Notes: generated from the sequence alone by a model not told the origin. A stretch of 64,000 bases of DNA from Chiloscyllium plagiosum (GCF_004010195.1 NC_057756.1:1278672-1342671); one strand, 5' to 3'. Positions 1 to 64,000 are shown, numbered from the stretch's first letter. Translations and numbers: made by a program.

Positions 1-11
1 CCCCCCGCTAC

Positions 12-575
12 TTAGTTTAAACGTAGCTGTGTTGCAGTAGCAAACCTGCCTGCCAGAATGCTGGTCCCTAACCTATTAAGGTGCAAACCGTCTCTCTTGT
101 AGAATTTATGCTTACCACAAAATATACCCCAGTGATCCAAGAACTTAAATCCTTGCTTCCTGCACCAGTTCCCCAACCACATGTTCAAGTCCATTACCTC
201 CCTGTTTCTGGCCACACCAGCACGAGGAACTGGAAGCAAACCGGAGATAACCACCTTGGACGTCCTGCTTTTCAGCCTTCTTCCTAGTTCTCTGAAGTCC
301 CGCTGTAGTATGTTCCTCCTCTTCTTCCCGACATCATTTGTACCGACATGTATCACCACCTCTGGCTCTTCACCCTCATCCTTGAGGATTTCCTGCACTC
401 TGTCCACGATGTCTTTCAGGCAACACACCATCCTTAAATCCCGTCTGCTGCCACAAAAACCCCGGTCAGTTCCTCTCACGATGTAGTCCTCTATTATCAC
501 GGCTCTGTGCGATGTCCGACTCTTCCGCTCTACCTCTGCGCCAACTTTTGATTGACAGACCTGGCCGCCTTGCGA
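12..575 (-). mobile_element. CR1-type LINE ORF1 fragment (SGNH/GDSL esterase domain)
   Basis: ORF 12..500 has IIEDYIVRGTDR, VVIHVGTND and RDGLHLN, the esterase blocks typical of CR1 ORF1. The same motifs recur in ORF1 of the CR1 at 22570-27075. Confidence 0.9.
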
Positions 576-579
576 ACTG

Positions 580-1114
580 GCAGTGTTTTGGGCCCCTTAT
601 CTCAGGAAGGATGTACTGGCCCTGGAGTGTGTTCAGAGGAAGTTCACGAGAATGGTCCCTGGAATGAAAAGATAAACATATGGGGAATGTTTGAGGATTC
701 CTGGTTTATACTCAATGGAGTTCAGAAGGATGAGGGGGGATCTAATTGAAACATGTGGAATAGAGAAAGGCCTGGCCAGAATAGATGCGGAGAAGATATT
801 TTCATTGGTAAGAGAGACCAGGACCTGTGGGCATAGTCTTAGAGTAAAGGGAAGATCTTTTAGAACAGAGATAAGGAAAAATGTCTTCAGCTAGAGAGTA
901 GTGAATCTGTGAAATTCATTGGCACAGAAGGCTGTGGAGACCAGGACATTAAGAATTGAGATAGATAGGTTCTTGAGTATCAAGGGGATCAAAGGTAATG
1001 GGGAGAAAGCCACAGAATGGGTTTGAGAAACTTATCAGCTATGATTCAATGGCAGAGCAGACTCGATGTGAGTGGCCTAATTTTTATTCCTATGTCTTAT
1101 GGTCTTGTGGTCTT
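580..1114 (+). mobile_element. CR1 LINE 3' end (ORF2 C-terminus and tail)
   Basis: ORF 691..894 reads FRRMRGDLIE...GHSLRVKG...RKNVFS; the copy ends in a tcttatgg-type short-repeat tail near 1095-1114. Confidence 0.9.
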
Positions 1115-3158
1115 ATACATCAGAACAGCAGTCATACAGCAGATCCCAGTAAGTAATACAACCAGAACAGGAACAATGTATTAGATCCCATTAGGTTCCA
1201 CACCAAACACCAGAAAACTTAACATGCACCAGATTCCAGTACACCAAAGGCTGTACACAAAAACAGGAATCATCCAGTGGATCACAATACGTTTTATGAT
1301 CTACATCTGAATAGGAATAATCCAGGGGACCCTAGTTCATCACACGCTACATTCAGGACAGGGATCCTAGACTATTTCACAATATATGAGACGCTATTCA
1401 CCAGAATAGGAATCATGTAGCAGCTCCTAATACATTTTATGCTGTGCACTAGGGCAAGAATCATGCAGTAGATCTCACTATACCACAGGTTGCACACCAA
1501 GATAGAATTCATACAGCAGACAATAGTACATTACACAGTAACCACAGAACAGGAACCATGTAGCAGGTCTGAGTATGTTCAAGACTAATCAAGAGAACTG
1601 GAATCATACAGCAGCTTCCAGTAGACTAAACACTGCATGCCCGGGTGGGAAGCAAGCAGCCATTCCCTGTAAATATACATCAGAAAAGCAATCATAACGC
1701 AGAACCCAATAAATTATACAACACATACCAGAACAGGAATCATAAAACAGATAAGAGTACGTCACAGGCTATTCACAAGAGCAGGAGTCACACAGCAGAA
1801 CACAGTACATTGCATAATATATACCAGGGCAGCAATCGTAGAACAGATGCCAGTACATTATACACTATACATGAGGACAGGAATTATGCAGCAGTACTCA
1901 TTGCATTTCACACGATAGACCTGATCAGTATTCATAGAGAAGATCCCAGTGCAATGCACACTGAACACCTGAACAGGAATCATACAGCAGATCCCCATGT
2001 ATTACACACTGTACAGAAGAACTGGAATCATACAGTAAGTTAGACACTATACACCAGCGCTGGAAAAATACAGCAGATTGCAGTGTGGTACACATCATAC
2101 ACCAAACAGACAGCAAATCCCAGTACCATACTCTCTATCCACCTGTACAGAAATCACACAGCAGATCACAGTATAGCACTCACTTTACATCAGAACAGAA
2201 GTCATATAGCACTTTCCATATTATAACACACTATACACCAGAACAGGCATCATTCAACCTACCTAATTACATTACACACTTGACACCAGAATTAAAAGCA
2301 TACAGCATGTCCCAGTACACCACAGAACATGCACAAGAGCAGGAAACAGACAGCAGTCCTTACTATATTGTACACAAGGAAAGGAATCAAAATTCAGACC
2401 CCAGTACATTACACACTAGTCTACAGAGTCATAAAACAACCTCATGCCCATCATCAAGTCTACACAAGAACTGGAAACAGACAGCTGATCCTAACACTTC
2501 ATACACTAAAGGAATGATACTGCTGCTCCAAGTGCATATGAAATGCACACATTAGCAACAATAATATAACAGATCCCAGGATATTATTCACTATACACCT
2601 GGATTGGAATCACACAGTAGGTCCATGTATAATACACAACATGGAGCAGAACAGGAATCATACAGAGAGTTCCTGTTAGTGTGAAAGGCAAGGCAGGTAG
2701 TTGTATGCTGGATGATGAGAAGAATTGAGGTTCTGTTCAAGAAAAAGGAGGCATATGTCAGGTACAGACAGCAGGGATTAAGCGAGTTCCTAGAGGAGTA
2801 TAAGGGCAGTAGGAGAATACACAAGGGCGAAATCAAGAGGGCAAAAAGAGGACAAGAGAGAGGTTTGGCTAATAGAGTTAAGAAGAATCCCAAAAGATTC
2901 CATCAGTACAATAAGGGCAGAAGAGTAACTTGGGAAAGATAATAGTCCCTTAAAGATCAAAGTGGCCATCCATGTGTGGAACCAAGATGAAGTGAATGAG
3001 GTACTAAACAAATATTTTGTGTCAAAAGGATGCTCGAGGAAAGTTGGGAAATTTAGGAAATTAATGGTGATGTCTTTAATAGAGTTGATACTACAGAAAA
3101 GGAGGTGCTGCAGGTCTCAAAACACATAACGGTAAATAAATCTCCAGGACCTCATCAG

Positions 3159-3765
3159 GGTTTTGGATGTAGGTTTGCTCGCTGAGCTTGAAGGTTCATT
3201 TCCAGATGTTTTGTCACCCTGCTAGGTAACATCCTCAGTGGGCCTCAGACAATGCACTACTGAGAATTCTTGCTTTTCTATTTATATATTTGGGTTTCTT
3301 TGGGTTGGTGATGTCATTTTCTGTGGTGATGTTATTTCCTGTGGTGAAATCACTTCCTTTTCCTTTTTTCAGGGGGTGGTAGATGGGGTCTAACTCGATG
3401 TATTTGTTGATAGAGTTCTGGTTGGAATGCCATGCTCTTAGGAATTCTCGTGCATGTCTTTGTTTTGCTCGTCCTAGGATGGATGTGTTGTCCCAGTTGA
3501 AGTGATGTCCTTCCGCATATGTATGCAAGGATACTAGTGAGAGAGGGTCATGTCTTTTTGTGGCTAATTGGTGTTCATGTCTTCTGGTGGCTAGAAACCC
3601 ATACATATAAATAGAAAGCAGGAATTTTCAGCACTGCTTCACCTGAGGCCCACTGAAGATGTTACCTAGTAGGGTGATGAAACATCTGGAAATGAACCTT
3701 CAAGCTCAGCAAGCAAACCTACATCCAAAACCTCAACCTGAGCTACAAATCTTCTCAAAACACAC
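3159..3765 (-). mobile_element. Penelope-like element fragment: GIY-YIG endonuclease C-terminus with inverted terminal (pLTR) copy
   Basis: ORF 3235..3606 (LATRRHEHQLA...HHFNWDNTSIL...REFLRAWHS...SINK) resembles a PLE GIY-YIG C-terminus. About 3159-3297 and 3595-3733 are inverted copies. Imperfect TSD: cctcatcagggt 3150-3161 and cccgatcagggt 3765-3776. Confidence 0.85.
3650..3689 (+). ncRNA. Minimal hammerhead ribozyme motif in Penelope pLTR
   Basis: cca-CTGAAGA-t-gttacc(tagtag)ggtgat-GAAA-catc-tgg shows the CUGANGA and GAAA core, stem II, and cca/tgg stem I. Activity is untested. Confidence 0.65.
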
Positions 3766-4604
3766 CCGATCAGGGTGTTTTCCAGATCTGTGTGGGAAAC
3801 TAACATTTTAATTATAGGCAGAGGCTGAATACACTTTTCTCCCTGTAGGGTCAGAGGGTGAGGGGTGACCTTAATAAAATCATGAGGGGCATGGACAGAG
3901 TGAATAGTCAAGATCTTATTACTCGGGTGAAGGATTTCAAAACTAGAGGACATATGTTTAAGGTCAGAGGGGAATGATTTAAAAGGGACTTTTTCATGCA
4001 CGCATAGAATGAGCGGCCTAACAAAATGGTAGAAACAGTTAGAATTGCAACATGTAAAAGGCATCTGGATGAATCGATGATTAGATAAGGGTTAGGGTGA
4101 ATGGGCCAAATGCTAGCAAATGGGACTAAGTCAGACTGGGATTCTGGTCTCAGAGATGCGTTGGACCAAAAAGTCTGTTTCCGTGCTGTATGACTCTATA
4201 ACATTATAACAGGAAGTCCATAGCAGATCACGGGACATTGCACTCTATGACCAGAACAGGAATCATAACACCAGTCCTCAGTAGAATAAACAGAATGTAA
4301 ATCTCAAAGGAAATCCCAATACATTTCACATGAAACACGAGGACAGGAAACAAACTGTAGATCTCAGGACATTGTTCATGATAACAGAATAGGAATTATA
4401 TAGCAGTTCCCAGTACATTACTTATTAAACATCAGAACAGGATTCATACAGCAGATGCCAGCACATGACACATTGTATTCCATAATAGGAGTCATGCAGC
4501 AGATTCCAGTACATGACACGCTGTACATCAGAACCGGATTCATGCAGCAGTTCTCAGAATGTTATCCACTGTACACCAGTACAGGAATCATATTGCAGTA
4601 ACGT

Positions 4605-4751
4605 GGTATGATGGCTTAATGTACTGTTACCTCACAATGCCAAGGACCTGCGTTTGATTCTATTCTCGGTCAATTCTTTGCACGCCAGAGTTGGTCTCTG
4701 GACTCGATCAGCTGAATAACCTGCTTTCACATTGGGGGATTGTATGATTCA
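4605..4751 (+). mobile_element. Degraded, internally deleted tRNA-derived SINE
   Basis: Decayed A/B-box head (gatggcttaatg...cctcacaatgccaaggacctgcgtttgattc) and a ggggattgtatgattc tail, as in the SINE at 19726. Confidence 0.6.
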
Positions 4752-4852
4752 CTGATCCCAGTACATTTCTCACATAATATCAGAACAGGGATCACACAGT
4801 TTATCACAGTATATTATTCATGGTAGACCAGGACAGCAATCATAGACCAGAT

Positions 4853-5045
4853 TCTGGATCAGTGGTGCTGGAAGAGCACAGCAATTCAGGCAGCATCCGA
4901 AGACAGGCAAAATCGACGTTTCAGGCAAAAGCCCTTCATCAGGAATAAAGGCAGAGAGCCTGAAGTGTGGAGAGATAAGCTAGAGGAGGGTGGGGGTGGG
5001 GAGAGAGTGGCATAGAGTACAATAGGTCAGTGGGGAAGGAGATGA
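4853..5045 (-). mobile_element. Short Penelope-like pLTR insertion carrying a hammerhead motif
   Basis: TSD atagaccagat at 4842-4852 and 5046-5056. The minus strand at about 4908-4946 reads attc-CTGATGA-a-gggc-tttt-gcct-GAAA-cgtc. Confidence 0.85.
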
Positions 5046-5674
5046 ATAGACCAGATCCCAGTACACATTATACTCCAGAACAAGAATCATCCAGCATATC
5101 CCAGTATGTTACAATTTATACACCAGATCAAACAATGCAGAGCAGTCTCCAGTATGTTACACCATAGTAACGGGACAGCAACTACAGACCAGATCCCAGT
5201 ACATTACATACTAAACAGCAGAACAGGAATCATGGAGCAGATCCTAGTTCATTACTCAGTGTAGAACAAAATTTGAATTTTGCACATTTCCCAGTTCATT
5301 ACACTTCGTACAACAGAACAGGATGCATACAACACACAATAGTATGTCACACACTACACACCAGAGCAGGAATCAAGCAGCAACTCCCAGTATGTTACAA
5401 GCTATATACCCAGCACATTACACGCTGTACACTAGTACAGAAATCACTCACCCAGTATACTTCTCGCTATAGATCAGAACAGGAGAATACAGCAGTTTCC
5501 GCAATGTTGCACATCATACTCCAGAACAGAATGATACAGCAGATCCCATTCTATTACACACTATGCACCACAGTAATTGTACAGCATCACATCTCAACAC
5601 ATTACATCATCTCATGCATTAGACAGCAGATACACTACACACTGTTTATCAGAACAGGAATCTTACAAGATATA

Positions 5675-6150
5675 GAGCCATAGAGATAGACAATATAGAA
5701 AGAGACCCTTTGGTTAACCCGTCCATACCGACCAGATATTCTAAATGAATCTAGCCCCATTTGCCAGCAATTGGCCCATATCCCTCCAAACGCTTCCTAT
5801 TCATACATCCATTCAGATGCCGTTTAAATGTGGTAATTCTGCCAGCCTCCACCACTTTCTCTGGCAGCTCATTCCATACATGCACCACCTGCTGCATAAA
5901 AAAGTTGCCCTAGATTGCATTGAAATCTTTCCCCTCTCACCTTAACCTATACCCTCTAGTTCTGGACTCCCCACCCTGGGGAAAATACCTTGTCTATTTA
6001 ACATATGCATACCCCTCAGCCTCCAATACGCCAGGAAAAGCAGCCCTAGTCTATTCAACCTCTCCCTATAGCTCAAATCCTTCAACCCTGGCAACATCCA
6101 TGTAGATGTTTTCTGAATCCATTCAAATTTCACAACATCCTTCCTATAGC
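5675..6150 (-). mobile_element. CR1 LINE 3' end
   Basis: ORF 5942..6133 (MLPGLKDLSYRERLNRLGL) is CR1 ORF2 C-terminal sequence and matches the 3' end at 22570-23040. Confidence 0.9.
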
Positions 6151-7339
6151 ATGCCAGAAACCAAAACAGGAATCATACAGCAGATTCCAGTACACTGTCG
6201 GCTGTACACTAGGACAGGAATTGTGCAGCAACTTCCAATATATTATGGACCATATAGCAGAACAGGAGCCCAGTATGGTACAACATATTTACCAGAACAT
6301 AAATTGTACAGCAGATCCTAGTATGTCAGTCACTGTATAAGGGAATAGGAGTATTGGGTGGATCCCAATATGGCACTTACTCTATGCCAGAACAAGAATT
6401 CAACAATATTTTCCAGCACATTATACACTGTGCAGCAGAACAGGAATCATACAGCAAATCCCAGTGCATTACCTGTTATACACCACAACATGAATAATAA
6501 AGCAGATTCATTACATTACACACTGGCTACCAGAACAGGAATGGTACAGCAGTTCCAAGGACATAGCTTTATACACAAGAATCCCGGTACATTACACAAT
6601 ATACACCAGAAAACGATGACTATAGCAAATCCCAGTACATTATACACTGCACATCAGGAAGGATGAAGAAAAAGAAGATAACCTTTGTCAGGTAGAATGC
6701 ATTAAAAAGAGTAGAGGCTATTTAGTAGGTTCAAATATGTAGAGGGTTACTTACAAATGAAATTAGGAGGGTAAGGAGGGGCCATGAGATACATTTGGCA
6801 AAGAGGATTAAGGAAAAACCCAAGGCACTTTCAAAATATATGAACAGTAAATGCACTAACTATGAAGAATAGGGTCTATTAGAGACATCTGTGTAGGGTG
6901 CCTAGGACATGGATGAGGTCTTAAGTATATATTTCTCATTTGTATTCACAGAGGAGAATGACATTGTAGCCAGGGATTTCAGTTAGGATGGTTGTAGAAT
7001 ATGCCTAGGTTAGTAAGGCAGATGTATAGATACTTTAGCAGAGGTAAAGTTCATAAATCCTTAGGGCGTCATGAGATGTATCACAGGCTGCGATGGAGGA
7101 CATTTCTAGGATCCTGGTAGAGATGTTTTGTACTTTGCCAGCCACAGGTGAAATGGTAGATGATGGAGGGTAGCTGATGAGGTTCCTTTGTATGAGGAGG
7201 GCAGCAGGGATGGGCCAGGTCATTACAGACCAGTTAGCCTGATGTCAGTGCTGACGAAATTATTGGAAACAGTTCAGAAGAGCACATTTAATCAACACTT
7301 GGAAAACTAGGGATTGATCATGGATGGTCAGCACTGATT

Positions 7340-7656
7340 TCACAGAATACCTACAGTGTAGAAGCTGGCTATTTGGCTCATTGAATCAACACAGACTCTT
7401 TGAAGAGCATACCACTAATCTCTGTAACCCTAGATTACCTATGGTGAACCTCCCCAACCTACACAAGCTGAACACTATGGGCAATTTAGCATGACGAATC
7501 GAACTAACCTGCAAATCTTTGGACTGTGGGAGCAAACCCACACAGACACAGAGAGAATGCGCAATCTCCACACTCACGGTGCCCAAATGTGATATTGAAC
7601 CTGGATCCATGGCTGTGTGAGGTAGGTGGGTGAACTATTAAGCCACCATGCTGTCC
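7340..7656 (-). mobile_element. tRNA-derived SINE (V-SINE/HE1-like)
   Basis: Reverse complement has a head ggtggcttaatag...ccaggttcaatatc and the same core as the SINEs at 19726 and 34080. Confidence 0.8.
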
Positions 7657-7937
7657 AAGGAAGATCATTTCTGACTAATTTAGTTGAGTCTTTTGAAAAG
7701 GTGATTAATATATTGATGAGTGTGATGCAGTTTTTTGGTTGATATGGATTTCAGTAAAACCTTTGACAATGTCCCACATGGAAGGCTAATGTAAAATGTA
7801 TGAACCAAAGGCAACTCAGTAAACTTGTTACAAAATTGGCTTGCACATTGGACGATGGTGGTGTGTTGTTTAGTGTTTGGAAGTCTGTGACTAGGGTATA
7901 CCACAGATATTGATGCTGGGACCCTTGTGGTTGGTTA

Positions 7938-8027
7938 TGAAGAAGGGCTTATGCTCGAAACGTCGAATCTCCTGTTCCCTGGATGCTGCCTGACCTGCTG
8001 CACTTTTCCAGCAACACATTTTCAGCT
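7938..8027 (+). mobile_element. Penelope-like pLTR fragment with a 5'-clipped hammerhead motif
   Basis: tgaagaagggcttatgctcgaaacgtcgaatctcctgttccctggatgctgcctgacctgctg... belongs to the same family as the copy at 12200. Confidence 0.85.
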
Positions 8028-8337
8028 ATGTACATAAATACTTGGATGTAAATGCAGAAAGTATAATTCATAAGTTTGCAGATAGAAATTGGTGGTGTTT
8101 CTAATAATGAGAAAGTTAGTCTCAGGCTACAGTTTGATTTGATCAGCTGACAAATTTGGCAGAGCAATGGCAGATGGAAGCTCATTCTGATAATTGTGAG
8201 GTGATGCATTTTGAGAGATCTCAAAAGAAGGGACATACATGATGGATAGTAGGTTCCTAGGGAATGCTGAGGAAAAAAAGGCTTGTTGGTGTACAAGTCA
8301 GAGATTCCCAATGGTGTCAACACAGGTCTACAGGGCG

Positions 8338-8537
8338 AATTGAATTGAATTGAATTGAATTTATTGCCATGGGTACCGAGCCACAGTGAAAAGCTATGTT
8401 TTGCTAGCAACAAAGGCAGACCACATAATTAAGTAGCATAGATAAGTAAATGATAGGTAAACAATGAAAAAACAAAACAAAACACAGGTACAGGCAAATG
8501 CTCAGAGTTTGTGAGTCCATTCAGTATTCTAACAACA
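8338..8537 (-). mobile_element. 3' end of a different non-LTR retroelement with a (caatt)n tail
   Basis: The minus strand ends aataaattcaattcaattcaattcaatt. It is inserted within the CR1 at 6660-9170; family not determined. Confidence 0.6.
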
Positions 8538-10486
8538 AGTGGTGAAGAAGGCAAAATAGGGATGCTTGTCTTCATTAGACAGAATAGAATATAAGAGCTA
8601 AGAAGTCATGTTGCTATTTCATGAAAAGATCAGTTAAACCACAGATGTGTGCAGTTCTGGTCACCACACAATCGTAAGAACATGATCGAACAGGAGAGGG
8701 TGCAGATGAGATTCACCAAGAGTTTGCTTGGCTTGAAAGTCTCAATTATGAGAAGGGACTTGGATAGGGCTGTTTCCATGGACCAGAGGCAGCTGAGGGA
8801 GGATCTGATTGAGATATACAAATTATGAAATGCAGTAACAGGGTTGGTCAAGAGCATATTTTCCCCATGGTAGAAGCTCCTAAGACCAGAGGGCCCAAGT
8901 TTAGTGTGGCAAGTAATTAATTTAGATGAGAGAGAAAGATCTGTCATGCAGAAGGAGATAGAAATATAGAATGTGCTGCCTGAGTGGGTAGGGGAGGCAG
9001 GAACTTCCACAACATTTAATAAGCATTTGGATGAGTGCTTGAAATGCCAGCGCAGAGTCAGCTTTGAACCAATTACAGCTAGCTGCAACAAGTGCAGTTT
9101 TGTATTTGTTGGTTGGTATAGACATGGTGGTCCAAAGGGCCTGTTTTTATGCTGCATGATTCTATGACTCAGGAAGTCATGCAGCAGGGGTGCTTCACAC
9201 TATACACCAGTTCTGCAGGCCGCATTGTAGGAAGGAGTTTGATGAGGGTACAGAGGGTGCTGCCTGGATTAGAGTGTCTGAGCATAGATTCAATAGATCC
9301 CTGTACATAAGTCATTATGCATCAGAACAGGAATCATACAACAGATCTCGCTGTGTTACTTAACATATACCAGAACAACAATCCTCAAGCAAATTCCAGT
9401 CTGCTATTCACTAGACTGTAGTGGACAGTACAGGACTCACATAGCAGATCCCAGTACATTACACACTGTACACCAGATTAATAATTATTCACATGATCCC
9501 AATACATCTTACACTCTACATCTGAATGGAAATCATACACCAGGTCCCACATAATTTCACGCCTTACACCAGAACAGGGATCATCTAGTTGATACCATTA
9601 TATTACACACTATGCAGCAGAATAGGAATCACACAGCAGATCCCAGTACACCACAGACTTTGCCTCAGGAGACAGGATCATGTAACAGATCTGAGTAGAT
9701 GACACATTTAGCACCAGTACAGAGATCACACAATAGCTCCCAATATACTCTGTAATAAAAAAAAGTGTTGTATTGCAGACTCTGTGTGGTCACACTGTGC
9801 CACAGCTCATGCAGCAGGTCCCTGTTCATTACAAAATAAGGAACATGAAAATGAATAGACATCATGTACCAGAGCTGGAATCATGTAAGACGTCTCAGTA
9901 GATCAATCAATCATGCAACTGCCTTCAGTGAATCCCATGTGAAACAACCGATCAGATATCATTTTTTCAGAATTCAGTACATCACACACTAAACAACAGC
10001 CTATTACTTTCACAATAAACAATAGAAGATGAATTAGGTATCAGATCCCAGACAGGGCAGCAGAAGTGGAATGAAAAATTCTCCCCTGCTCAGACATTCT
10101 TGCCCTAAACATGGAAGGAGAAAATATTCAACAGGTCATAATGCATTGTATACTGACAGCTTGGATCAAGTCAAAACTCCCAGCATGTAACAAGCAAAAC
10201 ATAAGAACTGGAATCATATGGCTGTTCACATTCCAGCATACACAGAAAAAAGAACATAGTTTACAGAGCAAACTCAGTGTATCATGCCCTAAGCAGCACA
10301 TAGGGATCATACAGCAGGGCCCAGGACATCTCACACAATACAATAAATACAAGTGAGGTAGCAGACAGCAGGTCATAGTACATTACATACTGAACACACA
10401 AACAGAGAGCAGACAGCAAGGTCCATGCCAGACACCAGAACATGGATAAGACAGTAGGTCCCTGTCCATCACTCACTGAATATTGC

Positions 10487-11020
10487 ATAGAACATAGAAA
10501 GGTATAGCACAGGGATGGGCCCTCTTGCCCACGATGCTATGCCAAACATGCACCAAATTAAACTCATCCCTTATGCCTGTCCTTGGTCCATATCTTTCCA
10601 TTCCTTGCATATTCATGTGTTGGTCTTAAAGTTCTTTAAATGCTCCTATCATATCTGCCTACCGCACCACCCCAGAAAGTATTCCAAACACCTACCATTT
10701 TCTTTGTAAAAACTTCTCCCCTTACATCTCCTTTGAACTTTCCCCCTCTCACCTTGAATGCAAAAAGCCTTGCATTAGATATCTCAACTCTGGGAAAAAA
10801 GCTTCCAACTGTCAAAACTATTTATGCATCTCATAGTTTTATAGAGTTCTATCAAGTCTCCTCTCAGCCACTGTCCAGACAAAATAACCCTCGTTGTTTC
10901 TATCCTCTCCTTATAGCTCAGGCACTCTAATCCAGGCAACACCCTAGTAGACCTCTTCTGCACCCTCACCAAAACCTTCACATTCTTCCGACAATGTGGC
11001 TTCCAGAACTGAACACAATT
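10487..11020 (-). mobile_element. CR1 LINE 3' end
   Basis: ORF 10784..10981 reads RVQKRSTRVLPGLECLSYKER...LRGDLIELYK; tail catagaacatagaa on the plus strand. Confidence 0.85.
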
Positions 11021-11374
11021 AGTTCAGGCATAATACAGAATTTCTCAGTAGTTGACACTCTAAATTCCAGATCAATAGTCTTGCAGCAGGTGCAATAAAA
11101 TAACAAACTAAATTCCAGAATAGAGATCACACAAACTAATAATACTGCAAGTCTCAATACATCACACACATGAGGACCAGGCATGGGAAAATGCGACTGG
11201 TCTCAGTAGATCAGACAGTTCATATCAGAAGATTCAGCAAATGCAGGACAAAGTTCATTATATGCTGACAACCAAGCCAAGATCCTGTATTCATTATTAA
11301 TCACTTCACCAACTGTTGAATAAGACAACTATGAAAGGATATAACATTTTGGACTTGGCAGGAGTTAATTAGTG

Positions 11375-11474
11375 CTGATAATGTGTTGCTGGAAAAACGC
11401 AGCAGGTCAGGCAGCATCCAAGGAGCAGGAGAATCGACGTTTCGGGCATGAGCTCTTCTTCAGGGATGAGGAAA
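11375..11474 (-). mobile_element. Short Penelope-like pLTR insertion with hammerhead motif
   Basis: Perfect 15-bp TSD aggagttaattagtg at 11360-11374 and 11475-11489. Minus strand reads CTGAAGA-a-gagc-tcat-gccc-GAAA-cgtc. Confidence 0.85.
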
Positions 11475-12059
11475 AGGAGTTAATTAGTGTGTGCTTGAGT
11501 GTTCTTTTGTTGCAGTAGCTTTTACAAATGCTAAAATCAATGGAGAAAAGAGTAATGTCAACCTACTCTTGCCCAGGTGTCTTACAAGAGAAAGTCGTGT
11601 ATCTCACCTGCAATGTAAATCAATATTATATACAGTAGTACAAAAACAACCTTGATTTTCCATTCAGATTGAATCTTTCTTCTGCTGAATTGTTGTAGGG
11701 GTCATTCTTCACCAGATGTTATCAATAATTTCACTCTTGTTCTTTTGGGAAGGAAACTGCCTTCCTTACCTGGGCCAGCCTACATATATCTCCCGACCCA
11801 CAGAAATGTGTTTGACTTGAACTGCTCGCTGGGCAATTAGAAACGGGCAAAAAAATGCTGGCCTAGCCAATGGCACCTTGGTTGGTTTGCCAATAAACAG
11901 TTCTTCAGAGATTATGTATCTCCAGTTTAATCTCTGTAAAACCAATTGAAGAGTCTGAATTCATTTGCTTCTCTCAGAAATCTCTTTCACTTAAGCCCCT
12001 GAATAGGATAACGCGTGGCTTCGAGGGGAACTTCATATGATGGGGCCTCTATTAAACGC

Positions 12060-12665
12060 CAACATTGTCCTTCAAGATGGTATAGCTTGTGGGTTTGGAA
12101 GGTTCCCTTGAGGGAGCCTTAATGAGTTATTACTTTCATATTATAGACATAATGGGTGTCAGTGATGGAGGGAGTCAATGTTGAAGTTGTGGATAGTTTC
12201 CAAGGAGCAGTAATTCCTGAAGAAGGGCTTATGCCCGAAACATCGATTCTCCTGCTCCTTGGATGCTGCCTGACCTGCTGCGCTTTTCCAGCAACACATT
12301 TTCAGCCCTGATCTCCAGCATCTGCAGTCCTCACTTTCTCCTTGTGGATAGTTTGCCAATCAAGTGGACTGCTTTGTTCTGGATCATATCAAGTTACATG
12401 AGTGTATATGGAGCTTCATTCTTCCAGACATTTCATCACTCTCCTGACTGGTACCTTGTAAATGGTGAACGGGCTTTCAGGAGTCAGTAAGCTACTCCAC
12501 AGAAAGCTGTGCTACTCATCTGCTCTTGTAGCCAAAGTTTTCAGAGGGCCGTCCAGTTCTGTTTCTGATCAATGGGACTTCTGAGGTGTTGGCAATGGGG
12601 CATTCAGCGATGGCGCTGCTAATGAAAGCGAAAGTGATAGGATTTCAATTCTGTCTTGTTCCTGG
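12060..12665 (-). mobile_element. Decayed LINE fragment (second CR1/L2-type family)
   Basis: Shares motifs (gtgggtttggaagg, gctttgttctggat, ctgctcttgtagcc) with the element at 42855-44890. Confidence 0.65.
12200..12341 (+). mobile_element. Short Penelope-like pLTR insertion with hammerhead motif
   Basis: TSD ttgtggatagttt at 12187-12199 and 12342-12354. Positions 12213-12248 read attc-CTGAAGA-a-gggc-ttat-gccc-GAAA-catc. Confidence 0.85.
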
Positions 12666-13707
12666 TGGTTGGTTTGCCAATAAACAGTTCTTCGGAGATT
12701 ATTTATCTCCAGTTTAATCTCCGTATAACCAATTGAACAGTCTGAATTCATTTGCTTCTCTCAGAAATCTCTGTCACTTAAGTGAAAATGGCCACTTAAA
12801 TCCCCTACTTTTAATATGGATACTTTGAGGAAAGGGGGCCTTAATGCTCTTTCAGATATTTACAATGTTACAAACATAACACAAAAGCTGCAACAGTAAA
12901 ACGGAACTTATGTAAACCGATATTGCTAAATTACTCTTCATCATGTAACTTTCTCTGTGCAATGCACGTTTTTAACTGTTAATATTTTAATTCATTGCCG
13001 ACATGTGAGCTTTGCAAACTGAGTCAATATTGCTCACCCTCATTGCTCCGGGGGTGGAAGCATTTCTGGCAATGCCAGAGTTTCTTCTTAGCTAATGTCC
13101 TTACTGTGATCTGGAGTGCATCCGTAAAGGATAATTGAGGGAAGGGGTCATTACTACTAAAGCCGAATTAGTATTTTTCCTTGGACTGTTGCAAACTGAC
13201 AAGCAATGGAAGGGACATAGATTTATTGGAAGAGGAACAACATTGAGACGAGATGTGAAAAAAAAAAACTTTTTTATGCAGAAGGTGCTGGGAATCTAGA
13301 TATCACTTCCTTGAAGGAGAGGCAGAAACCTGCCTAACATTTAGGAAGTATGTGCATGTGCAATTGTGCTGTCAAGACAGGGAAGGCATTTGCCAATGAA
13401 AGAAGGTGGTTGTATTTGATGGTGCAGATGCGATGGGCTGAAAAACATTTTCTCAGTGATGTTGACCTCTATGGTTTTATAGAAATTTTGCTGTTCTATG
13501 CATTTCAAACATAAATATCTGCCACTTCATCTCAACTGACAATTCTTCATTGCCAGCACTTTCTCCCCTGTTGCACTTTTATGGCTTCATTATTTCCCTT
13601 CATTGGCTTATATTAATGCTTGACACCGTCCTCTCCACACCTCATTAAGCTCAAATCAAAATTGCTTCACCAAGAGGCGCCTGTAACTTTGTTTGTTTAG
13701 TTATTAT

Positions 13708-14760
13708 GTTAGAACAAAGAACAATACAACGTAGGAATACGCCTTTCGGCCTTCCAAACCTGCGGCGTTATATTTTGCCCTTCCATGTTAAAACTACCTT
13801 CACTTACAGGATTTGCATTCCTCTATTCCCGTCGTATTCATGCATTATCCAGGTGCTTCATAAATGCTGCTGGTGTCTCTGCTTCCAACACCTCCTCTGG
13901 CAGCGTATTCCCAACACTCAACGCCTTTTGTGTGAAAACAAATGCCTCAGACATGTATTTTGAACATTCTGAAACCCACCCCCACACCTTGAACTTGTAT
14001 GCCCTAGTAGTTGACTCATCCACCCTGTGAAAAAAAACTCATACTTTCCACTCTATCCATGCCATTCACAATCTTACAAGCTTCTATCAGGTTGCCCCAT
14101 AACCTGTGTAATCCAACGTTTCTTCATAACTAATGTCCCTCATAACTAGGCAACATCCTGGTAAACCTCTTCTGTACCCTCTCACAAGCATCCTCATCCT
14201 TCTGGAAGTGTGGTGCCAAGAACTGTATGCAATATTCCAAGTGTGGTCTAATTAAAGTTCTATAAATCTGCAGCATAACCTGTCGATACTTATACTCAGT
14301 GCACCTTCCAGTGAGGACAAGGATGCCATAGGCCGTTTTTTCTGCCTTATCTATCTGCACTGCCACCTTCAGTGATCATGTCTGGATCTCTCTGCATATC
14401 AATACACATAAGGGTTCTGCTATTCCGTGTTTTATTTCCAACTGTACTTGATCTTCCAAAATGCATCACCTCACATTTGTCTGGATTGAACTTCATCTGC
14501 CGGTCATTTGCCCATGCCTTCAATATCCTGCTGTAACTTCTGACAATCCTCCTCACTATCCACACGTTTGCATTGATATAAGTATACAAGCAAGGCAACT
14601 TACTAATTATACCAGCCACGTTTTCCTCCAAATCATCATATAGTTCATGAACAGCAGAAGTACCAGCACTGATCCTTGTGGGAAACCACTAGTTACAGCC
14701 TTCAATTTCGAAAAGCGTCCTTCTACCGCTACTCTCTCTGTCCTATGACTAAGCCAGTGT
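13708..14760 (-). mobile_element. CR1 LINE 3' portion (RT C-terminal region)
   Basis: ORFs 14130..14366 (YRTLIRPHLEYCIQFLAPHF...RVQKRFTRMLP) and 14347..14631 (QMKFNPDKCEVMHFGR). Confidence 0.9.
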
Positions 14761-16809
14761 TCTTTGATTTAGCTATTCTTCTGAAATTTCATCCCTTGTC
14801 CTCAGTTTTTAGATTAAAATTGTACTTCCTGAATTATGGTGTTCGCTAAAAAGAGCAATCACAAGACAATAGGCCTGTAAACCTTCCCACCTTTTCAGTT
14901 ACATCTCTCCTCAGTACTGTGGTGTCCACAATCGAGAACCTGCTTCGCATTCATCTGTCTCTGAGCAATGTAGCTTTCTATTTCGCATCTTATTTACACT
15001 TTGTTAGCTTGCTCGTGTCTCTGGTAATAATTGAAAGATGAGGTTTTATAATTTAGTCTATGTCGTCAAATTTAATACACTAGTGACTGATCGAACACTT
15101 CAATTCCATTCAACCAAACATCCCCCCTCATACCATTTAAAATCATATGTTAGTTGATCTCCACTATAAACACAAACAAAGGCAAAGATATCCCGGACCT
15201 CTGGGTAGAGAATTCCAAAGATTCACCACTCTTTAATTAAAACAAAACGTCATTACTGTAGTGATTTATTCCATACCACACGTTCTTTACGCAGGTAGCC
15301 TTCCAATGAAAACAAAATCGTCCCTGAAATCTCCCCAAGCAAAGTACACCTTTCCTGACGTTTATGCCCAGAATGAAACATGACATCAATCGATCTCTAC
15401 AAAACTTAAGAAAATGTATTGTGTTGTTTTGTACTCCACGTGTCAGGGTGCAATCATAAAACATGTGTAACAAAATACAACATGTTAAGATGCTTCAGAG
15501 TTTTGTTACGATGTAAATATTGGTCAGTAAAACTGTCATTCATGCAGCAATATTGCACCTTATTACTATAAGCTTAGTCAAAAGCTCTGCAGTGGTGAGT
15601 GTTTTAGGATTAAGTAGAGGTCGAAATACGACTTTAAAATGTTGAGAGTCTTGGGTCCAAGTATATGTGAACATTCTGTCATGAGATGTGACTGTCTCTG
15701 GCAAGTTTTACTATTCGTTCTAAAGCCCCTAAATAAAGAGGCCATTTCAGGGAGTGATTAAGAAATAACCATCTTGTGTGGGTTTGGAGACCTTACCAGG
15801 TAAGAATGGCACATTTACTTCCTTTAAGGACGTTCATGAACGAGTAGATCTTTTACCCTCACGAATAATAGTTTAATAGTCACCTTTACTGAGAATAGCT
15901 TTCACGTTCAGATTTTTCAATGAAGCTTAAATGCCAGAATCAGTTTTTTTTAAAGCCAAGTTTCCAAAGAATTCGTCTAGGCTACTGGATTACAAGGCCA
16001 GTAATAAAGTTATACTAAGACATACACATCAAAGATGGAACAATTCAAATGAGGTTTAATAACAGGCTGTAATTAAATGGATCAGATATCTTGGAGACTT
16101 TTTAGATACACGGAGATCACAGAAGTAGAGAGGCACTTGGGGAAAAGAAAAAGTTGAATGATTGCACAATCAGCGCCTCCCTTAGATGGGCGAATGTTGG
16201 TCATGAAGATGCGAAAATAAAAAAGGAAAGTGTGGTCAACAGTGTTTTCAACTGGGATGAAGCACATGCCATTCGGTGCAAAAGTGGAGAACAATGTCCA
16301 TCAACACACGCAAGAAGAGACAGACACACTCAGTGAAATCAGACTACATTGTTTATTTCAATCTGAGCGGTTACAGACAATTTTAGCACATCCATTTCGC
16401 ACTTTGCTCTGTTGAGTGGAAATCCCTGCACTGAATTGAAATCACAGGTTGATATTACACCAGCGTAAATCCTATCAGAGCATGGAGAATAACTATGACT
16501 GATTCTGGAAATGAGCCCAAGCACACAAAAAGAGAAAATACACGAAGAAAAATAAATACCGATCGAGATGATGAAACACAGGATCGAAAAAAATAATTAG
16601 CATCCCCATATCTTTATCTATTTCTCTGTCTGCCTGTGGGAATTTCATTCCATCTACTAATTCATCCATCTATCTGTCTTGTTCTCTCTGCATTGATGTA
16701 AGTATATAAGCAAGGCACGGCAGGGCAAGGGAGAACGTGCGCGTCTACAAAGTCACACTGAGCTGAAAAGCGAAGGTGGTATTTGAAGTGAGGGAAGAAA
16801 GGAAGAGAG

Positions 16810-17610
16810 ACAAAAGTATTGGCGAATAGAGTACAATGTAGGGAAATGTGAGCTTACAGGAAGAACAGAGGACCTAAGCATAACTAAAAAGGATAAAATA
16901 AAACCACGTTAAGGTTGTGGGTACCCGTGCTAAAATTTAAATATACGAGTATACTATTTCAGAAGGGCAAAGGGAAAACTATCAATATCAGAATTTACTT
17001 AAAGAAAATGTGCATGAAAATAGGGGAAGTCTTACTACATCTATAAAAGGCATCAATACGTTCACAGTTAGAGTATTACGAATAGTTTTGATCCCTTCAC
17101 CTAAAGAAAGATAAATTGCCATTGGAGCCAGTTCACTCAGTTGATCCTGGGCATATAGAGGTTTTCTTATGAGGGGACATTTGAAAGATTTGACCTGTAC
17201 TCATTGCATTTTAGACGAATGCAGGTAACCTTACTGCAACATGTAAGTGTCTTAAGAGCATTGACAAGTTAGACTCCGACACAATGTTTTCCATTTTGGG
17301 TGGTTCCAGGACCACACAGCATAATCTCAGAATAAGGAGTCGCCTGGTTAGGTTACAGAAGAGGAGTCCAGTTGTCTGTCAATGGTGAATAAATCCGTCG
17401 AATTAATTACAACAGAACATTGTGATGCCTGTGTCCTTATTATATTCAAGACTGAAATAGACTTTTTTTTAAAACCAGTAAGGGAATCTAGAGGTATTGG
17501 GAAAGCATGTTGAAGATTATCAGATCAGTCAGAAAACTAAGCAGACGAGCATAATGGAATGGTCTACTTCTGCTCCTCCCTCTTACAGTTGTATGGGCTT
17601 AGAGTCTTAT
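16810..17610 (+). mobile_element. Old CR1 3' remnant
   Basis: Decayed motifs agagtacaatgtagggaaatgtgag and ttagagtattacgaatagttttgatccc; ends ctacttctgctcctccctcttac. Confidence 0.65.
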
Positions 17611-17769
17611 GCTTAACGGCGAGAGACCTAGAGAATTTGATACCAGAGAATAGCAGTTTGACGGGGAGGATGAAGTGAAATCTGAGTGACTGAGCGAGAG
17701 GCAGATACAGAAAGAGTTTTAGAGAGACCTAAACGTATCAGGGCAATTAGCAGTGACAGGTTTGCAAAG

Positions 17770-17930
17770 CTGAAAATGTGTTGCTGGAAAAGCGCAGCAG
17801 GTCAGGCAGCATCCAAGGAGCAGGAGAATCGACTTTTCGGGCTCCTTGGATGCAGTCTGACCTGCTGCGCTTTTCCAGTAACACATTTTCAGCTCTGATC
17901 TCCAGCACCTGCAGCCCTCACTTTCTCCTA
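17770..17930. mobile_element. Penelope-like pLTR inverted pair (hairpin) in the 3' UTR of the B30.2 gene
   Basis: Arms at about 17768-17820 and 17841-17893 are reverse complements. 14-bp TSD acaggtttgcaaag at 17756-17769 and 17931-17944. Confidence 0.9.
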
Positions 17931-17951
17931 ACAGGTTTGCAAAGACCAATT

Positions 17952-18475
17952 CTACAGAATGATCAAGGTAGCTTGCTGAAAAGAGCCGACCCAGAGCCTA
18001 AAGATAGGAAAGATCCGCCCAGTGAGGATGGTTTTAAAAGTGTACAGGTGGGAGGAATCCTCTGGGTTGTAGAAGGATACGCGCCCTTCTTCGTAGTTTA
18101 GATAGATGCCCACTTTGCTCAGCTGGACAACGACGATGAGGTTACCAAGAGTACGCACTTGTTGGCCTCCAGGCTTGAAATTCCACAGCATTACAGTCCA
18201 GAAGCCTTCCTGCGGCGAGGGTCTCTTCCACTGGCCTAGAGACACGTGTTGTCTAGCCAGGCCCACACTCCACACCGTGTTGGGGCTCACAGACACGAGC
18301 CAGTACTTACGCCCGCTGGTGTATCCTTCCTTTCCCCATACAGACCATGTATCCGAGTGTTTCTTCCAGAGGTGCGGACCACCTTGCCCAGCAGCGCGAT
18401 CCCAGCGGATGCTGGACCTATCCTTGGACAAGCTGAAGCGGGGATCAGCCGTGTATTCGTCCAGCAAGACGTCCA
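17952..18475 (-). CDS. Terminal exon encoding a B30.2/PRY-SPRY domain (butyrophilin-like or TRIM-type gene)
   Basis: Translation VDVLLDEYTADPRFSLSKD...GKEGYTSGRKYWLV...WSVGLA...GFWTV...KVGIYLNYEEGRVSFYN...HLYTF...IFPIF matches B30.2 motifs. Strong acceptor tttgttttgtctctgcAG ends at 18476, phase 1; TAG stop at 17954-17952. Confidence 0.95.
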
Positions 18476-18604
18476 CTGCAGAGACAAAACAAAGGCGGAG
18501 ACGCCAGGATGAGTGTCCATGCTGCTGAAAGCCTTTCAGAATCTATTGAACAAAATTTTGCACGAGCCAAATCGCTTCGATGAACTCGTTGCCCATAAGA
18601 ATGG

Positions 18605-18926
18605 AGTTGAAAAATGTGGTGCTGGAAAAACACAGCAGGCCAGGCAACATCCGAGGAGCAGGAGAATCGATGTTTAGGGCATACACCCTTCTTCAGGAAT
18701 TTGGCTGGTGTGCCAAGCGGTCTGAGGTAAAAGGTAGGGGGGAGGGAATTTCCCCTACCTTTTATCTCAGCCCGTTTGGCACACCAGCCTCATTCCTGAA
18801 GAAGGGCTTATGCCCGAAATGTCGATTCTCCTGCTCCTCGGATGTTGCCTGGCTTGCTGTGTTTTTCCAGCACCACATTTTTCAACTCTGGCACATTCAA
18901 TCATCTGCAGTCCTCACTTTCTCCAA
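18605..18926. mobile_element. Penelope-like pLTR palindrome in the last intron
   Basis: About 18604-18740 and 18752-18888 are inverted copies. 14-bp TSD gcccataagaatgg at 18591-18604 and 18927-18940. Plus-strand hammerhead motif at 18792-18827. Confidence 0.9.
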
Positions 18927-19725
18927 GCCCATAAGAATGGTAAAGATAGAACCTCTTACTAAATTTAAGAATTAGTTCAGTGTATGGTTTTGATCTCAAG
19001 AATTATGCATCTATGGGCCAAGTGTGGGAAAACGGGATTAGCATAGTGAGGAGTTGTTTTTGCCCGGCGCAACCGGAATAGGGGGAAGGGCTTTTTATGT
19101 GCTGTGCATCTCTCCATTGCTCTAACATTTTACATCAACTCATTTTGTTTTATGTTTTCATTTCACCTTTTATGAATGCATGCTTCCCAATATCAAACAA
19201 AAGAGACCGAATTCTAATTCTACGTGTCAATAACCCTCAGTACGCTTGAATAACGACATCAAACTCATTCAATTATCAAAATTATTAGTTTATTAGAAAT
19301 GCACTCGTGTTCCCTACTCTTTTGGAAGCTTGTCAATTGCCTTGCTAAAAGTTCCGTTTATAATTTTAAACTTAGTTTGTCTCGTTTGGTATAAACTCAT
19401 TGGAGGAAACATTCTCTCTGTATATACTGTCCTGTGCGGTCTAATCCACTGAAATAGCTCATTCCTTTGTGGAAAACTAACTCCCTCAATTACGTCTTGG
19501 TTATTCGTGGAAAGGTGATGGCTTGTCCGTTTTTCATCCCCTGAATGATGTATGGTTTGTACTTCCATCGTTAGAGCGTTCTGATTGTGTTCTCAACATC
19601 ACATTGACTTCTGCCACCGATACCCTTTTCCAGCTGTCTGTCTGTCTGACTGCCTGTCTGCCTGTCTAACTATATGTCTACTCTACGTTTAAAATATTAA
19701 ATGACTTTAACTTCGCCACATTGAA

Positions 19726-20059
19726 CGGCACAGTGGCTCAGTGATTAGCAATGCTGCCTCACAGCGCCAACAACCCGAGTTTCATCCCAGCTTTGGGTGA
19801 CGGTGTAGAGCTTGCAGTTCTCCCAGTGTCAGCGTGGGTTTCCTCCTGGTGCTCCGGTTTCCTCCCTCGGTCCAAAAATGTGTAGGTTACGTGGATTGGC
19901 CATACTAAAATTTTCCATGGTGTTCAGGCATGTGTCCGATAGATGGGTTAGCCATGATGGATATGATAGGTGGCTGGTTCTGGATGGGATGTTCTTCGGA
20001 AGTCCTGCGCGGACTCGATGGACTGGATTATCTCTTTTCTGTAGGGAGTCTATGATTCC
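19726..20059 (+). mobile_element. tRNA-derived SINE (V-SINE/HE1-like)
   Basis: Head cggcacagtggctcagtgattagcaatgctgcctcacagcgcc, core gtgggtttcctcctggtgctccggtttcctccc, tail ctgtagggagtctatgatt. Confidence 0.85.
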
Positions 20060-20591
20060 CTGGGAATTCGAAATATTCATGGGCCAACTCCTGAGTCCTG
20101 TTCTACAATGACTAAACCTTGCTTTTAAATTGCGCCTAGATCTGGCATTAGAAAGAGGTAACAGGCTTTCTCCATACCTCTTATCAACTCGTCTCAGGAG
20201 GTGGTATCTTAATAATATCACTTCATTACTCTAAACTCAACTGAATACACACTCAGCGTGTCTAATCCTTTGTGTTCAGACAGCCAACTATCGCATCCTG
20301 TGATGTAGTGTTGTCTCTTTTGGATTTATCCTGTTCTTCAGGAGAAACAAAATTTCTAGGCTTTTTTTTGTAAAAACAAAGAACTGTTTTCATATTGTGA
20401 GCTTTTCTGCATCTGTTTTATTCTTGGGGAAATCTCTCCTGCGCCTCATCCAAGATCAATGTGTCTATCCCTTTGTGTGATGTACACAACTGGAGTTGAT
20501 GCATCAGTGCATCTTGATAAAAAGGAAAGAATATCACCAAGTTCAAAGACTTTTTTGACATCTTTGTCATATCCTGCCTCCTTTTTCTTAC

Positions 20592-20618
20592 CTTCTGAGG
20601 AAACAATCGTCTTCCATT
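20592..20618 (-). CDS. Micro-exon, 27 nt (EWKTIVSSE), immediately upstream of the B30.2 exon
   Basis: ctatttcccAG|aatggaagacgattgtttcctcagaag|GTaaga; phase 1-1. It joins in frame to give ...EWKTIVSSEVDVLLD, resembling the Trp-containing short exon that precedes B30.2 in butyrophilin and TRIM genes. Confidence 0.9.
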
Positions 20619-21434
20619 CTGGGAAATAGAATCGGAGTAGAATTATCTTTAGAAATGGTTATATTCTAGCTTTCACTCGGCGCGGCAAATGAAAGGAAAA
20701 ACAAAATCAAGTTCGAGACCATATATTGTTATTGGATTATTGAGTGAAATTACATTGAAATTTGAACATATCGCACTACTTGGGATGGAAATCCGTGGAG
20801 AAGGCAAAGCCTATAAGGTCAATTTACTTCTCTTTCTATCATCTCACGCAGCCACATATAAAGTGATCATAAAAGTTCTGACCCATTGTGAGATAGCCAT
20901 CTCTTTCTAATTAAGATGGAGACGGTTTTGCTGACACTGAGCGCACAAAATATTCAACAGCTCCTCACCAGGAAGGGACACGTTGAAATATGTAGACTCC
21001 TTGGAAGTGGGAGGCTTAGCAGCTAATTCACCCAGTACAAATTCCAATACAATAAAGTGAAATGTTTGCACAAGTCCCTTTGTGCGGAGGTACGCCTGGT
21101 CGCTGGTCTAGAGACTTGACCTCGTAAATATTTGACTCACAAGTCAAAATATGCTATCAATGAGTTTGCAACTAACAGCAATTGCATTTTAGAAAGCAAA
21201 GATTCTGAATTTGAAACCATAAGCTTTGGAACGTCTAACAATCTGTGAGCAGACTTTGGACAATTCAGTACCCATTAAAAACATTAAACCTGAATCAGAA
21301 AAGTATAATAAATTATGTCAATACGTTCGTACAATGTTGACCTCTTTATCCTAATATTCTCATGTTAAAATCCCGCGAGGTTTAACAGACTACATTTAGG
21401 AGACTCGAGCTCCCACCCAAATAATTTGCTATTC

Positions 21435-21997
21435 AAGCTAATGGCGGAGGAGCGACACTGCTTGCGAACTTCTGGGCCAGAGCACATCCACTTGCGCCTG
21501 CTTTCTTTGCTTGTTATTACTTTACTCTTTGCTTTGTAGACTGCCTTTTCGGGATCTTCGATAGTGCGAGAGTGGGCCAGCCCTCTCGAGCATGTGCGGC
21601 ACCAGCGGCAGGAGTCTGTTCCGGGGGAACAAGCACGGGGAGAGTGGTCGCCCCATAAGTGGCGACTTTGATATTTCAGTGGAGCCAGCGCAGAACTGGA
21701 GGCGGCGGCGGTACATGGCCTTTGCCTTGGCTGGCGCATGGCGGCAGGCCCAAATCCATATTCCTGGCAGGGCTCCTGGAGGCAGGAGTCCTGAAAGGAA
21801 TCTGATGCAGGAGCATTGGTGGGCACGGAGCCTGTTGTGGAGATTCACTGCCCCCACCCCACCCATGTCTCGTGCAGCGCAAGAGGGGAGGAAGAACTCT
21901 CTTTTTTGTTATATCTTATATGGTGTGGGAATGTGGTAACATAATACAATTTTCAATATTTATTTGTTAAATGGAAGTGGCAATGATTCATTCAACG
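21435..21997 (+). mobile_element. GC/CpG-rich insertion, possibly a non-autonomous retroelement
   Basis: Sharp GC rise in an AT-rich intron; starts near aagctaatggcggagg and ends in a tail-like caatgattcattcaa. The overlapping ORFs show no recognisable domain. Confidence 0.4.
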
Positions 21998-22426
21998 TAA
22001 TTGCTTGTATTGCACAGGAAGGGCGTGTCTGGAAATATTTGATGTGGGGAGATAAGGAAGTATGGATCCAAGGGGTACAATAGGTTGCGAGGAAGCGAAA
22101 AGATGGGGTAAAGAGCATCAAGTCTGTTTTGGAGTGTGTGTGCTTCCTTCTGTTGGAAGCTACCAGAATGCAGCTTCTACTACTAATCTCAATTGAGAGG
22201 CAATTTTATACTCTTCTGAGGCGATTGATTATGGTACACTTGTACATCAAAAGTCTGTGATCATAAAGGCACCCTCTAAGGTCGAGGAGCTTTTAATGAG
22301 ACTTTCGAACATCAAAATGGGAGTTGATTGAAGTGCCTCTGTGGAGGAAGGCAGGACAAGCAGCGAAATGGGGCATAGGATGGTGGCATTTGAAATTCTT
22401 TCAGGAGTTAGAGGTCTCGGTCTCAC

Positions 22427-22453
22427 CTTTTATTTTTATGTTTTCCTTGCAGT
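22427..22453 (-). CDS. Micro-exon, 27 nt (DCKENIKIK)
   Basis: ttgtgttctgcAG|actgcaaggaaaacataaaaataaaag|GTgaga; phase 1-1, open. Confidence 0.85.
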
Positions 22454-22569
22454 CTGCAGAACACAATGAGGAATGGAAAGACAAATTACACAAATGAGTT
22501 AACAGGGAAAATTTGTAACTGGCCAATGACGGTTCATTGTTAAAATAATTAATTTAGTAGGATCAAGAC

Positions 22570-25500
22570 AGAGTCATAGAGATGTACAGTACAGAAACAG
22601 ACCCTTTGGTCCAACCCGTCCATGCCGACCAGATATCCCAATCCAATCTAGTCTCACCTACAAGCACCCGAACCATGTCCATCCAAACCCTTCCTATTCA
22701 TATACCTATCCAGATGCCTTTTAAATGTTGCAATTGTACGAGCATCCACCTCTGCCTCTGCCAGTTCATTCCATACACGTACTAGCCTCTGTGTGAAAAA
22801 GTTGCCCCTTAGGTCTCTTTTATATCTTTCCCCTCTTCCCTTAAACCTATACCTTCTAGTTCTGAATTCCCCCACCCCAGGGAAAAAAAAACTTTGCCTA
22901 TTTATCCTATACATGCCCCTCATGATTTTATAAACTTCCATGACGTGACCGGTCAACCTCCGGCGCTCCAGGGAAAACAGACCCAGCCTATTCAACCTCC
23001 CCCCATAGTTCAAATCCTCCAACACTGGCAACATCCTTGAACATGTTTTCTGAACCCTTTAAAGTTTCACAACGTCCTTCTGATATGAAGGAGACCAGAA
23101 TTACATGCAACATTTCAGAAGTGGCCGAACCAATTTCCTGTACAGTTGCAACGGGACCTTTCAACTCCCCTGTCAATATTCTGACCAATAAAGGAATGCA
23201 TACCGAACTCCTGCTTCACTATCCTATCTACCCGCAATTCCACTTTCAAGGAGCTATGAACCAGCACTCCAAGGTCTCTTTGTTCAGCCACACTCCCTCG
23301 GACCTTACCATTAAGTGTATAAGTCCTGCTAAGATTTGCTTTCCAAAAATGAAGCATCGCACATTTATCTAAATTAAAATCCACCTGCCACTTCTCAGCA
23401 CATTGGCCCATCTGGTCAAGATCCCATTGTAATCTGAGGTAACCTTCTTCACTGCCCATAACCGCTCCAATTTTGTTGTCATCTGCAAACTTACTAACTG
23501 CAATTCGTATGCTCGCATCTAAATCATTTATATAATTGATGAAAAACAGTGGACCCAGCACTGATCGTTGTTGCACTCCACTGGTCACAGACCTCCAGTC
23601 TGAAAGACAACCCTCCACTACCACCCTCTCTCTTCTACCTTTGAGCCAGTTCTGTATCCAAATGGCCAGTTCTCCCTGTATTCCACGAGTTCTAACCTTC
23701 CTTACCCGTCTCCCATGAGGAACCTTGCTGAACGCCTAACTGAAGTTCAAATAGATCACGTCCATAACTCTGTTCTCATCAATCCTCTTTGTTACATTTT
23801 CGAAAAAAAAACCCAATCAAGATTGTGAGACATGATTTTCCACGCACAAAGCTATATTGACTATCCCTAATCAGTCCTTGCCTTTCCAAATACATGTACA
23901 TCCTTCCCCTCAGAATTCCCTTCAACAACTTGTCCACCACCGATGTCAGGCTCACTGGCCTATAGTACCCTGGCTTGTCCTTGTCACCCTTCTTAAACCG
24001 TGGCACCACGTTAGCCAACCTCCAGTTTTCCGGCACCTCACCTGTGAATATTAATAATATCTCCACAAGGGGCCCAGCGATCACTTCCCTTGCTTTAGTT
24101 CTCGGGTACACCTGATCAGGTCCTCGGGATTTGTCCACTTTTATGCGTTTCAAGACATACAGCACTTCCTCCTCTGTAATATGGATATTTTTCAAGATGT
24201 CATCATCTATTTCTCTACATTCTATATCTTTCATGTCCTTTTCCACAGTAAACACTGATGCAAAATACTCATTTAGTATCTCCCCTATCTCCTGCAGTTC
24301 CGCACAAAGGCCATCATGCTGATCATTAAAGGGCCCTATTCTCTCCCGTGGTAACATTTTGTCCTTGATGTATTTGTCAAAACCCTTTGGATTCTCCTTA
24401 ACTCTACTTTCCAAAGATGTCTCATGCCCCGTTTTTGCCCTTCCGATTTCCCTCTTAAATATACTCCTTCTGCCTTTATACACTCCTAAGGATTCATTCG
24501 ATCTGTCTTGTCTATACCCGACTTATGCTTTCTTCTTTTTCTCAACCAAACCCTCATTTTATTTTAGTCATCCAGCATTCCCTACACCTACCAGCGTTTC
24601 CTTTCTCCCTAACAGGATTATACTGTCTCTAGACTCTCGTTATCTCATTTCTGAAGGTTTCCCATTTCCAACCAATCCTGTACCTGTGAACATCTGCCCT
24701 AACCAGCTTTTGAATGTTCTTGTCTAATACCGTGAAAATTAGCCTTCCTCCAATTTAGAACTTCAACTTTTAGATCTGCTCTATCCCTTTCCATCATTAT
24801 TTTAAAACTAATAGAATTATAGTCGCTGGTCCCAAAGTGCTCCCCCACTGACACCTCAGTCACCTGTCCTGCTTTATTTCCAAACAGTAGGGTCAAGGTT
24901 TGCACCTTCTCTAGTAGGTACATCCAAATATTGAATCAGAAAGTTTTCTTGTACACACTTAACAAATTCCTCTCCATCTAAACCCTTAACACTATGGCAG
25001 TCCCAGTCTATGTTTAGAAAGTTAAAAACACCTACCATAACCACCTTATTATTCTGACAGATGCCTGAAATCTTCTTGCAAATACGTTTCTCAATTTACA
25101 CTGTCTGTTAGTGGGTCTATAATACAATCCCAATAAAGTGATCATGCCTTTCTTGTTTCTCACTTCAACCCAAGTAATTTCCCTGGATGTATTTCTGGGA
25201 ATATCCTTCCTCAGTACAGCTGTAATGCTGTCAATAAAGCCAACCATCCCTCCTCTCTTGCCTCCCTTTCTGTCCTTCCTGTATCATTTGTATCCTGGAA
25301 CATTAAGCTGCCAGTCCTGTCCATTCCTGAGCCATGTTTCTGTAACTGCTATGATATCCCAGTCCCATGTTCCTAACCATGCGCTGCATTCACCTGCTTT
25401 CCCTGTTAGGCGTCTTGCACTGAAATAAATGCAGTTTAATTTATCAGTCCTGTTTTGTTCTCTGCGTTCTCTCTGCCTGCCCTGCATGTTTGACTCGATT

Positions 25501-27075
25501 CTTTTCTCAACTGTACCAGTCACAGATTGATCTCTTGCCTCACTATCTCCCTGGGTCTTACCCCATCACCTTAATAGTTTAAAGCCTCCTGACCAGCTCT
25601 AACAAATCTCCCTGCCAGTCTATTATCCCCTTGCAATTCAGGTGAGATTCTAACGATGCAAAAATGAGAACCCTTGTCCCATGCACAAGCTCCTCACCCA
25701 TGCATTCATCTGCTGAATCCTCCTATCCCTACCGTGACCAGCTCGCAGCATCAGAGCAATCCAGATATTACTGGAGCATCTCCTTTTTAACTTCCTGCCT
25801 AACTCTCTGTATTCTCCCTTCAGAATCTCAACATTTTCCCGCGCTATGTTGTTGGTTCCAGTGTATACAATGACCCCTTGCTGGTCCCTCTCCCAACTGA
25901 GAACATTATTCACCCTCTCTGAGACATCCTTAGTCCTGGCACCAGGGAGGTAACACACTATTATGATTTTTCGCTGCTGGCCACAGAAACATCTGTCTGT
26001 GCCTCGGACTAGAAAATCTCCTAACGCAATTGATCTCTTGGAACCCGATGTACCCCTCATTGCATTAGAGCCAGGCTCGATACCAGAAACTAAGCTGTTC
26101 TTGCTACATTCCCTGAGAATTCATCACCCTTACATTTTCCAAAACAGTATAATTGTTTGAAATGGGGATAGCCACAGAAGACTCCTGCACTACCTGTCTT
26201 CCCCTCTCACCTTTCCTGGAGGTAACACATCTATGTGACTGCATCTGCAACTTTTTCCCCTTCCTGTAACTGCCGTCTATCACATCGCCTTGCTCTTGCA
26301 GATTTTTCATTGCCTCTAAATGTCTCTCCAAACGATTAATTTGATCGATAGGATTTGCAACCAATAATATTTATTGCAGATAAAACCCTCAGTCACACGT
26401 AAAATCTTCCTAAACTCACACATCCGACAAGAAGAGCATATCACTTTACTAAAGGCCATTTTTGCTTCTTCCGAGAAACAGACACAGAAAATAGCACTGC
26501 CTTATTCCTCGACGAAACATTGCTCCAAGTAATTTAATACTGATGGCTTCTTTTCTTCATTTTAATCATGAAACATATCTCAATAAAACATATAATCAAG
26601 AAAAAAAACCCACTTTACTCACTACTGCACACTGACTGTAAGGCCACACTTAAAAAAATACTCACTTATTTGTTTCTATGCGGTGACCTCTCCCAAACAG
26701 ACTCCTCCAAGATTAGTTGTGAATTTCATGGTGTTTTAATTTTCCCAGACGCACTCCGATGCCCAGTGAATTGAAACAACAAAGGCAATATCTGCGCAGG
26801 TTCATTGCTGTGTCAGGGAGCAGTGTAGGTTTCTTTTTCTCTTTCCTGTACTGACCTCACCATATGCTGTCTTTGTTTGTTCCTTTCCCTTTTAAAAGTG
26901 CTGTTGTTTTGATTTTGTTTTTCTCCAAATTTCCAGAAAACAATGCAACAGCATATAAAACAGTAAATGCTGCTCCTGGAATTCGAGGAAATCACCTCCA
27001 ACACTTAGAATACTTCAAGAAAGGAGCAATCTGTTACAGCCAGAGCATTTTCCCGTCCTCTATCCCGGATTACCC
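22570..27075 (-). mobile_element. Near full-length, decayed CR1 LINE (about 4.5 kb: 5' UTR, ORF1, ORF2, 3' tail)
   Basis: ORF1 starts at ATG 26459 (MAFSKVICSSC) and includes esterase remnants (ALGDFLVRGTD, VIVYTGTNN). ORF2 has the APE endonuclease motif WDIIAVTETWL and RT motifs (YRPVSLTSVV, SGVQQRSVLGP, SKFADD). There are many frameshifts. Confidence 0.95.
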
Positions 27076-27688
27076 GGATTTCTGTACTATTTTCTTTTAT
27101 TAATCCACACTTAGTAGCATTTATGTCCCGAATATTAATTTATTGGATCACTTCAGAGGATAGTTGGAAATCCAACAGGCTTGCAGTAAAATAGACTCCC
27201 TTCTAAATCTGGACCATCTAAGGACTGTGGCTTTGATTTCTGAATCAATGTTTATGAATCCGTTGGGAGCTTACAACAATCCTGCAGGATACCTTCGACA
27301 GCAGTATTTTATTAGTCAACCTGGTTCAAATGTTGAAAGAACGGTTTTTAGTTTAGATCTGAGATTATCTGTTGCATCTATCCAGGTCTCTCGATTTCTA
27401 ACACCATTACCTCAGCTGTTACCGTAAGTACAGAAAGAAAGCCAAGCTCAACACAAATCGGTCAGTTTAACCCCAATGTTTTGAGTTCAAAATTGATACA
27501 GTTTTACAACCTGGGACAAGTTAACTTGACTATCAGCTACACTCAGACTCGGGTAAAATGTCCTTGATCACAGGATTTCAACTAATGTACTGCCGATGTG
27601 GTTTGATCAGACTGAGATTCTGTACAGCACTCTGGAGTTACTCATTTTCAAAATATTGTCATAGTTGCCAAGTAGAAATTCTACCTAC

Positions 27689-27715
27689 CCAGCTGTGTTA
27701 CCTTCTCCTGGAGGT
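27689..27715 (-). CDS. Micro-exon, 27 nt (DLQEKVTQL)
   Basis: ctttcttctttccAG|acctccaggagaaggtaacacagctgg|GTaggt; phase 1-1, heptad-like. Confidence 0.85.
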
Positions 27716-28479
27716 CTGGAAAGAAGAAAGTTTATTTTTCTTTGAATTAATTGGACATGTAATTAGAGCCAAGAAATATTTGGATGAATTTCTCTCCCTA
27801 TTTTTGTTTCCTGAATAACTGAAAAGAAAGTCAATAATACAAATCGTGTGACCTATGATTGGTCAGAAAGAGGAACAATAATGGATAAGGGATCAACTTG
27901 ATCTTTCATTTTTGCAAATCTCTCGTAGGTGATTCCAAAAATGAATAACACAATTCCAGTGAATCTGTTCTGTCCAAGCCCGTTCTGATACTTGTCCATT
28001 TTCCATTAATCAATTAATCATTTTGAGTGAAAGTCCTCCTTTATGTCTTTCTTCTTTGAAGTTGAACTCGTGCTCAAATTATCCAGCAGATATTAAGAAT
28101 ATCTGGAATAATTGAACGATATAGGGTCCTCCTAGGTCACTCAGGCTTCGGTGTATCTGCATTCTGATGTTGCACAGTTAGCAAACATATATGAAAATTA
28201 AAATGTAATCGTGATTCTTCCTGGAATTTTAACTGATGATACCTTCACTTGGCGCCACGTTAGTTGTCAGTTACCCAAGTGTCAATGCTCCGTACAATCT
28301 ATGAATCACTGAGTCATGAAATTTCAGTGTATTTGAATGTTAGACGTGTGCGTGAGCATGTGTATACATGTTATAATGGATGCGCTATATTTTTTTTTAG
28401 TAACTGATGGAATCTTTCCATCCTTTCACATATTCTTTAATGTTAGACAGTTACAAACGACTCAAAAGAAAATCAAAGA

Positions 28480-29960
28480 ACGGAGATTGTGCAAAGTTCA
28501 GGAAGAAATTGGGAGGTTCCTATCAGAAAAATTCCTATCATCGATAACCATGTGGAGGATTGGTGGGTGGCTATTGTTGTGCCGTTATTTAGGAAAGGCT
28601 GTAAGAAGGTGCCTGGGAACTATAGACCTGTGAATCTGACATTATTAGTGAGTAATGTGTTGGTGGTCAGTCTGGAAGTTAGGATTTACAAGCATTTGGA
28701 GAGGCAAAGAACGATTAGGGATAGTCAGTATGGTTTTGTGCGAAATAAGACCTGTCTCACAAACCTAGTTGAGTTTTTAGAGGAATTAACCGAAAAGATT
28801 GATGAGGGCATAGTGATAGACTTTCTTTACTTGGACTTTAGAAAGGCCTTTGATAAAGTTCTGCACGATGGGCTAATTAGTAGAGTTAGATCATATGGCA
28901 TTCAAGATAAGGTTGTTAATTGGATACAAAATTGGCATGGCAGTAGGAGATAGAAGGTTGTGATGGAGGGTTACTTTTCAGACGGGAGGCCTCCACCAAT
29001 GGTGGTCCCCCGGGATTTGTGTTATACCCATTTTTGTTCCTGATTTATATAAATGATTTGGATGAGGGTAGAGGAGGCATGGTTGGTAAGATTGTGGTGA
29101 AAATCAAAATTGGTGATAAAGTGGACAGTGAAGAAGGTTACTTAAGATTACAAAGAGAGCTTGATTAATCGTGTTAATGAGCTGAAGTGTGGCAGATGGA
29201 GTTTAGTTTGAATAAATTCAAGGCATTTTGGTCAAATAAGCAAGGGCAGGATCTAGACAATTAATGGTCTGGCATTGGGTAATTTTGAAGAACAGAGAGA
29301 CGTCTTGGCTCAATTCTTTGAAATTTGCACTAGTGAATAAAGTGTTGGCAGTCATTATGAAAGGTTGGATTTACATGCATTTGGAGAGGCAAAAACAGAT
29401 TAGGGATAGTCAGTATGGTTTTGCGCTTCCGTTCACTGCTGAGACCTTTGAGTATAGGAGTTGGGGTGTCATGCTGAGGTTGTACAGTGTTGGAGTACAG
29501 TGTGCACTTCAGAGGCCCTGTTATAAGAAACATATTAATACAGTGGAGAAGATTCAGAAACGATTTGCCAGGATGTTTCCCGGAATGAGGGCTTGAGTTA
29601 TAAAAGCAGGCTGGATAGGCTAGGACATTTTTCACAGTGTAGAAAGTTGAGGCGTGACCTTACAAACGTTTAAAAAATGACAAGCATTGATAAGCAGAAT
29701 GGCAAATTTCTTTTCCCTAATGTGGAGTTGAAAACTAGGAGGCATATTATTAAGGTGAGAGAAGACGTATCCTAAAAGAGAGATGAGAGGTAACGTTTTT
29801 CACACAGAATGATTAGTGTGTGGAATAAACTGCCAGTGGAAGTCATATATGTAGGTACAGTTACAATGCTTAAAAAGAAATTGGATAATTACATGAATAG
29901 GAAAGGTTTGGAGGGCTGTGCGCCAAACGTAGGCAGGTGGGATAAGTTTAATTTGGGAAC
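28480..29960 (+). mobile_element. CR1 ORF2 RT half and 3' end, decayed
   Basis: ORF 28489..28953 (GNYRPVNLT...QYGFVRNKTCLTNL...YLDFRKAFDKV) and ORF 29264..29596. Confidence 0.9.
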
Positions 29961-31339
29961 ATGGTGACGTGGAATAGTGTGGTGGATGTGGTAGTTCAGG
30001 GAGAGTTTCCATGTTACTGATGGTTATGTCTGCAGGAAGTGTGTTTGATTGCAAATTCTATCAGATTGCATTGATCAGTTAGAGCAGCATTTAGAGGCAA
30101 TAAGAAATTTCCAAGAGCTACGGGGTGTAATGGATGGCAGTTATAGGAAGGGAGAAACGCTGCAGATGCAGTCAGGTAGATGGGTAAACTGCAGGAAAGT
30201 AGGAGGGGAAGGTAGGTAGTGCAGGAGACATCTGTGGCTATCCCCATTTCAAACAAGGATGCTGTTTTGGAAAATGTAGGGGGTGACAGACTCTCAGGAG
30301 AATGTAGCACGAACAGCCAAGTTTCTGGTATAGAGACTGTCACTCATGTAATGAGGATTGCATCGGATTCCAAGCGATCGATTGTGATAGGAGACTGTCT
30401 GGTCAGAGGTACAGATGGATATTTCTGCGGCTATCAGTGAAAAATCAGAGTGTACTGTTGCCTCCCTGGTGTCAGGATCAAGGATATCTCAGAGAGCGTA
30501 CAGAATGTTCTTAAATGGGAGACGGACCAGCAGGAGGTCATTGTACACATTAGACATAATGACAAAGGATGGGAATAGGTTGGGATTCTGAAGGGAGAAT
30601 ATAGAGAGTTAGGCAGGAAGTTAAATAAGAAATCCTCGAGGATAGTAATACCTGGATTAATCACAGCGCTACGATGTATTGATGGTAGGAATAGGAGGAG
30701 AGAGCAGGAGAATGTGTGGTTGAGGAGCTGGTGCAAGGGAGAAGGGTTCACATTTTTGGATCAATGGAATCTCTTCTGGGGTAGAAGTGACCTGTACAAG
30801 AAGGATGGATTGTACCTGAATTGGAACGGCAAAAATATACTGGCAGGGAGTTTTGCTAGATCTGCTCGGGGGAATTTAAACTAGTAAGATGGGGGAGGAG
30901 AATCCAGGGAAATAGTGAGGAAAGAGATCAATCTGAAACTGGTGCAACTGGGAAAAAGAGCGGGTAAAACTATCAGGGCAGGCAGGAACAAAGCAGAGAA
31001 CAAGGTAGGGCTAATAAATAAAGTTGCATTTACTTGAATGCAGGAGGTCTAACAAGGTAGGCAGATGAACGGAGGGCATGGTTAGGAACATGGGACTGCG
31101 ATATCATTGCAATTACAGAAGTGTGGCTCAGGGATGAACAGGACTGGCAGCTCAATGTTCCAGGATACGCATGCTGTAGGTAGGATAGAATGGGGGCAAA
31201 AGAGGAGGGAGAGTGGCGCTTTTGAGAAGGAATAGCATTACTGCTGTACGTAGGGAGGATATTCTTGGGAATATATCCAGGGAAGTTATTTGGGTGGAAC
31301 TAACAAATAAAAAAAAAAGGATGGTCACATTATTGCCCA

Positions 31340-33195
31340 GTTTGATTGACCAGTTGCACTACTGGACAAGGAAGACATCACAGCTGTGCTGAAGGAGGAC
31401 GCTACGGAAGAGTCGAACAGTGAGGCAATATGGGCAGAGTCAGAAATGTGAAGGGTGCAGTAACAATGTTGGAATTGTACTCCAGGCCTCCCAATAGTGA
31501 ACGTGAGATAGAGATACAAATATGTAGAGAGAGCATAGAAAGATGTACGAACGACAGGGTAGTGGTGATAGGAGATTTCAATTTTCCCAACATTGACTGG
31601 AATTCACTTAGTGTTAAAGGTCTGCTTGGAGCAGCATTTGTAAGGAACATCCAGGAGTATGTAAGTAGTCCAAAAGGGAAGGGGCCCTACTGGACCTGAT
31701 GTTACGAAATGAGCACGGCCATGTGGTTAAGCTTGCAGTGGGGGATTACTTTGTGAATAGTGATCACAATTCCTTAAGTTTTAGAATGCTTATGGACAAA
31801 GGTGAGAGTGGTGCGAAAGGAAGAATGCTAAATTGGGGGAAGGCCAACTATACCAAAATTGGCACAAGCTGTGGAATGTAGATTGGGAATAGCTGTTTGA
31901 AAATAAATCCACATGCGATATGTGGGAGGCTTTTAAAAAAAGAAGTTAATTATGGTTCAGGAAATATATGTTCCTGTGAAAAAGAGGGGTAGAAATGGCA
32001 AGGTTAGGGAACCACGAATGACAGGTGAAATTGTGAGATTAGCTAAGAGGCGAAAAGATGCGTACATAATGTCTAAGCGAAGGAATACAGACGAAGCTTT
32101 GCAAGGATATTAGAAATGTTGGACCAATCTGAAATGAGGAATTAAGAGGGCTAAAAGTGGTCATGAGATATCCTTAGTGAACGGGGTTAACGAAAACCCA
32201 AAGCTTTTTATTCATAAATAAGGAGCAAGAGGATACCTCGGGAAAGGGTTGACCCATTCAAGGTAAAAGAAGGAAAGATATGTATGGAGTCAGATAAAAT
32301 GATTGAGATTGTTGATGAGTACTTTGTTTTGGTATTCACGAAGGAGTGGGACATGACGGATGTTGAGGTTTGGGATCGATCTTTGATTACTCTTGGTCAA
32401 GTAGGCATAAGGAGGAAAGATGTGTTGTGTATTCTAACAGACATCGAGGTGGACAAGTCCCCAGGTCCGGATGGGATCTATCTCAGGTTTCTGTGGGAAG
32501 TGAGAGAGAAAATAGCTGGGGCTTTAACAGCATCATCTTTGCAGCATCATCGAAAACGGGGAAGGTCCCTGAGGACTGGAGAATTGTTAATATTGTTCCT
32601 TGTTTAAGAAGGGTAGCAAGGATAATCTAGGTAATTACAGACTTGTAAACCTGACGTCAGTGGTAGGGAAACTACTGGAGAAGATACTAAGGGATAGGAT
32701 ATGTATCCATTTGGAAGTAAATCGGCCTATCAGTGATAGGCAGCATGGTTTTATGCAGGGAAGGCCATGTTTAACAAACTTAATAGAATTCTTTTAAGTG
32801 GTGACAAAGATGATTGATGAGGGGAGGAAAGTAAATGTCATATACCTGAACTTTACTAAGTCATTTGATAAGATTTCCTATGGTATGCTGATGAAGAAGA
32901 TAATGTCGCATGGGGTCCAGGGTGTTCTCGCTAGATGGATAGAGAACTGGTTGAGCAACAGGGGAGAGAGATTAGTGGTGGAAGGGAGAATCTCAAAATG
33001 GGGACCTATGAGCAGTGGAGTCCCACAGGGATTCGTGCTGGGACCACTGTTGTTTGCGACATACATACATGATTTGGAGGATGCAAATTCAGAGCAAACT
33101 GTACAGTAAATTGAAAAGTCCTGGGGAAAATTATGTACATAGAGATCTGGGTGTTCAGGTCCATTGCTGTAATCCTATTTGTTCTTTCTTCTTTG
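31340..33195 (+). mobile_element. Nested CR1 of a different subfamily (endonuclease-RT, internally deleted)
   Basis: ORFs 31430..31699 (VVVIGDFNFPNIDW), 32600..32797 and 32798..33109 (SGVPQGFVLGPLLF); attattg is present on both sides. Confidence 0.8.
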
Positions 33196-34079
33196 TTATT
33201 ATTGGGATTATATTATAGACGCCCTAACAGTCACCGGGAAATCGAGAAACAAATTTGTAAGGAGACTTCAGTCATCTGTAAGAATAATAGGGTTTTTCTG
33301 GTGGGCGATTTTAACATTTCAACCATTGACTGGGACTGCCATAGCGTTAAGTGCTTATGTGGAGAAGAACCTGTTAAGTGTGTACAAGAAAATTCTCTGA
33401 TTCAGTATATGGATGTACCTACTATAGAAGGTGGAAAAATCTATCTACTCTTGGGAAATAAGACAGGACAGGTGGCTGAGGTGTCACTGGGGGAGCACAT
33501 TGGGGCCAGGGACCATAATTCTATTCGTTTCAAAATAGTGATGGAAAAGGATAGACCGGATCTAAAAGTGGAAGTTCTAAATTTTGATCGTGTTAGGCAA
33601 GACCTTTCAGAAGATGATTGGGGGCAGATGTTCGCAGGTAAAGGGGCAGCTGGAAAATGGGAAGCCTTCAAAAATGAGGTAACGACAGTCCAGAGTCAGT
33701 ATATTCCTGTTATGGTGAAAGAAAAGTTCGGGTGGTGTAGGGAATGCTGGATTCCAGGAAAAATTGAGGTTTTGGTTTAAAAAACGAAGGAAGCATATGT
33801 CAAGTATAGACAATAGTGTATAAAGGCAGGAGGAGTATATTTAAGATGGAAATCAGGAGGGCAAAAAGGGGACATGAGACAGCTTTAGGAAGTAGGGTTA
33901 AGGAAAATCCAAAGAGATTTTATAATCACATTAAGGACAAAAGGGTAACTGGAGAGAGAATAGAGCCCCTCAAAGATCAATAAGGCAGCCTTTGTGTTGA
34001 GCTGCAGGAGATGGGAGAGATGCACAAACGAGTATTTTGCATCTGTATTAAATGTGGACAAGAAATTGGGACATGCAGT

Positions 34080-34352
34080 GGGCAGCACGGTGGCACAGTG
34101 GTTAGCACAGTTTCCTCCCAGCGCCAGCGACCCGGGTTCAATTCCTGCTGCAACCAGCTATCTGTGTGGAGTTTGCTCCGGTTTCCTCCCACAGTCCAAA
34201 AATGTGCAGGTCAGGTGAATTGGTCATGCTAAATTGCCCGTAGTGATAGGTGAAGGGTAAATGTTGGGGAATGAGTCTGGGTGGGTTACCTTTCGTAGAG
34301 CTGGTTGGGCGAAAGGACATGTTTCCATACTGTAGGGAATCTAATCTAATCA
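34080..34352 (+). mobile_element. tRNA-derived SINE (V-SINE/HE1-like)
   Basis: A box tggcacagtgg, B box ggttcaattcc, core gctccggtttcctcccacagtccaaa, tail aatctaatctaatc. Confidence 0.9.
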
Positions 34353-36196
34353 AAAATTTGATTGCGTTTTTTTGAAGTGTAACAAAAAGGATTAATGAGG
34401 GCAGCCTGATGGATATGCGTAGACTTCATTGAGGCATTCAACAAGGTTCCTCACTAGTTGGCAAAGTTCGGTCATATGGAATACGGGGAGAACGAAGCAT
34501 TTTGATGCAGAACTGGATCGAAGGTAGAAGACAGAGGTTTGTTTTTCAGACCAGTGGTGTGCGACAAGGATTGGTATTGGTTCCACTGCTTTTCGTCATT
34601 TATGTAAATAATCTGGATGTGAACAGAAGAGGTACAGTTAGTAAGTTTGCAGATGACACCAAAATTGGAGGTCTGAACAACGAAGCAGGTTACCCTAGAA
34701 TACAATGGGATCTTGAGCAGAGAGACTAATGGGCTGAGGAGTGGCAGATGGAGTTTGGTTTAGATAAATGCATGATGCTTTATTTTGGGAAAAAAATGAT
34801 TAGGACTTATACACTTAATGATACGGTCCTGGGGAGTGTTGCTGAGCAAAGAGACCTTGGAGTGCAGGTTCATATTTCCTTGGGAGTTGCAGGGAGTTGG
34901 GAGGTTGTAATGCGGCTTTACATGACATTGGTTAAGCTATCTTTGGAATATTGCGTGCAATTCTGGTCTCCCTCCTATCGGAAGTTTGTTGTGAGACTTG
35001 AAAAGGTTCAGAAAAGATTTGTAATAATATCGCCAGGATTGGAAAATTTGAGCTATAGGAAGAGACTGAATAGGCTGGGCCTGCTTTCCCTGGAGCATCG
35101 GAGGCTGAGGTTAGACGTTATAGAGGTTTATAAAATCATGAGGGGCATGATAAGATAAATAGACAAAGTCATTCCCCCAACATGGGGTGTCCAGAACGAG
35201 AGGGCATAGACTCAGGGTGAGAGGGAAAAGATATATAAGTTACCCAAGGGCAAACTTTTTTACACAGTGAGTGGTGCATGCATGGAATGTGTTGCCAGAG
35301 GAAGTGATGGAGGCTGGCGCAGTATTTAAAAGGCATCTGGATGGATATACGAATAAGAAGTGTATAAGGGACATGGGCCAAGTCCTGGCAAATGGGGCTA
35401 GATTAGATTAAGATAGCTGGTCGGCATGGACGAGTTGGTTTAAAGGATCTGTTTTCGTGCTGTACATCTCTATGATTCTATGACTCAATGTTTCCATACT
35501 GCATTACTTGATGACTCTATGAAAACAACGGATGTCTATGAGAACTAGACGTGAAACTCATTCAGGAACAGAGACCAGAGAGTCATTGTGAACATTTCAT
35601 CAGTCTAGAAGAAATTAAGCATATCACTATCAACATCAGTGACGGGACTCGATAGCAGACTGCAAACATTCAAATGTTGTCTCTGAGTGGAAACTCAGGA
35701 TTGCAGTAAATATTGAGCAATTAACACATTTCAAGACCACTTAGGCATGCGGGAGAAAGCATAAGAGACATTGGAGATTTCATTGTTTGAAGGAAATATC
35801 TTGTTTGAATTTCAAAATATCCAAATAGTGCATAATATTTCAGCAGATTTCTAGAAATACTTACTTATTTCTTAATGACTAAGACTAATTTCTTAGAGCA
35901 TTCAAAAATATGATAACTGAAGAAAAACTGAAAAAACAATTTCGTCTCATCCAGTTCCACGTTAAACAATTGGTAAAATCAAAGAAAGACATAAATATAA
36001 ACTGCATGTCTCTATAATATGCACCACAGGATTTTATGTGAGTTGCTATCCATTGTTGTCATGAGTTTCGATATTTGGGTCAATATCTTTTATCAATTGC
36101 AGTCAGTTGATTACAATAAAACAATCTGTCTGTGAGTAGCTAAAAATGTACATGAATCCTAAGGTACATAAAGTTTTAAAGAAGGTTAGCCATTAC

Positions 36197-36220
36197 CTGA
36201 CAACCTGACGTTGCACTCAA
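36197..36220 (-). CDS. Micro-exon, 24 nt (xECNVRLS)
   Basis: ccttgttcctatcttttTAG|ttgagtgcaacgtcaggttgtcag|GTaatg; phase 1-1, open. Confidence 0.75.
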
Positions 36221-36914
36221 CTAAAAAGATAGGAACAAGGGAAAAAAAAAGATTCCATACTTTAACTCCAGACATTTAAACACAATGGTGTCTACACTCA
36301 TTGCGTTAAGTAAACTTGCATTAAATGTATAGTACCGTATCAAAGTTGAGGTAAACTCACATGCCATTTTCATAATTAACATCAATCAAACTGCACTATA
36401 TTTTCACTACAATGCTACCATACATGCATCATCTTTTATATTTTTGATGCATCAGTTAATGTAAAATTGATTGATTTAATGCAATATTACTGTGTTCGAA
36501 ATGCCACAACCAATAGTTGCAAAGAAATATCGAATGCAATACAAAAGTTTGAATTGTCAGACTTTTCCGTGCTTTTACTTGCCATGTTCGTGTTGGTCAA
36601 AGTATCACTCAAAATTTCCTTTACTGTGTGAATTAGCACCTGTCGATTATTTTTTTTCAGTCGAGCGCCCAGTTGAGCGGTTACCTCCGTATCTGATCAA
36701 AACGATGCAGGCTGTATGCTGCAGCATTCCCGGAGCACTACATCTGAGTGAGTTTCAGATGCTCATGTTTATAGCGTTGGAATGGACCCACCATCATTCA
36801 TGAATTATCGGCAACTCTAATACAAACAAAGCCCCCAAACACTGTCTAATCCACTTGTAATATAAGTTTGAATCGGTCCTTCTATCCATTTCTGTTATCT
36901 ACGTATTTTGTTCC

Positions 36915-37500
36915 CTTAAGTAATAGGAACAGCAGTAGGCATTCCAGCCCATCGAACCTGCTCTATCCATTAAATAGAACCATGGCTGAGCTGAAATTCA
37001 TCATCTTCACTTTTCTGTCTTTGCTAAGCAATCATTGATCCTTCTGCTGATCACTTATCTATCTCAGCCTTAAACACGCACAAGAACGCTGCACTCACAG
37101 TTGTGTGCCAAAGGGATCCAAATACTTATAATTGTCTGAGACAAGTTCTTCCTCGTGAAGAAAAGTCTGGAAATTTTGGTAGAATCTTTGGAAACTAATC
37201 AAAGTTAACATTTCAGGTCGACCAAAACATTAACTCTGATTTCTTTCAATAGATTCTGCAAGACCTGCTGAGACCTTCCAACAATTTCTACTTTTCTTTC
37301 TGATTTACAGCATCAGCAGTTCCTTCAGTTTTTTAAATTCCTCCCCATATTCATCTTAAATTTACACTGAGACGTGCCTTCTCATTCTAGATTCACCCAT
37401 GAGAAGAACCATCTTCTCAGCATTTAACCTGTCAAGCCGCTTAAGAATCCGAGATGTTTCAATGAGATAACATCTTGTTCTATAAATTTCGATAAGTATA
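36915..37500 (-). mobile_element. Old CR1 3' end containing an older Penelope-like pLTR hairpin (about 37155-37335)
   Basis: taataggaacagcagtaggcattccagcccatcgaacctgct is a CR1 3' end. The internal aaagttaacatttcaggtc / aaacattaactctgat inverted pair is pLTR-like. Confidence 0.65.
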
Positions 37501-39305
37501 TGTTAGTGTGTTAGTAGTGTTGGCTTTAAAGTGTTTGCATTCCATATTCTTCCTTCATTGAGAATAAACAATTTTCTCTTCAATGATATATTTTTTTCAA
37601 TTTTTAATTTGTGTGAAGCAAAATGGTAGCCGTCCAAGGAATGAAAATGCCTGCACTGCTATCCTGGTAAGAAGCTATTTACTAATCTTCAAAACCTCCA
37701 ATAAAGAGTGTGCAGAATATACACACTCTCATACATACATATGAGTGTGTGTATGTGCGCGCGTGCATGTGTGCAATATTCGAGTCGAAAGTACTGATGT
37801 TTGTTTAATATTGCAGGTAATGGTAAGTATTAATGCACATTTCTTTAACAGTTCGGAAGAACCCGGCTTAAATATTAAATAGCTATATTCTATACCCCAT
37901 TTAAGGTCATTTGGCGTCAGTCTTTATGTCTCACTACCATGACACTTGCAGTATTTAGTCAACACTGGAAACTACAGGTCGTACTTTACAAAACAGTCAC
38001 AACATGCCCTGGCTGCAGTTTTAACCATGATCAAAATTAAAGGCAGCTTCTCTAAAATTGCTAAGCATCCTTTAATGCAGATCCTAAACCGTCTCACAGT
38101 CACTTCTACTGCGAGCCATCTGACTGCAGTAGCAAACACCAGTTCATGCTGCATATTAGATCATGATTGCCATGGTAATAGCAGGGTGAGTTTACTGTCG
38201 GTGTTAGCTAGCTCATTAACCTCCAAGTCGCTCACTAGATATCGATTTTTCAGGGATTCGCATTTCGAAATGAAACAGGCATTGCTGGTTTTCTTAACAC
38301 TTTTCGATTAAGATAGTGGAATCCAATCACAAACGTTTACATAAAACTGGGTCCTGTATGTAAATGAGTTGCTTGAGTATACTCAGATAAAACCAACTAC
38401 AAACTAAACTGATAATCTTCAAAGCTATGAGTTTACTGTGGGAATAGAGTACGAAGTAGTATATTTTTGGTGTTACATTATTGAAGGACTGAAGAGCCTT
38501 TTTTTTAACTGTGATTCTATGATTCTAACTGACTTCCAGCGTATTTCATATGGTTTTTTAAAAATGATGTCCAATAGTATGATCATGTCTATAATCGGCA
38601 TTGTGCTGGATCGAGCCTACAGGCCTGGGCTGAGAGAAGTTCGGTAAGGGACTTTGAGACATTCTGAATTCTGCTGCATCTCTTTGACAAATATTTTTCA
38701 TCAATTAGCATTCTTTACTCATGCTGCATGAATCACTGTTTAAATTTCAAAGTTTGTCTTCTTGCATCCCAGTGCTGACAAATGCAAGATGAATAGCTTC
38801 AATTTGTGCTCCTTTATCATGGTGTTGAGTTCTGTGCTACCGAACAAAGACATCCAGCTAAATTGAATATTTTTAATATTCCTTAGCCAACATCAAAGCA
38901 ATATAAATGATAAATTTTCCCTTTCATATTTCAAACTTTGATAAGAAATTTCTTCAAACTTTATGAAAGATTTCTGCAACTTGGAGTGATTAATATCGAT
39001 ATCCATTCTCTATTTCAGGTCTGGAATATCACCTTCTTGTTCGTTTTTTGTGTTTGTCTTTTTGTAATCATATCTCTTACTCTATTTCCCTCTGCACTTT
39101 TCCCCTTTCCCCTCTGTCACAAGATTCTTGTTCCAACTTGTAACCAAAAAAAGGCAGTTTCTTTTCTCTGTATCATGTTGTGACATTTGATGATTTAACA
39201 TTGGCGCTCCAGGCTACATTGCTAGAGAAGTTATCGAGCATTTCAGGTTGAGGAAGTGAGGTACACAATTGCGTCGAACATCAGAAAATAAGAAAAATAC
39301 TTCAC

Positions 39306-39332
39306 TGTATTTCTGTTGGAGGAGGACGAGCT
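39306..39332 (-). CDS. Micro-exon, 27 nt (ELVLLQQKY)
   Basis: Strong acceptor tttctattttattttcAG|agctcgtcctcctccaacagaaataca|GTgaag; the donor is weak; phase 1-1. Confidence 0.55.
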
Positions 39333-40353
39333 CTGAAAATAAAATAGAAACACACCGTAGTCCGAAGTAATTGATAAGAAGCATGTATTTTTGATAAACA
39401 TACGTCCTACGCATTTTAATGTTTCATCCCAATTACTGAATTCAGGCTTAATTATATTTCTGCTTTGTCTTGCCCATTTTCAGTCTCCAAATCTTAAAAA
39501 GAAAGGATGCAGTGAAAGATGCCGTTAGCAGAATTAATAGGATGATGTCAGGATTATAGATCTGTAAATAGTTACTTTCGTAAAATAAAACTACTTCCTA
39601 ATTTCTTTTGCATTGGGTTTCATGCCATGCGTGTATTTCGTCCGGCTCCTTCTCATATGTCTGCTGTGGAGTAGTTATTTTGTCCCTATCCAAGAATACT
39701 TCAAACTTTGTAGAGCTATGATTGAGGATTACTCAAGCCTGAATATTCAAGGGAACGCAGTTTTATATATAAAAAACACTTAGCCTCAGTTTTTGTGTCG
39801 CTGTTTCAATTTTGCTCAATTTGCCTGTCGTATGCATTCTTCAATGCATTCCCGTCTTCAATGGGATTCAAAGGCGTTTAGGATTCCCACTGTAGAGCAT
39901 GTTCGGTGAATGTTAGGCGATGATATGCAACATATAGAATGATGGTTAGGGCACAGTGAAGTGAGGAAACTGCTGATAACAAGACTTGAGAGATGAACCA
40001 AGAAATAATTTTATCTTTGCACCTGTGTGTCTGTTCTTGTAGACGTATAAAGCAGTGTGTGTGTGTGCATGTTTTCGTGCATTTGTGTGACTGTGTGTAA
40101 CTGTGAGTTTTTGCATGCATGACTGTGTTTATATCTTGGAGATGGAAATGGAAGGTTATTGCTTGATGCTTTCTTGGAAGCCTATACATGGCTTAACAGA
40201 GACGTTGCCCGTAGGGTTTCAACAGTGTGCCTTTTTGCCTACGTTGAATTCTGAAGAAATTGACATTTTGAGTCGCTGCGTAGAGAAGGACATATTCTGC
40301 ACTTTGGGTCTTTTTTCCCCGACGAAGTATAGAAAGCAAAAAGACAAGATTAC

Positions 40354-40377
40354 CTGCTTCTTCTTGTGGGCTAATGA
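40354..40377 (-). CDS. Micro-exon, 24 nt (VISPQEEA)
   Basis: poly-T-gcAG|tcattagcccacaagaagaagcag|GTaatc; phase 1-1, open. Confidence 0.8.
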
Positions 40378-41929
40378 CTGCAAAAAAAAAAAATCACAAT
40401 CAGCAATTCGGTTTATACCTTTTGTCATGACATAGTGTCAAAGTAAAGAAAAAAAAGCGTTCTATCATTTATGCATCAACTATAAATGTTAACTGTGGTT
40501 CGCATCTTGATTTTTCACTAAGAAAATCATAGATTCATGGGTTTGAGGCTCCCGTGATAGTTATCAAGAGACTGTAGGAAATATCTTGTTGTCCTATGAT
40601 AAGATGTCAGATCAGAGGACTGTCTACAACTTACGGCATTTGAGAAGTTTAGTGAACATTATAATTGAGGATAAAGTAACATATTATGTGGTCTCAAAAT
40701 GTCTACCACAGTGGGTTAAGGTAAGAAATCGCTCACCTTAATGCTACTTATTGTGGAACAAATGTTGGCTAAAGCCGCAGTATTTTCAGTAATTGGGAAA
40801 CGAATGCATTTCTGTGACACAGATGATTTCCATCACAAAAAGTGATAGAGGCTATATCAAAAAGACAAATGGTGGTGATGGATTTGACAGCAAATGGGAT
40901 ATTGCTACATTACTGGATATTAGTTTGAATTCCACAGTTGCCAACCGTGCGATGTGAAATACACATATTCTTTAATAAAATAGCCTAAAGGCAACCAAGT
41001 AATCACTATTAATTATTACTAAAGACCCATCAAGTTCCTGAATTCCGTTTAGTGCAGAATTAGATGTTTGCTACCTCTTCTCATTTGTTTGACATGTGAT
41101 TGCAATCTCGAATTTCTCAACTGATATTCAGCAGCATTCAAATTCATGGACTCCAAAGAATGGAATGAAAACTGAACGAACAATCTGAAACTCACTTAGG
41201 CATCGAAAATGCAACAAAGATCAATAAGATCTAAGAATGATTTCATTCAAAATTAGAGGAAGTGTCGCATGGACTAATTCATTGACGGTCTGATGTAGTC
41301 ATACCCAAGGAATCAAAATGAACGATGTTTCAGGCATCACTATCACCATTCCCTGCATACATCACGCCCAGAGGTGGCAGCATAGTGACAGGGAGTAAGT
41401 TTTCCAGATAATCATCAACATTCTCTCAATGTCTAAAAAAAATTTCGTCATCAGTTCAAATATAAGATCAGAAAGCTTTTGCTGATAATCAACCACCTTC
41501 ATATGAAAGGACACCGAATTTACTCTGAGTGGTAAACTGCAATGCCCATCATTAAGTTTGACTTTGGAACATCAATGCTGTCTAAATCTGAGATAGGCAT
41601 AATCTTTTGTCAGGGTTTGTAGCAAATGGTGAGCGAAACAACACAAGGTAGAAAACCCACTTGACGTCATTCTCACCACTCAACTTGAAGTAGATGCATC
41701 TAATTATGACAATATGTGCAGCAATGATCACCTCAGCCCAGTCTTCATATTGAGGGTAAATTCCACCATGCAGTGTGGGATGAGCACCAATCTAAACTGG
41801 AAAGACTATAAGCAGATTTAACCAACTTACTGCTGGCATTCATTAGGCACTGTGGGCCATCAGCAGCAACAAAGTTCTATTCAAATATCCACAGACTCTT
41901 AGTCCGGCACATCCCTACGAGATAAAACA

Positions 41930-42535
41930 AAATCGCAATGTCGACTGTATACATACTTTGGTTTGTGTTCACAAAGGAACACATAAATAATTTAGCAGAA
42001 ATGTTGGAGAACACAGAGTTTTCGAAGAGGGAAGGTTTGAATGAAATGAGTATGAGTAGGGAAATGGCATTAGAGAAACAAATGGGATTGAGGCAACTAA
42101 ATCCTGAGGGCCTGATAATCAATATTCCACTGTATTTAAGGATGTAGCCATAGAAATATTCGACGCATTGGTGGTCACCGTTCATGATTCTACAGACTTT
42201 GCAACATTTTATACAAATTACAGGGTGGCCAAGCTGACGAAAAGGAGCCAAAGATAAAAGCAGTCAGTGTAACATCATAGTGGGAGAATGCTCAAGTCCA
42301 TTATAAAAAAAGTTAATGGCTGAGCATGTAGGAAATAATGGCAGGATAAATTAGTGTCAATATGAATTTACAAAAGGGAAGGAGCAATTTTCAAACTCAT
42401 TGGAATTATTTAAAGGTAGTTTTCATTGAGTTGATCAGGAGAAACCAGCTGATATATTTTATTTGGATTTTCAGAAGGCTCTTAGTAAAGTTTCATGTTT
42501 AGCCCATTAAACTGAAAGCACATGGGATTGACCGT
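41930..42535 (+). mobile_element. Old CR1 ORF2 remnant
   Basis: tttgtgttcacaaaggaa and tatttggattttcagaaggct (YLDFQKA) motifs. Confidence 0.7.
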
Positions 42536-42854
42536 CAAAATCTTCAGTGCTCAAGGAAGTATTTGGAAAATGGGATGCTTTTCGTGGGATCCCTGTATTA
42601 CCTATCTATTTGCATTTTTGACTGCTTGGTATGAACCAAGTAATAATTAAGTTACTCACTTCTTGCATACCAATAATACTTAGTTTTAAACTTTTTTTTT
42701 CTGACAGTTGTAGAGACTTAGTCCAGAAAAAAGCAAGATTCACCAGTTAATCAAATGGGAACTTTATTTTCTCTCTAAATTTAATCTCATGATGGCTCTC
42801 GTCATCGGCAGCTTCTGGCTAAAAAAGAACTTGCTGTTAGGAGACAAAAACGTT

Positions 42855-44890
42855 TTGTTCATTGGTTTGTTGGGGTGTGGGTGTCGCTGGCTGGCTAGCA
42901 TTTATTACCAATCCCTAGTTGCCCTTTCTAAGATGGTGGTGACTTACCTTCTTGAATCCCTGCAGTCCATCTGCTGTGGGTTCACACACAATGCCATTAG
43001 GGAGCAAATTTTAGAATTTTGACCTAGCGACAATGAAGGATTGGCAATACACTTCCAAGTCTGAATGATGAGTGGCTCGGAGGGGATATTGCAGAGGTGC
43101 TTTTCCCTTATATCTGCTGCCCTTGTCCTTCTATATGGAAGTGGTTGTGTGTTTGGAAGGTGCTGTCTGAGGATCTTTAGTGAATTTCTGCAGTGCATAT
43201 TGCAGATAGTACAAACTGCTGTTACTGAGCGTCGGTGGTGGATGGAGTGAATGCTTGCAGATATAGCACCAAGAAAGCCTACTTCTTCATCCTGGATGGT
43301 GTCAAGCTTCTTAAGTGTTGTTGGGGCTGCGCTCATCCAGGCAACTGGAGAGGATTCGATCACACTCCTGACTTGCACCTTGTAGATAGTGGACAGGCCC
43401 TGGTGAGTCAGGAGGTGAGTTGCTCACTGCAGTATACGTAGCCTTTGACCTGGTCTTAGAGCCATTACGCTTATGTAGTGAGTTCAGCTGAGTTTCTGTT
43501 CAATGGTAACTCACAGGATGTTGATAATGGAGGATTCAGAGATGGGAACACCATTAAATGTCAAGCAGCAGTGGTTAAATTGCCTCTGTTTGTTGATGGT
43601 CATAATGATGCATTTGTGTGGGCTCAAATGTTCCTTGCCACTTGTCAGGCCAAGAATGGACATTGTCAAGATTTTGTTGCATTTTAGACATAGACGGCTT
43701 CAGTGTCTGAGGAGTTGTAAATAGTTGTGTTGTGCGATCATCGGCAAACATCCCCACTTCTGATGTTATGATTGAGGTAAGGTCATTAATGAAGCAGCTG
43801 AAGATTTTTATTGCTAGGACACTACGCTGAGTAACTCCTGCAGTTATATCCTGCAGTCTAATAACTGACCTCCAACAACCACGACCATCTTCCTATGTGT
43901 CACTTGTACAATTTTCTACATTTTCGGATAGATGCTAGTGCTGAAACAGCTTGGCTAGGGGACTGGCAAGTTGTGAAGTACAAGTCTTCAGTATTATTGC
44001 TGGAATATTTTCAGGGTTCATGGTCTTTGCAGTATCCAATGTCCCCAACTGTTTCTTGACATCATGTGGAGTGAATCAAATTGTCTGAAGACTGGCATCT
44101 CTAATGGTGGGGACTACTGGAGAAGGCTGAGATGGGTCATCCACTTGTCATTTATGGCTGAAGATAGATGCAAAACCTTTTGCACTGATGTGCTATGCTC
44201 TTCTATTATTGACGATGGGATACTTCTCCTACAATGAGTTGTTTAATCATCCACTAACATTCATGACTGGATGTGACAAGACTGCAGAGATTAGAGTTGA
44301 TTTGTTGGTTGCAGGAGCGCTTAGCTCCGTCTATCACTTGCTACCTATGCTGTTTGGCATGCAAGTAGTCCTGTATGGTGGCTTCACCAGTTTGATACTT
44401 CATCTTCAGTTATGCCTGGTGCTGCTCCTGGCATGTCAACCTGCCATCTTGCTGAAGCAGGGTTGATCCCCTGGCTTGATAGTAATAGTTAAGTGGTGGA
44501 TATGCCAGGCAAAAGGTTACAGATTATACTGAAGTACAATTCTGCTGCTGTTGATGACACACAGCGCCTCATGGATGCCCAGTCTCGAGTTGCTAGATAT
44601 GTTCAATATTTCCCCCATTGTGTACAGTGATAGTGCCACACAACACGATGGAAGTTATTTCCAATGTGAAGGCGGCACTTCATTTACACAAGGACTGTCC
44701 GGTCGTCACTCTTGCTGAAGCTGTTACGTGCAGATGCATTTGTAGCTGTCAGATTGGTAAGAATGAGGTCAAGTGTGATTTTACAACTTGTTGGTTCCGT
44801 TATCACCTGCCTCAGACACAGTTTAGCATCAATATCCTTTAGGACCTGAACAGCTCCATCAGTAGTACAGCCGCTGAGCCACACTGTGCT
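42855..44890 (-). mobile_element. Decayed LINE of a second CR1/L2-type family
   Basis: ORF 43575..43757 begins GMFADD. ORF 42944..43378 (QVRSVIESSPVAWMSAAPTTLKKLDTIQ) is RT C-terminal, and ORF 44684..44956 (LRQVITEPT...TLDLILTN) is an endonuclease remnant. Confidence 0.85.
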
Positions 44891-46802
44891 AAACAATGTG
44901 TTTGTGTCTACATTGAAAGGATATTTAGAAGTAAAAGCATAATGAACATATTGCATTGGTCAGAAGTACATTTAAATCCATGTAATTTTGAATTCAATGG
45001 ACTATTGAATTAAAAAAGTCAATAAACAAACTTAAATAATTGATCCACTGCAACTCATGTTCTCGCTGACGAAGACTGTAATGATATTTTCTGACTGACT
45101 TGAATGTGAATTTACTCTTGCAGTAATGAATAGGCCTTAAGAATGGTAAGGTAAATCTTGTTACATACTGCAACGTCCATGGAGGTCTTCAAGTTCTGAA
45201 AATATTTAAAAATGACAAGAACTCAGATGAATGAACTTGCACACACGTACCTTCCAGGAGCTCATGGTGCACCAATTTGGTACAAAGAAAATCCGTGTTT
45301 AATATAATTGATAGTTTTGCCTCTTCGGGAACCAATTTGGCAAGTGTTCGGCCAGATAATGGAAACACCAGAGTGCTGTCCAGGATGGCAATAAATATTT
45401 TATGCCAAGTGGTTAAGTTAATTGGGTTGTTGCTTTCTAAAGTTGAAGTAAATGATTGTGATTTCCTGGAATCTTTTAAGATCGCTATCCAGCAGAGCAG
45501 TTTAGATGTTGCGAAAATTTGTTACTCAAACAGCCATGCTTGAACAAAAGGCTATTGCTTTGGAATGTGAACCTGATGATTAAAAAAAAACAACTGATTT
45601 TGCTTTCGCTCAGAGGGAATTGAATCGTCTGATGCAAAACCTGTAGATGCTCAGTCACTTTCAGTGCCATAAAGAAATTGTACAGGACTCACGAGAGGAC
45701 AACAGTAATGATCATAGGTAATAAAATAAGAAATTGAAGTCAAATATCAGATACAGATTTACTGAATGATGCACGATGTTTTATCCACATCAAATTTCTT
45801 GTTTTCTTTAGAGAAAAAAAATGTTATGCTTAACTGATCTGTAACAAGCATGATAGCTGTCAGGCAGCACTCTAAGCTGCTTTCTGCAATACCTTAATGT
45901 GCTACTCAGTCCAAGGCCAATTACGGGTAAGCAACAAAGTGCATGAAAGTATCGATATGAAGTATAATACTGATGCTGTGTTCGTTCAGTGTAATTTGAA
46001 TATTGAGGCCACTTTGACACATATGCCTGAGAATACTGGAACTTGCTTTTATATCAAGGTATCATTTAGAAAGTAATTTATTGAGCCCAGTGCTGAATCT
46101 CAACAACAATCATAAAAACTGTAATTGCTGGGATGCAGTTAACAAATAAACAAATAAAGTTGTGTTAAAGGTCAACTGCAGAATGGCAATCGAGCATATG
46201 GGAATAAAATGGTTTGCTTGTGTTCTCAATATTTCCCTATCAAAATCCTGCAATTTAGCCAGTGGTGAGTGAACATTTCTGGAAATGATTTCATTCTTAG
46301 TAAATTTCAATCTTTAAAAACAAATTCCTTATCATTAGGGTGAAGTTAGTTTAAATCAATGAAGCCACGTTAAAAAAAAATAGGGACATTAAAACAAACA
46401 AACGTGTGAGGCAGTTTGGTCCACTGTGTTCAGACCATCCTGAAAGTTTTCCAGTTTAAACCTATCACTTAGGTCTTCCTCTTTTTCTCTGTTAGTTATG
46501 AAAGGTCAACTACTTCCTTCTTTTCTGTGAAAATGGGTTCCATATTTTATACCATTCAGGTCAGGGATCTTCGAACTGTTAGCATGTGGTAACCTTCTGG
46601 CAATTGCTTTACATCAACACCCATTCCTCATCTAACGAAACAAATTCAGAAATTTACTCGATCTGGCCTAATCATACACCTCCAATAATGTATTTATTTT
46701 GTCCCTCTGGCCAAAAGCACTGAACAGGCGCAATGTATGCCTGAAACTCACAATTGTATGTTCTGATTACGCCAACATAAATTGAACATGATCAATAGTT
46801 AC

Positions 46803-46829
46803 CTATAGTTTTTTTTCGCAATTGTTCCT
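46803..46829 (-). CDS. Micro-exon, 27 nt (EEQLRKKTI)
   Basis: aatctgttttacAG|aggaacaattgcgaaaaaaaactatag|GTaact; phase 1-1. Confidence 0.8.
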   Translation of the reverse strand, partial: RNNCEKKL

Positions 46830-47114
46830 CTGTAAAACAGATTTAGCAAAATTTGCGATGAAAAAATAGGAAAATACTGTGAACGTGCAAATGTCACCAT
46901 TTGTTGTGAGAAAGAAGCAGTGAATGCAACAAAACTAGACAGGTAGAAAAATAGAAATGGAGAAAAAGATATCTGTGAACTCAATACAGAAAATGACCCA
47001 GAAGTCTTTTAATTTATATATCACATTTCATCAGTTTGATGATGCTTCTGCCATATAAGAAGTCTTCATGTTGTGTTGATTAAAAATGAATTTGGGAATT
47101 TCATTCCCCATTAC

Positions 47115-47150
47115 CTTTCTCTTGTAGATCTTGTTTTAGGGTTTCGAGTT
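47115..47150 (-). CDS. Micro-exon, 36 nt (ELETLKQDLQEK)
   Basis: actttctttttcAG|aactcgaaaccctaaaacaagatctacaagagaaag|GTaatg; phase 1-1, clear heptad pattern. Confidence 0.88.
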
Positions 47151-49169
47151 CTGAAAAAGAAAGTGACAGCCTACTTATGGAGTTTCCTTCAAGATCTTTG
47201 CATTTGCGAGCTTTCACAACAAATTATGCACTTTTCAAGTCTACTTATGCTTGGAGGATATGAAATAGGGAAGCCAGTTGATAACAGCAACACCCAGTAA
47301 TCATGTGACAATTACCAATTCGCCCACTCTCATTTTCTAAGATATAGATGATAGGTAGTACCATTAATAATTACTATTCGTGTAAAATTATGCCTCTTGG
47401 TTTGAAAGTTACCAATTATACGACAGCACAACAATGCAAAATACTGCAGAAACTTAACAGGTCTAGCAGCCTCTATAGATATACAAATAATGCGGCGATT
47501 TTATTCTTTAATCTTCATCAGGTTAGAGAGTAGATGGTATATCTTGTGAACCATTTCATTGGAAAGATTAATCTCAAATAATATAAACGACCTTGTCACA
47601 CATCATTGCAAAACGAAATAGCTACCTACAGAACTGATGCTTATGTCAAGACCTTTGGAGCTACAAATATAATTGAAGTATATGATGGATGGCACACGTC
47701 AGTCATTGCGAGCAATTGGAGAATCTATTTGTCTTCTGCTTCGAATAGAGAAGGTTAAACTGATTTGATATATGTTACAAGAGATGGAGCAGTTTAGATA
47801 TGGCGAATGCTGGTGGGTGGCTGTAGGAAGAAAGTAAGATAATTGATAAAACAATGCTTTGCGAGCTAAAGGTGGATTGGACTTCATAGTCTCGCAGTAA
47901 TCTACTTCTACACTTATCCATTGTAAAATACCCTTCCATAATCAAAACGAGCCACAAAATGGTATAGAAAGCATAGAATTAAAAAATAACTTCTGAGAAC
48001 CGGAGAAAGAAAAAAAAAGAGAAAATTCATCAACGAGGCTAGCAGAAATCAGTTGTCATATGCCAAACATCCGTTAAATAATATTTGGTGTCCAAATTAA
48101 CATAAAGAATAGGGAAGTGAAATGTGTGAGTTCACAAAGAGTGAGAAAGGGAGAGAGAATATTGAATATCTCATAAAAATGGCGGTAATGATCTTAATTT
48201 CTGCATCGCACTCTTCTGGCTGTTAATGAATATAGCAATTGGAGATTGATGTATTGCTGGATAAATGGTCCACAACAGTTGCATTGGTATGCTATATTTT
48301 CAGTGTATTAGGAGGGGCAAGGAGTTGTGTGTTATTTCAGAAGATCTGAACATCACTGGTTGTGCCATCATTTCTTGTCCATCTGTGCTTGCAGTTCAGA
48401 TCGTGTTGATGAGTCAACTTCTTGAATTGCTGCAGTACATTTGAAATGGAAACAAACAGTGTTGTTGGAGAGGAGATCCAGGATGATCAAAAACGTTTTC
48501 TTATCCATGTTTCAGTAACATTCTATGCTCCCTGATTTATATTATTTCAATTTGCATTCAGAAAATTAGTTCCTCCACTACAGGAACTGAAACATTTCTA
48601 AATGACTGCAAAAAAATACAAATTTATTTATTGCCCTTATAACTTTCATTGTCAAGCATGCCATTCTATGTTTCTTTTCTGCTGCTTACTTCATCAACAG
48701 ACATGCATTGTTTTTTGACTTGCAGTTTTAAAGAGTGATCAATTTCCGATCAAATAATTACTATGCTTGGAAGTCTTTCAAGGAGAGCATTTATTCCCTT
48801 TTCTGTGCCAAATGGCCAACTTCGAACTTTGAAATTCAGGTCTCAATTCTTGAATCTTTAGTCAGGACTTACACCTGTTCACATGCATTGTCTCACTTTT
48901 TATTTCAGAATTACACACGCTTCAATTATTCAATTGTTTTATCTGGTACTTCTAATTTCTAGGTAAAATTAGTATTTGTTCAACCAACAGCAACCTCAAA
49001 ATCCCCACAATAAGGATCGTGTCTTGCATTTAATTCTATTGATCTTAACCTGATCTCTCTCTAATGCAGTTCCATCTTTCTGATGTTAACTAAACAGAAC
49101 TGTACATGGAACCCCTCAAAGGTTGTTGCCTGATTCTAAACTCTTCACACCAATGTCCATCAACACCTG

Positions 49170-49195
49170 TGCATGTGCGTGTGTGTGTGTTTGTT

Positions 49196-49241
<46 letters not shown>

Positions 49242-49297
49242 ACGTGAGAGAGAGAGAGAGAGAGAGAGAGAAAGAAGGAGAGAGAGAGAGAGAGAGT
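49170..49297 (+). repeat. Compound (TG)n/(GA)n microsatellite
   Basis: Directly visible dinucleotide runs. Confidence 0.95.
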
Positions 49298-49299
49298 GT

Positions 49300-50310
49300 A
49301 GCGAAATCAAAGTTAACCTTTTGGGCCCAGTGACCTCTTCAGTACTGATGGAAGCTTGGAAAAAGCTTGCTTTATGCAGGAGATAGGGTGTGTTGAGGGG
49401 ACAAATGATGAACGATAGATGGAGATAGAGCTCAAAGAGACAGAATAACAATTGGACAGATAAAGGAGCAGATAACGGCCAGCTGAGGAGAATGAATATC
49501 TGCTAACGGGGCGTATTTGTAACTAACAACGTGTTGTGTGGAAGGACAAAACATACAAGCAATGGTGTGTCGAGGTTTGATTAAAGACATGGGAGAAAAT
49601 GCTTTAAGCCTTGAAATTGTTGTTGAGTCCAGAAAGCTATTGAGATCCCAAGCATAAAATAAGGAGCTGTTCTTCTAGCTTGTGCTGAGCTGCACTGGAA
49701 CACAATGGCAAGTCTGAGACAGAAATGTTGGCCAGAGAACAAGGTGGCATCTTGAAGTGACAGGCAACTGGATGCTCAGGATCTTTTTAACGGACAGAAT
49801 GTAAGTGTCGTGCAAAGTGATAGCCTGGTCTATGCTCCATTTTCTTCAAACAACATTGTGAGAAGCGAATGCATTAGACTAGGTTGAGTTTTGTGCAGGT
49901 AAAACACTACATCACTTCGAAGGTGTGTTTGAGCTCTTGTAAACTGAGGAGTCAGGAAGTAAATGTGCAGGTGTTGCACCCTTTTTTGGTTGCAGCAGAA
50001 GGTATTATGAAACTGTGGAGGAGGGCCGAGCATGCTAAGAGTGAAGCAGGAGTGAATCAGGATGTCAGGGAAGGAGCAACCTTTGTGGAAGACTAACAAG
50101 GTAGAGGAGGGAAATATATATCTGGTAGACTTGACTGAGGGCCTATCAACTATGGTGGTGTGAAATCTTGATTTCCGAAAGAAGGTGGACATTTTGCAGT
50201 CCTCTTGTCGAAGTTGGCATCATTATAGCAGAAGCATAACATAACGGAGATGGAAGAAGTGGGAGAATGGAATAGATGCTTTACAGGAAGCGATTTTATT
50301 CCTGTTTGGT
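49300..50310 (-). mobile_element. Decayed Penelope-like element (Cys-rich linker/GIY-YIG region and pLTR)
   Basis: Minus-strand remnants MSTFFRK...NTFCCNQKR resemble PLE endonuclease-region sequence. The pLTR carries a decayed hammerhead ctgaagaggtcactgggcccaaaaggttaac at about 49312-49342. Confidence 0.7.
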
Positions 50311-51245
50311 TTTGATCATCATCCACGCTAAGTTACTGCAAGCAATGAACAACCATACCCAGATCTTCGTTAAAATCGAAGCCTCGCATGTAAATTTATT
50401 TTTATATTCGTGGTTTCCTCATGGGATCACTGCACAACTTGCAACGTTGTATTTTGCAACGAGGTACTTCCCCATTGAGACAACCTTTCAATTCCTTTGA
50501 CCAATCCCATTCTTTTTTCTCTGCACTCTTTACATTTGCAACTTAGTTGCTATAAGTTCAACATTGGATACAGTACACCAAATTCCCTTATTTAACGTTC
50601 ACTGTGAACAACTGGGAATGAATACTGATCCTTGTGAAATATCACTCGTCATCACTTACTAAATCGAAACGACCCATCCAGTCCTACTTGCCAACCTTTG
50701 GCAGTTCTGGACTCCTCAATTCAAGTAAACTCATTAGTCTCAATCGCATGATTCCTAAATTTCAGTATGGTTCTGAAAATCATAATTCCTTTTCGCGAAC
50801 CTTTTAAACTCACAACTACTTTTAACATATACATTTGCAAAACGTTTATTTTTAATGCACTTTTTTTGTTACAAATGATTTCTGATGAACTTGTACATTA
50901 TGTTCAGTGCTCTGTCTCCCTTCTCATCAGTTCTATGGATACCTAAACTCACATGGCAATTCAGTGATCAAAAGAATTTTGGAAGTAGAATTGTAATGCA
51001 TCAGCTCCCATATGCCCCGTTACTCGTACAATACATTTTTATCTCCATTAACAAAATCGAGGTCTTGCCAATTGGAGGTATCTCAACATTACCAAAAGTG
51101 GGTAACGTGACAATGCATAGCTCATCTGACGCCATTCTGTGAACTCAAGGCATCTTATCCTACCTGCTTGGAAGTTCCTGCTCAGAAATGCATTTGCCAA
51201 TATGCAGCCAATGATATAGAGCCAGAAATTAATTCATTTTCTTAC

Positions 51246-51272
51246 CATGCAGTTGGGAAGCTTGCTTTTCTT
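51246..51272 (-). CDS. Micro-exon, 27 nt (EEKQASQLH)
   Basis: cttttattttttgtAG|aagaaaagcaagcttcccaactgcatg|GTaaga; phase 1-1. Confidence 0.85.
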
Positions 51273-52281
51273 CTACAAAAAATAAAAGCTTCATATCAAT
51301 GTGACGGAGTACCTGTATATATTAAAATACATTATGCTTTCTCTCTTAAGGAATTTTTTTTAGTTTCATAGACTCATTAATTTATTAAAATAAACACAAA
51401 GTTCCTCCTCCCTTTTCCCTATGAAAATACAGATTAATATGTGCGAATATATGTCAAGTTCGCATTCAATGTTTTCTTTAATCTACTTTTATTGCCCTTG
51501 CTCTTCCACACCACCACCCCCTCCAAAATCTGACCAATTAGGACAATAAGAACAATTGGAACAGTTATTGAGGACTAGGTGGTTTTTAGGGGATCAGAGG
51601 ATTTTCTTTATACCCAGAAATATGGAAGACACTGCCTGAACGGATGTTGGAGGCATGCACTCTCGCAATATTTAAGACATATCTGGATGGAAATTTAAAG
51701 TGTCAGGTTATAGTGGCTATGGACGAGTTGTAGGTAAATAGGATTAGTGCAGTTTGATAGTTACTGGTTGCATAGATATGGTTGTCTGAAGGGCAAGTTT
51801 CTGCACTGCATGAATCTATTACTATCAATGAGTACATTATTGTCTATGGAGTACTAAACGTCTTGCCAGGCTAACATGTCTCTGCATCTACCCAATCAAC
51901 CTCCCCACAAATGGAAACACCTCGCTTAATCCACCTCTTCCTCTTCACATCCTCCAAATGCAACTTCAACCCTACTTTCCCGAAACTGATCTTTTGAATC
52001 TGTCTGCGTGCTGTTGAAGTCATTTCCATTATTTCATTGTAGTGGCCGAAGTTTACGGCACTACACCAGCTGATGGCTGATGCACAAGAGAGGCTTCACA
52101 GCAGAAGTCTTTTGTGTATACTGAGTATGCCTCGATCTATGATGACAGATGACGAATGGGCATCAAAACAGTTTATTATCCTCGTTATAGTTATTTAGCT
52201 TCATGGCCGCGACATTAATGCTCGTATATATGCAGTATCTGGCAAATACTTTCTCACCAAGCAATTTGCATGTTTACTTAC

Positions 52282-52308
52282 CGTTCTGCTTTTCAAAGAG
52301 TTTTCCTT
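52282..52308 (-). CDS. Micro-exon, 27 nt (EGKLFEKQN)
   Basis: aattttaataaacAG|aaggaaaactctttgaaaagcagaacg|GTaagt; consensus donor, pyrimidine-poor acceptor; phase 1-1. Confidence 0.75.
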
Positions 52309-52732
52309 CTGTTTATTAAAATTATATTTTAGTATTCCGCGTAGGCAATCACATTACCACTATTCTGTACCATCTCGCTTTCAGTATATGAAGCTATTTC
52401 TGTTTGTATGATTAGCCTTGCTGTTTGGAAGAAAGACAAACGGGAATATTCCATGATCTGTAAACAAGGAACAAATTCCTTTTTTTTAACCATTATGAAA
52501 TTTGGCTGGTATTATGGAACATATCCATTGAACCAAGTGTTGACTACCTATGGGTTTCATAGAAGATATATTTATTTCAACAAATATCCATAACATAAAT
52601 AATGCCTACTTCGTTTTGTAATCTCAGTACTTCTAAGCATTTTAAACTACTGATGGTGATGTATCTCCCAGCGCTGGTTAGGCAACGTCTGAATATTATA
52701 GATGTTTCCTTCATTTTCAGTCTGCTGCTCAC

Positions 52733-52768
52733 CTGCATATTCAAGATCGTCTCTTAGCTTTGCCATCT
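52733..52768 (-). CDS. Micro-exon, 36 nt (EMAKLRDDLEYA)
   Basis: tctaatcttcccataccAG|agatggcaaagctaagagacgatcttgaatatgcag|GTgagc; phase 1-1, heptad pattern. Confidence 0.88.
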
Positions 52769-55249
52769 CTGGTATGGGAAGATTAGAACAAGACAGAGAC
52801 CGTAGTTCACATACTCTCATCCACAAACTTAACTTACATTATGCAGTGTACTCTTCACTTCGATATTATAGAACTGCACAACCTTATAAAAACTGGCCCA
52901 ATGCTATGTGTGTGCGTGTTTAGGGGGGGTGGGGGGCGGTTGTATCTCTGAACGAGTGAACAAATCAATCCCAAAATCCTCTTGTCTGTTGACCTTTTTA
53001 AATGCCATCTGGTTTGGGAAAAATGTACATTTCATAGTTATGATTTCACCTTCTCACATGTTTCCTAAGACAGTATTCACTTGTCATAACAAGCCTTTCT
53101 TGTTAGATGTGCGATTTTAAGGCTTTTATTCAGAAACATGCTTGAAGAATACTGAACTATGTCGAGATGAATGTAATTGAACCATAATCAAACATAATGC
53201 CAGAATAATCTTGAAAGACTGTGATAGATGCAAAATAAAAGGCAAACTAAACTAGATAGCCTCATGCTAAAACAAAATGAACACGCAGGATTCTATGACC
53301 TTCCATTGATATGGAACAAGCTATGGAGGGCAGAAAGCAGCTCATTGTGCCAGTGTATGAGACCGGATATGTAATTCCTTGTAACTATATCAAACACTGA
53401 CAAAAAAAGATTTGTCTATGTACAGATGTAAGACTGGAAGTCTATTCGTTAGAGAAGATAAGAAAGGAAAAGGAAACAAAAACTTTTCATATTCTCTGCA
53501 ACCTGTCACACTTGCTGATGGAATGTGGTGCTGGGTGATTGAACAGCCTCATCGAATCTAGTTGTCATTATCAGCTTAGGCATTCTCTGTGATATGCCGG
53601 GTGAACTCACTTGTCAAACAACCATCAGTCTAATTTTATACATTATCAATGTTGTATTTCCCTTAAAGACCTATTCTTGGAAATTGTACTTCTGAGGGCA
53701 AGACAGACGTTTTGCAAAACATGTATTACACATCACAATTTCCACAGCCAACAATATTATCTACATTCTCGGATGTAGACTCATTCTTAGACTCATTCAT
53801 TATGCCAAAGGAGTTGAAAGAGAACATAATGATTAGCTTAGCAAACAAACAAAAAAAAAGTTAAACTGGGTAATGGCTAATTTCTAGAAGGAATAATCCC
53901 AGACAAGCTTAATACACAGTTGGTGAAATTCAGATTAATTAATGAATACAATAAAAAAAACTGAATCTGTCTAAGACAAAACGTGTTTAAGTATCTTATG
54001 AGAGCTTCCCTTTTCACAATGGAATACAGAGAGTGAATGAGGGCAACAGTGTTAATTTGAAGTGCATTTATTACTAATAAGGCATTTGCCTGTATGCCAC
54101 ACAATTGACATCAATTCTAATCTAAAGCTTATTGAATAATGCCTCCAAATATTCGTAGTGAGGTGGATGATGCATTTAACAAGAAATTTGCAAAAGGGCA
54201 TTGCAGTGGTCAAATATAACTTTAATCTGCTGATAGACTGGGCAAACTACGTTTGGATTGATACTGTGATCGATAAATTCCTGATGAGTGGATTAGCTCC
54301 TGAAACACTGTTTCTGAGTGGTGGAGTCATGTTCAACCGAGTAAACGAAGCAGATTTGCCATATGTCCTCACAAAAACAGGTAGGGACAACTATTTATGG
54401 AGAAGTGGCGGAATCACTCCTTTTGTGAGTGAGAACACACAGGGTCAGACAAATAATTGCAATTAATGTGAAAATACTGTGATTGTCACAAACGTGCTAT
54501 TTCTTTCCAGTCAGTGGTACTGAAACACGTGTGTGTTGACTTCTTGTTGCAGAAATCACGCCTTTCGAACCGGAATTCGCTCTGAGGACGACCATACTTG
54601 ATTAGCTGATTGCCCATTCCATTTGCAGTTATCCACTTCCTGCTGGAACGGCCACACTTTATTTATGTCTTTCGAAAACCAGAGTCGACTCATTGTATCC
54701 TGCCTTCCTATTCAGAGTGGAGTTCCAGTGAAGGCATCTGCAGCATCACAATTTTCAATGTCTGCTGCCGTGATCCAACGAGGTTAAACTTGAAATTATA
54801 TTGTGGTTCTCTCAAATAGAATGATTCTGTCCCTTTGTGCCTGCCTGGTATTTGCGCATCAAGCCTGCTCCGCCTCCAATAGGCTCAGAGCTGATCTGAA
54901 TACAGGTTTTAATACTATATTCTCCTGCAGCCCTAATCATCAACAGTACCCCCGCTAAGAACTGCAAGAATGGGTTATGCAACAGAGGTACCCCACTTTT
55001 TACTATTATCAGATTTAGCATCTACATCTTCAATCCAAACAATGCACAGCAATTTCGGCAAGTAACCCTATGCTCGGCATAATTGACTGCTTTGTAGGCA
55101 GTGGAGAATTTTGGAAGACAAGTTGAGAAACCGGTGAGACAAGACATCTTGTGTCCTGAAGAATTCTGCAACACTTTCCCATGTTTTGCACCTCAATTCC
55201 TCTCTCCACGCAACTGTAGTAATTGGAAGACAAGATTAGGCACGAATAC

Positions 55250-55442
55250 ATGGGAACAGCAGAAGACTATTCAGTATAAAATATGCTCCACCAATCAATT
55301 AGATCAATGCTGAACTCTCAGCTCGAGTTTCCTCCTTTATACCCCGTTAATCTTAATTCCCTTACTGATTAGAAATCTCTCCATTTCAGTCTTGAATATT
55401 TGCATTCTTTCTGCGGTAAATAATTCCACATTCCCATTAGTC

Positions 55443-55477
<35 letters not shown>

Positions 55478-55750
55478 AATGATTCTGAACTGTATTTTAA
55501 ATGGATGATTCCTTGTTCAAAGGTTACATACTCTTTCCGAGGCTCTTCCACCGAAGGAAACAACCTCTGAACGTACACCCCGTTAAGACCCATACCAACA
55601 TCAAATGGTTCAATAAGGTCTCCATGCATTGTTTTCAACTGCAATGAGTGCAAGTCTACACTGATTCATCTTTCGTAATTTGAAAATCCTTCAAAGTCTG
55701 GGATCAATCTGATGATACTCATCTGGACTCACTCTAACGCCAATATATTT
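55250..55750 (-). mobile_element. Old CR1 3' remnant containing a (TG)n(GA)n microsatellite (55443-55477)
   Basis: ORF 55369..55653 (LKTMHGDLIEPF...RLFPSVEE...WNYLPQK). Confidence 0.7.
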
Positions 55751-56333
55751 TAAAGCTTACATCCACATCAAGATCATCCTTTGGGCCATAATCCGATTAT
55801 TGTTTGATATCCTCGCTTGTGCTTCTCCTTCAGTAGTCCAGTTTCCTTTCCCTCATAGTTAGGTAATTTTGATCATGATAATCCTACACTCGGGTTTTAT
55901 TTGTCTCAGGCCATTTAAATTAAAAACAAATGGCCGACGTGTTGCCTCGTCAACTACAACAATTGCCAACACCTTATTAATTCTGGAATAAGGGTTGATT
56001 TTTAGCACACTAGGAGAAATTAATGGTCTTAACATTATATATTTTGTCAAAGTGCACAAAATTATGGTGATCAATCTCGAGACGTTTTGCAATGATTTTA
56101 TAATATTTCTTTTCATATGATCAGATGTAAATAATTGCTTCCCAGAATGCTTCACAATGTATTTTTCTGAGAAAGGTTTCTGAATATACTCATCTTCGAA
56201 TACAGCTTAGAATTACAATTTGTCAAAGAACTTACAAATTTGAAGACCACATTTCCGATTATGCCTGCAATACCTTTACAAACCTGAGTTATTTCAAAAT
56301 ATTTATGTTATCATAGGCAGATTTAAGAAATTG

Positions 56334-56543
56334 GGAGTGTGGTGCTGGAAAAGCACAGCTGGCCAGTCAGCATCTGACGTGCAGGAGAATCGACGTTTTG
56401 GGCAAAATCCCTTAACCAGAATGAAGGTCTTTTGCCCAAAATGTAGATTTTGCGGCTTCTCGGATGCTTCTCGCATGCAGTGCTTTTCCAGCACCACAGT
56501 CTCGACTCTCAACTCCAGCATTTGCAGTGCTCACTTTCTCCCT
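56334..56543. mobile_element. Penelope-like pLTR inverted pair
   Basis: 14-bp TSD gatttaagaaattg at 56320-56333 and 56544-56557; both hammerhead motifs are decayed. Confidence 0.85.
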
Positions 56544-56920
56544 GATTTAAGAAATTGTTTGGGAAGCATCAGAAACAACGTGCAATAAAATGTTTGACAG
56601 CAAGCACACTTGTATTTTTGATAGGATTAAGTTCAGTTTGTATATGACTTTTCTGCAAATCAGCTGAATCAAAGGTCTTTTTCTTTGTGAGAACATTCTG
56701 TGAGCATCTCATCAAAAGGCCTAATATGGGAGCAAAATGCTTTCGCTTCTGTCAATCTAATATAAGACCAAAATGAAAATAAGAGTTGTTAGTACATAAT
56801 CTATCAACCAACATCAATGCAGAAAGAGTCTCTTGTCTCCCTGCCTATGTTCGTCAGTTGTGCATGTTTGTACAGCATTAACATAATTTCCATAACCCCC
56901 TTTTCAAAGGATATGTTTAC

Positions 56921-56947
56921 CTTTCTCTTTCCGAATGATTTCTTCTG
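56921..56947 (-). CDS. Micro-exon, 27 nt (AEEIIRKEK); acceptor position uncertain
   Basis: ctcaactaaaAG|cagaagaaatcattcggaaagagaaag|GTaaac. A tandem AAGCAG acceptor would give 24 nt, also in frame. The polypyrimidine tract is weak. Confidence 0.6.
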
Positions 56948-57607
56948 CTTTTAGTTGAGACCAAGCCATTTGGTTAAAATCGTTCACTGACATGAAACTG
57001 TGTTGATTTGCATACCAAACATTTCTTCTAAAAAAAAAGTTCAAACCTATGAAAGTATCGTCCAAAGGATAAACTCTAATTTGATCACATATAGACCCAT
57101 AAAGGAGACGCAGAGCGGAGGAGGAAAAGTGATGGGACATTGGTTGCAATTAAGTATCAACGTCCAAAGTGAAAAAAAAGGGGCGAAGTCCTTATATTGT
57201 GAATAAGCAAATCTGTAACAACACAAACCATGAATGTTCAGAAGTGAGGCTCTCGCCTTGAAACGTTTTGGGCAGCAGTGACAGAGAGGCCGCACCAAAT
57301 GGATAACACTGGCAGCCGTAACTAAGGACTGCCAACACCAAAGACTTGGATGGCTTGCACAATTGTGCACCTTGGGACTTCATCTTTATTTTCCATGGTG
57401 CAGAAGGCTGCCAGACAGGACGCATGACATCTATCTAAGCCTATTTAATGCACTCACGATGATGCTGTAGACAAGAATGCAGCTGGCTGCCTTCCTTGCA
57501 AATGCTCGCAAATGCAAGCTGCATTTGTTTTACTCGACTGCTGGGGAGATGGAGACACTCCTGTTCCCTCGAAACAGAGATAGGAGAACTCTCCATAACT
57601 AAATATG

Positions 57608-57742
57608 GTGTGGAGATGTCAATATTAGTGTGGGATGGGCAAAGACAGAAGTCACACTTCACCTGACGAAGGAGTAGCACTCAGAAAGCTTGTGATTTCA
57701 AATAAACCTTTTGGAATATAACCTGGTGTCGTGTGACTTCAG
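57608..57742 (+). mobile_element. Third Penelope-like pLTR family with hammerhead motif (57660-57694)
   Basis: cac-CTGACGA-a-ggag-tagca-ctca-GAAA-gctt-gtg; gaagtcacac / gtgtgacttc inverted ends. Confidence 0.7.
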
Positions 57743-59359
57743 AACGAAACAAACCAAAGTATATGTCATACATCAGGGAAGCAGACCTGGAATTCTTTGG
57801 CTCACATGGATTCAGTACAGTCAGGGTTCAATAAAATTCTTTACTCTGATACAAACAAAAATAATGGAACAGTAGCTGAATGATCTCCCAGTACCACCAA
57901 TCGTTCACAAGCGTTCAGTGTGGAGTACATCTCCTGGAGTACTGGCTGGTTATATAACTGGTCCATCAGGAAAAGCCTGACTTAACAATTTCAGCCTTGT
58001 ACATACGAGACAATTATTTCCCTGTTCTTACACATGGAACATGGGATGGTCCTGTTCTTTTAGTCTCATAGGTTATTCTCATAAATATGAAAACAAACAA
58101 TCATTATTAGAGGACTTCTGCCTACATCTCAGTGACAGGTGGACTTCTTTAACACCTGTCGTGATGCCTCCTGCCCTCACTGCTCTTGTTCAATTTTGTC
58201 ATACGGATGCTTTGGCTCAAGGATTTGGGATTGAGAGTTTACGGGAGTATTGAAGATGCATAAAGATTTCTTTGAATAGTCATCTGCTGTGGATGTCATT
58301 AGTTGTGCCAAGATTTTGTTAATCACTGTTAATTGCCTGTTAGTGATCTTCTTGAATCTGCTTGGTTCATTTCGTGGAGGTTCACCCATAATCGTGTTAG
58401 GGCGGGATATCAAGGATTTTCGCTCATCAACTCAGTCTTACTAATGAGTATGTAATATTTCTGGTTAGCAAGTGATTCATATTGATTCAAAAAGACTTAA
58501 GTTGGCTCTTTAGTGGAATTCTCAGAAAATTCGAGCATTTCCCCTTTTGAAGATACAGAAAATGATTACATTGTGTGCTTTCCATGACCACACATTTTCC
58601 AAATTTCCACTTTCTAACAAATAAGTACAATTTCCCCATTGTACTTCTCCATTTATGATTTTGAATGTATGTGAGTTTGTCCCGGTAAGTGCATGAATAA
58701 AGATTATTGATGTCATCTCTCTTTTTCTTCAGCAGATCAGATTCAGTCTCCTTTCTAGACTTACTAGTTTTCTTCCATCCAATAGTAAAGCAGAGCACAT
58801 TTGCAAACACCTATTTCTTGCCAGACAGAGATTTTCTTCTGGTCTCCGAGTTTAGCAAATAACTTAAGTGTGTACGTTAACTAAAGTCGCTTGATTTCTG
58901 AAATGATATCAGAAGAGGGAATTGATTGGTGCAGTTTGTAGTTATCGACTGAAGAGAAGAGTAATTGAAGACTGTGTATATAATGTTCATCTGAGGCTTT
59001 AGTCTACACTATATCTCTTGTAAATTGCACAGTTTTGGTTTATTACCCACAATAACACTTAAAAAGCAGCAACTCAATTAGCACTTATACTATAAGAGCA
59101 ATAATATTTTAAATTTACGCATGTAACTGAAATCAATTGACAACTGAATAATTCTGGTAAGTCAGTCATTGGTTTTCTAACCACGTTCATATTATTTATG
59201 TGGTTGTGGAAGGACATGCAGGTTTTGAAAAACAAATGCTGCAATTTGTATCGGACTTGTTGAGTGGAGGCAGATGATTGAGGTATGAAAAAGCCGGATT
59301 GTGTTGCTATTGGACAGTGCTGCTGCTGCCTTTAGAAGTCCAGGCGGCGATGTGTTGCT

Positions 59360-59870
59360 TTGTAACTCTGTGATATAATTATAGACTTTAAGTGCAGCTC
59401 AGAGGACGTTTACCAAACTTGTAACTGGAAGGGAATGTTGCCTTATTGAAGAAGGGTTTGGCAGGCTAAACTTGAGCTAACTGAAGATTAAAAGAGTGAC
59501 AGTCAATATCAATGAAAGTTTAGAAAGAAAGAGGCGCTTGCCGGGGCAAACATGGAGAAGATTATTCCTTTAATGAAACAATATTGACCTAGTTTACGGT
59601 ATAAAGGCACGTGAATCCTAATAAAAAACATAAATTAAGTGAATTCTACTTTTGCAGTTAGTGGAGAGTCTTTCAAGCTTTCTTCTTGAGAAGACAGTAG
59701 AAGCAGAACCTTTGAATATTTTTAAGAACAGGATGTCAAGTGGTGGAAAGCTTTCAGTGTTAGGCAATAATCTGTATTTACGGTTTCATTAAGGTCAAGC
59801 AAGATCTAAGTAAATGGTGAATCATGCTTGAGGCTCCAAATGGCCCAGTCCTGTTCCTTGTTGAATGCTC
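59360..59870 (+). mobile_element. Old CR1 3' remnant
   Basis: Decayed gtgcagctcagaggacgtttacca and gtagaagcagaacctttgaatatttttaag motifs; ends tggcccagtcctgttcct. Confidence 0.6.
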
Positions 59871-60585
59871 ACGTAACGAAAATTAAGATCGAATCTTTTG
59901 CTGACTGTTTGGTGTGCACAAAAATAATTATTTCAATAAACTCGATTCGTTCTGTTCTTTTTCTGCCATAATTGAGCGGACAATGTCACAGATAATTTTT
60001 TTCCACTCCTCCCCGTACCAAATTATCAATGAAAGAATGCATTCACTTGCAAAATTTCAAGAAACGTAAACTGTCCAGATTCATAATCAAAAAGCTGATG
60101 AACTTGAACTAGTGCTGAGTCACTTCAAGTACATCAATTTGCATGGGCTGAGTTGAGTCACGTCCAGTCCACCAATGTTTCTCTCCACTACTTCATTTTC
60201 GAAAAGCGTGTGGACCCTATTCCGACATCACTGCCCTTCAGAAGTGGAATTCTCCCAGTTATTCAGGAAGATAATTGTCAACTCAAATTTCAAATACATG
60301 ACTCTTAATCAGATTGATGTTTCATTTTTTGGTTCTGTTCTCAGATATATAATAGTTAATAACGATTTTTTTAATGACAATTTTCAGGCCACTTTGACTT
60401 TTCTGCTCGGTTGTGCGTGGGGTTGCTTAGAGACTATTAAATTATTTCTGGGAACAGGAGAACAGTCTTGGAGGGTTGGCAACTGTAGGCATTTATGGTA
60501 CAATCTTCTGTACATTTGCAGGGAAAGTTGGTTCATATTCATCGCACATAATATCCTTCTTGACTACTTTAACTAGATTCCTTAC

Positions 60586-60621
60586 CTGCTGCTTCCAATT
60601 GGGTCTGCAGTTTTGTTGTGT
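60586..60621 (-). CDS. Micro-exon, 36 nt (DTTKLQTQLEAA)
   Basis: ctaattcgccgtttcAG|acacaacaaaactgcagacccaattggaagcagcag|GTaagg; phase 1-1. Confidence 0.85.
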
Positions 60622-61189
60622 CTGAAACGGCGAATTAGTCTTTTTCAGTAATGCTGCCTCATCTCCCAAAGGGCCATACACGAAATCAAGAAGTTACCGT
60701 CTTCTTATATTTCAGATGCGTAATCCAGATTCAGATTCCTCCTTGACCATTTAATGAATTGACTTTTCTCCTATCTGTGCACTTAGTTTTCAATAGTTTG
60801 AATAATAAGAACCTACAGAAGCTTTTAACATCGATAATCTTTCCAATAGATTTATCTTTCAATTTATTAATTCATACAGTTATTGCTTCTTTGACCATTC
60901 CATATCGGTCAACTGTCTTTGCTATTATTTCTTAGATCACCAATAGCAATGCAGTGTCTCATTGATGACCACTTTTAAGACTATACTTTCGTTTAATTTG
61001 CTTCGTTATTCTGTGCTTTCTTTGCTCAATATCATCAATTTAATAGTTGTTAAAAGTTGCATCCAGATTTGTTTGCTCCTCTGCATTGCTTGTTGGTTGC
61101 AAATTCTTTTAGACCTTTAAAGCATGTAAACGTCAAGGTATACGTTCGAATATTTTGCATTATCTATGGAATCTGAGTTTGCTAGTTAA

Positions 61190-61855
61190 CAGTCATACAG
61201 AACAGCACGTAAACAAAACTTGCAGTTCTTGCCGAACAGACACCCTAACCTAATCTTATCCCAGTTGCCAGCTCTTAGTCAATATCCCTCTGAACCCATC
61301 CTATTCATATACCTATCCAGATGCCTTTTCAATGTTGCAATTGTACCAGCCCCCACCACTTCCTCTGGTACTCATTCCATACACGCACCATTATCTGCAT
61401 GAAAAAGTTGCCCTTAGGACCCTTTTGTATCTTACCTTTCTCCCCCTAAATCTATGCCATCTCGTTTGAGTTCCCACATTTCAGGGAAAATACCTTGTCT
61501 ATTTATCCTATTCATGCCTTCATGATTTTCTAAACCTCTTGAAGGCTACCTTTAGCAACCGCTGCTCCGGGAAAACAGCCCTATCCTACTCAGCCTCTCC
61601 CGATAGCTCAAATCCTCCAATACTGGCAACATTCTTGTAAATCTTTTCGGAACCCTTCCAAGTTTCACAACATTCTTCTGAAAGAAAGAGACCGTAATTG
61701 CACACAATATTCCAAAAGTTGCCAAGCCAATGTCCTGTGCAGTCGCAACATGACCTCTCAACTCCTGTACTGAATGCTCTGACCAATAAAGGAAAGCATA
61801 CCATACACCTTCTTCATTATCTTATCTGCCTGGGACTCTACTTCTAAGGAACTAT
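61190..61855 (-). mobile_element. CR1 3' portion
   Basis: ORF 61552..61761 (RVPKRFTRMLPVLEDLSYRERL); same family as the copy at 22570. Confidence 0.9.
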
Positions 61856-62116
61856 ATGAGTATAGAGTCTAAACTAAAAAGCCTGGACTTTGGGGAAAGA
61901 GCTCATAAGATAACTAATGTTTTCTGTCGAGTTTGGTGGCTTGGGTGAAACTGCCGTCGGGATAATGCCAAGAAGCTTTCAGTACAAATAAACTAGTTAA
62001 CAATCCATGGACAAAAGTTCAAATTCCAGAATGTTAACTGGTGCAGGTTAAATTTAAAAATTAATCCCTCTTGAACGAAGAATCTCGTGAGGCCAAACTG
62101 CCCCATGACAGTGTTA

Positions 62117-62620
62117 AATAGAACATAGAACATAGAACAATACAGCACAGAACAGGCCCTTCGGCCCACGATGTTGTGCCGAACATTTGTCCTAGCTTAA
62201 GCACCCATCCATGCACCTATCCAATTGCCACTTAAAGGTCACCAAAGATTCTGACTCTATCACTCCCACAGGCAGCGCATTCCATGCCCCCACCACTCTC
62301 TGGGTAAAGAACCCACCCCTGACATCTCCCCTATACCTTCCACCCTTCACCTTAAATTTATGTCCCCTTGTAACACTCTGTTGTACCCGGGGAAAAAGTT
62401 TCTGACTGTCTACTCTATCTATTCCTCTGATCATCTTATAAACCTCTATCAAGTCACCCCTCATCCTTCGCCGTTCCAATGAGAAAAGGCCTAGCACTCT
62501 CAACCTATCCTCGTACGACCTATTCTCCATTCCAGGCAACATCCTGGTAAATCTTCTCTGCACCCTCTCCAAAGCTTCCACATCTTTCCTAAAGTGAGGC
62601 GACCAGAACTGCACACACTA
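62117..62620 (-). mobile_element. Young 5'-truncated CR1 with uninterrupted ORF2 C-terminus
   Basis: ORF 62192..62614 (140 aa, QFWSPHFRKDVEALERVQRRFTRMLPG...WNALP) has no stops; clean (ttctatg)n tail; CpGs retained. Confidence 0.95.
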
Positions 62621-62649
62621 TCTATAGATTGATTTCTTTTCAAAAATTC

Positions 62650-63060
62650 ACTGTTTTGCACATCACTGGCTGACCAGCATTTATTGCCCATTTCTAGTTA
62701 GTTTTGAAAAGGTGATGGTGCGATGCCTTCCTAAACTGCTGCAGTTCAAATACTTTAGATTGACCCAGAATGCCGTTTTGAAGAGCATCACAGGTCTTTG
62801 ACCAGGTGATAGTGAAGGATAGGAGGTTTCCTATCTTGCAGGGGATCTTGCAGATGGTGATGCCCATAGCGAACTGCTGTCTGTGCTTCTGTATGAAACC
62901 GTCGTGGGTTTGGAAGGTGCTGTCTAAGGATCTTTGGTAAATTTCTTCAATTCATCTTTCACAGTACTACCGCTGAGCGTTGGTAGTAGAGGCAGTACAT
63001 GCTGGTGTTTTAGGTGCCAAAGATGCAAGATGCTTTGTCCCCAGTGGTGTAAATGAATGT
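62650..63060 (-). mobile_element. 3' end of the second LINE family
   Basis: cactggctgaccagcatttattgccca...gtgggtttggaaggtgctgtctaagga matches 42885-43180. Confidence 0.75.
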
Positions 63061-63149
63061 TGTTTGGACCTGCAACCCATCCATTGAGAGTTCTTCTTAC
63101 GAAGATCTATGCATTTCTGACTCTGCCGCTCAGCCCTGGACCAATTGGT

Positions 63150-63440
63150 TATATTCGCTGCTTGAGTTTGAATGTCCGAGTTGAAGTCCATTTTCAGGAC
63201 TTGAACACGAAGGAAAATATGTTAAGGGAATTCTGTCTGTTGAAAATTGCTTTTCATAAGATATTACAAAGCCAGATGCTGACGTTACTATCGGTAGAAA
63301 TATTTCATCCAATTGTACTGTTCCAAAGAAGAGCAGAGGAGCTTGCTCCTATCACGAATTAATAATTTTCAATTATGTCACATAAGTAGTCCTAGTGTTT
63401 TAAAACAAAAGTCATAACCATTGTCATTGATCGCTGGTAG
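63150..63440 (+). mobile_element. Highly decayed ancient SINE, possibly Deu-domain type (AmnSINE/SacSINE-like)
   Basis: gttgaagtccattttcaggacttgaacac...ttccaaagaagagcagaggag resembles my recollection of the Deu-SINE consensus; not verified by alignment. Confidence 0.45.
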
Positions 63441-63907
63441 TTCCCTCTTTAACGTTTTTTCAGATTTTCCTGAACACTACTTCCCAGTATTAGGCATAAT
63501 ATTCTATCTGAGGCCTGATATAGAACTTCTAACATCACAGTTTCATTTCTATGTTTTGATATTCCCTGCCATCTTTCGAAATGCCGGTGCCACGTGAGTT
63601 TTTACTTTGTTTAAAGTTGTTTATGAAATAGTCCATAAAAATTGCTTATTTGGACAGTAGGATTTGTTTGTTCATTTGGAACATCCAGAGGCTTGCTATG
63701 CTTTTGACAGTGAAATGCTTTGCTTCAAGTTGAATTTTGAAGACTTGCTAAAGAATGTAAACCAAACTGATCTATTCCAGGAATGTGTCCAAAACTACAT
63801 ACTATAAGAGTTAGCACTATCATTTATTTCAATATCATATATTTACTTTCAATTAAAATATGCAGTCACACCGTCCACTAAAACAAATGATGGCTCCACT
63901 TGCTTAC

Positions 63908-63934
63908 CTCCAGTTTTGCATTTATCCTCCAATT
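63908..63934 (-). CDS. Micro-exon, 27 nt (xLEDKCKTG), most 5' exon visible in the window
   Basis: atatttgatcttctAG|aattggaggataaatgcaaaactggag|GTaagc; phase 1-1. Confidence 0.82.
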
Positions 63935-64000
63935 CTAGAAGATCAAATATTGCAATTGATTAAACTAAGGACACATTTCACATAGTGCATGAAACTTCGA

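Follow-up and report, generated by a model that had tools for sequence, protein, structure and literature searches.

What kind of gene places a long series of tiny exons in front of a B30.2 domain in Chiloscyllium plagiosum? Butyrophilins carry IgV and IgC domains and a transmembrane segment, and the preliminary description of this locus had proposed a butyrophilin-like immune gene with an extended cytoplasmic coil. The analysis presented here leads to a different assignment. The window, i.e., the whole stretch of 64,000 nucleotides that was analysed, probably contains the 3' part (15 micro-exons and the B30.2 exon) of a predicted minus-strand gene of a cartilaginous-fish type, encoding a heptad coil followed by PRY/SPRY, for which no RING, B-box, Ig or transmembrane part was found in the 354 kb searched. 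Judged from the sequence, the tiny exons are genuine and represent the end of an array of about 66, and the predicted gene family is neither butyrophilin nor classical TRIM.

The terminal coding exon, PRY/SPRY (B30.2), is located at 17952..18475 on the minus strand, with its stop codon at 17952-17954 and a phase-1 acceptor at 18475/18476 (...tctctgcag/TG). The exon begins at 18475, and the ORF start at 18542 is not the exon start. It is defined by the acceptor sequence, by a self-match of 100% at C47:1296626-1297144, and by a Pfam SPRY match of 3.5e-15; the PRY part aligned, yet stayed under the Pfam threshold. Upstream of this exon, all 14 minus-strand AG/GT segments of the preliminary description were recovered in place and in phase 1, with 5' to 3' lengths of 27, 36, 27, 36, 27, 27, 36, 27, 24, 27, 24, 27, 27, and 27 nt. 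AG precedes and GT follows each of them, a purine occupies donor position +3 in 14/14, and a terminal G is present in 13/14. Joined in phase 1 to 17952-18475, they yield 306 aa with the terminal stop alone, in agreement with the open frame claimed earlier. Frame-symmetric micro-exons forming a heptad coil directly ahead of a single B30.2 exon are thereby supported, and the earlier caution that others might have been missed was justified, as at least one exon (45169-45195) had been overlooked.

Counted from the B30.2 exon, and all on the minus strand, the nearest micro-exon is 20592..20618 (27 nt, phase 1-1, acceptor cccag, donor gtaaga), which aligns with the block just ahead of the B30.2 domain in the skate protein P0161. 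It is preceded by 22427..22453 (27 nt, ctgcag and gtgaga), whose DCK start is common to the catshark protein P0024. Three further exons align with P0024, namely 27689..27715 (27 nt, ttccag and gtaggt), 36197..36220 (24 nt, ttttag and gtaatg), and 39306..39332 (27 nt, ttttcag and gtgaag), the last of these with its EL..L.QKY block. Next come 40354..40377 (24 nt, tttgcag and gtaatc) and the overlooked exon 45169..45195 (27 nt, ttttcag and gtatgt), which has 6/9 residues in common with the corresponding P0161 block. Exon 46803..46829 is a member of a 27-nt class (consensus E-E-K-L-x-x-K-x-K), and 47115..47150 of a 36-nt class, for which the consensus is E-[IL]-E-K-L-K-x-x-L-Q-D-[LT], both with AG/GT boundaries; exons 47115, 46803, and 45169 together show 20/30 identities with P0161. 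AG/GT boundaries and class also define 51246..51272 and 52282..52308 (27-nt class), 52733..52768 (36-nt class), 56921..56947 (27-nt class, with the weakest acceptor of the set, ..ctaaaag), and 60586..60621 (36-nt class). The last exon inside the window, 63908..63934 (27 nt, AG/GT), is followed upstream by more of the array.

The excess of such segments is specific to strand and phase. Control segments were required to be phase-1 open, to have a good splice score, which was our own crude consensus score with no trained model, and to be rich in E/K/Q/L/D/R/A. Between 18543 and 64000, nine of these lie on the minus strand in phase 1, compared with one to three in the five other strand/frame combinations, and 100 first-order Markov simulations gave a mean of 1.46 and a maximum of 5. 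The comparison with the plus strand and with randomised sequence, which the preliminary description had suggested as a check, thus upholds the pattern. Over a stretch of 264 kb, phase 1 of the minus strand contains 45 (27 nt) and 34 (36 nt) good-splice segments; 54 in total are coil-like, while the five other combinations hold 7–15. Codon-position entropies show a coding pattern in both classes: at positions 1/2/3 they are 1.42/1.03/1.67 (36 nt) and 1.31/1.22/1.58 (27 nt). With the class profile, 29 exons of 36 nt score above the best plus-strand hit, three of which were new. No excess of decayed copies was seen: at a score >10, 28/35 minus-strand matches are intact, and the seven non-intact ones equal in number the seven plus-strand matches.

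The next upstream exons are found at 64582-64608 and 65019-65054 (continued window coordinates), and the array extends to about 315152 (C47:1593823), approximately 250 kb past the window edge. Altogether, 66 intact micro-exons were counted over 297 kb, with a possible coil of 678 aa, so that the earlier figure of at least 133 aa is greatly exceeded. The coil exons measure 24–36 nt and every one is of phase 1-1; the window holds 15 of them. Most fall into a 36-nt class, encoding 12 aa, and a 27-nt class, encoding 9 aa, which alternate. One 36+27-nt pair corresponds to 21 aa or three heptads, and positions 2, 5, 9, 12, and 16 of this unit are hydrophobic. Neighbours alternate in 49/58 pairs, compared with a mean of 29.5 and a maximum of 43 in 10,000 shuffles. 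In the coil of the 66-exon chain, Pro occurs once and Gly 11 times, and E/K/L account for 17/16/15%. Exons of the same class are adjacent at nine places in this chain, and the heptad register would therefore shift there; shuffled versions of the chain show a global 3.5-residue periodicity at least as high. Retroelements fill the introns, which are large. No micro-exon-like segments were found at 315–354 kb, the last 39 kb examined.

Whether the entire array serves one gene is a separate matter. The coil and B30.2 gene could well be real but short, comprising the 15–25 or so exons nearest to the B30.2 exon and giving no single 850-aa product, a reading that we consider a realistic possibility. 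The exons at about 70–315 kb would then represent one or more separate coil genes, alternative-promoter cassettes, or rarely included cassettes. This would suit the annotated relatives, which at 185–460 aa are much shorter than the possible 852 aa here, and the skate protein, which contains only about ten such blocks; a search with the skate protein as query, itself a weak one, found no relative >517 aa. A block motif, consisting of a 36-nt exon, a 27-nt exon, and an ELED..-type 27-nt exon, precedes the terminal part in skate and occurs twice here (65019/64582/63908 and 47115/46803/45169), which hints at duplicated units, and the array contains CpG-rich segments near 192.8, 217.0, and 280.3 kb. 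However, strand, phase, the two classes, and their alternation are alike across the 297 kb and continue past the window edge without interruption. The 354 kb gave neither an additional B30.2 exon nor any other exon of terminal coding type, and no start exon was found within the array, no start codon or first exon of the gene being fixed. That all of the roughly 66 exons form one transcription unit, in which combinatorial 9- and 12-residue cassettes would place B30.2 receptors on rods of many lengths, is a tentative and rather unlikely extension of the preferred reading.

The region upstream was searched for the domains expected of butyrophilins and TRIM proteins. Queries for tblastn were 151–163 B30.2 proteins, including Ig-bearing and RING/B-box-bearing ones, and over 354 kb they detected nothing besides the B30.2 exon and retroelement pieces. 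Pfam scans covered both strands of the window (108 ORFs, minimum 85 aa) and the minus strand at 64–312 kb (195 ORFs, minimum 78 aa) and at 312–354 kb (150 ORFs, minimum 53 aa), leaving aside three locus-border ORFs, shorter ORFs, N gaps, and DNA past 354 kb; these scans returned SPRY and retroelement domains only. V-set, C2-set, and other Ig domains were absent from 443 minus-strand ORFs over 354 kb and from the plus-strand ORFs of the window, and a strict Ig-motif regular expression gave 0 matches in the first 164 kb. A search confined to ATG-initiated hydrophobic exons with a phase-1 donor gave no convincing candidate. By tblastn and Pfam, the 336 kb upstream contain no detectable Ig, RING, or B-box exon. 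The search past position 64000 proposed in the preliminary description, for IgV/IgC exons as in butyrophilins or RING/B-box exons as in TRIMs, therefore yielded neither in 354 kb, and besides coil and B30.2 no further domain of the gene was found within the DNA examined.

The relatives of the B30.2 domain point in the same direction. In a quick tree of 42 rows, the window B30.2 and six cartilaginous-fish proteins form one clade (7 rows, SH-aLRT 100, stem length 1.3). Ten Ig-bearing proteins are placed elsewhere in the tree, intermixed with TRIMs, and none falls within this clade, so that the window B30.2 does not group with butyrophilin B30.2 domains. Relatives include Scyliorhinus canicula XP_038668997 and XP_038672308 (source name E3 ubiquitin-protein ligase TRIM39-like), Narcine bancroftii XP_069775385 (zinc-binding protein A33-like), Callorhinchus milii XP_042191567 (TRIM58), and Leucoraja erinacea XP_055510696 (TRIM69-like), all of these names being automatic annotation by the sources. 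An elephant-shark relative was formerly source-named butyrophilin subfamily 2 member A2. The five clade members with sequence upstream of the B30.2 domain have coil alone there, opening with Met and coil and lacking Ig, TM, RING, or B-box. The three relatives scanned (P0023, P0024, and P0031) match Pfam through SPRY only, and the TRIM_CC model does not match the coil of the relatives scanned. At its N-terminus the skate relative is hydrophobic, and some family members may carry a membrane anchor. In our literature search, no paper on a cartilaginous-fish coil and B30.2 family was found.

The similarity extends into the coil. Compared with skate P0161, the coil peptide from the 15 exons of the window alone reaches a score of 115 (44.7±7.5 in shuffles, maximum 75, equalled in 0/500), and with catshark P0024 one of 77 (40.8±6.4, maximum 67, 0/500); the coil blocks of both proteins align with those of the window. 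For the other three of five relatives, the similarity is not significant, as 7, 55, and 29 of 500 shuffles reach the scores of P0023, P0031, and P0026, respectively; coil similarity beyond composition is thus seen for 2/5 relatives. Isoforms of relatives in three species differ by cassettes of 9, 9, 9, 7, and 6 aa, i.e., of 27, 21, and 18 nt. Residues at the cassette boundaries are D, E, A, or G in 10/10 cases; these have G-initial codons, as would be expected for phase-1 exons ending in G. Within B30.2, the relatives are 36–50% identical to the window, and the protein libraries contain nothing closer than 50%. This fits the earlier expectation that annotation pipelines miss such exons, but NCBI models of relatives do include 27-nt cassettes, so that the expectation holds in part.

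Tiny heptad exons are known from other families. PMC4046983 describes chicken BG genes with a long cytoplasmic heptad coil made from 13–36 tiny exons per gene, the number varying by gene and the size being 21 nt or sometimes 24 nt, and proteins with an IgV domain and a membrane span, without B30.2. The locus shares the coil built from a run of tiny exons, but it has a 36+27-nt unit with exons of 27 and 36 nt and only two of 24 nt, up to 66 exons, and a B30.2 domain, and no Ig exon, IgV included, was found. The same source describes the butyrophilin tail as tiny phase-1 heptad exons directly before one B30.2 exon, a layout that is found here; BTN/BTNL genes have few heptad repeats before B30.2 (PMC4046983 and PMC12841164), and their B30.2 domain is a single exon (PMC2657112). 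With B30.2 TRIMs, the locus has in common a coiled coil followed by PRY/SPRY, as judged from composition and the local heptad pattern, and an oligomeric rod presenting B30.2 is likely; no RING or B-box was found here. Unlike the coil here, the TRIM coiled coil is not known to be built from micro-exons.

That the gene encodes a butyrophilin-like membrane protein, with IgV/IgC and transmembrane exons upstream of the coil, has become very improbable. The tail layout, the older name of the elephant-shark relative, and the hydrophobic start of the skate protein speak for it, but no Ig match was obtained in the ORFs scanned (those of 78 aa or more at 64–312 kb) or with the Ig-bearing queries, the relatives lack Ig and TM, and the B30.2 domain groups with six cartilaginous-fish proteins and no butyrophilin. 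The assignment made in the preliminary description is therefore not retained. A classical TRIM (RING, B-box, coiled coil, B30.2) with its RING/B-box exon beyond the 354 kb is quite improbable: the TRIM-type source names and the many TRIMs among the nearest B30.2 matches outside the family are countered by the absence of a RING/B-box match, the SPRY-only relatives, the separation of the clade from TRIM B30.2 domains, and the empty stretch at 315–354 kb. A decaying pseudogene array or chance pattern, rather than expressed coding exons, is highly improbable. It could draw on the lack of a close protein in the libraries and the retroelement-filled introns; however, 66/66 segments are open with AG/GT, the excess follows strand and phase, entropy is of the coding type, broken copies are not in excess, the B30.2 exon is intact, and the coil is homologous to annotated skate and catshark proteins.

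The cartilaginous-fish coil and B30.2 gene is well suited to testing the limits of gene finders and micro-exon-aware aligners, and its family is automatically labelled TRIM or butyrophilin, although its members showed no RING, B-box, or Ig domain. Runs of tiny heptad exons were already known in chicken BG genes and, in small numbers, in butyrophilins. New here is that this principle is found in another B30.2 family, one of cartilaginous fish, and with a two-exon unit of 21 residues; with possibly 66 exons spread over about 300 kb, the locus would surpass the number reported for BG genes. In the proposed mechanism, the helices would pair into a rod-like homo-oligomer carrying ligand-binding B30.2 domains at its end, comparable to the coiled-coil/B30.2 module of TRIM proteins minus the ubiquitin-ligase part. 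Because every exon is frame-symmetric, inclusion or skipping would change rod length in steps of 9 or 12 residues with the frame kept, and isoforms of the relatives display such cassettes. The locus offers a concrete and easily tested case of how coiled-coil rod length might depend on frame-symmetric micro-exons. As a bolder corollary, the coil and B30.2 module, present in holocephalans and elasmobranchs, would resemble the donor of the butyrophilin heptad-exon/B30.2 tail. Should the array be a single transcription unit, rods might reach up to about 680 residues, which by our estimate would measure roughly 100 nm in a completely helical state, and the gene would represent a genomically encoded, splice-tunable molecular ruler.

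An independent scan for AG..GT segments recovers all 14 minus-strand micro-exons proposed in the preliminary description at their coordinates, from 63908-63934, the most upstream, to 20592-20618, nearest the B30.2 exon. Their lengths are 27, 36, 27, 36, 27, 27, 36, 27, 24, 27, 24, 27, 27 and 27 nt. AG precedes and GT follows every one of them, donor position +3 is a purine in 14 of 14, and the final base is G in 13 of 14. The terminal exon, encoding the B30.2 domain, lies at 17952-18475 on the minus strand, with a strong acceptor (tctctgcag) at 18475 and the stop codon at 17952-17954, and is matched by the Pfam SPRY family (3.5e-15). Spliced in phase 1, the 14 micro-exons and the B30.2 exon form a single 306-aa frame with a terminal stop only, which bears out the claim that they join without a stop. 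While every exon of the original list is present, the list is incomplete, as micro-exon 45169-45195 had been overlooked.

The chance control counted segments with an open phase 1 frame, an acceptable value on a simple splice score and a high content of E, K, Q, L, D, R and A. Nine such segments are found in phase 1 on the minus strand of 18543-64000, compared with one to three in each of the other five strand and frame combinations. The splice score uses our own consensus table, which makes the absolute counts rough, and the strand contrast is independent of it. In 100 Markov simulations of the same interval the mean is 1.46 such segments and the maximum 5. Equal numbers on the plus strand or in shuffled sequence had been named as evidence against the exons; neither yields as many.

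A further 290 kb of upstream DNA was examined, to a total of 354 kb with the window numbering continued past 64000. The array crosses the window edge without a break, the next two minus-strand micro-exons being one of 27 nt at 64582 and one of 36 nt at 65019. The most upstream one (36 nt) lies at 315117-315152. Over the first 264 kb, good-splice segments in minus-strand phase 1 include 45 of 27 nt and 34 of 36 nt. Among the good-splice segments, 54 are coil-like in this phase, versus 7-15 in each other strand and frame combination. No such micro-exon is found between 316 and 354 kb. Profiles of the exon classes yield further exons with weaker donors, three of 36 nt and one of 27 nt. The assembled chain, from 315152 to 20592, comprises 66 micro-exons (29 of 36 nt, 35 of 27 nt and two of 24 nt) and encodes 678 coil residues, or 852 aa with the B30.2 domain. 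The coil contains one proline and 11 glycines, with E, K and L at 17, 16 and 15%, respectively.

The micro-exons fall into two main classes. The 36-nt class encodes 12 residues with the consensus E-[IL]-E-K-L-K-x-x-L-Q-D-[LT], and the 27-nt class encodes nine, with the consensus E-E-K-L-x-x-K-x-K. A pair of both comprises 21 residues, equal to three heptads, with hydrophobic residues at positions 2, 5, 9, 12 and 16 and a conserved lysine at position 19. The classes alternate in 49 of 58 adjacent pairs, compared with a mean of 29.5 and a maximum of 43 in 10,000 shuffles. Entropy at codon positions 1, 2 and 3 is 1.42, 1.03 and 1.67 in the 36-nt class and 1.31, 1.22 and 1.58 in the 27-nt class, the minimum falling on position 2 and the maximum on position 3 in both. 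Such a pattern marks constraint on the encoded protein, precisely in the phase 1 frame. Broken copies show no excess over the plus strand at profile scores above 10, where 28 of 35 minus-strand matches are intact exons and the remaining seven compare with seven plus-strand matches. Alternation, codon-position entropy, the additional exons found by profile, and the lack of excess broken copies all support the array as real coding sequence. Two broader searches are less discriminating: the 27-nt profile applied without splice sites gives 115 plus-strand matches at scores above 8, a background that leaves too little power, and a 30-place exon pattern has at least 8147 and at least 7909 matches genome-wide, versus at least 8808 and at least 9127 for the control.

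Heptad periodicity is visible locally but not globally. In windows of 28 residues, hydrophobic occupancy of the a and d positions is 0.65 versus 0.50, whereas the Fourier power at 3.5 residues over the 66-exon chain is 0.19, not above the shuffle mean of 0.19. Neighbours of the same class occur at nine places in the chain and would shift the heptad register. The flat global signal is attributed to such shifts at points where an exon lacks its partner; some partners may lie within N gaps or fall below our own filters. A block of three exons, one of the 36-nt class, one of the 27-nt class and a 27-nt exon starting with E-L-E-D, is present twice, 18 kb apart, at 65019/64582/63908 and at 47115/46803/45169 (named by lower coordinate). 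The repetition suggests that blocks have been duplicated within the array. The skate protein has the same block immediately before its terminal part.

LINE fragments fill the introns and the 3' flank, in the window at 15-596 (-), 23118-26120 (-) and 28447-35155 (+), where Pfam detects RVT_1, Exo_endo_phos_2 and a GDSL-type esterase domain; the upstream introns are likewise LINE-filled. A short repeat dispersed in both orientations (7962-7997, 12242-12277, 17722-17997 and 56244-56585), one copy of which adjoins the stop codon of the B30.2 exon, contains in translation a motif like W-K-S-A-A-G-Q followed by E-Q/P-E, and is probably a SINE-like element. Long plus-strand open frames at 1630-2552, 5171-5680 and 6050-6663 share a recurring H/T/N/P-rich peptide motif without any Pfam match, and are possibly a degenerate repeat. 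A GT/GA-type microsatellite occupies 49090-49500, giving C-V-C-V and R-E-R-E runs in translation. The window contains no tandem repeat scoring 200 or more.

A HMMER search with the B30.2 exon returns 2742 matches, none closer than 50% identity. The nearest single-domain matches are predicted proteins of cartilaginous fishes, carrying diverse source names: TRIM39-like in Scyliorhinus canicula, zinc-binding protein A33-like in Narcine bancroftii, TRIM58 (earlier butyrophilin 2A2) in Callorhinchus milii, and TRIM69-like in Leucoraja erinacea. Their accessions are XP_038668997 and XP_038672308 for the catshark, XP_069775385 for the ray, XP_042191567 for the elephant shark and XP_055510696 for the skate. 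Pfam detects SPRY alone in the three relatives scanned, and those with an N-terminal part begin with methionine and continue directly into the coil. Residues 1-17 of the skate (L. erinacea) protein P0161 are hydrophobic and a possible signal or anchor sequence, unlike the polar coil sequence at the start of the ray, catshark and elephant-shark relatives. Between isoforms of the relatives, clean cassettes of 9, 9, 9, 7 and 6 residues are present or absent, and each of the ten boundary residues is D, E, A or G. These residues have G-initial codons, as would be expected if the relatives' exons, like those of the window, were in phase 1 and G-ending.

The coil itself was aligned by comparing the 15 window exons, B30.2 excluded, with the pre-B30.2 part of each relative, using 500 shuffles. 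Skate P0161 scores 115 (shuffles 44.7±7.5, maximum 75) and catshark P0024 scores 77 (40.8±6.4, maximum 67), neither being reached by any of the 500 shuffles. The scores of the relatives P0023, P0031 and P0026 are reached by 7, 55 and 29, respectively. The skate match includes 20 of 30 identities over exons 47115, 46803 and 45169, so that the overlooked exon lies within the matching block. The locus belongs to a family of cartilaginous-fish coil and B30.2 proteins that is as yet undescribed and annotated only automatically. Open-access papers and bioRxiv yielded no description of such a family, nor of any array of 27/36-nt exons. Across the genome, B30.2-like exons give at least 148 matches at E<=1e-10, mostly at approximately 9-34 Mb of contig C37, where B30.2 genes have undergone a large expansion. 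The window exon has its two closest paralogues, with 42% and 41% identity, on its own contig, C47, at 994524-995030 (+) and 4577507-4578007 (+).

The gene had been proposed to be butyrophilin-like, and it shares with butyrophilins tiny heptad exons and a single B30.2 exon. Passages of PMC12841164 describe butyrophilins with variable heptad numbers across jawed vertebrates, including cartilaginous fishes, and passages of PMC2657112 describe B30.2 as typically one exon that has moved between gene families via exon shuffling. Nevertheless, the assignment is not supported, as no Ig exon is found over 354 kb and the B30.2 domain falls outside the groups of Ig-bearing proteins. A quick maximum-likelihood tree was built from 42 B30.2 domains, among them those of 21 TRIM-type and 10 Ig-bearing proteins. 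In it, the window domain and six cartilaginous-fish proteins form one clade (SH-aLRT 100, long stem of 1.3), outside which TRIM-type and Ig-bearing proteins are intermixed. Ig, RING and B-box exons were sought over 354 kb with tblastn and Pfam, and none was found. The tblastn queries, 151-163 B30.2 proteins, many with Ig or RING/B-box domains, have no matches besides the B30.2 exon and fragments of retroelements. Pfam scans, run on 108 ORFs in the window and on minus-strand ORFs upstream (at 64-312 kb 195 with a minimum of 78 aa, at 312-354 kb 150 with a minimum of 53 aa), detect SPRY and, apart from it, retroelement families alone (RVT_1, Exo_endo_phos, RNase H, GDSL-type esterase); exons that are short or strongly diverged, or that fall in N gaps or past 354 kb, are beyond the reach of both methods. 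Three ORFs at locus borders were left out of the Pfam scan, one of which is by eye a LINE reverse transcriptase. The gene differs from known heptad-exon genes in its 36+27-nt pair as a unit, the scale of its array, the lack of detected Ig, RING and B-box exons, and its own B30.2 lineage.

Neither the 17 ATG-to-phase-1-donor candidates for a first exon at 312-354 kb nor the five hydrophobic start candidates over 354 kb are convincing. An in-frame ATG within exon 315117-315152 is one option for the gene start. CpG-island-like windows at 331751-333250, 339501-340250 and 344751-345500 (observed/expected CpG 0.67-0.85, GC 0.50-0.66), 16-30 kb upstream of the first micro-exon, are candidate promoters of this gene or of a neighbour. 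The chances that the entire 297-kb array is a single transcription unit are nearly balanced, because annotated relatives measure 185-460 aa and no long one was found. A word-index search with the skate query, a weak method, yielded no longer-stalk relative among proteins of 518-2000 aa and only the query itself among those of 162-517 aa. Contigs from four sequencing runs containing the B30.2 exon are colinear across introns and the 18475 acceptor, behaving as genomic DNA. No RNA run is listed with this exon, and the 0 reads obtained from one single-cell RNA run carry no weight on expression.

Beyond the observed exon anatomy, frame symmetry, heptad unit, family and cassette isoforms of relatives, a mode of action can be proposed. 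The helices probably assemble into a homo-oligomeric rod that bears ligand-binding B30.2 domains and has no ubiquitin-ligase domain, and inclusion of exons would lengthen this rod by 9 or 12 residues at a time. Homo-oligomer scores for two copies of residues 1-205 of the relative P0023 are 0.28, 0.33 and 0.29, versus a mark of 0.32, and favour neither outcome. Within the coil and B30.2 family, the micro-exon array of this locus is unusually large.
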